A DNA stretch of 64,000 nt from Mytilus californianus. Its lineage: Eukaryota. Of the stretch, positions 1 through 64,000 are shown in pieces. The DNA lies in NCBI RefSeq assembly GCF_021869535.1, contig NW_026262582.1, forward strand, positions 71,858,001 through 71,922,000. Reading direction: 5' to 3'. The position numbers and the translations under genes were made by a program. Each line of letters opens with the position of its first letter. Positions within the stretch are counted from its first letter, which is position 1. The notes below the pieces were generated by a model. It ran no database searches. It was not told the DNA's origin and was given only the letters and a program-made list of their open reading frames with translations.

Positions 1-322
1 ATAACAAGTGTAACAACATATTCTAACAAAAATATACAAAGAATATCATGAGGGTTTTTAAATATCACATCCGTATCAACCCAAGATACCAATCTAATCC
101 CAACAGCTCTGCTCAATGGATTATATTGGTTGAGGGTTAATACGGTGTGTGGTATTGAAAAGCCATATCATATATTCAATTTATCATATACCTCAAATAA
201 TTTTTTTAATATCATCACGGATGGTTGATACAGCACGATTGCCGTTGACAGTATCACACATACAAGTTATCTGTATTCACTTATAATGTCTAGGTCACAC
301 AATCAAGATTTGACCCAGATTA

Positions 323-1553
323 GCTACGGAAACGACCCGGCATCATTCGTCGCAATCTTTATTGGTTCGTAGATTTCCGTATTGAAGCCATAGTCATACA
401 TAGTAGCACTTGTATATTTTATGGCCAATTTTCGAACATCTGCAAAATTTGACCACGAATCAAACAACCGTAGTTTATCCTTACTAAATCGTATTTGAAC
501 ATACTGATCCATTTTAGTCCCTATTAAAACCGTATTAATCCGTACTTATTCGTAGGCCCGAAGGATTTATACGGTTAGTTTCGGAGAACTACGTTCAAGT
601 ACGGTTACACCACGTACTTGTTAAGGATACGCTACGATTTGTTATGAATTTGTCACGAAAATGCACGATTTCATTACATTGCAATACTGATAGCTAGGGA
701 TCAGCCAGGGTTCTCAAATTCTTTTACGGTTTACTACTTTACAACTCGACAAAAAACGGAATATAACTGCACACGACAAACTGGCATTAAGCTTCTGTAT
801 AAATACCCTACTTACAGGGCCTAATGTAGTCTGTGTCTTGCCGTAGAGGTATACATAACATTATCCAACATGAACAAACAACAACTAATGCTTGCAATTA
901 ATTGACTGGAATTGGATATTGATATTGTACAAAATGCCAGAGCAGTGGTCGATGTAGAGGTGACAAGAGGCAGAGGAGAAGACTTATCAATGGCCGGTAC
1001 GAGGACCTCATGGCTGAAATTTGTGTGGAAAATCCAGCTGCGTTTCAGAACTTTATAAGAATAGACCTAAATATGATTCAAAAACTGCTGAATGTCTTTG
1101 GTCCGAGGATTACGAAGAACACAACCTGGTAACGACAGACCGATAAATAATATAATCAAATAAATATAAAAAAAAATGATCGATTCACTGCCATAAACAA
1201 ATGATAAATTAAAAGCTTAATAAGAAATGATTGACGGCTAATAAAAAGTGGCGATTCGTACTATTCCGTATCAGACCGTTCTTGTTCGTACTAAACCGTA
1301 GCAAACCGCTGTTTATCCGATGTACATACGTACCGACACGCGCCTTTGCGTATAAAACTGTGTCGTTTCCGTATCAAACCGTGTCTTACCGTAATAATCC
1401 GTATCGTTAATGTCGCCAAATTACCCTTTTCCTACTTCACCTGTGGTAGATACGTCAAAGCCCATAGTCACACCGTTGTGTATCCGTATCACACTACGGA
1501 TACTGCATTTCTGGGATCATCCGTGAGATTTAATCCGTAGTGGAACCGCCGAG
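323..1553 (+). mobile_element. Non-autonomous Harbinger-derived element
   Basis: CG-rich subterminal regions with many CCGTA/TACGG motifs flank the transposase fragment. The right end reads ...ATCCGTAGTGGAACCGCC. The left TIR is not clearly matched, so boundaries are approximate. Confidence 0.5.
962..1132 (+). pseudogene. PIF/Harbinger transposase N-terminal fragment
   Basis: RRRLINGRYEDLMAEICVENPAAFQNFIRIDLNMIQKLLNVFGPRITKNTTW*. Matches the Harbinger GxY..LM.EL..EDP..F.NF.RMD..MF..LL....PRI.K..T.YR pattern. Confidence 0.75.
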
Positions 1554-4331
1554 GTCATAAGTCATAAGTATATATCTAACTGGATTATTTGAATTATAGC
1601 TAAGATTAATTGTATATATTTGCAATCTATATTGTCATGTTAAAGCATTTACACATTTTTTTAGTACATACAGCAATTTTTGATATTTAGATATATGTCA
1701 TGTACCAGATGACTAATTAAACTAAGAACGACAAATTATGGAGCTATCCTCTACGTTTAGCGTTCATTCTAAGAGTTAGTTAGTGGAGACATATCCATTG
1801 TTGTACCTGTTTTTGCTAGTCTCGGTGATATGTATTGTTTTATTGAAATATATCATGTGAATTTTTGAAGATCATTCTTCCTCTTACAAAATGTAGAAAG
1901 CACTGATTCCTGTCTGGATTTGGTCATAAGTTGGGTTCTTTGACGAATTTCGATATGTGACTTTTATGTTTTATTAATTATTTGCTTATTATTCATAAAT
2001 TGTAATTCATGAAATACAGCTCACTATCTTTTTTTCCTGGCTGATAAAGATATGTATAAACTGCCCCTGATTGACGCCCCACTCGTTGATTTACGTGCCA
2101 GGTAAATCAAGTGACAGTTAAAGTGGTTAGGCAGAGCACACCTATATTTTGATGTGAGCAGACGTTTAGTCTGCTGCAGTTCATTTATATTTGGTGATAC
2201 CTCAAAATTGTCAGTTCAGGACATGAAGTTTCACAGGACAATATATTGAATTTGTTCAGGGGTTTTTCCATGCAGTTTTATACTCAGTTTTGAAGCAGCA
2301 GCGTTTAAATTTTCAGACAACGCACGTCCCATTTATTGACACAGATCTTCCCAAATACCAGTTACGAGTGTTAGCTTAACGTATCATACAACGGGCAGTA
2401 TTAATGTTATGTGGCAAAAAAAAAATGTATTTTGCGTATACGGAAGTTGGTGTTAGTTTTGCCGGAAGTTGATTTTTGATTTACCGGAAGTTGGTGTAAA
2501 TTGTTTGGTAGTTCCGTTTATTCTGAGAAACCGGAAGATATTGGTTAAAATATAAATTGCCAGAGTTATCATAGCGTAAATGCTATTTATATTCATGTTT
2601 CAAAATATGTTTAAAGGTTGGTCGTTAAAATGTGATGATGATATCAACTGGTTGTGGTATATGAGTAGAAAGCTTTGATATGCATGTAGGTGCAATATTA
2701 AATGAAGTAAATATATAGTGAGCCTTACATCTAATGGATGTTACAAGTGTTATACAAGTCAATATTAAATCAGTGAAGAGTTCAATAAAGTGATAATTTA
2801 GATTTATTCAATCAGAAAGTACTTGATGTTCCAAGCAACGTCCTAGATCTTGACTGCAAACAGAGGGTTTGTTAGTAGTGTGATGAGACATTTTGCTAAT
2901 ATGTTTTAATTTTTACTAACTTACTTTTTAGTTGTGTGTATTATGTTTGAATTGTAACCTTTGTTTGTTTGTAATCATTCTTTCTTTGTATATCCATTTA
3001 TTTGTGTTCACTTGCATGTTGTCATTGTGTTAAGTATTGTTTGATTTTGTTCAGTTTAGTTTTTATTAGCTGTTGATCCTTTATATTAAGTATTGGGTAT
3101 TAATTATACAGTGATACAACATGTTTGCCTCAAGCATCAATGAAAAGGCAAAATACTCATCACCATCATTATCATCTTCCACCATCTCTTCGTATCCCGA
3201 CTACTCCCCGTGCTTCTCCTTTATTTTGTCCTTTTCGTCCTCCTCCTACTCGTCACATCATCATCATTGTTAGGATGAAATGGTTTTATATCAACGGATT
3301 ATGAACTTTGTATTAGTGACCCTAGCATTTTTTCAATAGTATGATGTCTTTATTATTCTTTGTTGGTTTGATTGCTATTATAGTGATTTTTTTTACTGTA
3401 TTGTTGTTCATTGATATGGCCTTTTGTATTTTCATTTGTGAAGAATATGTAGGTTAATAGGTCATATTTCAAAAGGGAAGGCTTGAAATTTAAAAACAAT
3501 CACAGCTAGGTCCCATTAATATCCCTATGCCTGTCATTGGTTAGAAAGCAAGACTACTATAGTATTACTTCACATCTAAATGGTGTAATTCGGAGAATAA
3601 GATATTGTCAATTATTTTTGTGCTGAAAATATTCACTGGTGTTAGGTTTTCTCATATTTACGTCTATCACATACTAGTAACTCTTTTAATTGATATGTAA
3701 AACATACGTTCATTAAACAAAATATAGAATACAAGTACGTGATATCGATTGGTTTTGAAAATCTAATGTTGAACTTTTGAGTTTTTTTCTGAAGTTTGAA
3801 CATACGAAAACCATTGTCGTGTGACATGCGCAAAAAATATACTATTTAAAATTTCATTCAGTTTTGCATGAGAATGATTAGATAGGATACCCTCATAGAC
3901 ATTCATAAAGTGAACATTCACTGAACGGCTAAATGTCTATTTTCAGTCAGCGCATGTATTAGAACATGGTTGAAATATCTTTTACATTAAGCATGTTAAT
4001 CATATTAATCGTAGATACTCGTGTACCGGAATAGTGATTTTAAAAAGTGCTACTTGTTTAAGATAGATTCAAAAAAGATTGCAAGTGTATTAATTTATGA
4101 CTTTATTTCTATACAGACTGGGATATAGATTTCGATTGCGAGCTTCAATTAGATGTTCCGCATGTGTATTTTGAAATTCCACTAACGGAAATTAAGATAA
4201 CGTTTTGGGATTATAGAAAAAAAAAACACATTTGTTTTATAAAGATAAGCGAGTGCAGTCACAAAAGAGGGGCGAAAGATACCAGAGGGACAGTCAAACT
4301 TATAGACAGAAAATAAACTGTATGTTCTCAC

Positions 4332-4996
4332 CTGAGGGAACGAACTTCTTGTGTAACGACAGGGTTGATGTCCACATATAACAGCTCCCATCATCACAGC
4401 TAGTATCGATTCTTCCGGAAAAAAGATACGCTTTGAGGTGAAATTTTGACGTATTTCATCTTGGATGAAACCGCAGGATGAAACACCACCAGTCATGAAA
4501 ATATCCGTTATATTCTGTGCAGGTGTACAATCTGTTAAAACGTTTTCCATCAGTGATATAACATTGTCAATAGTTGGTTTGAATATATCTTTAAACGTTT
4601 CGCGTAACATGCGCATTTTATCAGCAACCCATGTAATTTGCGTGGCATATTTAGAAGGTTTTAAGTACGCCATTAGATTTTGTCCATATTCCTCAAAGTC
4701 CTGGACATGTTGAATTTTAACGATTTCGTAAAGACTCACTGGAACTCTCAAGGTAATTTTGTTGGTATTTCCTGTATGAAAAGTGATTCTTCCTAATTCA
4801 AATTCTCTCTTAAGGTCCAAATAGTCCGCTTTGTTTTCTTCTCTGAAGGTTTTCATTACTGATGTGCCTAACATTTCTTCTAAAAATTCTACACCTCTTT
4901 TATCCATTGATACTCCGCTACAGTCATTACCAGTTGTTATAAACGTTTCTATAAGTTGGTCATTTTTATCCTTTAGAACAGTTATGTCAGCAAAAC
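4332..4996 (-). CDS. HSPA12: HSPA12 copy 1 exon 4
   Basis: tgtttaag|GT TTT GCT GAC ATA; ends GHQPCRYTRSSFPQ|gtgaga; 665 nt. The ORF-track extension to 4182 reads into a repeat tail and is not HSP70-like. Confidence 0.88.
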
Positions 4997-7900
4997 CTTA
5001 AACAAAGAAGGAACGTTAAACTGAAGTATTTTCATTTAGAACCATTGAATGAATAGTAATAAAAGATGTATACAATAATAGTTATCCCATGAGGACGCGT
5101 GTGTCAGTGTAAGATCATCCCGATAGCCTGAGGCCAGAGGGTGATCTTACACTGACGCACCAAGTCCGAATGAGATGACTATTGTACATCCCAGCTGTTC
5201 TCGGTTAAATAAAACATCATTTTGGCTTCATAAAATCTAGTTTAGAACACAAAACAATCATTATAATAATATTATTTATATAAAACTATATAGTATATAC
5301 CCATTATGAGCCCATACAACGTTTAAATACATTAAATTATCAGAAAGTTTGTATCCAGTCGTCCTGGTTTAGGGGTATGACTCGTGGGTCAGTATGTTAC
5401 AGTTCTTAAGTTCGACATTCGATTTTTTTAAAACTAATTTTGATAGTAAGTCTTTTCCGTATTAAGATTTTTAAGTTTTATATTTGCTTTAACATTCCCG
5501 CTTAAATGTTACAGAACACAGGAAAGCATGCAGAAAAAAGAAACTCAAGGTAGGTTGATCCTGTAGTGGAAATCCGGTTCAGATAATCTCTTGTAGAACG
5601 AAGGAGTTGGGATGTAATGGGGATATACAAGTACCTGGCAACATCCAGTCTGTGTAGTATTTCTATTTGTATCCATCTGATGAGTTAAGCCCTTTTCAAC
5701 TGATTTTTATAGTTTGTTCTTATGTTGTACTATTTCACAACTATCCCAGGTTAGGGGGAGGGTTGGGATCCCGATAACATTTTAACCCCGCCAAATTCTG
5801 TATGTATATGCTTGTCCCACTTTAAGGGCCTGCAATTCATTGGTGTCGTTTGTTGATGTGTTACATATATGTTTTTTATTCATTTGTTTGTACATAAATT
5901 AGGCCGTTAGTTTTTTCGTTTTAATTGTTTTACATTTGTCATTATGGGGACTTTTATAGCTGACTATGGGTATCAAATCTAAAAAGTAGTCTCTACGGGA
6001 CGGAATAGTCTACAAGTACCTTTCAAGCGTATATAAGTATGAAACATGAAATAAGGACACCATGGTCTCAAATCTCTCTGGCAAAATAATTTTAAGATGA
6101 ATTAGGCTATTTTATAAGTTCTCCCTTTTGTTCTGATATCGAAACGGGCGTCTGGCGTAAATACAAAATTTAATCCTGGTATCTATGCTGAGTTTATTTA
6201 CAACCACTGGGTTGATGCCACTGCTGGTGGAGTTTTAATTCCCCGAGGGTATCACCAGCCCAGTAGTCAGCACTTCTGTGCTGACATGAATTATCATTGA
6301 TATGGTCATAACTGTTTACAAAACTTTTGAATTTTTGAAATACTAAGAATTTTCTACCTCAGGAATAGATTACCTTAGCTGTATTTGGCAAAACTTTTAG
6401 GAACTTTGTTCCTCAGTGCTTTTCAACTTAGTACTTTATTTGGCCTTTTTAACTTTTTGGGATTCGAGCGTCACTGATGAGTCTTTTGTTGACGAAACGC
6501 GCGTCTGGCGTAAATACAAAATTTAATCCTGGTATCTATGCTGAGTTTATTTACAACCACTGGGTTGATGCCACTGGGTTGATGCCACTGCTGGTGGAGT
6601 TTATTTTGTACAGTTTCTGATAAATTAACGTCCTTGGCTTTAAGACGTTTGGGGTTATACGTTCATGAGTAAGAATAATGCAGAGAATCGCTTTGAAAGC
6701 ATTTCCATTGAAGTTTTCATAAATGAAAACACAAGTATCAAGTGTAAGTACGAGCTTAAGGGTATTTTCAATAAGAAATATGATGATAATTGCGTACATC
6801 CACTTCATTTAAACTTTTGTGGATAGTCGTCTCATTTGCAATCGTACCACAACTCGTTTTTGTTTCATATAAAGCATGTTAAATACAATACTAAAAGTAT
6901 TTCTCTATTGACTAATTCTTAAAAAAAATCACAATACCTCCGAGATTAACAACCATATAACTTGTTCCATCTAATTGCTTTTGCATATGGTCTTTATCCA
7001 TTGATTTTTGGTAGTAAACAACTGAGGCTTCCGCTTTTGTTACGAATTTTATGTTATCAGGTTGTAGTTCTGCCTTAAAAGGAATTATACATAAATAAGA
7101 GTATAAACTATTTTAATAATTCAGTACACCAATGCAACCACACATATTATATATTAATACATGTACGATCTGACGCTAATTAAGTATGTCTGCAGTTGAA
7201 ATTTTGAATAGTGAACTAACGATACATTATTTCAATATAAATACATGCATGACTATGGTTATATCCATTGGAAGAAACTCGGTACTTATACAACCCATTA
7301 TCATGATTATTGTGTTATTGTGCGATGCAAAAATGTTTGTTTTCTAATCTTTTGATTTTGCTTTTGTGTTTTGTCTGTATGCCTTTTTATTGACAGTTTT
7401 ATTGGTTGTATAGTGATTAAGACTATTACATAATGTTGACTGTTGTTACACTATTTTTGACAGGGTTACTTATTATGTCTATTAGTTTTGTTCACTCATT
7501 GCTGTCAATATAATGGATTTGCATGCGACTATCATACAAGTGAGAGGTTTTGCTAGCCATAAAATCATGTTTAATTAACCATTTTCTACATTAGAACAGG
7601 CATGTTCCAAGTTAGGAATATAACAATTGTTATCCATTTGTTTGATATGTTTCAACTTTGTTTTACAATTGGGTATTGACTTTCCGTTTTTTATTTTCTT
7701 CAGAGTTCTGTATTTTTGTTATTTTCCTTTTTTTTCCTTTTATTTTAAAAACAAATCGAACTTCTTTGTTACATTTATATCTTATCATTAACTGCCTTAC
7801 TGTCTAACTGCTATGTAACGTGTTCAGTTACTTGTTCGGAAAAGCAAGTAAAGGACCAAACCTTGAATTCTTAATATGTCATGAATTAAAGCACGTTTTC

Positions 7901-10900
7901 TGTTAGTATACATTGTCCTATATTTTTTTATTTACTTTTAAACAGAAACAGTACATACACTCATGATTGTAGCATAGTTCACTCTTTTACATTGATTGAT
8001 ATTCATACATAACTACCTTTAGAATATAAAGAATGTGAGCGTTCCTGACGAACAGGGATCCAGAATATTTTTATATGGATTTTCAAATATTTAGGTCTCG
8101 AGCATCACTGATGAGACATTGATTGTCGAAATGCGCATTTTCTGCAGAACAAAAATTTACGGTTTCTGTTATAATAATGTTTCATCTACAAGAAAACAAA
8201 AGTAAAAAAACGTTGGTTTCTCTTCATGCTTAATTATGCATGGATAAGGTATTAATAAAGAATGAAAACGGGATATGTGACAAAGAGATAACAACCCGAC
8301 AAAAGAGCAGACAACATCTAAAAGACAACAATATGTCTTCATTAAAACGGGAATAACTCGCACCCGGAGCTGGGTTACTGCTATCCCTTAAACAATCATG
8401 TTCACTTGTTCAGCGAAAAAGACACATTTCTTATCTTTAAAATTGAAGAAAAAATACAAGAGACACATTTGTGATATCGAAATTCTTGTTGCATTATGTT
8501 TTCAGAAATACATTTCTTCGTTAAAATCAAATACTATGTTTTATGTTTTCAGAAATACATTTCTTCGTTAAAATCAAATACTATGTTTTATGCACGATCG
8601 AATCGAACAAACTGATATACATAAACAATGGTCCCAGGTTAAGGGAAGGGTTTGGCGTTATCTACCTAATTTAATCCCGGCACATTCTGTATGTCAAAAG
8701 TCAGAAGCCTGTAATTGGGTTTGTTGCTGTGTAACTTTTCGTTTTCTTTTATTATTTTGTACATTCATCAGGCTGTTAGTTTACTCATTTGAGATGTTTT
8801 ACATTTGTCATTTTGGATCATTTTAAAGCTGACTATGCGGTATGGGTATAATGACAATGTCATGGCAAAAACAAACCGAACAAACGAAACACGAACAAAA
8901 GACAAATAACAGTTACATATGATTACAAAAAAACCCAAGGCAAATACTGAAATAAATGTGCACTCCAAACAATCTATATTGTAACTAACTGTATCAAAAT
9001 GAAATTACCTTCTCTGCACATGATTTCAGGAACTTTGTTTCCATATCCGTCAAATCTGAGGAAACAGGGATGACCCATCTTATTTCTTCATTTCTTAAAG
9101 CAATTCCTCTATTGAGCATCACTTCCATTGCACTGTTTACAAAGGCTTTGATAAACATTTGGAAAACATGACTTGCAGGAAGGGATTTTCCTGTCACATC
9201 CTCTAACAACGCAATGCTTGTCATATTCTAAACCATAACATGAATTATTGCTTTACATTTAATTCATCAATTAAAATTAATTTGAAATAATATTATAAAA
9301 CCAAATAATGTGTTTTTTATATATATATTGATCATAGTAAAAATAAGAATAAAAAAATATGCAAAAATTAATTCATAAGATTTGTAATTAGATACAAGAC
9401 AAAAACTGATTTGGACTAAAATTAGCAACATTTCAACAACTATACTATTATTTAAAGTAAAATCGTTCAAAAGATACAGCATTACAGGATGATGTGCATG
9501 CGTCATCCTACTATTATAATTAACCTGCCATAATTGTCATTATATCACATGACCATATTCATAAACAATTAATGTCACGTGTAAAGAATGACGGATCTAC
9601 AGCAAAACTACAGAACAACACGTAGTTCTTCAACTAATTATTAAGGTTTTCTTACTAACTTAGATCCCTGACTGAAATCTCATTTCATCAAATAGGGTCA
9701 GAAAAATAAAGTATTTGAAAACAATCTTATTGAAAATTTATATGTAGGAACATGATAAAACAATTATTTTCAGATTCTTTTTTCTCCTAATGGTTTCCTA
9801 TTAAGTGGCTTAAATAAATCTTACAGATTGGAAGATTAGAATATTGTAAGCAGACGCGTGTGTCCTCAGCAAAAGACTCTTTATTGATGCTCAAATCAAA
9901 ATAAGGTGGAGCAAAGGCCAAATAATTACAAAAAAAAAAAGATAAACTCGGTATTTAACCAAGGGTTCCAAGTTTAACAAATGAATTATTAAAGTAACTA
10001 TCAAAAGTTTTATTGCCAGTCGATTGGCTGTATGGACGACCTTTAAAAACTAGAAAAAAAAACTAATTTAAGGTGAATACCAAAAAGTAAAATAACAAAA
10101 ATACCGAACTCCAAGGAAAAGTCAAATGGAAAAAATCAAAAGCTCAAACACATCGTACGAATGGATAACAACTGTCATATTCCTAATTTGTAAATTTCAA
10201 ACTTGATCTGTATAATAGTGTACATGACGATCTGTCCAAATTATATAAAACAACCTATATATCAAGCCCTACCTTTTTTGTTCAATTTGTCAAATGTGGT
10301 GCAATTTTTTTCATTGTTCTTTTGCACTATAATTTTATTTTGACTGTAAACTGTAATCAATTGCAAGTTATGCAATTTAGAATATTTACATACAGAACTT
10401 TTATTTGTCAAAGCACATATTGATGAAGTAAAATTGGAACCTTTTTATGTTAATACTGGTTTGATACTGTGTATCGATATTGCATACGAACTGTTGGTTC
10501 CCAATGGTATCACCAGTCTGGCCAGTAACCAGTACTTTGGTACTGGCATGATAAAATGGCTACTGTTGAATTTGTATTTGCTGCTAATATTTGAAATATT
10601 TTTTTAGTTTGTAACCTGGATTTGTTTTCTCTCAATCGATTTATAACTTTTGAGCACTGGTATATTAATGTTGCTTTTATTTGAATTATAATACAAATTA
10701 AGTGAACATTTAATATTTTGCTTTATCATATAATTTTCCAGAGAGATTTAGTTAATCGCCCCAAATGATGAACATGCGAAAAAAAAATCCAACGGATAAA
10801 AATACTACATGAATGAAATACCTTTTTGGTATAAAATCCTCTGAAAAAATAGTAATCGTGTTGTTTTTTGTGCAAACATATATCAGCAAACTCATTTTTG

Positions 10901-11130
10901 GCTTCAAAGCCAAAGTTTTTCGGTTCTATGTTTTCGTCTAAAAGAACACATGTCAAAGTTTTATGTGATATCAATTGGCTACGTGCATCAGTCATCATAT
11001 GAAAGCTGATTTTCAGTGGATTCTGTTCAAAATCTGATTTTAAAGAATATGCATATCCGCTCTTCGTTGTTCCAAAGTCTAGAGATACAACTGCTTTATA
11101 GTATGAATGATCCATTTCATAGATTGGTGC
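4332..11130 (-). CDS. HSPA12: HSPA12-like atypical HSP70, copy 1 (ATPase/NBD domain only; 4 exons; 3' end open at a splice donor)
   Basis: Exons 10822-11130, 9009-9227, 6938-7073 and 4332-4996 join in frame (1314 nt from the ATG at 11115). Motifs VSLDFGTTKSGYAYS, HKTLTCVLLD, IRWVIPV, YMVVNLG, MTGGVS and AVMMGAVICG are diagnostic of HSPA12. Confidence 0.88.
5078..5183. repeat. Long imperfect palindrome (end of a non-autonomous element)
   Basis: Perfect 15-bp arms GTCAGTGTAAGATCA (5103-5117) and TGATCTTACACTGAC (5142-5156), plus outer imperfect arms. Confidence 0.75.
5640..5970 (+). repeat. Abundant interspersed retro-tail family A
   Basis: ...GTCGTTTGTTGATGTG...AGGCCGTTAGTTTT..GTTT.AATTGTTTTACATTTGTCA...TTTTATAGCTGACTATG. 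Homologous copies at ~8620-8850(+), 14870-15460(-), 29040-29330(+), 31590-31860(-), 38090-38470(-), 39130-39420(+) and 46850-47250(-). Confidence 0.75.
6141..6603 (+). mobile_element. Non-LTR retrozyme-like repeat (~353-nt unit bounded by hammerhead sequences)
   Basis: The ~100-nt segment GAAACG(G/C)GCGTCTGGCGTAAATACAAAATTTAATCCTGG...GCCACTGCTGGTGGAG occurs at 6141 and again at 6494 (period 353 nt). A complete HHR lies at the second junction. Matches the type I HHR retrozyme organisation known from mussels. Confidence 0.8.
6468..6511 (+). ncRNA. Type I (minimal) hammerhead ribozyme
   Basis: GCGTCA-CTGATGA-GTC(TTTTGTT)GAC-GAAA-CGCGCGTC^TGGCGT. Intact core, stem II GTC/GAC, palindromic stem III ACGCGCGT, GUC cleavage triplet at 6503-6505, and stem I GCGTCA/TGGCGT with G-U pairs. 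Confidence 0.85.
6938..7073 (-). CDS. HSPA12: HSPA12 copy 1 exon 3 (not in ORF track)
   Basis: ccttttaag|GCA GAA CTA; AELQPDNIKFVTKAEASVVYYQKSMDKDHMQKQLDGTSYMVVNLG G|gtattg; 136 nt. Confidence 0.87.
8102..8146 (+). ncRNA. Hammerhead ribozyme, second family, 3' arm degenerate
   Basis: GCATCA-CTGATGA-GAC(ATTGATT)GTC-GAAA-TGCGCATT. Core and stem II are intact; the stem I 3' strand (TTCTGC) pairs poorly. Confidence 0.6.
8494..8587. repeat. 47-bp direct tandem duplication
   Basis: TTATGTTTTCAGAAATACATTTCTTCGTTAAAATCAAATACTATGTT at 8494 and 8541. Confidence 0.9.
9009..9227 (-). CDS. HSPA12: HSPA12 copy 1 exon 2
   Basis: ggtttag|AAT ATG ACA; NMTSIALLEDVTGKSLPASHVF...EEIRWVIPV...SCAEK|gtaatt; 219 nt, phase 0 to 0. 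Confidence 0.88.
10822..11130 (-). CDS. HSPA12: HSPA12 copy 1 exon 1 (phosphate-1 loop DFGTT)
   Basis: tacttacag|GCACCAATCTATGAAATG GAT; ends TAT ACC AAA AAG|gtattt; possible start ATG at 11115. Confidence 0.88.
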
Positions 11131-13989
11131 CTGTAAGTATTTGATAGGAATAAAGTAAGTATAAGGGTAACATTGTGAATATACGCGAACCTACAATGTA
11201 ACAAAGCTCTCTCATAATGTTTATTAAATAGCGATTAACAGTGTTTTATAAAAATCAAATCAGTACATGTTTAGCAATAAGAGAGTATTCGGTTTACTCG
11301 TAATTCGAAATAATAGATATTATGATAATCCATATCAAATCAAAACAAGTACAATAAGACTACAGATTCAAACATTTTTCATTAAAGTGGTAGTAAGTTT
11401 TTTTTTCGGTTTTTTTTTGTATAGGCTTTTGTTTTTGTTTGTATTTATGCTAAATGACCAAAGTTTAATAAAACAATACGACTTAAAATGTTTTCAAATA
11501 TTGCAAAGCGTTTACATTTCATTATATTTCTGATTATTCCATGAATTTAACCATATCATATGCAACTACAACATACACAACTTGGTATAATAAAAGTGGC
11601 AGAATTATTTCATTTCGATCAATTTTTGCTATTTCATGTAATTGCAAAACAGTTTATTTGAATATTTTGATTTCTTTAAGAAGGGGAAAACCCTAAGCAT
11701 TCGAATTAGCAAGACTCAACTCTTTCCTCTGTAAGATTATTCGACCTAGTGAAAGGTACAATATACGTACAACACATCAGACTAAAAGAAGACACAGATT
11801 ACAAAACCCTACAAATGAAACAAGTAAATATCACCGGGTGTTTTGATAATTATCAAACATATGTTTTTACGAAAGACGTTAATTTTTTTTCAAGGAGATT
11901 GAAATTCAAAAATAGACATTCTATAGTACGCGAGATGACCAGTATGAAGGAACAATTATCACTTAGACCAAAAACATACAAGACATTTTCAGATGCAACA
12001 CATTCAAGGATAAAATAAAATGTATGGGTAATATGTTACCACGAGCGGTGGGACTATTTATATTCTAAGAAGACAAAAAACAGCATTCTTTTCTTCGAAA
12101 CCCTCTGTGTGAAGGCGAATATTTGCTGCTCCTGTTATTGGATACACTTTTTGATATTGACGTAAAAGTATAAAGACTGGATTAGTGACATTTTAACATA
12201 CTACGAAAGATAAGGACGAAGTAAAAAAAATATGAAACGTAATAATTTTCTGCGTTTTAATGTTATTAGAAGGCAATTATCTTTCTGACAACAATATTTC
12301 ACTGTCCAATGAAGGAGATTGGATACGTGTCATTATGTTGTGTATGCAAACAAAAAAAAAATCAACAAAAAACCATTTAAGACATAAATTGATTTCATGT
12401 GTTGAATTGATGCCTGAACATATTCGAGAAATCTTTCATTTAATTGAAAATTGGGCTTTTAACAAATATGTATCATCGTTTGTATATGCTTCTATGTTTT
12501 GCTGGCTCCTAAACAATGTGTGTCCTAAAATTACAGTTACATCGTTCAATGATGTGATTTATATATTTTGGTAGATCATTCATAAAGCCTACGACGTAGG
12601 AGTATCATTGGAACATGCCAACAATAAAGCATGACGTTGGCGATCAGTGGACATACAGTATATTCGCATTTTACCAAGTGTGTATACTCAAAGTGTTTTA
12701 AGAATGTCATTATAGAATGCAAAGTCTTTGTGGGTGGGAATAGATAAAGAACAGGTGATGTAGTCAATATCATGAATACAACATTATTTTGTCTAGTGAA
12801 AACGTTAGTAAACAGCTATTTAACAAGACAACTGAGGTTTACATACCTTCAATACTGCATTTAATAAGTGGGATGACCATTTCGGTGGGTGTCCTATCAG
12901 CTCGTACGTGTTTGGTGTTTGTTTATTGATAGTACGACTATAATATGGGTAACCCGGAGGATAGGTAAATTTGAAAAATTCTTGTTTCGGTCGTGTAAAT
13001 CACTCTTTTTCCGGTATGAAACACTCTAAGCTTTTATTATATCCTTATTGGGTCAGGATTATTCTTAAAATATTATCAAAAAAGCACATATTTCTGTGTA
13101 CCTTTTATTTACCTTAATCAGTACCTTTAAGCACACTCAACATGTTGACACCAGTTATCTTTATAACGATGAAAATTTGTGTTGATTTTGTCGTATAAAT
13201 TTGAAATTAGGTCAGATACTATATTCCACAAATAGTGTGTAGATATTAGTAAGGCATGTTTCAAATACTACCCAGTTGTTGGATTTTAAATTGCGCAATG
13301 ATTTTTAAGGAGACGACACAAATTACAAACAAACACACAAACATAAACCGAACCAACAAGCAAAACTTCATATTACAATAGTATTCAAGTTTATATGCAA
13401 CTGCTTGTTATCAAATGTGTTAAATGATTACGAAATAATCGTTCATGTAACGCACTATGCTCATTTCAACATAGGAAGGCATTATACTTGTCAATATCTT
13501 AATACCTAGCGTTGGCGTTCGCGAACTGTTAAATGTTGAAAAATATCATGTCTACTCATGTTTAAATGAGCATTGAGCACAACAAGATAGAATAATTTCG
13601 ATTCTAATAGGATCGTTTTGAATTTGTTCTCTTCGAAGCGTACATGTACCTTTAATACTTACTTAAAAGGCAGCTATTTTGATTTGATGAACCAAACACG
13701 ATATACCAACTCAACAGTTTAACGATAAAAGATACACAGATACATTTTAACTTACATGGAATGATTCATTTAATTTCCTTTAGCTAGCAAGCAAAATCAA
13801 CACTTTAACATTTTAAATCCGGACTACGAGCGGGCCAATATATAATCGTAATGTTCTTGCAGAATACTTGAAAGAGTGGTTTTGTGTGAGTGTAAAATAT
13901 AGCACAAAACGTGAACGTAAAACGTGTTCATAGAACTTGATCTATATGCTGGATTGCATTGAAACCATTTCCTCTTCTTGGTTCAACAT

Positions 13990-14250
13990 TTTAAGGCCCT
14001 AATCGCTGGTTCAAGCCGATTCTGCCCCATACCATAATGCTTTGACCTCCCCATGTATTTCTCTCCATCATATAATATCAGTTTATCATTCGATCTGTTT
14101 TATTCAGCTTTGTGTTCTGCTATCTGCATGATGTCGCCAATTTTGACGATGGGATGCCCTCGTTAACGGCGAAGGCACGTAGTGTGAATATGTCATCTGG
14201 CACGACGACGACAACTCAGGTTACGATAAGTCAATCGACAGCTTGTACAC
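13990..14250 (-). pseudogene. Tc1/mariner transposase fragment
   Basis: Minus strand MMERNTWGGQSIMVWGRIGLNQRLGP* (Tc1 ERxxxGGGSVMVWGGI motif); an upstream RRRARWH resembles the Tc1 RRARLxWA segment. Frameshifted. Confidence 0.55.
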
Positions 14251-14869
14251 AGAGATAACAAGGGATGAACGTGTTATTGGTTAACTTCCAGTGATGTTTA
14301 TTGTCTCATATGCAATGAAATTTTATGTGAAATTAACCCATGTAACTGGATAGGATTAAACTTTACTCAAGCCAAGTATTTGAATAAAAAATAAATTTTG
14401 CCTATTTTTTTTAACTGTGAAATTTTAATAAAGACTAATAGGGACGAACCTGCTTTTATTGAATCATGATACTGAATAGACTATTTGTGGTAAAAAAAAT
14501 GTACATTCACATCATCATCATTACCAATTGTTCATCTATTTTCGATAGCTAGACTCTACTACTTGTTTATTTTTGAAATATTGAATGCTATTATTTCATG
14601 TACGTTGTATCAACATTATATTGTTTTATATCGTAATTCGTCGTACGTTTGTCAAATCCAATTTACTTTAAGTAAAACACATAATTCAGTTTTTTTTATT
14701 ACTTTTTTGCAAATTAGGACCAATGTAAATCATCGATAAAATATTCCTAATGTTTGATATGTTTGTAGGATTGTTTTGCAATAATTTCTTTTGTATGTTT
14801 GTTGGATGTTTACAGTCAGTCGTTTTGTTTCTCCATTGTGTTTGTTAATTATAAAGAAGATGTGGTATG

Positions 14870-15460
14870 GTTAATGAAAAACTCTTCACAAGAGACAAAA
14901 TGACATCAATTAACAGCTATAGTTAACCGTACGGCCGGTCAGTTTTAAACGGCCTAAAATGAAAAAATGCAAAACAATTAAAACGAGAAAACTAACAGTC
15001 TAATTTATGAACATGTATAACAAAATAAACCAAAAAAATATGAGCAGAGCAACAAACGACAACCACTGAATCACAGACTGATTTGAGACAGGCACTTACA
15101 TATAAAATGCATCGGGGTACATGTAAGCTAGATCCCAACCCTCCCGAAAACATGGGACAGTAATGTAACATTACAACGTAAGAAAAAACTGTAGAATCTG
15201 CTGAGTGGACGTGGCCGGGTACTTGAACATCCCAACAATAACAATGCACTAAGTACAGATATGAGCGTACTCGCAGTAACGGAAAGTTAAAAGCCAATAA
15301 CAACTTATAAAAAACCATGCATCTAAGACTAAATCATCAATCATTGAACATCCAGCATCAAATGAATTAAGTATAAAGACTTTATAAACAGTCAGAGAAA
15401 AATGTGACCTTGTTCAATGCCAAGATACAAGTATCGACAAAGTATGTATGTGTGTATAAA
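14870..15460 (-). repeat. Longest copy of retro-tail family A
   Basis: Reverse complement of the 5640-5970 family, extended at both ends. Confidence 0.7.
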
Positions 15461-15469
15461 TGATAAATA

Positions 15470-15760
15470 GATCATTTCAGCTTCCATATTGTCAATTCTC
15501 CATTTCTTTGTAGCAACATTCCGAAAGAGTCTGCATATTAAGTATGTATCTTCCAGTTGATATCATATTCCAGAACTTTTCATATTGTATTATGATGTTC
15601 TCAACCGAGGATCTTTGCTTACAACAAAGTTGTTGAACCAAGGATTGAAGTGATAATGTTCAAGTCATCACTGTACGTACGCCATCACGGATTGATTCAC
15701 TTTTGACGAATGTCTGCTTCACAAATAACGATGGATCTGTTTCAATCGTATATAAAGTCC
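15470..15760 (+). mobile_element. Penelope-like retroelement, RT C-terminal fragment
   Basis: FSFHIVNSPFLCSNIP...LLTTKLLNQG...FKSSL, with stops and frameshifts; the typical post-RT segment of these elements. Confidence 0.65.
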
Positions 15761-18713
15761 TATTTTCCGCCTTTTGGACATCGTATCATTAGACTTATCA
15801 CTGAAGTAGTAAAATGCGCAACACGACAGTGTCACATATTGAACAGAATGTGCTTACCAAAGATCACCTTTATTTTTGTTTGATATGGATTTATGTTGTT
15901 TTCATATAATGTGTTGTGTGTTGTTTTCTGTGTTTAAATTTTGCAAAGTCTGTATTGTTCATACTGATACCAATCTTGTCTCTACTATATCATGAAAAAC
16001 GTCATTCTGTTTAAATTTTTACCTTTCAGTCGTAGTTACAACTTTAGATGACCGACGGTTTATCAATCTGGTGATGTCGAAAGCTATTGTGTGATGACTA
16101 ATTACTATATATTACCTATCAATGTATGTCATTATTTAATTATTTTCATTTTCGAAATAAGTATCTGATGCAGTAAAATTGAAATCGTGTATGGTATACC
16201 AACATGTAGTATTTGGGTTCCAGCATGGAAGTATAGATACTGTGTTCTTTCAGTTAGTTTCTACACAATTTTAAAAGTAATATTGATTCAGTAATATATA
16301 TGCATCATTCCAGGCTCGTATTCTTTGCCAAGTTTGGCTATATTGTGTCATCTTGTTTTGTTCCTGAGTTTTTAATTTTCTAAATAAGTTTGATTATTCT
16401 AATATTGTGGTCTCTTGCATACCTGAAGCGGATACTATTTGTCTGGAAGCGCATTTGGTGAAATACATCTTTACCGTTAGTATTATTTTTGGAGTAGTAT
16501 AACGGGTTTCGGATATAGAGCAAGATATGTTTACCCTTCTGGAGCACCTGAGATTACCTCAGGTATTTTGGTGGGATTTGTGTTGTTCAGCCATCCGGTT
16601 TTTTCATGTTTTGTTTTGTATACTGCTGTGTTTCTTTTGGTAGCTTTTCATTTTTGATACGGCGTTGTCAGTTTGCCATCAAGAAGAAATTTTAATGTTC
16701 TTTCGTATCTTCAACGTCTCTTTTAGAGTGAAGAGCGTACGAATACATATTTACAGTATGCTGATGATTTTAACGTGCGACTTATTCTTCATTTGTTAAG
16801 ATAATATAAGATAAGATAAGATAAGATAATTTATTTTCTAAAAACTAGATACAAAGATACAGAGAAAGAACAATGTTTATAATTCATCATCAAATTGTTT
16901 TGACATCAGTCTGAGTTAAAAAGAGTTGAACAACCCCAAAAGAAAGGGTACAAAGAAAATGCTCCACATGTGACATCCGAAAAAATCGATATTGATCATT
17001 GTGTTTTACTGTATCAATCATAAATTGAAGTGTTTAAAGATTAATGGTTATCATTGAAATTAAACGTTCAGATAAAAATATGTAAAAACTTATAATATTT
17101 GTAATCTAAGATATATAAAAACAACAAAATAACAATATTCATTAATATATTGTTTTTTTTTTCTTTTGAAATGTTCATGGTATGCACAACGTAACTTTAG
17201 AAACCTCAAATGAACATCAATTTAAAATACTGGTAGGCGTTAAAAGGTGTGAGGTTAAACAATTTCAAACCTTTACTTCCATTAAAAATATCCAATATAA
17301 CAAATAATTTCTAAAACGGATCAGAAAAAAATAAGTAAATAATTTGCCAAAATAAAAAAAAAATAAATACTTAAAATTGTTTACATAATATATTGACTTT
17401 TAAAATTTTTGCTAACAATGAAGTCGAAGGATACCAAAAGTGTATTGTGTCATATTTGTAATGCATTATGGTAAGATTGTTATCTCTTTGATACATAACC
17501 CGTTTCCCTTCTCAACTTTTTAATATATGGTTTGGTTGCTTAACTTGTATATTTTTTTTCGAAAGTATATGCATTCATTCATTTTTGAAAAGTCATACAT
17601 CCAATTACAACTGCCAACGACATTGCAAAAAAATTTAAATCACAAATTAAACATGTCATCAAAATATTACATAGTAAATTAAAGAATAAGCATCATGAAA
17701 TCCAACAAAAACTGGAAGTGATCTGAGTTGCACTGGAAAGTTAAAACACTTTTTATAACATAACTGTTTTACCACTTGTCTAGATAAGTATTTATTTCTC
17801 GATTTGGTTGAAAACAAAACGTAACTTATCGAAAGATGATCTGTAGTTCTATGTTTTTTTATTATTGATAAACTTATCTAAATATAACTGATATAAGTAT
17901 TTGATAGCAGTCCAAAAGTACAAGACAGAAAAGATACATTGTGTTAACAGTTTAACGAGGCAAAGTAAGAAATCATAAAAAATATTTAAAAAAACAAATA
18001 TTGAACAATAAATATGTTTCAGTACACATACTGTCTTACATTAAGGAATTATCAATTTTCAATTTCATATCTAAGTTTAAACAAGCCTATACAATGATGA
18101 TGTCGATGATGTGGGCAGATGGTTATGTAGAAAAGTAGAACAACTGGCAGTGTATATTTCATCCCATTACAGAAAAGCTAAACCTATCGATATGAAAGTA
18201 CTTTGGAATTATGTTATTTGTCTATACAATGTACGAAAGGCGGACTTATTTCATAGAATCAATTTCCCCTACATAAACCCGAGATGTATTTAAACTTCAC
18301 CGATTGATTGCATTTGGCTAACTCGGTTTTAGTTCTCAATATTATGATATTCAGAAAGCATAAAACGTTTTGCCATACAAAAAGAAAACTAGAGAAGTGT
18401 TTACAACATTAAAACTTCATCATACGATTATTTGATATATGCTTTCCTGAACAATAATTATATCCTTTCAGTCATAAATGTTTACTCAGTTCTTGGAGCA
18501 TAAAGTATGTACAATGATGTACTCAAAACAACAAATTTAGTATTGTGATTGGTGGATGCCTTACTCTAAAGAACATATCCTCCAAAATCACGAAAATGAA
18601 TACCATAAAACTATATATCTCAATAAATGTTATAAACTACATTTATAATTAAGAATAACATTGGATGATATCAAATCTAAAGAGGTTCCTGTCCTTTTTT
18701 AAACGCAATAATT

Positions 18714-19027
18714 TTACTGCACATCATATGTCTTCTTCAAGAATGTTAAGCCTTCTGCCGCTTTAACATGTCTCAATGTAACCATTAATCGATAAATAGT
18801 TGGTTTAACCCGGTCAGTTTTTTTCCAGTTTTTCCATTTCACGAGGAGATCGTGTATTTGACCATTTAAGTCTCTTGGAAAGTTGTGCATAGTTTCTTTG
18901 ATGTTGCCAATACTTAAAACCAGTTCTACTCCGAGATGAAACACGCAATCGCCTATTAGCTTCTTTTTTGTCAAACTATTTATGACAATTTCTGACGGAA
19001 TATCTTGCAGGCGAGCATTGGCTTTTT
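18714..19027 (-). CDS. ROCO terminal exon: death-fold domain 2 + stop
   Basis: tttgttatag|AA AAA GCC; EKANARLQDIPSEIVINSLTKKKLIGDCVFHLGVELVLSIGNIKETMHNFPRDLNGQIHDLLVKWK...PTIYRLMVTLRHV...TYDVQ*. Confidence 0.85.
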
Positions 19028-22000
19028 CTATAACAAATTAAGTAAAACTTAATTATGAATAGAAGTAACATGATAATTATCAAATTGAATACTTCAATAC
19101 GGTAAAATAAAGGACTACAAAAAGCATGTGAGTAATACTGTTCATCTCATTTTAAAAACTATAGGCTATTTGTTTTATATACTTTAATCAAGGAAATAAT
19201 TAACACCATGCTTGAACATATATATATGTAAGTAAATGTAAAACATTAACTATCAAACATTTTAATTGATGAACATACCAGCCAAACCATGGTCTTCTCT
19301 GTGTACCTGTAATATCAAAATAAAGAATTTCGACAAATACATTATTGTTTATGAAAAATCAACAATCCAGTTTAAAACCCATCAATTGGATAAGGGATGC
19401 ATTTTTAATGTTTTTATGCTTTGATAATAGGAATTATTTTGCTTTATATTTTTTCATTTATATTGACAATGTTTTTTTGTTATTCAATAGTTCTACGTTT
19501 ACAAATATAACTGGTGTTAAATATTACAAAAATACTAATCCAGCGGAATAAGCATTGCTTTACCCTGACGTGTTTTTTTAATTATTCTTACTTTCAGAAA
19601 CTTAAAGAACATTGATCTGTTGGCAGATCTATTTATTTGATTTTGCATTCCTTCGTAAGGCACTCATACTCGAGTAATTTAAAAAAAAAACGACATTCAT
19701 GTAAGAAACCTGTGCTCCTTGGATATCAACAACTAGATTATTGTGCCAATTTATACCTCGGATATTTTTTTGTATACATATTTATTACGGATGTTATTAA
19801 ATTCGTTTCGAATGAAAAATAATTGTTACACGTGGAGTTTTTTTCCTGCCAAAAAGAAATTATATAATAAAGCGTTACTCTTCAGAATTATTCAACAACT
19901 GATATAGTCGTTTCTTGGTACAGACATTTTCTCATGTTTACAATGGTGGACTAAACTTGGTTTGATATCTAGCTAAAATTCGTATAAAATTACATTATTA
20001 ACAACGATGTGCGAACAAAATAAACATACATAATAGGTTAAAATGTTAAAAATAGATACACAGCAGTCAACATTGTGTTATAATCAAAATCACTTATATA
20101 ACAAACAAAAATGTAACAAAGAAACACAAAAAGGTATATAGACGAAGAACGTTAGCAAAAATTAACGGAATAATTTCATAGTGGTACCTGACAAAGATAG
20201 TGTGGCTTCTCTATAGCTGTCAGAGCTTTTAGCAATTTCTCAAATGTTGCCATCACTTGGCTGCTTTCAGATGTATCTCTCCAATCAAAGAGTCCCATCA
20301 GCATAAAATCCATGGGGTTTGAGAAATAACGAAAATTTAAGTTGTCGTAATCGGATTTTGACATACCAAGCTGAATGAAGAAGTTGTAGTAATCACCAAT
20401 CCCAATTATTTTTGCTAGCTGTACAAAATGCTGATCATTTGGTTTCAGTAGCAGGGTTTCGTGTCTAAGACCTTGAAGAATAATGTAGATAATTACTTTA
20501 CCATGTTTTCAATTCCTTTAGTGGGAATTTGAACTTCAGCAACTGTTTTGGGATGTATATTTTTCTGTACGGTAGCGTTTTTGTCAATTGTTGCAATTAA
20601 TGCGGTCACTTTTTAAGCATAAAGCAAAAGCCGCCGCATTACGGTTGTCATGCGCAGCTGTTTCATTGGCAAGAATACTACTTCTCTATAACTCTTAATG
20701 TAATCAATAATGAATTGAGTCACGTTAAACGTTATGAAGGTTAGAATTAGGTGTGTGCAAACATTCATGCCAAACAAGTTGATATTAAATGTTATTAATA
20801 TACCCATAAAAAATGCTAGGAATAAAATCTAATAAGCAAGACGCGCGTTTCGAGGACCCAAATTATCGAATGGTTAAAACGCCAATCTTCGAAATCACCG
20901 AAATTAACATTTCACATCTTTGGAATTATTTTTAAAGAGATTAAGTTTTTTCATAGATTCAGTTATTTTTATCGCATTTTTTTTCATTTGCTAAATATTT
21001 CAGTTCAGTGCATTGTCTTTCGTATGATATTCATCAAGTTTTCTTTTATGTTTTAGTTACGTTTTATGTTGTCCATATGATTGAGACAAAACGGTAAATG
21101 TATCAAAAGAAACACAAACATTTTAGTCAAATATTGCATGCATACTTATTTTACAATTTTCAAAAAAGTCTTATCTTAATTCCTATTGTATTTTATTCAT
21201 AATCTGCAAAGAGAACTGAAAAAAAACAACATTAAAAGATGCGCTCTACTTTTTGTAAAAATATGCCATTAAAATAAGCATGAATATATGTATTTATAAA
21301 ATTTCCTACTCCTAATGTTAACCTACATTTCATCAAGTACATAAATTAATAAAGGAAACTTGATCAGAACTATATAATGCACAAACCATGAAAAACATAA
21401 GCTTTGTTTTTCAATGATTGTTTCTTTACCTGTGTTCCTTTTATTTTGTTTTTGGTGTGAATTAATATATCTTATATTTTTGTACAATCATTTATTTATA
21501 CCATTACCTTTACAGCCTTGTTCGCAATGCTCTTTATTCTACAAATAGAAATATAGTTTTAGTCTGTCTGGATAATTTTATAAATGAATATTTTGTTACA
21601 AGTCATAAATGATACTAGGCTTTTAATTTGCAAGATTTCTTATCGACTTGATCAGACTTATCAGTGACACTCGAGTATTCAAATTTTGCAAACCAAATGA
21701 AGTACGATGTTGAAGAGGAGTGCAACCGGGAAATTCTTATAGATGTTCCAAAAAACAGCAAGAAATCTAGTTATTTGTGTGTTTCTTTCAATTTGTATAT
21801 GTGTTTTGTCCTTGTTTACCTTTTTAATGCGTTGTCTTTTCCTCTTGAATAATAATTTCCAGAAATAAAAGTATGTATTTTTCTTTCCTTTTATTTACTG
21901 TATAATATAAACAGATTTTTACGTAAATATATTAACCAAATATGCAATGTTAAAGACATTAATAATCAGGAGGTCTTTGCTTTCGTTGTCGCTGTTGCAG

Positions 22001-25000
22001 AAAACAATCCAAGGCCATCATTGGGTCGGACAGCAATAAATATTGCACCCGAGGACGGGTTTTAGATGACCTCAAACAAAAAAAGTATACCCAGTTCAAT
22101 AAAAATTGACGTCACACTAGACTCCAAAACATATACATTTAAAATTTAGAAAAAATACAAGACTAACAAATCCAGAGGCTCTAGACATATGACCTGGTCA
22201 ATGAGTTGATCAATATTAATTCCACAATATGCCATCTTTAATGATCTGAAAATAGTTTTGTTACTATCTTCATTTTAAAAGAGTCTGAACATGTACTCAT
22301 AACGTATTTTAGTAATCACGATAACATGTTGTGCAAAACTCGCACATGGTAAAACATTTATACGACTAATTTAAAGATCCTGAGATCACCCCTAGTTTTT
22401 GATGGGATTCGTATTGCTTAGTCTTTTTTTTTTCTATGTTGTGTTTTGTGTACTACTGTCTGTCTGTTTGTCATTTTCTTTTTTAGCCATGGCGTTGTCA
22501 GTTAATTCTCGATTTGACCTGCTTTTGACTGTCTTAAAATTAAACTGACAGTTTTGACTTTTTGACATTTTACACAACAGTTCTACATAATTTCAATTAA
22601 CATAATCATCATATTCAAATAACTGATTCTTCGAAACATTTTGATTGTAATTTTGTTTTCTGCAAATTATTTGAATCCTTTTTCTGTAATGAAAGTTATC
22701 TGTACCAAGTCAGGAATATGACAGTTGTTGTCCAATCGTTTGATGTGTTTGAGCTTTTGATTTTGTCATTCGATTAGGGACTTTACGTTTTGGATTTTCC
22801 TCGGAGTTCAGTATTTACTTTTTACTAAGGCTTTTTTTATCGATAAACTGTGATGAAACGAATACATTTGTAATTATGTTTATTTACATTTTGGTTTTAT
22901 CATTTTATGTTGAAAATTAATATTTATAAATGCTGTGCGTTCGGAAAACTTTTCTCAATGAACTTTCATTAGTTTTCGTAATTACACAGTTCGAAAGCCA
23001 ATGATTCTTAAACACGTGAATGGATGGCGTGTGGGTTAGATTATCAGAGTCCGTTAAACTGTATTTTATCAAAATGGTACAATTTGCCTTTGAAATCTAC
23101 TATGCAATACGATCAAATCAATTGAAACCAGGTACAACAGTTGGTCAAAAGAATATGTAAGTTTATATTAATCTAACACAAATTTACATTTACGTAAAAG
23201 TTGAAAAGAATACTAACCTTATCAAAAATCCAATTCAGAAGACATTTTGTTTCATGTTTTTTCCCGTTTTTGCATCTCCAATGCGTTGTTGTTTTGATTT
23301 CAGACATAGGTATCAAACACATGTCCCCCTTGCACATTACTCCAACTTCTATTTCAAAAAGATTTAACGTAGTTTGATGATCTTGTGTGCCAAAACAACG
23401 ACGATAAAACTGGAGAATTCGACCTAATGCTAATGTCAGACATTCTTGTGTGGTTGTCGCAAGATCTGGTGAGATGAGCTCCTTTGAAACTGAATTTATA
23501 AGGTATGCAACAATTCTTTGTCCTTGAACATGAATTTGTAGTTCATTTTTGCTATCAACATCCATTACTGCAGCTTGAAAGTAGAGACAAAACCGGCTTT
23601 TGACGATTTTCAAAGGCCAGATGCTTATTGAAGCACCAATAACCTTAAAGGACAAAGCAGAAGGAACCACTGTCTCCTTCAGACGATAAGCTATGCATAA
23701 TGTTCGGTCATCTGTTGCATTCTGTAGCATTGTTTTCGGGATCTTTTCCTTGACGATGCAGGGTACCAAGAATAAATCCGAAGCTTTGTCCATTTCAGTA
23801 AATCGTTTTGGTTCGACAAGGATATCAAGGTGAAGGAGGACATGAACCATATATTCTTTGGTTCTCTCATCTGTCAAAATATCTTTGAAAGCTGGTTGCG
23901 ACCAAAGCGTAAACAGGTCTTTTTTCTTTAGAACTCCGGTTGAAGATAAATTTTGAAGTATGTTTCGAATCGGTCCCATCTTCGGCCAAAATATCATGTC
24001 TGTAATGAAAGCTCTTAATATATTGACCATAGCTGTTGGCTGAACAACAATGAAATCTCTTAAAGGAAGATCATCGAAATACAATAACTTTCCTATAGAG
24101 TGTTGAACCAGTAAGAAATCTTCAATTCTTCTTTTACTTAGCGCTAATTCATTATTTGACTGGTTCATTTCCATAAGCCTTTCTTTGGTTATCAACTTTA
24201 CCCCATCTGCTCTCAGTTTTGTTAACTGTAAGTCTAAAGGTACCCAAATAATGGGCATTCTTTGCCCCCATGTTGACTGCTGGAAGGCGATATCAACTAA
24301 TTTATCCTTTAATCGATTTATATTCAAATCATCTGCGTCTGTTGCATTGATGAAATAGACTTTGTCATACATAATATGCTCATGAAGTTTGTGTGAGGAA
24401 AATAGTTCTGTAAGCTCCTCCTTGAATGTAATGGCTAGTATTTCTATCTCATCCTGTCAATTACATCAAACCCAATGTCGTCAGTTAATTTCATACGTTT
24501 TATTATACATTTGCATATTATGTTCCTTAATGCAGTGCAATAATTGTAAAAATATATAGTATACTCCTAGACTGTATTTTTGATACATGACATATTGAAA
24601 AGAATGTTGGCGATAAAAAACTTTACTGGCTGCTTAAGATCAAATTATAATTATTTTCCTATGACATTATCTCGTCTGACATTGTAAAATTATTCATTAC
24701 ACTAACAGGAGTATTTGCGACAGCAATTTCAGTATTAAGAAAATTCGAAATTTTAGTAGAATAGAATACAAAACAGATAGTATAAGCCTTAGGCATTGTT
24801 TATTAACTAATTGATAATTACTTATACTTAAAGATTATCTAACATTTGTAGATGCCGTGACTTTATTGTGTATCCTTTAAAAAGAATCAAATTAATGTCC
24901 TTTGTCGTAAAATTTAAATCATGCTTCAACATTGTATTATTGTGAGACAAAATGTTTTCCTGTGAAAAAAATTCAACTATAATGAATTTCTCAGGAAATA

Positions 25001-28000
25001 TGTTCTGGGAGAACTTTTTTCAAAGATAATTTCTATATAATCTGTTCCATCTCTATGAAATAACCTGGTGAAATAAGTTCTGGGTTTGTGAGATTTGTTC
25101 CTCACCTGACGTAATAAGTTCTGAGTTTGTGAGATTTGTTCCTTACCTGGTGAAATAAGTTCCTTGTTTGTGAAATATGTTCAACTGGTTATGCAAGTTA
25201 TCTTATATACTGAGCATGTGTCATCAGTGAGTTAAAATTTATTATTCAAGTACATTAAAAAAACATGTATTATACTGATAATGTAATAAATAAAAAGTGT
25301 AAACATCCAATTTGGATCCTGTGGAGTATGGAAAATGTTTAATTACATACTCCATAAAAAAAATATACCAAAATAACATTTATGAGCTAGATAAAGGTAG
25401 AATAAAAAAGCACTTTGAACTTTTTGAACACGTTATAGTTAAAGTCATGTGAAACTTAAAATTAAAAAAAAGGATGCATATAGTTTTGTTCAACCTAAAT
25501 GGCTATTTTGTATTATAAAACTTATGTAAATATACTTTTTTTCTGAAGAAAATTGTCCAAATTTAAAAGGTATATACTTTTTATTTAATTGTTTGCTTCA
25601 GATCACTTTAAAGATAATCATTTGTGCTATTTTGAAAAGGACAAAGTGACCAATCAATTATATTAAAAGACATGTAGAAACAAAAGACAAACTCTTTTGA
25701 AAATGTCCATTATCTTAGTACATGTATGACCAAAACACCCATGACAGTTAACAGGAAACAAAACGGAATACCACATAAAACACAAACAAAACAAGTAAGA
25801 AACATTATCATCTCTTGCATTTCTTATCTTTATCATAGAGTTACAGTCATTCCTTCAATATCAAATGTGCCCCGAGCAAGCACAAAACAGCATCCAGCTT
25901 GCATTTTAATTCAAGTGTAACTAGAAAATGTTTTGTTTTGCAATATGGTGCAAAGGTAATTATTTTCTGTGAAATAGAGTTCCAGCTAAACTTCTATTAA
26001 TTTCTATCAAATATATTCGTTCAGAACTTACATTACATAAACTTATTGTACAAGACTTTAAATATTGGAACAAAATTAATGGAGCTATGATTTTTTTTTA
26101 ATGAACTTATTTGACATTTGGTGAAAAAATTAGTTCATGAACAAATTTAACAGTGCTGAAGCATATTTCTTATGGAACATTATAATCTTAATCACTATAA
26201 ACACTAACAAATTGTCAACACAATAAAATTGCATACAACCAAAGGAAATACGAAAAATGAAATACAAGAATACAAAAAATGATAATTGCACAATAACACA
26301 ATGGCGGGATATATAAGTACCTAGCCACGGCAAAGGACATTTCCAAAAACGGATCAAACAGTAAAAGTAAATAATTTTTACAAAGAAAAATACAAGTACA
26401 ATATAAGACATAATTAAGATGATAAACAACGTCAGTACCCTGAATCTATACATCAAGACCATCATGTATTATTTCTTAATTTGATATTAAAAATTTAGAA
26501 ACAAGGTCTTGTTATCTTCAGCTTTTTTTTTAGAAAAAAGACGAGAAATCTTTTGACATAACCCTGGTTCCTTAACTTTCTGCTCAGACACTGGTAACGT
26601 TTTATAAAGTCTGAGTAGCAGCTGCAACTTATTGAATACCGAATAAGTTGGGAAATTCATATGCCATATGCAGATGATGGTTGTTCATTGCTACTTAGGT
26701 CGAGGACATTGATTTTCAATGGAAAGAACATTATTAACATATCTGATAACAAAAACGGTACCAATTTTTCTGCTACAGATGCGCACTTCGACAATCAATG
26801 CTTGAGGTTGACAGTTTTGAAAATACAAAGCTTTTTGAAAATATGAAGAGCTTTAAACCAAAGAACAAAAAAAAAAGAACCAAAACGTATAGTCAAAGCT
26901 TGGCCATGAAACAGAGCTTTGCATGAAGGAGATATATTCCGTAATTTTTAAAAACATTCAAAATTATGTAACAGCATATTTTGATAACACATAATATTCA
27001 TGCAAGTACCAAATTAGAATGTGAAATCAAATGAATACCAATAAAACAAAATAAACACTTTGTCATTCATTTCTTGAATTTGAATATGAAAAACAATTAA
27101 AAAGTTAAGATTCTTTTATAGGTCTAAACATAATACAATGACCTTTCGCAGATCAATAGCAGAGGAAATCATACATTTTGTAATTGAAAAATACATAGAA
27201 ACATTTTTTGGCAGATTATAGACTGTTTAGAATGTCATCAGACAATATCAATTTAAATAAAGATTTCCTCGAATGTATAGACACAAAGTAAACAAAACAA
27301 ACAAAAATAATGTTATAAAGACAGTGTCGACAAATAACAGGACAATACTCCGTTTAATAACACGAACAAAGCTAAAACAAAATTTATACAAAATAACAAG
27401 AAATTTACTCATTTTAAAATCTTATATCTTTGAAATACAAGTTGAATTCTTAGCATAATGTTTTTGAAAACCAATACATACCTTGGTGAAACTATCGCTA
27501 TGTGTGGCAGCAAACACAATTCTCGGCATTTTATCGTCACTTTTGTTAGAATAAGTCAATACTGAATTAATCCAATGTTCCAGAATCGCTGCAAAATTAT
27601 TGAATTATTTCAAGTTTGTAAATTAATTAAAGCGCGAGTAATAAACCGACTTTCAAATCTCCATAATCTCATAGAATGTCACACATCAAGGAAACAACAT
27701 CAGGAGAGCCGTAGATTAGCATCGGACTACGATCACAAAGTTCCTGGTTCGATCCCCGCTGGTTCCTGGTTCGATCGGTAGAAATTTTCAGGGACTGAAT
27801 TTTCGGCTCTCCCTTGAAACCATCTGCGAGTATGGTCTTGAGTAACGATGATAATCAGTCGGAAGGGGACGATAAATGGCTGACATTGCACTAAGAGAGT
27901 GCCATATCTCTGCACGTAAAAGACACCCTTGTAGATTTCGAAAAAAAAGCAGGCTAATGTCGCTACAAGACAGCGCTCTAACCCGCAAAGTTGAAAGGGA

Positions 28001-31000
28001 TAGATATAAGTTGCAAAATCTTATTTTCCATTCCACTATAGATAAATATGTTTAAACTAAGGAAACAAACAAAAATTTAGGGAGTCAGACTGGCTATGTG
28101 TACAACGTAAGCGTCATCATAATTAACACTTTGATAAAATGTCATAATAGAGACTTGAAATTAATCGGTAAAATTACACATTGGACTACTATACTGGTAT
28201 CCAAAGATCTGGCAGCTAATTAAAAACACCAGATTTATAGTTTTGTCGCCAGGCACATGTTTTGTTTACACTTAACACATCACTGACACTTGAAGCGAAA
28301 TAGTTCTCAGACCACAAAAACATGTCAGTAGCACGTTACTTCCCAAATACGTTGTATATATCGACCAATTCGAGATAATGATTTAAAAAACTTTGTAGTG
28401 TTTATTTCCGACGATCTTTTCAATAGTCATGTAAATACGATGGAAACGTGTTCGCGTTAGGTGCACCTTGTTGTTTTTAGAGTCCGTAAAGTGCAAAAAA
28501 CTTCTAAATAACTTTTGTAACAAAAAATAATATAATATATGAAAATAGTGGAATTAAATTTTTGAGAGTGAAAACAATTCTTCGTAAGTGATTGATGAAT
28601 TACATGATTTTGATGGGCCTTTTGATTTTGTTGACAGTTTTGATAGTTTTGACTTTTCATTTCTTTACACTAAACTTCACACAATCATAAAAAGGTTTTC
28701 CAATTTAATTAAAGGGTCATTGGTATATTTGAATGCAAATATAACTGCTGCATTTAAAGCCTTCTTCTCTAATGACAAAGGTAAATATGCTAGAGGCCCA
28801 CCTCCCGTTCTGGAATTTTCTCGCTGCATTGAAGACACATTGATGACCTTCGGCTATTATAAGCTCTTTCCCTATTGTTAGTTTTCTATTTTTGGACGGA
28901 GATATTTCTTTTTACCACCAAATGGTGTTTATCTTTCACAACTCTTTCGCTATGCTCGTGTCTGTTGTAATGTTTTGGATTTCAACGTATTTTATATATT
29001 ACTGACTGTTGAATTATTAAGTCAGGGATTTCATTACCACAAACGTCTAAATTCAGAAGCCTGTATTCAGTGGTTATCGTTTGTTACTGTGTAGTATATT
29101 TGTTTTTAGTTCATTATTTTGCAAGTAAATTATGCCGTTAGTTTTATGCTTTTAATTATTTTACATTTGTCATTCTGGGGTATTTTATAGCTGACTCTGT
29201 ATGCGGTTTTGGTGTTGCTCATTGTTTAAGGCCGTACAGTGACTTTTAGTTGTTAATTTCGGTGTCATTTTGGTCTCTTGTGGCGAGTTGCCTCAGTGAC
29301 AATCATACCACATTTTCTTATTTTTATATAAAGCATAAACAACATTAGTGATAATGATATAAATGCAAAATTATGAGAATGTTATTGATGATTTTGGAGT
29401 AGATCATTCGATTTTTTTTTCAGAATCCGCATCTGATTCACATCACTTTTGTATATACCTTTTCACGATGATTGTGAATGCCATATTTTACCGTACAAAT
29501 AATTGTTAGAATGCCTTTAAAATGATGTGGACGATCTTGACAACTCAGCAATATATCATTCTTGTGAAGTTTTGGTAACCGATATTCAGATGTAGCTTAA
29601 GTCCCATCAAACCACTTATAGACACGATTAGAACTGCATCTAGTGTATATGTTGGATGAGAGTTTATTGCGACAAAGGTTTTACACAATTGTAATTGTTG
29701 ATATTATCGCATCTGTGAATTGATAAAATACCTAGAGCATCAGTTTGTCGATGCATACGTAGCTTCGGATAAATTTCGAAACAAGACATCATAGTTTTAT
29801 TAGCGATATGGTGTACTCAATACGGGAACTTCTGTAGAATTATAAATTTTCTTTAAAAAAAAACGCAATAAGAATGCATATGGTTCGCCTTCTGTGGATT
29901 CCTTTATTTTCAAGGGTATCAATTTTCAAGGATTGAAGCAAAAATGCATTTTTGAGGATACTTGGTTCCGTGGTTTTGCCAATCTTAGCATACAACGCCT
30001 ATAGAAAATGTGTAATTCGTTGAACATTTAAATTTGAGGTTCCCCATTACCAATGAATTCCACAAAAAGTGGTATCCAACGTATAATAATGAGTTCACAG
30101 TATATGGTTATTCATTCTTTCGTTAAGTTTTCGTCGTTTATCATGAGTGACTACCAAAGCGTACACTGAAGATTTCCGTATGTTTGAAAAATTCGTTTTA
30201 AGGATTAACATTCCGTAAAGAATTTGATTTGAAATTGTGTTGTCCGTTAAGCATGTAACACACCACTTATGTACTCCGCCTGGTGTTTTGGAAAGTTTAT
30301 GTATAGTACCAAGTATTAACTTGATGATTTTAAAGCACATATAAGACACTGTGTCTAAGGAAACAACCTCTTCCAGAAAAGATAACGTGTTTACGTGGAT
30401 TAGCATGATTTCGTATTCCTTTGAATGACACGAACCTATGTTACTATATATTTGTATTTAAGTTTCAATTCAAAAAGATATTACTTCTTTTAAGTTTAAT
30501 GCACTCACATAATTTGAGCTTAATCATACACCATTTGAAAGCATATCCTCTGTACTTTCTTATTAGCCCGATCGTCAAATATTCAAACGGTGCAATTTCT
30601 ATCAAATCGAAACGAAAGATCAAGGACGAACATTTTCTTCTTTTACAAGTCGTCAGCATTTTTGCATACTTTGTCTTCTAAATATTAAAACCATGTGTGG
30701 GACAATGACACACTTTTAGAACAAAGACTTCAATTATTTAACTCATTTTGAAGTTTTCCTAGATATTCTAGTGAAAATTATAGAATTGAGTGAAAACCTA
30801 CAAATTTGACTGTGATTCAATTGTTAATCACAAAAAAACAACCAAATAACATATTTCATTTAGTACTAAGGACCAATTTACTGCAATCACCCTTGTTACT
30901 AATTGTCAAGCCAATCATAACAACCCATACAGTTACACAAAATTACGCCATCTGCAAAAGAATAGTATTTTAGCTGTTATACTTTAAAAATTGTATGCAA

Positions 31001-34000
31001 TCAGTATAAGGTTGGAAAAAACAGCTTTAGAAAAGCCACAAGAATAATACACTCGGGATTTATGTTTTGAAAGGGAATTTGGTGAGCCAAACATAGAAAT
31101 ATGTAGTTTGATAACAAGCCTGTTGAAAAATCCTCTGTGTTATCTTGTTTTTTTTTGTTATTAAGAAACAAAGGACTTTATATATAAATACTTTGCTGAC
31201 CCCCAAAAAGCTACATACATAATTATACAAATATATAGTTAGTCAGTTAATTAATAATCAGTCGTATTTCAAAATTAAAAAAAAAATGTTTTCCTTGTTG
31301 CTTAAACTGCATCGTGAATTTCCGAAGAAAAAAATCTATAATAATATTCTAAACACTGAAATGATCGGAGTAAGAAACCCTATAATACTCCTTATCCTCA
31401 ATAGTCATTCGACTTTTAGTGAAAGACTTCTATGTCACAACTAACATACGGCTTTATTATATATAATTCGAAAGCTGATTATGTGTCCTTTCTGTTTGGA
31501 CGGTCGTATATCTTTCGAACGGTGCAACTTTTGTCAAATCAAAGTTAAAGGTCAGGAATGAAAATGCCTGATTTTCGAAAAAATGAAAGCGGGGAGGTAA
31601 TATTGCAAATGAGACAACTATCAACCAAATTTCAAATCTAGCGGATGTAAATAATTACAGGCAACCGTAAGGCCTTCACGCACGAGGAAACCGATATCAA
31701 ATAGACGGCTATAAAAAGCACCGACATGAAAAAGATGAAAAGGTCAATAAAGAAAAATAACGACTTAATATATAACAAAACAATTAACGAAAAACAAATA
31801 TGACAGACTGAACCGACGACAAACACTGAACTACAGGCTCCGGACTTGGGACAGGAACTTATAGAATGTGGTTTGAGTTTATAACGATTTTATTTGCTCA
31901 TAGATACAAAAAGGATCGGACACAAGTTTAACCAACTTATGAAGTCTTCTCCTTTACATAATATTACAATAACAATTATACAGAGCATGCACAGTTCAGT
32001 ATATATATATTAAAGGTAATAGTAAAATGAGGCATTTGCACAGTCAGAGAAGAAAAAGAAAGAAAGAAAAAAAAAAAAAGCCTAACGCAATTAACAAGGA
32101 AAAGGATAGAGAATTGAGAAAAAGAAAAGAAAAGAAAAAATATAAAGAAAAGAAAAAATATTAAATAATACAAATATAAAGAATAAAAATAAATGAAATT
32201 CTGTGGACACGATGTTTTTTGTTCAGTCATATCTTATTTGATTATACTACAAGGAATCTTTTTGATTTTTTTATATATCTAAAGACTTCTTTAAAGATTT
32301 CACAGTTTTCCTCGTATGTTAAAGTTTGGCTAGAATGTGGTTTAACATGATTGTGAGCGTTCAACTCTCCCTTTAATCTTGGAAAGTGGTGTAACTGCAC
32401 AACATAAGACAAAAGTTAATACATGAGTAAAAAAGGCTTAACTCATCAGATCGATACATACCTGTAAGAACAACAAATATAAACACAGACTGGACGTGGT
32501 TGGGTGTTTATCCATCCTCATCCCTTACAACAAAAAGGACACAAAGTACAGATCTGAGACAACTCGCAGTTTCTGACTACTACTTAACAGGCAAAAACTT
32601 ACATAAAAAAAATCATGAATCTAAGGTAAATTATATCAATCAATCATAAAATAGAGATTGGAAATGGGGAATGTGTCAGAGAGACAAACAAACAGCCGAA
32701 GGCCACCAATGGGTCTTCAACACAGCGATAAAATCCCGCTTCCGAAAGTGATTTAGTTAAGCGAAAATGGACGTCACACTTAACTGGAAGACATATAAAT
32801 GAACTAAAATTAGAAAAATATAGAAGACTAGCAAAGGCATCTGTCTCCTGACGTGGCACAGGCGCAAACAGGTGGCGGGGTTTACACATCCAGCATCTAA
32901 TGAATTAAATGTGAAGACGCCCATAACAAACAGAGAATAACATGACCTTGTGCAATGCAAATGAATGAAGGATCGACAGATTGTAGAACTATGAACGTGC
33001 ATATGTGTGAGAAAAAAAATGTATGATTTTATTAAATGATAAAAAAAATATTTATACCAACAAAAGCAATCTTAAGAGATCTCTTTTGGCATTGCACAAG
33101 ATCTTATTACAGTGTTGAATTGGTAACCTGTTACACTAATGTTATAATAATATATAGATATAAGAAGATGTGTTATGAGTACGGTCTTCAACACATAGCT
33201 TGGCTCAGACCTAACAGCAAGCTTTAAAGGACCCGACAAATTGCTTGTGTAAAACCATTCAAACGGGAAAACCAACGGTCTTATCCATATAAAAAAAAGA
33301 GAAACGAGAAACACTTATGAACCACATCAACAAACGACAACTACTGAACATCAGATTCCTGACTTAGGACAGGTGCAACCAATTATATATTGTCTAAAAT
33401 AAAACCGGCGCCAATAATGACTTCGAATCTTGGCGCATTTGTTATGTCGTAAGTTGTTATTATAAGCTAAAGGATATAACAGACGTCTGTGCTTTGGAAA
33501 TACAATTGAACATGTGAAGGTGATATGTACTTATTATGCAAATTTGAGCGAAATGAACAAGTTTAAAGTATGAACCATACTAGTTCATTTTTATAGCAAT
33601 ATATATGTATTGATATACTTCATAATAGTAATTGAAAAAAAATATGTTTATCTTAATGAAAAATGTAAATAACTTACATGCTGCTGTAACGTCTCCTTGT
33701 GGATATTCTTCCAGTTCTGTATAAAGGCCTTTACGTCCATCAAAAAACAGAATGAACGTTCCCCTGTGCTGGATGAATAACTGGTGTGTCATATCAAATG
33801 ATCTTTGTCCTCCAAAATCGACTAAATCTGACGGTGCTATGTCCATCATGTAAGACTTCTTCTTGATTTTTTCTAATATGTCATCTTGAATAGATTTTGC
33901 AGTATAAACTGATTGTTTTTGAAAGTCTTGCATTTTGTTAAGATCAGGTTTTGGTGGCACTTTTTGGCGTCCAACAGTAAAGGTCTGTCTAGATGTTGGA

Positions 34001-34916
34001 ATCTGTTTTCTGTCCTGTTGTTTGTGATGCACTGGATCAATCTTTGGTGATTTTGTAAATGCTTGCTCAGTCTGGCTCATCTTTTGTAATGGAATAGTAT
34101 CGACTTTCGTATTATCTTCATTGTCAGTCAGATGCATCTGGTAAACATCAGACAGCCCATGTTGTTCATTCATTTCAGGATTTCCAAGTAGCAGTTTCGT
34201 TAAAACATCACCACTACCTGATTATTTTACAAACACTCAAATTAGTACAATACAGCTCATTATCCATTCATTTATCGATGAACTAGACGTACTTTGTTTG
34301 TTTGCAATGTTGCAAAAATACGATTATAACATTGAAGCGTTTTTAATCTAAAAATGGTATCATGTGTGTTTATACAAATGTTTGTGTGAGCAATCATTTC
34401 GCATAAAGCGATTTGAATTCAATTAAATAAAATAGATAAAGATAAGAAATACTAATAGTCTAGTAAAGTTTCCGATTCATTCAAGTTATGTTTAGCTTTA
34501 AACACATGTGTAAATATTGATATCGTATATACTATTTGACGAGTCACCATAAAAGAAACAAGAGTTCTTAGTCTTGCTGATGGAAACACTTTCTAAATGA
34601 TATATCCTAAAAACGGTGTTAATCGAAAAAAAAAAAAAAAACACCAGATAATTGATTTGTACTTACCTTTTTTCAGTGGAATCATTTTTCTATGTTTCAA
34701 ATCGATTCCGTTTCTACCAAAATGAATTATTAGCCCATCAGTTGAAATCCAGATCTTTTGAATTTTTTCACCAATTAAAATACTTGCTAAAGAAGATTTT
34801 CCTATGTTACAAGGTCCAGCCAAATACACCCTGTTTTCATAGGAAGCAAATGTTCCGAGAGAAACTAGATCCTGGAAATCATTTGTATTTAGGTGGCTTA
34901 GTTGTGTCAGTATGTT
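18714..34916 (-). CDS. ROCO-family gene (ROC GTPase + COR + two death-fold domains), 8 coding exons reconstructed; 5' end open
   Basis: Exons 34667-34916, 33678-34217, 27482-27588, 23218-24453, 21508-21538, 20188-20471, 19279-19306 and 18714-19027 all have AG/GT boundaries and phases that match in series (0-1-1-0-0-1-0-1). They sum to 2790 nt with a single terminal stop. ROC motifs: GPCNIGKS (G1), STDG (G2), DFGGQ (G3), ATHSD (G4). Resembles bivalve ROCO proteins rather than a true LRRK2 orthologue (no kinase or LRR seen). Confidence 0.9.
19279..19306 (-). CDS. ROCO linker micro-exon VHREDHGLA
   Basis: gatattacag|GTACACAGAGAAGACCATGGTTTGGCTG|gtatgt; 28 nt, phase 0 to 1 as required. Confidence 0.78.
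20188..20471 (-). CDS. ROCO exon: death-fold domain 1
   Basis: cttcaag|GT CTT AGA; GLRHETLLLKPNDQHFVQLAKIIGIGDYYNFFIQLGMSKSDY...LFDWRD...TFEKLLKALTAIEKPHYLCQ|gtacca. Death-domain pattern (P.D..L..LA..IG....L...LG...W...T...L..AL); 284 nt. Confidence 0.85.
21508..21538 (-). CDS. ROCO linker micro-exon NKEHCEQGCK(G)
   Basis: ctatttgtag|AATAAAGAGCATTGCGAACAAGGCTGTAAAG|gtaatg; 31 nt. Supplies exactly the phase 0 to 1 transition required. Confidence 0.8.
23218..24453 (-). CDS. ROCO exon: end of ROC (G5 region) + COR domain
   Basis: ttgacag|GAT GAG ATA; 412 open codons including WGQRMPIIWVPL, GKLLYF, FIVVQP and LFLVPC motifs typical of COR; donor GAT AAG|gttagt; phase 0 to 0. Confidence 0.93.
25063..25183. 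repeat. Three 41-bp tandem units
   Basis: ACCTG...AATAAGTTC...TTTGTGA units start at 25063, 25104 and 25145. Confidence 0.85.
26590..27020 (-). mobile_element. Degenerate retrozyme-like repeat (second family)
   Basis: The minus strand carries ATTGATTGTCGAAGTGCGCATCTG (~26737-26760), homologous to the 8102 HHR but without the CTGATGA core. Extent approximate. Confidence 0.45.
27482..27588 (-). CDS. ROCO exon: ROC G4 region (not in ORF track)
   Basis: ttttgcag|CG ATT CTG...; (S)ILEHWINSVLTYSNKSDDKMPRIVFAATHSDSFTK|gtatgt; 107 nt, phase 1 to 0. Confidence 0.9.
27703..28060 (+). mobile_element. tRNA-derived SINE (tRNA-Arg-like head, V-domain-like centre)
   Basis: The head has a B-box GGTTCGATCCC (27746-27756), locally duplicated, and CGGACTACG resembling a tRNA-Arg(ACG) anticodon arm. 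Internal CTGCACGTAAAAGACACCC is V-domain-like. Tail TTTAAACTAA. Confidence 0.7.
28230..28360 (-). mobile_element. Degenerate retrozyme/HHR relic
   Basis: Minus strand TTCAAGTGTCAGTGATGTGTTAAGTGTAAACAAAACATGTGCCTGGCGACAAAACTATAAATCTGG aligns by eye with the 6460-6540 HHR junction, with a mutated core. Confidence 0.45.
28590..28790 (+). mobile_element. Penelope-like RT fragment
   Basis: FVDSFDSFDFSFLYTKL...KRFSNLIK...FKAFFSNDKGKY, the SFDFSTLYT motif of PLE RTs. Confidence 0.65.
29380..29800 (-). mobile_element. Penelope-like RT N-terminal fragment
   Basis: Minus strand LPKLHK...YIA...KVYTKSDVNQMRILKK, resembling YWIPKLHK...VYSRSGVNQMWILKNS; degenerate. Confidence 0.6.
29892..30100. mobile_element. 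Related Tc1/mariner-type MITE
   Basis: CTGTGGATTCCTTTATTTTCAAGGGTATCAATTTTC...ATAATGAGTTCACAG|TA. Confidence 0.65.
32645..32890 (+). repeat. Retro-tail family B (same as the tail of the 47265-48790 PLE)
   Basis: TAAAATAGAGATTGGAAATGGGGAATGTGTCAGAGAGACAA...GAAGGCCACCAATGGGTCTTCAA matches 47265-47360; other copies at ~8270-8420 and ~28800-28900. Confidence 0.75.
33678..34217 (-). CDS. ROCO exon: ROC insertion + G3 (DFGGQ)
   Basis: Acceptor aatcag|GT AGT GGT; ends ...PSDLVDFGGQRSFDMTHQLFIQHRGTFILFFDG...DVTAA T|gtaagt; 540 nt, phase 1 to 1. Confidence 0.9.
34667..34916 (-). CDS. ROCO exon: start of ROC domain (P-loop, G2)
   Basis: Acceptor ...aaatatcag|AAC ATA CTG; NILTQLSHLNTNDFQDLVSLGTFASYENRVYLAGPCNIGKSSLASILIGEKIQKIWISTDG...LKK; donor G|gtaagt; 250 nt, phase 0 to 1. 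Confidence 0.88.
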
Positions 34917-37900
34917 CTGATATTTATTAAAAAAAAATGAAATACTAGTAATAGTAAGGAAACACAATTTGTCAGAGAATAACAAACACGCCCATCATTA
35001 AAGAAAAAAGATGAACATGCAATCATCAGCAGACACAATCATGTTCACCTAAATATAAAGCAGCAAATAAGGGAAAGGAGAAAAATGAACAGAAAGTTAA
35101 AAATAGTTCATACAAGGGAAATGAACAATCAAACAAATACAATGGAAATAATATATCACCAGTACGTGAGATCACTGTCAATGAAGAAATAAAGAGAAGA
35201 ATATAAAGAAAGTGTTTGTTCAGTCGTTGGTTTGAGCAGTCCTACAGTTGCAATGTTCAGTGCCAAGTTAGGAGTATGGAAGTTGTTATCAATAGTGCGT
35301 TTCTATGTATGTTGGCGTTTGTGTTTGTTGGACTTCAGTGTTCCTGTTGTTGCTTTGTTTTCCTCTTAAAGTTGATGTGTTTCCCGTGGTTAAAGTTACT
35401 TTTTTTAATGGATTTATGACTTTTGAACACCGGTTTATCCTGCTGCATCTATTTGCAAAAAGGGAATTCAACAAGCGGACGAAAAGCAATGCTGACGAAG
35501 GTCAAAACTTTGAAGCTGATTTATTTGTTTTCTCATTCCATATCTTCAAAAGGAAAATATCAATATCATAGACTAATGGCAAAACGGAGAATTTCTTTCC
35601 ACCGTGTGCGTAAACATCCAAATGTTCAACGGGTAATATTCGAACATTTGAAAGGGTAGGCACAACACATTAACGCTTTAGCGTCTGAAAAACTGAACAT
35701 AGAGCAGGAGGCTGTAGCCACACATTAAAATTATAAGCTACAGTATGATAAGAATAATGTATATCTAGTACAGTTATACAGTAGGCATGACATAAGAACA
35801 TACGGAACATGGAAAAAGGCAGATGTTTGGTTCGATATTTATCCACCAGTAACATACTACCACAAAATTCTTTCGTACAGAATGTTATGATCAGATTTTT
35901 TATTCTCCATAGTTCTGATCTAACATTGATGTTTCAGTTTTCTTGGTATAGTGTGCCTATTTCTAGTAATCTCTATACTTGTCAAAGTCCTATGGTTCTT
36001 ACGTTTCTTGTCTGTAAGTGTCAACATTTTAAATTTCCTTTGTGCATTCTTAGAAAATAATGGGGTCACTTCTAAATAAAATACAGATTTCGTCAGATAA
36101 TTTTCTAAACGCATGATTAGCGTCAAAAGTTGTATGGTGAACACATCAATGACATTTTGTTTATAATTTAATACTGCTTTGAAAACACTGCATCCATGGT
36201 TCGATGGACAGCACATTAATGATATCATCAAGTGGTTATAATTATGATGGAATCTGTAGTATAATTTGAAAGATTATTTGGAAACTAGATCAAAAGCCTT
36301 TTTCATGTTTCCATCATTTGGTCTATCACATGTTCAACACTAAAGGATAGTTGGTCTACACGGCTTTGTAAATAGTTGGTTTGGATATCGAGCTTGATAT
36401 GGTATTTATTCTTCACAAGAGAGTTCCACTGCTCAAGATAATACATATGCACAAAGATCATTCCGTCTATATCAACTAACATCGTTGAACACTTTAGACA
36501 TCTGATGAACACGTATTATTGGCGTTTAGTAAACAGTGACTGTCAGTATCAAAGGAGATAGTTTTACAAACTGCAAAAGGTTGAAATAAGAAACAAGGTA
36601 TTTTAATAGTTTACGCCGATTGGTGTATTATAATCTAAACAAAACTTCATCATTAAATTTCAACGTTATTTTTATATCTTGAATGACATACTCAATAGAC
36701 ATTATCAGAAGTAGCGGAAGCCTTCTATGTTGAAATATGAATACATGCGAAATATCCTTTGCTCATTACGTCTCCCATAGAGACTCAACGTAATGAGAGT
36801 TAATAAAAGTTTATCACAGTTTACATCAGAACCCAGTTTACATACCAAATAATTATTTGTTTGCGTACTATTCGAGAAACCAATCACAAAACATTTATTC
36901 ATGGTTTGATTCTGTAATTCTGTCATTGTCTTTGTCTTTGTTATCGATTGATATATGGTAATCATATCGTGACGTTTAGACAAACAATCGTCGCAAAGCA
37001 TCTTGAACTCTTCCTTTTTCTGATAACACATTGATTGCGATGGATCCGGTCGGTTCATACGTCTTATCGATGAGCGAGGTTGGCGTTTACTTTGCAGATA
37101 GTTCACACACTCCTAAATTCAATCGTAGTTTTGAACATCGATAAAATCGTATTCATTAATGTTCTTTGTTCCCAAAGGTTAGCAGAATAGAATGAGATGC
37201 TTCGAATTGGAACTGATCTTGCGCGTTGGTGTCTTGTCGATTATTGAGTACGAAAGGTTGAACTCCCTGAAGCAAATTATAAACAATGGAAGGAAACATA
37301 TCAGAACATTTGTGTTTGCTGATGTAAAAAATCTGCCCTTCGCATTTTAAAATACCTATTGATTGAGAATCAATTTTGAAAGACAGATTCTATTGCATTT
37401 TTGTTAACCAGATCGATACAAAATCTTCTGAGAAGTACTTTTACTCATGGGTGTCAATTTTCGTGGTGTGAGCAAAAGTAATATGTTCGTGGGTTCTTAA
37501 ATTCGTGAAGTTTATTTTTTAGTTTTTTCTGCAAAAAAATAGACTGAAGAACTCGAACCCATCAAAGATTTGTGAAAATAATCAATTGCTGTTTTCTATT
37601 GATTTTCGGGATATTGAAAAATAAGGTTTTTCTTTCAAGTACTTGTTCGTTTTTTATCATTACTGACAACATTCATCACATTTTCAACGAAATGATTGCC
37701 TTCGGTAATACGCTGAATTATCTATGCTTACAAACTTTATTGATTGAAAAAATAATTGCAAAGATAACATTATTAACTGTAATATTAACAAAAATAAAAG
37801 AGAATTTTTTCTAAAATATTATATATAAAAATATGTCAATTCTAATACACTTAACTAAATCCATCAACACCAAATGATATAAAAACAGTTGTTTCTTTTA

Positions 37901-38229
37901 TTAAAGAGTCATTAGAACTGAGGAAAGGAGACCAATAACTGTTTTTAACATGTATTCTATTAATGTCCAGTTTTTCTGATGTTTGTTTTGTCTATGTATT
38001 TGCTATGACCAAAATTGGTTTTTGTTTGTTTCGCAAATAAAGAATTTACTATTTCCACACTGACGTAGAAGTTAAAAATTTAAGGTCATCGTACGGCCGG
38101 CAACAATGAGCAAAACCAACGCGTTATAATAAGCTATAGAATGAAATGATAAATGTAACACAATTAAACGAGAAAACATGAAAAACCAAGCTCCTGATGT
38201 ATGTACAACAGTAAACGAAAACAAAAATA

Positions 38230-38431
38230 CTGTGGATTCATTATTATTCGTGGGATATCAATTTTCGTGGATTTTGTTGGTATAGGTGAATCACGAATTT
38301 CAATATTCGACAAAGTACACATTTTCTTTAGGCCTGTATGCAAAGTTTGGCAAATAACGAAATCAAATATTAACGAAAATACAATTTGTCTCAATCCAAG
38401 AAAATTGGTACCCAAATAAATGAATTCACAG
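38230..38431. mobile_element. Tc1/mariner-type MITE (TA TSD) nested in a repeat tail
   Basis: TA|CTGTGGATTCATT...AATGAATTCACAG|TA; it splits the AAACGAAAA...CATCAACAAACGACAACCACTGAA repeat. Confidence 0.75.
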
Positions 38432-40287
38432 TACATCAACAAACGACAACCACTGAATTACAGATTCCGATCTTTTAGTAAAATAGAAAGTTAGAATTGA
38501 AAAAATGCTATAAATATTGTCGTTTGTCAAAACTTCATATAATTCCATAAAGACTTGACAAAATTATTCATGTCTAAAGAAACTTAAACAACAGATTGAA
38601 CCTAAATGTTAACGATATCTCCACAAACTATATACGACGTATTAACAAATGCGACACCTTTATTTAACTTAAACTAAAGTTTAAGGAATACTTTGGGATC
38701 GTGTGAGGACCAAAATATCAGTTCTATGAAAGTAAATACTGCGAATTTATTTATGGTCTATTATTAATACGGCCTATTGATATCCATCTTTTATTTTGTT
38801 ACATTGCGCTCTCTGATATACATTTTTACCTGGCACTATCTTGAACTGCAACTATTTAAAATATATGTTGCACAGATGAAGACGGATAGGTTCCAACTGT
38901 CGTCATTAACATCCCTTCCTCTTTTCCTCGTAATTGACGTACCGAATTAGACTTTTCACTGAATTTTAACTGACATGAACAACACGACGAGTGTCACGCG
39001 TGAGGTATGATCAGCTAATCTTCCCAGGGCATCCAAGATCCCTGCAGGTTTTTAGAGAGGTTTGAATTGCTCAGTCGTACCGGTCTTTTTATTTTAGCAA
39101 ATATCAAATGATTATACAAAACAAACATAGGTTAGGGGAGGGTTCAGCGCTCCCATACATATTTGACCCCGCCACATTCTTTATATGCATTTCGAAAGCC
39201 AGGAGCTTTTAGGTCAGAAATTGTCATTTGTTCATGTCTGTTATATCTTTTTTTCGGAAATTATTTTGTTATAAATTAGGCTTAAATTGTTTCATATTTT
39301 CGTGTCGGGTTCTTTAATAGCCAACTCTACAGTATGTTGAAGGTAAATGGTTGCCTAAAGCTGCTTACATCAACTTAATTTGTACTTTGTTGTATATTTT
39401 TTCTCATTGGTAACTTATACCGCATCTATTTTTATTAAGATCTATATTGTGTTATTGTATACTGTAAATTTGTTTTGTCTTTTTTGTCGTTTTCCGTTGT
39501 TTTTTTTTTTACATTGCATCGCCTTTTTTTCTTTTTTGGACTTATGAGAATAAATTTTCACTTTGTATATTGCATCTCTCGTTTGTAATAAACTGGAATA
39601 AGTTTATTGCTATATGGTCGGGTTGTTGTCTCTTTGACAATTTCCAAATTTTTATTCTCAATTTCATATAAATGATGGTATTAACAAATTTTGAAAAAAA
39701 AGTAACGGACGGAACCGTTTGTCAGAGGACCTTCATTGTACGTTGGAAAATTTTAATTTTTTAATGTACTTTTTTCTTTCGTTTCACTGCAGGTCCCCCA
39801 TAATGAAGCTATGTCCCTCGATCCGCTTTTTGAAAATCCGAGTGAAAGCTCTTGATACACGATAGACAACACAGTAACTGTCTGTGTGTTGTATATTCTA
39901 TTTTTGATATGTAATTTGAAATGTTTTCCGTCGTACATGTTTCATTGAGACTACTTTACAAGTATATCTATTTGAGATTCTCACCGAATTATATCAATAT
40001 AACGGAACTATAATCAACTAGAATACAAGTGGGAGGTTTATTTAGCTAAACAACCAGGTTTAACCCAGTAATTTTTTCGGAAAATGTCTGTACCAAGTCT
40101 TGAATATTTGCAGTTGTTCTTCATTTGTTCTGTTAATTTTGTCAGTTTTCTCCTTTTTTAATTTGCCTTGGCGGTCGATATTTTTTAAATAGTTTTTATT
40201 TTATTCTCACAATTACAGTAAACATAAATATTCATTTCGTTTTATAAAAAATGTCAGCAAAAACACACAAACAAAACATTTTCTTAC

Positions 40288-40931
40288 CTCAGACGATGAA
40301 ATCTGAATGTACTGGTATGGTTGATGTCCACATACAACTGCGCCTTTCGCCACTGCTATATCAGGTTCTTCCGGTATACTGATGTTTTTATTCGAGAACC
40401 TTTCTCTCACAGCATCTTGAACTACAATACATTGGGAGAAACCGCCAACCATGATGACATCCGTTATTTTATATGAATCTTTATAATCCTCAAACACGTT
40501 TTCCATCAGGTAAATGATCTTGTCAGTTGTTGGCTTGAATAAGTTGTGGAGTATATCAGAAGAAATTTGTATTCTACGTCCGTTAAACTTAATGGCATCG
40601 TCGTATATAGAACTATTAGTTACATCATATACATCCTTATTGTGGTATTCTTGGCATAAACTATCGAGTTCATTGATTGGAATTCGTATAAATTTAGCAT
40701 GTTTTCCATTAACTTTCCGTTTTATGGTTTCGATTTCGCTTTCAAGACCAAAATGGCCAGATGGGACTTCCATTCTTAGTGATGTCATCACTTGTGAACC
40801 AAATATGTTAACTAACAATTCTATAAAGCTGTTATTAACTGATGTGCCACCGCAATCATTGCCGGTGGTCCGATATTTTTCTACTAATTGATTACCATCT
40901 TTCTTGAGGACTGTTATGTTAGAACCACAAC
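40288..40931 (-). CDS. HSPA12: HSPA12-like copy 2, exon equivalent to copy 1 exon 4
   Basis: catgatattag|GT TGT GGT TCT; NDCGGTSVN, FKPTTDKI, VIMVGGFSQ, EEPDIAVAKGAVVCGHQP; ends SSSE|gtaaga; 644 nt, phase 1 to 0. Confidence 0.88.
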
Positions 40932-41580
40932 CTAATATCATGAAATAGTATTTGAATAAACAAAAAATCATCAGTAGGCCATACATTCAATATGATATCA
41001 GCAGTTGCATTTAATTCAACAGTTATGCACTAATTTATCGTTTTTTTTATTATTTGTTTAGCAACGAATATTTTTTTTAAACATTCGTCATTATACATAG
41101 TTGGACCTCTGTTTGTTGAAATGTTTTGTATGTGTTTCTTAGTGAATTGCTGAGTATTTATTAACAGACATTTTTTATAACACACACCAACAAACAAATG
41201 GATCTCATATTATTTTCACTTATATATAAGAAATTTTTGGTTTCACAGTTATGCGACAGCAACTTTAATAAAAAAAAATATCCAAACCCAATCCGAATGA
41301 CAAATATGGTTTTCTTCAATTGAGGTTTGAGCTCATAACGAATTAACTATAATCGGAAAGAAAACAAACAAAATTGTGGATCAAACACACGATTCATCGT
41401 AGTCGAATAAACACTGTACTACAGTTAACTAAAATATGAATCGCATTATTATAAATTAAATTATGCAAATGTCTATTTTACAAAATGAACACAAGACTCC
41501 GAATCACTAGTTGAAAAAAAACCCACATAAATATCAAAACTCGTGAGTGTAGATAAATGTCATATTGAACCTCAAAGTAC

Positions 41581-41718
41581 CTCCAAGATGAAGAACCATA
41601 TATTCAGTGCCGTCTTTTAGTTTTTGGTAGTGGTCTTGATCTGGTAAATGATGACAATACGTGAATGCGGCTTCCGCTTCTGTCAAAAACATTACCTGAT
41701 CAGAGGGTATTCCTGCCT
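41581..41718 (-). CDS. HSPA12: HSPA12-like copy 2, exon equivalent to copy 1 exon 3 (not in ORF track)
   Basis: tttatttctttag|GCA GGA ATA CCC; AGIPSDQVMFLTEAEAAFTYCHHLPDQDHYQKLKDGTEYMVLHLG G|gtactt. Boundaries are accurate to about 2 nt. Confidence 0.85.
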
Positions 41719-42401
41719 AAAGAAATAAAAAAAATATAACCTCGACAAAAAATTATATTTAACGCAAGAAAGTGCTTATTTCATTCGTTGACCTATGCTA
41801 TTGTATGCATAACTTCTTTGAATGCACATATTAATTTTGTTTTCCTTTTACTCTAATGTTATAATGACTCTCAATAACAATTGAATTATATTATTGATGA
41901 GTTTTTAAAGACACCAGAAAACGTCCGTTGAATCAATGAAAGTTGCATGGACTGGGTTGCTCAAAACTATGGCTAAATTTAGCCATTGGTTAGCTTATCC
42001 AATGGATAATTATCTTATCAAGTGGTCTACTATCCGTTGGCTATTTTTCAATTGCTCGAAAACAAAATTGAAGTATGGTTAGTTAGCCACTGGTTATAGT
42101 CGCTTAACCAGTGGTTAAAAGCTATTTTCTACTCATTCCAAGTAAATAGTTCCCAAGTTATCTGCACAAATCAGAAAAAAAAACTTGTAAATATTACATT
42201 TAACCGGTCCGTGTAGCTAAAGAATTCATCTGCGAGTGTTCCTAACCTTAGGTACAAGAGGAGATTTTATTTAATGTAAACATATGCTGAATACACTATG
42301 AAGTGTATTATGGCTATAGATATATTTTACTAAAGAAAATCTAATCTTGTATCTTTGATCGTAACCGGTAACGTGAACTTTCAAAGAAAAAAGGGTGTTC
42401 T

Positions 42402-42920
42402 TAGTCCAAATAATTATGACGTCTTGAAAGGCTATTATATTTTTTTTCTTTGACGCCTTACATCAACGTCATAACGCCGAACTCATATTTTCAGTTGGAC
42501 TTTGAGAGGGAATTTACTGCTTTATTAAAACGTTTACCTGATTTTTCCTCAAGATGCTTCATTTTAGGAGTATAAAATATATTTTTGAACCAAAGTCGGT
42601 AAAAATTGACAGACCTGAATTTCTGGATAATATAAAACTAAGGTTCCGAAAATTCGGGTATGTCAAAATAGGATAGAATTGTATCTTTTTTCATTATTAC
42701 TGTAGGGATTTATTGGAAATATTTTGCACAAACAAACACATAAAAGGTAAGAATTTTTATATATGCAAAATTTTATGGCTAAATTGGGTCTCAAAGTTGA
42801 GAACAAAATATGCTCTCAAAGTCCAACCGAAAATGGTGGCTTCAGCATTATGACGTCGCAGGAGGACGTCAAAGCAAAAATTTAAAATAGCCTTCCAAGA
42901 CGTCATAATTATTTGGACTA
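42402..42920. mobile_element. Mutator-like MITE (long TIRs, 9-bp TSD)
   Basis: TIR TAGTCCAAATAATTATGACGTCTTG(A/G)AAGGCTAT (34 bp, 1 mismatch) extends imperfectly to ~110 bp. Flanks GGGTGTTCT (42393-42401) and GGGTGCTCT (42921-42929). Confidence 0.8.
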
Positions 42921-43530
42921 GGGTGCTCTCTAACATGACTGCGTTAATGTCTAAAAAAAGAATCTTTCTAAACCCGGAAGAAAATTATCATCACAGATAA
43001 TTTCAGCTCAGTATGAAATCGAGGGGGGGGGGGGATATAATAAAAAACTGGATCTGTTTTGAATATTGTTCAAGAATTACAAAATTATTAAAAAAAACGA
43101 CATTCAAAGAAAGTAATGTAAAAAAGGGGGCTTCCGGCAAGATAAAGTTAATTCATCAGTAGTGGGACATGAAACTAGCACACACAAAGGTATTTAATAT
43201 GTGGTTATGTTCCGGACTCTATGAGTACTAGGACTAAGGAGCCTATATTCGTTTGGTTATTTTAAACACTCTGAATATATGAGGATTTTGACCAAATAGG
43301 TATTATGAAAAAAATTCGAATTTTCTTCGCAGGAACACACTACTTGTTCTCCGAGCCAAAATTTGCACAAGTTTACTGACCAAAATCCTTTATATTTACC
43401 GTATTGTCGGAATCTTAATTCATCTTTCGTTAATAGGATTTGGGGAATTGTTTATTTTTAGCAGTTACCCCCGGTTTATAGATGAGCTCGAGGAAAAATA
43501 ATCCTCTAATGTTTATTAATTTTTGAAAAT

Positions 43531-44755
43531 AAACAAGAGGCTCTCAAGAGCGTGAATCGCTAACCTGTTATTTTTTTGCTTGAATCTTTCATCAATGATT
43601 TTTTTTTGCTTTTCAATATATATTAATGAGTGGCTTAAAAATGCCATTGAAATGCTCATTATATCTGTCATATTTTCTTCAAAAGCAAATAAATGCATTT
43701 TATCCATATGTTCCATTTTAGCCATAGTGTCTATGTTTCTTGATGTACTAGGAAATAAAATACAAAAATTTATACTAGATTCATTTGAGAAGATTTTTAA
43801 AGTCAAAAAACATAAACAACTTGTGTAAAATTGTCCTTAAAGGGCAATAACTCCTTAAGGGGTCAATTGACAATTTTGGTCATAAAAACTTTTTTTGTAG
43901 ATCTTACTTCGCTGAACATTTTTCTGTTTACAGTTTATCTTTTTCTTCAATAATATTCAAGATAATAACCAATAAATTGCTTCGCTGAGCGCAGCTGGAT
44001 ACGACCACAGAGGTCCAACCCTGAACAGTTGGGGCAAATATGGACACAATATTAGCACTTGATACAGGACTGAATTTGGATTCTAATTCAATATTTGACA
44101 CATAATAGGTTTCTGAAACAGAAAAACTGTACTCAAAGAACAAAGAATTTGTTATATGATTTCAATTTATATTCAATTTTTTTGCTTTTGTGCAATACAC
44201 TATGCTGTTGCTAATTGACCTCTCCCCCTTTTTTTTTGCAAAAAAAAATAATTTTTGAAGAAATTTTCTTTTTAGTTTCTGAAATCTGAAATCAGAAAAA
44301 ATTGTCCCCCCCAAGTTTTGTTTCACCTCCCCCTTTTCCCTTTTTCCCAAAAAAAATCTTTTCCTCAAGATATGGTCATAATCTCAGTTCAAATTTCTAA
44401 TGGAGTTTGCAACCATAATTACCCATTTAAATACATTGTGGTATAATTTCAGAGAGATTCATACACTTAAACGCAAGTTATTGTCTGGAAACTACAAAAA
44501 TGCTTATTTGGGACCCTTTTTGGCCCCTAATTCCTAAACTCTCAAAATCAATCCCAACCTTTCTTTTAAGGTTATGAACCTTGTGTATAAATTTCATGGA
44601 TTTCTATTTACTTATACTAAAGTTATTGTTATTTTGAAATAGTTTACGATGACAGACGACGACGACAAACGACGACAGACGACGGACGACGACGGACGCC
44701 AAGTGATGGCATAGGCTCACATGGGGCCCTTTGGGCCCCGATGAGCTAAAAAGAG
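43531..44755 (+). mobile_element. HINE/pearl-like non-autonomous Helentron-type element (composite)
   Basis: Starts AAACAAGAGGCTCTCAAGAGC. The 3' end has a (GAC/GACA)n microsatellite, then the hairpin GCTCACATGGGGCCC-TTT-GGGCCCCGATGAGC, then an A-tract. Confidence 0.7.
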
Positions 44756-45134
44756 TAACAGCATGGAGTAACTGTGGTTAAATAAATATAAGATCGTAAA
44801 GCACAACTGCCTTGATTTCACTTAATATTGAATTCACCGAAAGTATTTTTTTGCAAAAACTAAAGGTGGAATTGCAAATCAAAAATTCTTCTCAACGTGT
44901 CAGTATAGAACAAAGCAGGGTTAATATTCATATTACATTAATAACATGTTCTCGTCCTGAATATGCAAATTGATTTGCCTCTGGACTTTAAGCAGCCATC
45001 CATCCATCATCATTATCATGATAATGTGTGTATGGTCCAAATACTTCAGAACAGTTATATAAGGAACAAACTGGGTCGGGTATTTAGTATTGTTTAAGAA
45101 TGACGAAATCAATTTAAAAAACTATGGGTTCAAA

Positions 45135-46020
45135 ATAGCATGTGTCGCTCATCTTGGTCTACGGGCATATCAAATATTAAGCACACTCTCCAACATTGTA
45201 GACGAAAATAGAATGAATGAATGAATGACAAAAATCTGTATTTGTTGATCTTATATTACTGATCTTTTAGTCTGTTTAGTTTCTTTGACTTATTAATTAT
45301 AGATCTTGCCTTGCTGGTCATTTTTGTGATTTAAAGTATTTATTTTTCTATTATAATTTAAATCATATGAATACGACTGTTTCTCTCTAAATATCTAAGT
45401 TTTCATGATAATAGGCAAAACTGGGGAAAAAAAACGTAAAATTTGTCATTTATGGGCCATAACTTCTATAAGAATTTGTCTAACAGGTTTGACAAATAAG
45501 GACAATTGGAAGAGCACATTATTCTGAACATACTTATTGCTTTCAGATTTTCTCTATTTATAACGGTTCAATAAAATAAATTAATAGACAAAATGAAAAC
45601 TTGCATTTTACCCCTATGTTCTATTGTTAGCCATGCCAGCCATGTTGAGAAAAATAAACAGCTGCGCCATGAGCCCATGATACGCCCGTCACGTTTCAAT
45701 AACTTCTCAATGTCATATCAGATATTTATAAAAATCAAAAGGGAGGTTATATTAATAGATATAAATCAGCCACCTAAGTTTAACGAAAACTGCCCATAGC
45801 ACTGAAGGGATATTGTCAGAAAACTTGAAAATCCTATCTAGTCACTGTATTAGCTATGATTCATTGTGATATTGGTCAATAAATCCTGATTTGAAATTTA
45901 AGCTAAAAAAGGGGGCCATTTTTTAGCCTTATCGAACCTACTCCTTTACACCTTGATAAAATTTTTATGAGCTTCAAAATACCATATATGGCAGATATAA
46001 AGGTTAACGAGCTATAAACA
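45135..46020 (+). mobile_element. HINE-like fragments (two nested families)
   Basis: Shares the TGTCGCTCA.CTTGGTCTA start with 52015 and the AAACAGCTGCGCCATGAG..CATGATACGCCCG start with 52997. Confidence 0.55.
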
Positions 46021-47264
46021 ATGAAATTATCTGAAATTTCAAAATGATATTAATTTAATAATACTCATTGTATATCAAACGCTATGCCGTTTTTACCAAT
46101 GGCCAAAACTTAACCAGTCAAAAAGTACCGGATAAATTTATCCAGCAGATAGCACGTTTTATCCACTGCATGAAATTTGAGCAATAGAAATTATCCACTG
46201 GTTTAAAGTTAACCAGTGGATAAGCAGTTTAACCACTTGCTAACATTATCAAACGTTTTGAGGAACCCAGTCCTGTTCCGTATATTTAGCCATGGTGTTC
46301 TACTTTTTTTATGGTGACACTATGACCAAATGTAGACTTACATGATGGATTGTTCAAAACACAATTACTCTGTTGATGCATCTTGTGTCTGTCATTATTA
46401 GGTAATACGAGTCGCTCGATTTTTAATTGTTTTATCAGTGTATCCTTTAAATAAGCTTATGACTTTTGAAAATGTGTTGCCTCTTAAACATCACAGCTAT
46501 CACATGAAGTTTGTTTTATGAAAACCCTGCCCCTGCCTTTTTTGAAAAAAAATTATTCTGCATCCAAAGTACTAAGATTCAAACAGAAAAAGAACACACA
46601 ACTATAAACAATATAAAACAAACAACAACGAAAGACAAAATACTAAACACGAGACGTAAACGAAACCCACTCAAAATCATATAAAAGCTAACAACCTTTG
46701 CAAGAAAAAGATCACAGGTGCTTCGGTATTGAATGATTAACACCTGTAAAAACACATTTAAGTGTCAAATATATCCACACAGACATAAAGGCTACTTGAT
46801 CATTAAATAATCACCATTTGCTTATTTATTTTCCTTAGTCTCCAAAGTCACCGTACGGCATTCAACAATGAACAAAGCACATACCGCATATTCAGCTATA
46901 AAAGGCCTCGAAATGTCAAATGAAAAATATTTCAAACTAGAAAACAAACGGCCTAATTAATGTACAAAAAATGAACGAAAATCAAATATGTAGCAAAGCA
47001 ACAAACGGCAACCACTGATGCACAGGCTCCTGACTTGGGACAGACTCATACATACAGAATGTTGCGGGGTTAAACATGTATCGGGATCCCAACCCTTCCC
47101 TAAACTGGGACAGTGGTGTAACAGTACAACACAAGAACAAACAATAAAAATCAGCTGAAAAAGGCTTACCTCATCAGATGGATACAAATAGAAATACATA
47201 TAACAAAAACACGTAGACGTGACCGGGTACTTGTACATCCAAACAACAAAAAAAAAACACTTAT

Positions 47265-48790
47265 AAAATTGAGAATGGAAATGGGGACTGTGTCAAAGAG
47301 ACAACTATCCGACTAAAGAGCAGAAAACAGCCGAAGTCCACCAATGGGTCTTCAATACAGCAAGTAAATCCCGCTCCGGAAGCTTCAGCTGGCCCCTAAA
47401 CAAAAATATGTACTAGTTTAGTGATAATGGACGTCATACTAAACTCGAACATAAATATATAAAAGAAACTAAAATTAACAATCATATTAGACTTGCATAG
47501 GCCAGAGGCTCCTGACTTGGGACAGGCGCAAAAATGCAGCGGGGTTAAACATGTTTTTTTTAAGATTTCAACCCTGTTCCTATACCTCTTGCCAATTCAT
47601 AAAAACAAACACACAGCAATACGCACAGTAAAACTCAGTTGAAAAGAAGTCTGGGTCTGATAACAGAATTAGTAACAAACGAAACTAAACAAAATGACAA
47701 TGATATATAAATTAACAAAGGACTACTTACAGTAACTGACATGCCAGCTCTATACCTCAATCAAACTGATTGAAAACTTATGGCTTCATCATATGAATAT
47801 CAAGCACAATCCCTCCCGTTATGTGTATAGTATCATACCATCATAAAATATATGAGAAGAACATAACCCGTATTATGCCAACAACTGGTTTTAAATAAAT
47901 GTGTTTATTTCCGATGCAAAGACCCTATGAGTGAATCAATATTAATACCAAAATATGGCATCTTTAATGATCTGACAACAGTATCGTACTATATCCCTTC
48001 TGAATAAGTCTGTTTAAAGGTTTGGTTAGCTTTTGAGGTGAATGCCGATAATTTTGTGCTTTGTAAAAAATATTACCATAAAAGATTGGTGTGAAATACC
48101 TGAATGTATAAGATGTCTGCATGTTGATGTATATTTATGCATGATGTTACTATTCCGATGATAGAATTTAGTAAAAGTTTTGATTAGTTTGTGATATCGA
48201 AAATCCTGGTGTAATAGTTTTCAGTAATACATAGATTTCTTTCGCTAAAATCTAATACGTTGTTACATACACGAGCGGTTCGTACAAGTTGAGATACATA
48301 AACACAATAAGATGGTGACAAGGGAAAGTCACCATCTAAAAATGGATAATGAATAATAGAAAATGAAAATCAACTCTTTTAACATAGGCGTGTTGTGTAC
48401 TCTATTATTTGTATCTGAATTATTTGTAAAATGTGATATTCGAATACCATCAAAATTCCTACATTTATTTGATAAAATATGTTATATCAGTTTTTTCCCG
48501 TTTACATCAATTGTTACAAAACGAGGAAAGATCGTCTTTCGTGACCTCACGACACTGTTTACAATCTTGTTTAGATGGAGGACGATTGTTTGGTCGTTAT
48601 TTCGAAAAGTTTTTAACCTCTCTGTCTAAGATGATATCGAGGTCCTCTGTTATGACATGGTCATAGGGTTCATATCTAAACTTTGACGATTCACAATCTC
48701 AAGTTGACGAAGTATTATTTTCCACATTGACGACTGATGTAACTGACTGCTTGATTGCGTTTAGCACATTTTCGGCATTGATCTCGATTA
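47265..48790 (-). mobile_element. Penelope-like element: internally deleted ORF plus contiguous 3' tail
   Basis: N-part HVITEDLDII...PNNRPPSK...W/CKREK (48790-48400) is joined directly to C-part YPFLDGDFPLSPSY.VYVSQLVR.ARVCN...KLLHQGFRYHKL.KTF.KFYHR...SLHRK* (stop at 47905). It is followed by a tail ending CCCCATTTCCATTCTCAATTTTAT. Confidence 0.8.
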
Positions 48791-49504
48791 AATCTATTAG
48801 TATCTTAATTTTTTAATATAACATTTTACAAAAAAATGTCATTGAAAATCTTCAGATCTCCAGTACTAGCGTGGCAATGCAGCCTGAATATATGTAATTT
48901 GAGAACAAGAACATTTGCCATCAGGAGGTCCAGACTTATAATTCAGATTATAATATGCCTTGATTGATTGATTGGTGATACTTAATGTCACTTTAGCCGA
49001 AACTAGTGTGGATCCGGATAAAACCCTTTCCAAAGATCATCAATGTTTAAATAATCAGCAATAATTAACACATTTGAAGATACACATTAGAAAGAAACAC
49101 AAAATTGCAAGCTCTTAAATTACCTGCTAATAAGAAACTAGTTAGTCATTTTCTAAATTCTAACTTGAAGTAAATTTTAGAATAAAGTTTGAAAACAAAA
49201 TTTGATCCAAAATTTGTTTTACTGAATACCATGTATTCGGATTGTTTTTATTCACAGAATGTCTTGTATACCTGTACTAATCAGTTTTTACAAGCTGTTT
49301 AGAAGTTGGAAAATTTTTTTGATGCCCAACGGATTACATTTAACTTGTACCTTTCTGTTAAGAAAAAAGTAAAATCACAAAAATACTGAACTCCGAGGAA
49401 AATTCAATCGGAAAGTCCCTAATCACATGGCAAAATCAAATGACAAAACACATCAAACGAATGGACAACAACTGTCATATTCCTGACTTGGTACACAGCA
49501 AAAA

Positions 49505-49900
49505 TTGCATACCCGTTTTTCATGCGTAAAACAGGCGTTTTACGTATGTTATAAAACGTACGTAAAACGCATATTGAGGACCACGCATGTAAAACGCCCG
49601 TTTGAAACGTATGAATTATGTATGTTTAACACACGTAATACGTGCGTGAACGTAAAACATGCGTTAAATGATTACGTAGAACGCCCGTTTTATGGGTAAA
49701 CGCACGTTAAACGCCTGTTAATTTCTAGAAAATCATGTGTTTTACGTATGTTTTTTTTGTCCTCAACACCCGTTTTACGTATGGTTTTTTTTGTCCTCAA
49801 CACCGGTTTTACGTATGGTTTTTTTTGGTCTTCAGCACCCGTATTTACATATGTTTTTTTGGTCTTCAACACCTGTTTGACATGTTTTTTTTTCTTCCAA
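49505..49900. repeat. CpG-rich palindromic cluster followed by ~31-bp tandem repeats (likely a DNA-transposon end)
   Basis: Recurrent TTTTACGTATG / CGTAAAACG inverted motifs (49505-49720), then 4-5 units of TTTTACGTATG(G)TTTTTTTGTC(C/T)TCAACACC. Confidence 0.65.
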
Positions 49901-51439
49901 AGCACCCATAATATGCTTGGTTTTTTGTTGTTGTCTACACCATTTAATGAATGTTTTTTTTGTATGGTATTGTTAACATTTTACCTGTTTAACATGTTTT
50001 TGTGTTGTCCACAACACCCAAATACATTATGATTTTTTGGAGGTTTTTTTTCTGGTTGGTAATGGATATACCTTAAATACATTATACTTGTCTTTTCTAA
50101 TGTAAACACTAACAATTTGATTTTTTTTTACTTATATATTCAAGTAAACATATATAAATTAATGATTATATCATTGTAGTATTTAGTTGGTATCAAAATG
50201 ACTACATTTAAATTTGATGGTGTTGTCTGTCCTTTTCAAACTTGATTGCCTCCCTTCTAGAACTGTTTTTGGCAAGGCATACATTTACTGTGTGCTATCT
50301 TACAATTAGAATGGGAGCACAATATTTTATGACATCCTATTCAAATGATCTATATTCATTCATAAACCTAAATCCATGGAAAAACCCTCACGAGAAAGAT
50401 TATCAATTACCATTTAGAATGGACTATTTACCTTAAAGATGTCTTGGTTTTTATGCTAGTCTTATTGACGTAAACGCAACATCTCCTCTTGTATATTTAT
50501 GTTACACTCAGAATATAATCTACTGAAAAGAATAGATTATGCTTAAGCCAATTGAAGAAGAGAAGGTACATGTATTAGGATAAGACATCATCTTTTTCTG
50601 TTGGTCATTGGAAATTGTGTTCACCACAATTGTGATTTGGATGGATTGATCGTCGGTTGGTTGGTTCTATGATAGAATTTGCAAAAAGACCCCAAAATAT
50701 GATGGTCATATAAACCTTACAAATTTAGTTATTTCAATTCTATTTATTTAACAACTACATTTTTTTGGACGAGATATTTACAATCATACAAAATGTGTAC
50801 CATAGTTCTTATTTCATTAGCATTATGTGTTCCTAATGTACTTGTGGTTGACATATATACACTCCAAGTTTACTCTGCCTTGCTCTTGGACTCTTGTTCA
50901 CAAAACTGTTTAACTGTTAGTATTATTTAAGACTGTTCTCCTGTTTACAATATTATAATTTTTGCACATGAATTCCTTCATTTATTTGCACTTCTCCTTG
51001 TAAGATTCCAATGGTCATGATGATATAATCCTGTTGTTCATAATCAGTAAACATATCCTTCGAAAATTTTCTACAGCATCTGTAATGTAAAAACAAAAGA
51101 AGATGTATTTTGGTGGGCAGTCATTATTTTTTTAAATGGAATAACAAAGTATGAATATATATAGATGTTTGTCAAGATATGTCCTAAGCTTTTTTAAAAC
51201 ACAAGTGCAGACACTGAAGTGTCTCAACTGCTTTACTTTTTATCTCAAAACTGAAAAGTCTGATATATATCAGTGAATCACTGTCACACAATACACCAAA
51301 TATAGCCTATTGCTGATATATCATATCTGAGTAACAGACCATTGCTCATTCTTGAAGGCTGTAAGGTCTCGTGTGGAGAGTTGTCTCAGTGGCAATCATA
51401 CCATATCTTCTAATTTAATTTTTATACAAGTTAGAAATC

Positions 51440-51930
51440 TGAACATTGACTTATCGTTATGAACCATAATAATGAGGTCCAGGTCAGATGAACACTGTAG
51501 ACAACACCTACACCATGCAATCATTCCTAGCTACACATATAGTTGATATATTGATTATAGTATCTGAGAAACAGACATAACCATGAAAACTTACACTGAC
51601 CAATGAACCATGAACATGAGGTCAAGGTCAGATGACACCTGTCAAACAGACAGGTACACCTTACAATATTCCATACAATAAATATATTTGATCTATTGTT
51701 TATAGTAATACATATAGTATCTGAGAAATAGACCAAACCTCAAAAAATTAACATTGTCCTATGAACCATGATGAAACCTACCAGACAGACATGTACATCC
51801 TACAAATATACCATACACCATATATACAGGTGATCTATTGCTTAAAGTATCTGAGAAACCAACCAAACCACAAAAACTTAATATTGACAAATGAACCATA
51901 AATATGAGGTCACATCAAAAGTCTTACAAC
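51440..51930 (+). repeat. HINE-type internal tandem repeats (ATGAACCATGAA..TGAGGTCAAGGTCAGATGA)
   Basis: About three diverged units with recurrent GTATCTGAGAAA, ATGAACCAT and GAGGTC motifs. Confidence 0.55.
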
Positions 51931-52631
51931 TAAAAGAAACACGATAGCAGTCAGCACAAAGACAAACAACGAAAACTGTAGAGTTGACAAAAACTAGAGG
52001 CTCTAAAGAGCCTGTGTCTCGCTCACCTTGGTCTACATGCATATCAAACAAAGGACACTCTACAACATTGTGGAGGAGAATAGACTTCATGACAAAAATC
52101 TTTATTTTGTTGATCTTGTATAAAATTAACTCTTAGTCTGTTTAGTTTCTCTCTATCTTCTTTACTTCTTGCTCAAAACACAATAGAGGGTAAAAAAATC
52201 CCCTTTTAAGGGCAATTACTTCTATGAAGAGTGACAGTCTACTAACTCTGTCGGCAAAATTTGACTTTTTAATAGATCTTGCCTTGCTGATCATTTTTGT
52301 GATTTGAAGTGTTTATTTATCTTTTATAATTTAAATCATACAAGGCATAAAAAACAATTTTCTTTCTAAATGTCATAGTTTTCATGGTAATAGTCAATAA
52401 AATGCTCCGCAGGGCGCAGCTTGATATGACCGCAGAGGTCGAACCCTGAACAGTTGGGGCAAGTATGGACACAACATTCAAGCTTGATACTACAGCTCTG
52501 AATTTGGATTGTGATTAAATATTTGACACAGCATAGGTTTCTGACACAGAATGAATGTGGTCTTAGAACTTAAAAATTTTAAATTGGACATTTACCTATT
52601 ATGGTCCAATATCCAAAATCTAAATACATGA

Positions 52632-52990
52632 TTAGATTCAGCATATCAAAGAACCCCATATATTCAATTTTTGTTGAAATCAAACAAAGTTTAATTTTGG
52701 ACCCCCATTTGGACCAACTTGAAAACAGGGCCCATAATCAAAAATCTAAATACATGTTTAGATTCAGCATATCAAAAAACCACAAGAATTCAATTTTTGT
52801 TAAAATAAAACTTAGTTTAATTTTGGACCCTTTTGACCTTAATGTAGACCAATTTGAAAACGGGACCAAAAATTAAGAATCTAAATACAAGGTTAGATTC
52901 GGCATATCAAAGAACCCCAATAATTCAATTTTTTATGAAATCAAACAAAGTTTAATTTTGGACCCTTTGGACCTCAATGTGGACCAATTT
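52632..52990 (+). repeat. Tandem ~126-135-bp repeats inside a HINE
   Basis: TTAGATTC(A/G)GCATATCAAA starts at 52632, 52758 and 52893, with further copies at ~53873 and ~53999 after the nested insertion. Confidence 0.8.
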
Positions 52991-53100
52991 AAAAACGGGG
53001 CCCAAAATCCAATAAAAAACAGCTGCGCCATGAGTGCATGATACGCCCGTTGTCTTGTGTGAGGATTTTTATGCAATAAGCATAAATAGTTTCTGACATA

Positions 53101-53620
53101 CGGCGTGACATGCGAAAACCCCCTTTTTTTTTACAAAAAACTCAATATCTCTAAAATAAAATTTTTGAATCAAAACCAAAAAGTATACAGATCTTTAGAT
53201 TAATATAACTAAGAAGTGTGTAAAATTTTAAGCAATAATCATAAATCATTTTAGAGATATGGTGCGACATGTGAAAAACCCCTCCCCCTTTTTTTACAAA
53301 ATACTCATTTACTCAAAAATAAAATTTTGAATCATCACCAAAAAGTATACAGATCTTAAGGTTAATATAACTAAGAAGTGTGTAAAGTTTTAAGCAATAA
53401 TCATAAACTGTTTTTGAGATACGGCGCGACATGTGAAAAACCCCTCCCCCTTTTTTAACAAAATACTCAATATCTATAAAATAAAATTTTGAATCATCAC
53501 CAAAAAGTATACAGATCTAAAGATTAATATAACTAAGAAGTGTGTAAAGTTTTAAGCAATAATCATAAATTGTTTTTGAGATACAGCGCGACATGTGAAA
53601 AAAAACAGACACCTGTTTTA
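53101..53620 (+). repeat. Tandem ~160-bp repeats inside the nested HINE
   Basis: Units beginning CGGCG(T/C)GACATG start at 53101, ~53260, 53422 and 53584. Confidence 0.85.
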
Positions 53621-56010
53621 GTTACTAAGTCCCGTAACTCAAAAAGTTTAAATCTTATTTTCACCAAAAAGTATACAGATCGTTTGACCATCATAAGAAA
53701 CAACTATGTTAAGTTTCATGAAATTTGAATAAGTCATTCTCAAGTTACGGTGCGACATGTTTACGCCGGATAGACAGACGGACAGACGGACAAACGGACG
53801 GACACCGGACATTTGTATACCATAATATGTCCCATCAAAAATTGACAGGCGTATAAAAACTTATTATATAGGTTAGATTCAGCATATCAAAGAACCCCAT
53901 ATATTCATTTTTTGTTGAAATCAAACAAAGTTTAATTTTGAACCCAGATTTGGACCAACTTGAAAACTAGGCCCAAAATCCAAAAACTTAATACACGGTT
54001 AGATTCAGCATATTAAATAACCCCAAGAATTCAAGAATAAAACCCCATTGAAATTGGTCAAGAAATAAGCAATTTATACAAAGTATTAGAAAAGTATTGT
54101 TTTTGGCCCCTAATTCCTAAACAGTTAGGACCATATAACCCCCAAAATCAATCTCAACCTTCCTTTTTTGGTATGGAACCTTGTGGTACAATTTCAGAAA
54201 GATCCATACACTTACACACAAGTTATTGTCTGGAAACTAGAAAAATGCTTATATGGACCCCTTTTTAGGCCCTTAATTCCTAAACTGTTGGGACCATAAA
54301 CCCCAAAATCGATCCCAACCTTTCTTTTGTGGTTTCAAACCTTGTGTTTAAATTTCATAGATTTCTATTTACTTATACTAAAGTTATTGTTGGAAAACCA
54401 AATGTCTTCGGACGACGACGTGATAACAATATACGACCGCATAAAAATGAGAAAAAAATGTTTAATTTGTCATTTATTGGCAAAAATTCCTATAAGAATT
54501 TATCTAACAGTTTTGACGTATATGGACAATTGTTAGAGCTTATTATTCTGAACATTTTTGCTCCTTTCAAATTTTCTCTTATTTATTTAGTTTCAAAAAT
54601 TAATAGACAAAACTTGCATTTTACCCCCTATGTTCTATTTTTAGCCATGTCAGCCATGTTGGTTGGTAGGCGGGTCACATTTTGTAAACTAGATACCCTA
54701 ATGATGATTGTGGCCAAGTTTGGTTAAATTGGTCTCAGTAGTTTCAGAGCAGAAGATTTATGTAAAAAATTACAAAAATTTCCTTAAAATTGTAAAAAAT
54801 TGACTATAAAGGTCAATAACTCCTTAAGTGGTCCATTATTTGTAGATCTTACTTTACTGAACATTATTGCTGTTTACAGTTTATCTCTATAATAATATTC
54901 AAGATAATAACCAAAAACTGCAAAATTTCCTTAAAATTACCAATTCAGGAGCAGCAACCCAACAATGGGTTGTCTGATTTGTCTCAAACTTTCAGGGCAG
55001 ATAGATCACGACCTGACGAACAATTTTACCCCTGTCAGACTTGCTCTAAATGCTTTGGTTTCAAAGTTTCAGCCGCACTTCTGTACCCATTTTTAACCGA
55101 AAACCGAAGTAATCCTCCAACATTTTCATGTTGAATTGATACGGTTCCCCGGAAGGAAAAGCTCTTGACGTGTAAAAATCTGTTGTAAAATTGCTGAGAG
55201 CGTATCACAAAGTGTTTCAGTGTAAGGTCAATATATACCGTATTTGCTACGAAATAAAAATTAATTTTGCTGGGCAGACATGCAATGAGCATGCGTGCAA
55301 TGACGGAAATGATGACGGCACGTAAATTTCAGAGCCGAACGCCATGAAGGACGGTCGATCCAAACTGGCTTTTTTGCAATTTTAATCCCCAAATACCCCC
55401 CAAAAGATCTTGAAATGAACACATAATAAACTATGCTGGTCATTACCCCTTTGTGGTATAAAACAATATTCGTGGATTTTATGTGAAAGAAGAAAACGCG
55501 ACACCCAATTTCAACTCTATTCATTTAGTAATATAGATAAGCCAAAATCTACATTTTACCCCTATGTTCTATTTTTAGCCATCGCGACTATCTTGGTTGG
55601 CGGGCCAGGTCATCAGACATATTTTTTAACTAAATACCCAAATGATGATTGTGGCCAAGTTTAGTTAAATTTGGTCCAGTAGTTTCAGAGTAGAAGATTT
55701 TGTAAAAGTTTACAGACAACGACGAACCAAGGTCAGATTAATTCTGCCGGACAGAAATGCACATCATCTAAAACACCAAATACAGTTTAATTTAATATAT
55801 AGTAAATGAAAAATTTTGTAGACATGTTTGGAAATTGTCTTTGAATAACTCCATATTTCCTATGTGTCATTTATATTTACCTAAAACACCATTTTCTTTT
55901 CTTTACAGTTTGTTTAATACCTATACTATAATGCAGAACTGATCATACACCAACGAACGTATTTAACAAACCTAAGAAAGAAAAAATAATAATAGTTTAT
56001 ACATTTAAGG

Positions 56011-56155
56011 AATGACTGTAATATTTTTTCTGTCTATGAAGAAATAACATAAAAAATGTGGTGCACACTGAATAACCCGCGTAGTGGATTATTTTAAAGT
56101 GTGCACCACATTTTTTTTGTTATTTCGAATAGACAGAAAAAATATTACAGTCATT
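56011..56155. repeat. Long palindrome (~58-bp arms)
   Basis: AATGACTGTAATATTTTTTCTGTCTAT...TGTGGTGCACACT pairs with AGTGTGCACCACA...ATAGACAGAAAAAATATTACAGTCATT. Confidence 0.8.
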
Positions 56156-56559
56156 TCTTATAATTTAATTCTTAATTCCATTTTAAACCGGAGAAAATCA
56201 TGAAAAAACGTTGATGACATCAAGGTCACATGACAAAATTATGTCTATGAGCTGATAAACAAAACAAAGTCAGCCAATCTGAAGACGCGTTACATCCAAA
56301 ATTAAATTATTATTATATAAAAAAAGTTTAGAATTTTATATCCCTTAAATAGATGGTTCCTGTTTAACTGTTACAGCCTTTAAATAGTATACGTGTGGCT
56401 CACCTACATGAATCCTTGTGCATCTGTTATTAAACATGTCGCCTCTTGTTTTTGGTGGGTTAATGTTATTCAGTCTATTATAATAAGTTTTCTAAATAGT
56501 GATGTGTGGACTTTTTGGTTGTTTTTTTTTTTGCAAGACATCAGTTTCTCTTCCACTTA

Positions 56560-56787
56560 GGCCAAACTAAAAAGTATGTGTATTTACTGCCACATGCTGA
56601 AAAAAAAATAGGGTAGGTAGGTAGGGACTTTTTTTTATTTTTAATATTTTTTTTACATTGAGTCTATGGGAGCAACATTGTGACTTTAACAGTGCGTAAT
56701 CAAAAATGGTCAAAAAAACTTTGGGGTAGGGGATAAAAATTAGGGTAGGTAGGGGTACAGTAAACACACATACTTTTTTGTTTGGCC
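56560..56787. mobile_element. Tourist/PIF-Harbinger-type MITE
   Basis: ~30-bp TIR GGCCAAAC(T/A)AAAAAGTATGTGT(A/G)TTTACTG; TTA on both flanks (56557-59 and 56788-90). Confidence 0.8.
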
Positions 56788-57659
56788 TTATGAGTTTTGA
56801 ATGTCCCTTTTATTTCTTCTGTATCATCATGATCATTCATTTTAAGATCAACAACTCATATATGGAAGGAGTTCATAGACAATTTTTGTGCTGTTAAGTT
56901 ATGGTATTGGTAGACTTTGCAATCAAATTTGGAGTTAAACAACAGTTTTACAGTATATAAAGTCTTACGACCAACTATAGCAAGTTTTCCCCAAATTGCT
57001 AAAATCAAGATTTTAAGGTAATTTTCATTTCAGCTATTTGACCTTATGGCCTATATGTTGATCTTGTCTTTTTGATCATTTTTGCTATTCATAGTTTCTC
57101 ACTATCTATTCAAGTTTTAAGATAATGGGCAAAAACCAAATAAATTGTTAAAAATCACTTGATTTATCCTAATAAGAGTTGACTGATCCATTTCCACCAT
57201 ACATGTATGGAGGTATTTGTAGATAATTTTTTGTATTCAAAAGTTGCCCTCTATCTTTTGCCAAAAGGGTGGGGGGACATATTGGAACCCTGTTCTTTTG
57301 TTGGACTTTTTCTGTAATTGTGTCCATACTACCCTAATCTATAAACCCAATCCAGACCCTCATAAGTGGTTAAAATTCTTATACAACTGCATACATTTTG
57401 TACCAAACATTATTGACCTGTATGAGTAGTGGTTCCCATTGAGCCGACCTAATAACCGTTGTTGACCTGTCAACACAAGGCCTTGGCAAGCAACAGCATG
57501 TCCAATTATTAATATTGTTTTTTTCCCCTTCTCTGATGCAAGGCAAAATGACATACATTTTTCAATCACCAAGAGGAAATGAGAATTTACATGACAAATT
57601 GACATGATTGATAGCTACTGCTTATGATTGTTTGCTACAATACAGTATCTAATACTTAC

Positions 57660-57689
57660 CAATTTCAGTTGTTGGAAGAGTGATTGGCA
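57660..57689 (-). other. Candidate 30-nt micro-exon (VPITLPTTEI)
   Basis: Strong acceptor ctttttgtaatttttcag| and donor |gtaagt around TGCCAATCACTCTTCCAACAACTGAAATTG; parent gene unknown. Confidence 0.4.
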
Positions 57690-58229
57690 CTGAAAAATTA
57701 CAAAAAGTTAAATTTATTTTAATGCATATATATACATGTACAAATAATTAGCATAATCTGCAAATATTTTTACAAAATTTACTTTATTTTTAAAATAGAT
57801 GGTGGCTTAGTTAAATTACTGATATTTTTAATATACCAGTCCCTACAATAATGTTTATGTTGTACATCAAATCTATCTCAGCATACTCAATCTAGTTAGT
57901 TCAGTGGGTAAACATGTGTACAAAGTATCATGTTGATGTCACTCTGATGGTCACATGATAATGACATGATGCGTTGATGTGACCATCAGGTGGATAGTTG
58001 TCTCATTGGCATTCATATTGCATGGCATGCTGCATCTCCTTATTTTGATATTAGCATGGTATTTTTTTTTTTAGGAGATTTATATCAATTTGACAATTCT
58101 AAAAAAAAGTTTAAACTTCAAAATGTGGTGGCTTTTTGGCATTGCAGTTTTGTAGATTTACACCATGTACACATGAACAGGTCTTCCTGATATTTTTTTG
58201 TCATTTTCATTGCTCCACGAGTCATCTTC

Positions 58230-58720
58230 CACATTCAGATGAAGGATTCATTTTGTGATTATAAGCATCAGTTTCATAACATTTGTATGAGACATACTAA
58301 AGTTAAAGAACAGAAACTACAGATTCAGCCCTTTTTTTTTAATAAAAGGGGCATAACTCATGAACGGTACAAGTGACACCACCCAATTTGTGGTAATAAG
58401 CATTGTGTATAAGTTTCATAATATTTAGTTAAGACAAACTTAAGTTAGATTACAAAAACGAAAAAAAAATAGAATTTTTTTTTGTTTATACGAGACACAA
58501 CTCATGAACGGTAAAGGTGACGCCACCCAATTTTGATCTTGATCTGTGTTTTGTGGTAATAAGCATATAGTGAATAAGTTTTATAACATTTGGTTGAGGC
58601 AAACTAAAGTTAGGAAACGGAAACCAATTTTGGGGATGTACGGACGGACAGGACAGACAAGGGCAAAACTTAATATCCCCTTCGCTACAGTGATGGGCAT
58701 ACAAATAGTATTCTCCAGTT
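58230..58720 (+). mobile_element. HINE-like element with diverged tandem units
   Basis: Repeated AAGTTTCATAACATTT..T.AG.CA.ACT.AAGTT and CATAACTCATGAACGGTA units; GGACAG microsatellite near 58640. Confidence 0.55.
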
Positions 58721-58989
58721 TCATGTGTCTGTCTGAAATGGGAAAAGTCAGTGTATCCCAAACTCTGTCTGACTGACAAAATGTTTTTAGTAGAAAAACG
58801 TAAAATTTCTGTTTCATTCAGACAAACCCCAAAATAGTTTGCCGAAGACTGCAGGAACCTCATCACTGTGTGCATTTTCTTACATTTCAATGTATTAATA
58901 TTCTTCAAGGATTATGGTGGTAAAGGTAGTATGCAAGAAATATGTCTATTATTGAGATTTAATTATATCAGGATAGATACTAGGCCTAA

Positions 58990-59207
58990 GGCCAAATAAA
59001 ATAATATGTGTGTTTCCTATTACAACATCTTTGAAAAAAATAGGGTAGGTAGGTAGGGAATTTTTTTTATTTTACAATTTTTTTTTTACATTGAGTCTAT
59101 ATGGGAGAGAAATTTTGATTTAACAGTGCTTATTGAAAAATACCCACAAAACTTTAAGGTAGGCTATTTCTTCGCTAAAAATATAGGGTAAGTAGGGAAA
59201 TTTGGCC
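58990..59207. mobile_element. Second copy of the same Tourist-like MITE
   Basis: GGCCAAA...TTTGGCC termini, flanks TAA/TTA, shared internal AAATAGGGTAGGTAGGTAGGG and TTTACATTGAGTCTAT. Confidence 0.7.
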
Positions 59208-60857
59208 TTATACATATTATGAAGGCATTTTTTTTTTAATCTGTTATAATCATATATTACATCTGAGTGGCAGAACTTTTTATAAGGGGGGGGGGGAGGG
59301 GAGGGGGCACTGAGTGACCTAAAGGGGGGGGGGGGGGGGGCTCCAGTCATGCTTCAGTTATTCCCTATATAATCAACAAAATTTTTCCCACAGAAGAGGG
59401 GGGCCTGGGCCCCCCGCCCAGGATCCGCCTATGATCATGTATATGATATCCATATATATAGTCCAAGTTGTTACATAGCATATATATAAATATTAAAGAT
59501 GTGGTATGATTGCCAGTAAGACATTCACAACTCTACACAAGTGACCAAATGACACAGAAATTAACAACTATATGTCACCGACTGTACAGCCTTAAAGAGT
59601 AAAACCCAAACTGCATAGACACTCTGTTTACCCCACCCTTTTCATATAATTTAGATTTTTAAAATTTATACTTTCCCATATTGGTTTGGGTTTGTGAAAT
59701 CCAGAAAATATTACCTTGTCCTTTCACCTTTGCTAGGAGCGCAGATTCCTTATGTATTGTTTACTTACGCCAAGTTACGACAAGACTTACGGCTTTGACA
59801 GGGCTTTTCATATTATAACTGATAAGTAATGGAAATAATTTCTGACTTTGACAAAAACCATTACCACCCTTTGAAGGTTGCTCCCTACTATTTTTCATAT
59901 AAATATCATTATCTGATTCAGTTTATAAAACATTAATGCCATTTAAATATATATTTTTTTATTTAAAAATAAAAGGAGGGCGAACGAACACATGGCGAAA
60001 ATATCATGCCATAAGGACGAACGGACTTGACATCGTTTTCAACGGTCTTGTTATGAATGTTTGTTTTGTTTGTATATAAATATATGGAAACGCTGATTGA
60101 CTACGTTTCAACATATCATTCAACATACTTAATGAATGTAGTGTGTTTGTTTAAGTGATTTGAGTGATCTACCCATTTTTTTACCAAAATAAATTATCTC
60201 AATATCTGCCTCTTGTTGCATTAGCTGTTCTGTTCACAAGACAAGTCGTCCCCATTTTTGAAGTTGAAAAGCCTTCTTCTCATCTTGGACTGCTTATTTT
60301 ATGCCATTTCCAATGTTTGAATTCAAATGTCCGTGTATGTTTGTATAGCAGGTACAACATTTCTAATGAACAATCGGGCACAGCGTCCTTGTTGTCGTCT
60401 GCGTCATAACATCTAGATCTTTCCGGCGTTTAAAAATGAAAACCGAATCCGGACTAAATTTCCCGATTACGTAACTGGGATTCCCGCTGAAGCATTTTCA
60501 TTATTTCTATATTCCGTTAACTTATTAATCAAGTCTTAATGTTTTTAGTATTGTAAATACTGCATTTTCATGACAATACAGACTGGACTCGGAAATAGGC
60601 AATCTCGATAAAAAATAAACATTTGATAATAACGTTTATATAGGTAAATTGCACCGTGCTATCTTAACGTTTTTTCCCCCCTATTATTGGGTAAACGGAA
60701 ATGTGCTAAAAATATCGGTCATAATTTTGCGAGATTTGATATAAAAATGATCTACATATCACATACATAAATATGCTATTGGGAATCTTACTGTATTCTT
60801 TTGTAAGTTCACATTTCAAATAAGTTCCAAAATGAGGGGGGGGGGGGGGGGGGGGGG

Positions 60858-61015
60858 TCGGACCTTTATCGGGACTCCGTGATCGGGTGTTTTTAAGCTC
60901 GGGATTTCGGGATTGATCCTTTCGGGATCCGGGAATTCTTTTATCGAATTTTGGGATGTCGGTATTTAAATTTCTTTAAATTCGGGACCTCGGGATTTCA
61001 TGCTTTTAAGCCCCC
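60858..61015. repeat. (TCGGGA)n-rich interspersed repeat
   Basis: About ten CGGGA-like motifs following a poly-G run. Confidence 0.55.
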
Positions 61016-62554
61016 ATCAAAATGAACTTAAAAATATTCATGTCTCTGGTACAGGTCATTCTTTCTTTAAAATTAACATAACTATAGGTACTGAAATTCA
61101 GTGAATATGTTATATTAAAATAGGTACATTTTTTGGCAAAAATTGCAAACCCCCTTCCGTGTTTATTTTGTAGATGCATTCTTGTTAACTTTATATAATT
61201 TTGAATCCATACACACCAAGACACATAACTTTAAATAAGCCCTCACGGTCCCAGATTCTGAAATGAGGACCCATGCATTCTTAGCAAAACAGTATGAGTG
61301 GGGTTCATGTATAAACATAACGATACGGCCATCATTAAAGTTCTTCCATCGTTATGATTTTAAACAATCCCTATGTTTTTAATCATGATACTTGTCAAAA
61401 GCATCAGGATACTTAGGGAGCTACCGTTTGATTTATTTTTAGGGGGGGGGGGAGGGGCTAGGATGAAAAATGAAAAATTTTGTCCTGCATTTTTTTTTAG
61501 TTGCAATCTCTGTCCTGCCTTTTTATTTTTCACACTATTTCGGTCCTGCCTTTTTTATTCGTTTATCCTGTGTCTTTTTTTTACATAAATTGTCATCCTG
61601 CCTCTTTCACTGAAAACTCCTGTCCTGCCTTTTTTCAAACTTCATCCTAGACCCCCCTACTTTGACATATATTGGTTTACTTTTACAAATTGTGACTTGG
61701 ATGGAGAGTTGTCTCATTGGCAGTCATACCACATCTTCTTATATCTATATATTGGCAAATTATAAGATCAAGAAGCATATTTCTAGGATAAGGAAAAAAG
61801 TCGAAAGTAAGGGGTACTGGAATAAGCAAGTGTAGGAACAAATGGAAAAAAAATATCTATCCTGAAAAAAATCCTCCTTTTCTACTGGCATTTCAAATGG
61901 TCGATCGTCTCCTAATGAATATAAAAAAACATAATCTTATAGCTTGAATAAAAAGAATGGTGTATGCTCCCAAATGCCGCTGACCCTTGGGGGGACACGG
62001 GGTTCAAACAACGACCCCCTAAAACCAAAAATTATAAAGTTGAGATTCAGATTGATGTTTGACTATCAAAGCCATAGCCTAATGTTAAGACAAAAAATGC
62101 CACTTTGGGTGATATTCTGGCTACATTGAGACCTTGCACCTTATTCCACGGAGTAAGCCTGAGCCTACGATCAATATTTTTTTTGAAGGGGTGACATTGT
62201 AGAAGACCAAAACATTGGCAGATTTTATGCTAAAAATGATGTATCATACGTTTCCAATCAAAGGGGGCGTATATGCCCTCTACGCCACTGTATTAAGAAT
62301 TATTTACAAAATCATACACTCATTCGATTTTAATTGAGACAAAATGAATAAAGATAAAAACAAAGAATAGCAATTATTTTTTTGGGGGTTACGGTCTCAT
62401 TAACGTATTAACCACATATCTCCTTTTATTCATATTTCTAATAAAACATGAAACTTTAGTATAACAATTGTTTCAGTTTCCGAAAGAGCGTAAAGACAAT
62501 TGGCAAATGTGCAGAAATTATGAAAGTATTTGCAATTAAAAAAAAAGTTCCCCG

Positions 62555-62698
62555 GGCGGATCTAGGGGGAAGGGGATTCAGTGGAACCCCCCCTTTTTTT
62601 AACGATCAATGCATTTGAATGGGGACATATGGTTAGAACCCACCCCTTTTTTTCCATGATTGGGCCTGAACCCCCTATTAAAAATGGCTGGATCCGCC
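62555..62698. mobile_element. Small GGCGGATC...GATCCGCC MITE
   Basis: Terminal inverted GGCGGATC/GATCCGCC; related half-elements at ~59300-59430 and ~62995. Confidence 0.55.
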
Positions 62699-64000
62699 TC
62701 TGCTAAATAATTCATAATTAAGAGGGCTCGAGGTCACATGAAACATTGTTTTGCCTTTCTGAGTCCAGTTCACTTTCATGACCATCCAGTAATTTATACA
62801 TATAAAGATACTGAACAGAAATTACTGCAAATATTAGACCGTTCAGAAGACCAGTCAACGTACCCCATCCCCCAGAAATATATTTACTAACTGCGATTAT
62901 AAACAGAATAAATTAATATAAGACCATGCAAATATCACATCCACATGTCCTTCTGATCCCTTCTGGTAAAATGAGAATAGATTTGAAAAACCAAAGGCGG
63001 ATCTAGGGGGGGTGCTTACCGTTGAAAAACAAAAATATATTCCTAATATATTTTGGAATAAAACCTTTAGCTATGATGATTTCTCCATTTCATAATGACT
63101 TATAAATATCTGATGCATTTATCTGACCACAGAGGTTTTAAAAGCATCTGTGAAAAAACAAAAACATCTTTTAAATAGTTTCTGATCAATTGTTACTTAT
63201 TATATATATATGTCTCTGATAATGTTAATAAATTTGCTGATAATTTCTGAGTGTCCTTAAATTTTTGGTAACTTGTTCCTTTTCAAATTATTATTTACTG
63301 TCAAAGAGAATATTGTGTTCGTCTTTTACTTTTCTCTGCATGTAAAATCTTATAGGTAGAGGCTATGTTTCGCTCCCCTGTACCAATTTATCCCTTTGGA
63401 AGAAAAAAAGATCCAAGTTGGGATGCTCTCTGTTATGCTTCCCACATTAAACAGTGAAACTTTTTTTGTTCTGAGTGTATAAATATTGTTAAAATGGTAA
63501 TTAAACCAGTTGCTTAATCATAAGGTCAGGATTGGGTAAGGCGGTGTTAACTTGTAGTACCTGACTATCACTATCAGACATAAAGATACATATATGTGTG
63601 TGTGTGGGGGGGGGGGGGGGGGGGGCATATATTGTATTATACATGTTATATGTGACAGGCTCTTGTAGTCTTGGTAGTACATATATTTTTAGTGTTCTGG
63701 CCATTCTTTCCCAATTAGTTTACTCCACAAATAAAGTCTCATTGCCATCTTCTAACTGCTCAATAATTTAAAAAGGGGGGGGGGGGGGGGGGGGAAGGCA
63801 ATGAGAAATAAAACAAATTTATATGAATATGAGTATGATTTGTAATCAGTTATAGAAAATATTATTTAAAATTAACTCCCATTGACTCAGCAGTTGCATC
63901 TAACCTTGGTGGAAATGATTCTTACCAAACAACAAGATCTATAATAAGATTATTTATATAATACTAGTATCACAGACCATAGATGTAATGGGTATTACAT

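Follow-up and report, generated by a model that had tools for sequence, protein, structure and literature searches.

Background

Bivalve genomes carry very large expansions of HSPA12 genes, which are usually taken as extra chaperone capacity for stress. The standalone bivalve proteins of the HSPA12A/B type (570-615 aa, e.g., P0262) combine a nucleotide-binding domain (NBD) of the Hsp70 fold with a C-terminal region of ~150 residues (PF27033/DUF8340 in precomputed Pfam). Mytilus also has kinase-less DAPK-like ROCO proteins with the order Ank-Roc-COR-death-death, such as P0001 of M. edulis (989 aa) and P0151 of M. galloprovincialis (LOC143054953). Human ROCO proteins have been studied for links to chaperones (PMC3995007). 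In oysters, expansions of DED-TRADD-N proteins have been described whose variable modules include HSP70 domains and B-boxes (Kaur, Iyer, Burroughs, Aravind 2021, eLife, PMC8195603).

For the 64,000-nt stretch of M. californianus DNA analysed here (the window), the initial annotation had proposed that an HSP70-type NBD is spliced to a Roc-COR-death-death body. Our analysis suggests that an HSPA12-type half NBD, Roc-COR and two putative death domains are most likely one gene. The single-gene claim is well supported by comparison with paralogues; at this locus, which has only half of an NBD, both the junction and the 5' end are predicted.

Predicted gene structure on the minus strand

Table 1. 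Features of the proposed HSPA12-ROCO unit and of a further NBD module in the window, in minus-strand reading order.
Feature	Position in window	Strand	Evidence or remarks
HSPA12-type NBD exon 3, copy 2	41581..41716 (136 nt)	-	HSPA12 profile positions 184-237, E 3.8e-8
HSPA12-type NBD exon 4, copy 2	40288..40931 (644 nt)	-	Profile positions 231-443, E 1e-51
Proposed 5.4-kb intron	34917..40287	-	Between NBD module and first Roc exon
Roc exon 1, G1 P-loop GPCNIGKS	34667..34916	-	80-87% identity to Mytilus ROCO paralogues
Roc exon 2, low-complexity insert, then G3 DFGGQ	33678..34217	-	Pfam Roc E 8.7e-4; tblastn with P0001
Roc exon 3, G4 THSD	27482..27588	-	Sequence motif and model boundaries
COR exon, COR-A and COR-B, 412 codons	23218..24453	-	Pfam COR-A E 9.4e-8
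31-nt micro-exon, NKEHCEQGCK	21508..21538	-	TAG acceptor, G/GTAATG donor
First putative death-domain exon	20188..20471	-	74-90% identity to paralogue death-domain region
28-nt micro-exon, VHREDHGLA	19279..19306	-	V-x-REDH counterpart in P0001 and P0002
Second putative death-domain exon with TAA (18716-18714)	18714..19027	-	Pfam Death E 0.004; 65-77% identity to paralogues
Copy 1, complete HSPA12-type NBD, 438 codons	4332..11115	-	Profile positions 11-444

The unit was modelled as ten exons on the minus strand, from 41716 to 18714, in the order of Table 1. Every boundary has canonical AG/GT, and the joined exons give 3570 nt, an uninterrupted frame of 1189 codons closed by TAA, in agreement with the length of about 1190 aa that had been predicted. 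By our estimate, the chance probability of the 214-codon open exon at 32% G+C is ~5e-8, and chance can therefore be excluded. The two splice sites put forward for the junction are both present in the sequence: NBD exon 4 ends with ...TCT GAG, followed by GTAAGA in phase 0, and the first Roc exon is preceded by a T-rich tract and ...ATATCAG, and begins, also in phase 0, with AAC ATA CTG. It was likewise correct that the Roc exon has no convincing start of its own, since there is no in-frame Met ahead of the P-loop and the first one lies after it (...HRKMIPL). The 5' edge of the whole model is an AG acceptor without ATG, and its first in-frame Met codons, both in NBD exon 3, are residues 9 and 40. 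The earlier statement that the copy 2 frame has no stop holds if the donor is used; on read-through of the donor, a stop is reached 24 codons on, at 40215-40213. An AATAAA lies from 40205 onward, 8 nt past this stop, which makes an NBD-only product possible. Homologue searches returned no Logan transcript of this locus, and no database protein (544-1730 aa) matches it, the best overall being 73-77% identical. The locus may be unannotated or unexpressed.

The NBD module of the unit (copy 2) covers HSPA12 profile positions 184-443 of 590, corresponding to the C-terminal ~58% of the NBD. Lobe I and phosphate-1 are absent here, and what is kept is lobe II and the adenosine motif, with a confident predicted fold. 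Exon 3 has a phase-0 AG acceptor, ends with GGAG/GTACTT in phase 1, and has the same limits as in the standalone gene P0262, while exon 4 encodes lobe II and the C-terminal helix of the NBD. Exon 4 matches Pfam HSP70 with an E of 4.7e-7, its AlphaFold model has a pLDDT of 89.8, and the top Foldseek matches of the predicted fold are the NBDs of BiP, Hsp70 and DnaK (probability 1.0). Used as the sole query, this exon retrieved only paralogues, which are 48-57% identical to it, and did not retrieve a transcript from the locus; its dN/dS against the closest paralogue is ~0.6, which means weak constraint. NBD exons 1-2 of copy 2 were looked for in the window by tblastn (4 fusion and 12 standalone proteins) and with a profile of 15 sequences and 590 positions run on all six window frames, and none were found. 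In the window, the same searches gave no significant match to the HSPA12 C-terminal region (profile positions 445-590, best E ~6). Copies 1 and 2 both end in a splice donor and lack the DUF8340 region that marks the HSPA12 subfamily.

Copy 1 consists of four exons (11115-10822 with its own ATG, 9227-9009, 7073-6938 and 4996-4332) and ends in the homologous phase-0 donor CAG/GTGAGA without a C-terminal domain. Another unit of the array probably starts with this module, and its Roc exons would then be located beyond the window. The donor position of copy 2 thus recurs in copy 1 (4332), and it does so also in four genomic Logan paralogues, whereas the read-through tails beyond the donor vary in length (24, 47 and 14 codons). 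P0262 shares the boundaries of exons 1-3, but its exon 4 continues into the C-terminal domain. Because P0262 has no intron at that point, the donor at the end of the NBD is derived. In 15 standalone proteins, phosphate-2 reads D-x-G-G-G-T-x-D; the fused modules have H/N...G/F...N/H instead, with H-L-G-G-C-G-S-N in copy 2 and, in copy 1, N in place of the catalytic D and F in place of the catalytic T. Because this motif is degenerate, the fused NBDs are probably not ATPases.

The interval between the NBD and Roc exons has no match to ~285 family proteins. As candidates for a separate ATG exon, the interval holds just two ATG...GTRAG mini-ORFs, which are weak and do not resemble family exon tails. 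Beyond the known exons, the window has no N-terminal exon of the ankyrin type or of any other type used in the family. The ORF at 36708-37112, considered as a B-box relic for its Cys/His pattern, was dropped when Pfam gave no match.

Downstream of this interval, the G1, G3 and G4 motifs of Roc are intact and in order, with COR directly C-terminal of Roc, as in ROCO proteins. Roc exon 1 has a phase-0 acceptor and a phase-1 donor. The Pfam scores are below cut-off for Roc on exon 2 (19.9 vs 27 bits), for COR-A (32.5 vs 35.3 bits) and for Death on the second death-domain exon (17.7 vs 22.6 bits), and the first death-domain exon has no direct match. Full-length paralogues reach the Roc cut-off and paralogues pass the Death threshold, P0285 with two Death stretches. 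The COR exon is 74-77% identical to COR-annotated proteins. A search of 1.84 billion representatives gave it 676 relatives, led by P0001 (74% identity); against PDB sequences it gave no informative match. The 31-nt micro-exon is required for the open frame, and its peptide (N-K-x-H-C-D-x-N-C-K) is conserved in 15 paralogues. The Ser/Thr kinase and ankyrin repeats that precede Roc in a DAPK1-like ROCO have no match in the window.

Related loci in Mytilus

The homologues include 11 public Mytilus models (P0161, P0168, P0173, P0179, P0182, P0225, P0226, P0236, P0245, P0284 and P0285) in which an HSPA12-type NBD stands ahead of Roc-COR-death. Four species are represented (M. edulis, M. galloprovincialis, M. 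coruscus and M. californianus). The three RefSeq entries are XP_071127296.1, XP_052077535.1 and XP_071124204.1, and other uncharacterised public models with this order are CAG2244432.1, CAG2245214.1, CAC5383011.1 and VDI45415.1. A single alignment spanning the junction pairs residues 1-1189 of the window model with 192-1267 of P0168. Several of the models have defects: the P0284 gene spans 100 kb, P0168 omits Roc exon 1, and the P0173 locus is frameshifted. The RefSeq models P0285 and P0236 have partial NBDs too. The absence of an NBD from all 150 top-ranking representatives for the COR exon would seem to speak against the fusion, but a closer, 90%-clustered set does contain fusions.

At two other sequenced loci, L003 and L004, NBD exon 4 is followed by an intron of 6.9 kb and 8.9 kb, respectively, and by Roc exon 1, with phase-0 GT/AG. 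The NBD exons 3 and 4 of L003 are 28 kb apart, and its RefSeq model begins with 19 coding nt in exon 3; such a start across a 28-kb intron suggests RNA support. The Logan contig L001 is spliced and runs from exons 3 and 4 into a B-box exon, with the join at the homologous GAG, showing that the homologous donor is in use in RNA. L001 carries in-frame stops and L004 carries frameshifts. A survey of the junction found that ankyrin, NBD or death modules precede the same Roc exon boundary, depending on the paralogue.

Alternative explanations and proposed function

Overall, the locus likely represents a single unit within a tandem Mytilus ROCO array, in which a swapped N-terminal NBD would be spliced to a Roc-COR-death-death body. 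The two-gene alternative is a truncated HSPA12-like gene, read through the donor and polyadenylated just past 40288, and a ROCO gene with a small ATG exon and promoter of its own between 34.9 and 40.3 kb. It would account for the stop and AATAAA behind the donor, for the two mini-ORFs of the interval, and for the three-residue 'MSE' stub with which some paralogue models open ahead of the Roc exon. These stubs, however, resemble the tails of upstream-module exons (...CMSE, ...FMSE), while the mini-ORFs do not look like such tails; what is conserved in the paralogues is the donor position and not the length of the read-through tail, and a lone half NBD without the HSPA12 C-terminal domain is unmatched among the standalone proteins found. 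We therefore regard two separate genes as improbable. Gene predictors are prone to merging neighbouring phase-compatible exons, and some of the fusion models may thus be artefacts. Extended to the whole family, this would mean that pipelines have merged neighbouring HSPA12-like and ROCO genes of tandem arrays, and indeed all 11 fusion proteins are computational, several with the obvious defects listed above. Yet the same join arises from several different annotations in four species, NBD modules have no 3' end of their own and Roc exons no 5' end of their own in every locus examined, a derived donor at the end of the NBD would be purposeless in a standalone gene, and L001 has the donor used in RNA. 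A family-wide artefact is accordingly very improbable.

A different question is whether the architecture is real and the copy 2 unit is decaying or silent, being either untranslated as a fusion or expressed from an internal Met as a ROCO protein with a vestigial half NBD. The absence of NBD exons 1-2 from the window, the 5' edge without ATG, the missing database protein, the weak constraint on exon 4 and the frameshifts and stops of L004 and L001 all point in this direction. But the ten exons, the two micro-exons included, are open with canonical splice sites over 23 kb and the Roc motifs are intact, partial NBDs also occur in P0285 and P0236, and exons 1-2 may sit off the window, given the distance between exons 3 and 4 in L003. 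On balance, a decaying or silent copy appears unlikely.

In the favoured reading, that of a ROCO array unit with an exchanged N-terminus, the constant body would comprise the Roc GTPase, COR, two micro-exon linkers and two death domains, and the N-terminal module would be exchanged at a fixed phase-0 exon boundary, here for an HSPA12-type Hsp70 NBD cut exactly at its end by the derived donor, which would be spliced to the first Roc exon. The 40288 to 34916 splice would be in use at this locus, and translation might begin either within exon 3, at one of its Met codons, or more than 22 kb upstream, in NBD exons 1-2. The NBD may have no catalytic role and bind either an Hsp70 partner or a ligand of pathogen or stress origin; when occupied, it would alter the GTP state or dimer of Roc-COR and expose the tandem death domains, which would then nucleate a death-fold signalling complex. 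The initial annotation had suggested that the NBD may act as sensor or decoy, and what our analysis adds in favour of this idea is the loss of the catalytic phosphate-2 motif in fused NBDs. In its wider form, pseudo-ATPase HSPA12-type domains would be the integrated sensor or bait of mussel ROCO/death receptors, the cassette being lent to B-box/TRIM-like genes too. A copy of an Hsp70 nucleotide-binding lobe would then be coupled in cis to the GTPase switch, and death-domain signalling would follow when this lobe binds an Hsp70 co-factor or a pathogen effector directed at Hsp70. We put this forward as a speculative and rather unlikely extension.

If part of the HSPA12 expansion does consist of non-catalytic NBD cassettes on Roc-COR/death or B-box proteins, many mussel 'HSP70' counts and expression data would concern immune or cell-death receptors rather than chaperones, and the ROCO family would gain an unreported N-terminal module. 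Domain-architecture surveys miss the fused NBDs because the Pfam HSP70 model does not flag them.

Comparison with known systems

The closest relatives of the body are P0001 and P0151, which share the exon structure from Roc exon 1 to the stop (67-73% identity over ~930 residues), both micro-exons, both death domains and the phase-0 boundary ahead of the Roc exon; they differ in having N-terminal ankyrin repeats where this locus has the HSPA12-type NBD exon. Standalone HSPA12 proteins share the NBD family (E 1e-51), the boundaries of exons 1-3 and the Hsp70 NBD fold, but here their C-terminal region is replaced by the donor, phosphate-2 is degenerate, and copy 2 has no lobe I. The public fusion models have the same domain order as this locus, but with NBDs only 24-40% identical to copy 2 they are paralogues and not orthologues. 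An Hsp70 fusion is mentioned in none of their names or descriptions, and their NBDs fall under the Pfam threshold. An HSPA12-ROCO architecture is not described in any paper we found, and the earlier remark that it is uncharacterised appears right, although public databases already contain such proteins. To judge from its sequence, the HSPA12-type NBD would be a new N-terminal variant within the ROCO family.

In plant NLRs with an integrated decoy or sensor, an extra domain copied from a possible pathogen target of the host is attached to a switch NTPase and its signalling domain. The resemblance is an analogy only; lineage and NTPase class are unrelated, and a role of the NBD as target or bait is purely hypothetical here. 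The oyster DED-TRADD-N proteins resemble the Mytilus family as a bivalve-specific death-fold expansion that combines an invariant part with exchanged modules, but their constant part consists of a Cys-rich ectodomain, TM, DED and TRADD-N and not of Roc-COR (PMC8195603). Roc-COR is absent from the variable modules named in the portions of that paper used here, and the HSP70 module, which is C-terminal in the oyster proteins, is N-terminal at this locus (PMC8195603).

Gene model and domain content

The initial annotation proposed that copy 2, one of two HSPA12-like nucleotide-binding domain (NBD) modules in the window, is spliced from a phase-0 donor at 40288 to a phase-0 acceptor at 34916 in a ROCO gene. 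Both sites were located precisely at these positions: the copy 2 exon ends with ...TCT GAG followed by GTAAGA, and the first Roc exon begins with AAC ATA CTG behind a T-rich tract and CAG. All features treated here lie on the minus strand of the window, which is AT-rich animal DNA (G+C about 32%) whose best protein matches all come from Mytilus. We set the exon boundaries with P0001 as guide, the closest relative (M. edulis, 989 aa, Ank-Roc-COR-death-death; COR exon 74% identical). The resulting model runs from 41716 to 18714 in ten exons, all bounded by AG/GT, and its 3570 nt read as 1189 codons plus TAA with zero internal stops, which upholds the single uninterrupted frame claimed across both parts. 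Two exon joins were out of frame, and a micro-exon in each of these introns restores the frame (see table). The peptide of the 31-nt exon is conserved in 15 paralogues as N-K-x-H-C-D-x-N-C-K, and that of the 28-nt exon shares V-x-REDH with P0001 and another paralogue, P0002. Exons this short are easily missed by homology-free gene finders. The model opens at an acceptor and not at a start codon, and exon 3 supplies its first in-frame Met codons, at residues 9 and 40. Four short open frames at 59123-63719 (minus strand), each with a run of 5-7 prolines in similar context, look like dispersed-repeat copies upstream of the gene.

Features of the window
Feature	Position	Strand	Description
Copy 1	4332-11115	-	complete four-exon HSPA12-type NBD, 438 codons
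Micro-exon, 31 nt	21538-21508	-	encodes NKEHCEQGCK; phase 0 to phase 1; required for ROCO frame
Micro-exon, 28 nt	19306-19279	-	encodes VHREDHGLA; phase 0 to phase 1; required for ROCO frame

Exon 4, which carries the end of the NBD, matches Pfam HSP70 with E 4.7e-7. A profile of 26 exon-4 modules aligns to solved Hsp70 NBDs over their final part and ends near Hsc70 residue 374-383, that is, at the end of the Hsp70 NBD. Its AlphaFold model (mean pLDDT 89.8) has the NBDs of BiP, Hsp70 and DnaK as best Foldseek matches (probability 1.0). The Roc nucleotide-binding motifs are kept (G1 GPCNIGKS, G3 DFGGQ, G4 THSD). The Pfam matches to COR-A (E 9.4e-8) and, in the last exon, to a death domain (E 0.004) fall slightly below the thresholds, which paralogues 65-90% identical to these parts do exceed.

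Predicted fusion proteins in Mytilus

Among the best 150 representatives of the COR exon at 50% clustering, none has an NBD, but the finer, 90%-clustered set does include it. Eleven public Mytilus proteins have an HSPA12-type NBD ahead of Roc-COR-death, from M. edulis (P0168, P0173, P0225, P0226, P0236 and P0284), M. galloprovincialis (P0161 and P0245), M. coruscus (P0179 and P0182) and M. californianus (P0285). Three of the eleven are RefSeq models (XP_071127296.1, XP_071124204.1 and XP_052077535.1). In P0284, whose imperfect model extends over 100 kb, the NBD is complete (profile positions 5-446), and P0168 matches the window model in one alignment spanning the junction, its own model being imperfect in that it skips the first Roc exon. 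At the P0173 locus (L004 35704-43097, M. edulis CAJPWZ010002737.1), the intron between exon 4 and the Roc exon measures 8.9 kb, and the COR exon and both death exons are each split between two frames, which could reflect decay or an assembly indel error.

At the M. californianus locus of XP_052077535.1 (L003 4114-37035, JAKFGE010000009.1), exon 4 ends with ...QPN/GTAAGT, the Roc exon follows 6.9 kb on, behind a TAG, and NBD exons 2 and 3 are separated from exon 4 by a 28-kb intron. RefSeq places the start in exon 3, at the ATG of M-V-I-N-L-G-G, leaving 19 coding bases before this intron; presumably this start rests on spliced reads, as an ab initio choice of such a start is unlikely. The encoded NBD is truncated despite the presence of exons 2 and 3. 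Across paralogues, the Roc exon boundary is fixed (...S-E/S-I-L-T-K-L... or ...S-D/P-I-L-T-K-L...), while upstream of it there are ankyrin repeats, an NBD ending in ...K-G-A-V-L-x-G..., a death domain or a three-residue stub. Such a pattern marks a family in which the body is constant and the head swappable.

Extent of the two NBD copies

On a 590-position profile of 15 standalone HSPA12-like proteins, in which the NBD ends near position 445, copy 1 covers positions 11-444 in four exons, and copy 2 only positions 184-443 (exons 3 and 4). The HSP70 ATPase fold ascribed to copy 2 is thus an HSPA12-type NBD, but an incomplete one. Its exons 1 and 2 were not found by tblastn and profile from 41717 to 64000; they could lie beyond the window edge, a distance that the L003 locus shows to be feasible. 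The C-terminal region of about 150 residues of standalone HSPA12 proteins is unmatched in the window for both copies. Copy 1 starts at an ATG of its own (11115), preceded by an in-frame stop, and terminates without a C-terminal domain at a phase-0 donor (CAG/GTGAGA) in a position homologous to that of copy 2. Probably it heads a second NBD-ROCO unit, the Roc exons of which would lie beyond coordinate 1.

One gene or two

The Roc exon has no Met ahead of its P-loop, as was claimed of its start codon. The 5.4-kb interval upstream of it bears no likeness to the N-terminal modules of about 285 family proteins and holds only two mini-ORFs running from an ATG to a strong donor, neither family-like; ankyrin repeats, the head of the closest paralogues, are unmatched within the window. 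Since the missing ends were not found in the window, it contains an NBD module without a 3' end and a ROCO body without a 5' end, compatible in phase. The copy 2 frame is free of stops, as proposed, if the donor at 40288 is used, but read-through of the unspliced donor meets a stop 24 codons downstream (40215-40213). An AATAAA starts at 40205 (minus strand), 8 nt past this stop, and intronic polyadenylation there could yield a product with the NBD alone; given the AT content, chance would place one such hexamer in about every 650 nt. Four genomic paralogues from Logan likewise end with ...(S/T/C)-E and then V-R, which is GAG/GTAAGA read through, and the read-through tails, which differ in length (24, 47 and 14 codons), are therefore not conserved as coding sequence. 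The gene of P0262, a standalone HSPA12-like protein, has the boundaries of exons 1-3 in common with the cassette, but in its exon 4 the NBD continues uninterrupted into the C-terminal region, so that the NBD-end donor is a derived feature of the cassette. The origin of the cassette is DNA duplication from an intron-containing HSPA12 gene, and not retroposition.

Use of the donor is also recorded in a Logan contig, L001 (run SRR26849179, 1-1729 nt), in which exons 3 and 4 are contiguous and the homologous GAG is followed by ATGAAAGC..., coding for B-box-like zinc fingers and a coiled coil. With its two in-frame stops, it may represent a retrocopy or a pseudogene that is transcribed; in either case its ancestor is an RNA in which a foreign module had been spliced onto the NBD-end donor, which suggests that the cassette has also been attached to TRIM-like genes. 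In a quick tree without support values, its NBD clusters with copies 1 and 2, which is a hint only. The homologue searches yielded no Logan transcript of the window locus. Among database proteins of 544-1730 aa none corresponds to it, so that it may be unannotated or silent. The unit could also be a copy in decay, truncated at its 5' end, within a family that is itself real. Overall, the window frames and the relatives make the proposed NBD-Roc-COR-death-death fusion probable, for the family and the window unit alike.

Evolution and possible function of the NBD

The phosphate-2 motif is D-x-G-G-G-T-x-D in all 15 standalone HSPA12 proteins. The fused modules instead have H or N at the catalytic Asp and G or F at the Thr (H-L-G-G-C-G-S-N in copy 2, N-L-G-G-G-F-A-D in copy 1; P0284, P0168 and P0285 are alike). 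From the established ATPase motifs of Hsp70 and actin, such changes predict little or no ATP hydrolysis by the fused NBDs. Exon 4 evolves fast (dN/dS about 0.6 against its nearest paralogue), and the NBDs of different units are 24-58% identical, compared with 67-77% for the ROCO bodies. A fast-evolving, non-catalytic but well-folded head on a conserved switch and death-domain body fits a binding or sensing module. A specific sensor or decoy role is a minority possibility.

Comparison with known systems

Pfam HSP70 (PF00012) did not report the NBD of the fusion proteins above threshold in either precomputed lists or our own scan. P0284, P0285, P0168, P0226 and P0182 gave no PF00012 report at E 0.01, but E 1e-36 to 1e-111 with the 15-protein HSPA12 profile. 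This is probably why the architecture has gone unremarked: our literature search turned up no account of an HSPA12 NBD fused to Roc-COR, in keeping with its presentation as uncharacterised in the initial annotation. ROCO proteins with diverse N-terminal modules are well known, and among Mytilus paralogues the nearest are DAPK-like proteins that lack the kinase and read Ank-Roc-COR-death-death. A comparable case is found in the oyster DED-TRADD-N expansions, where HSP70 domains and B-boxes are named among the variable modules (PMC8195603).
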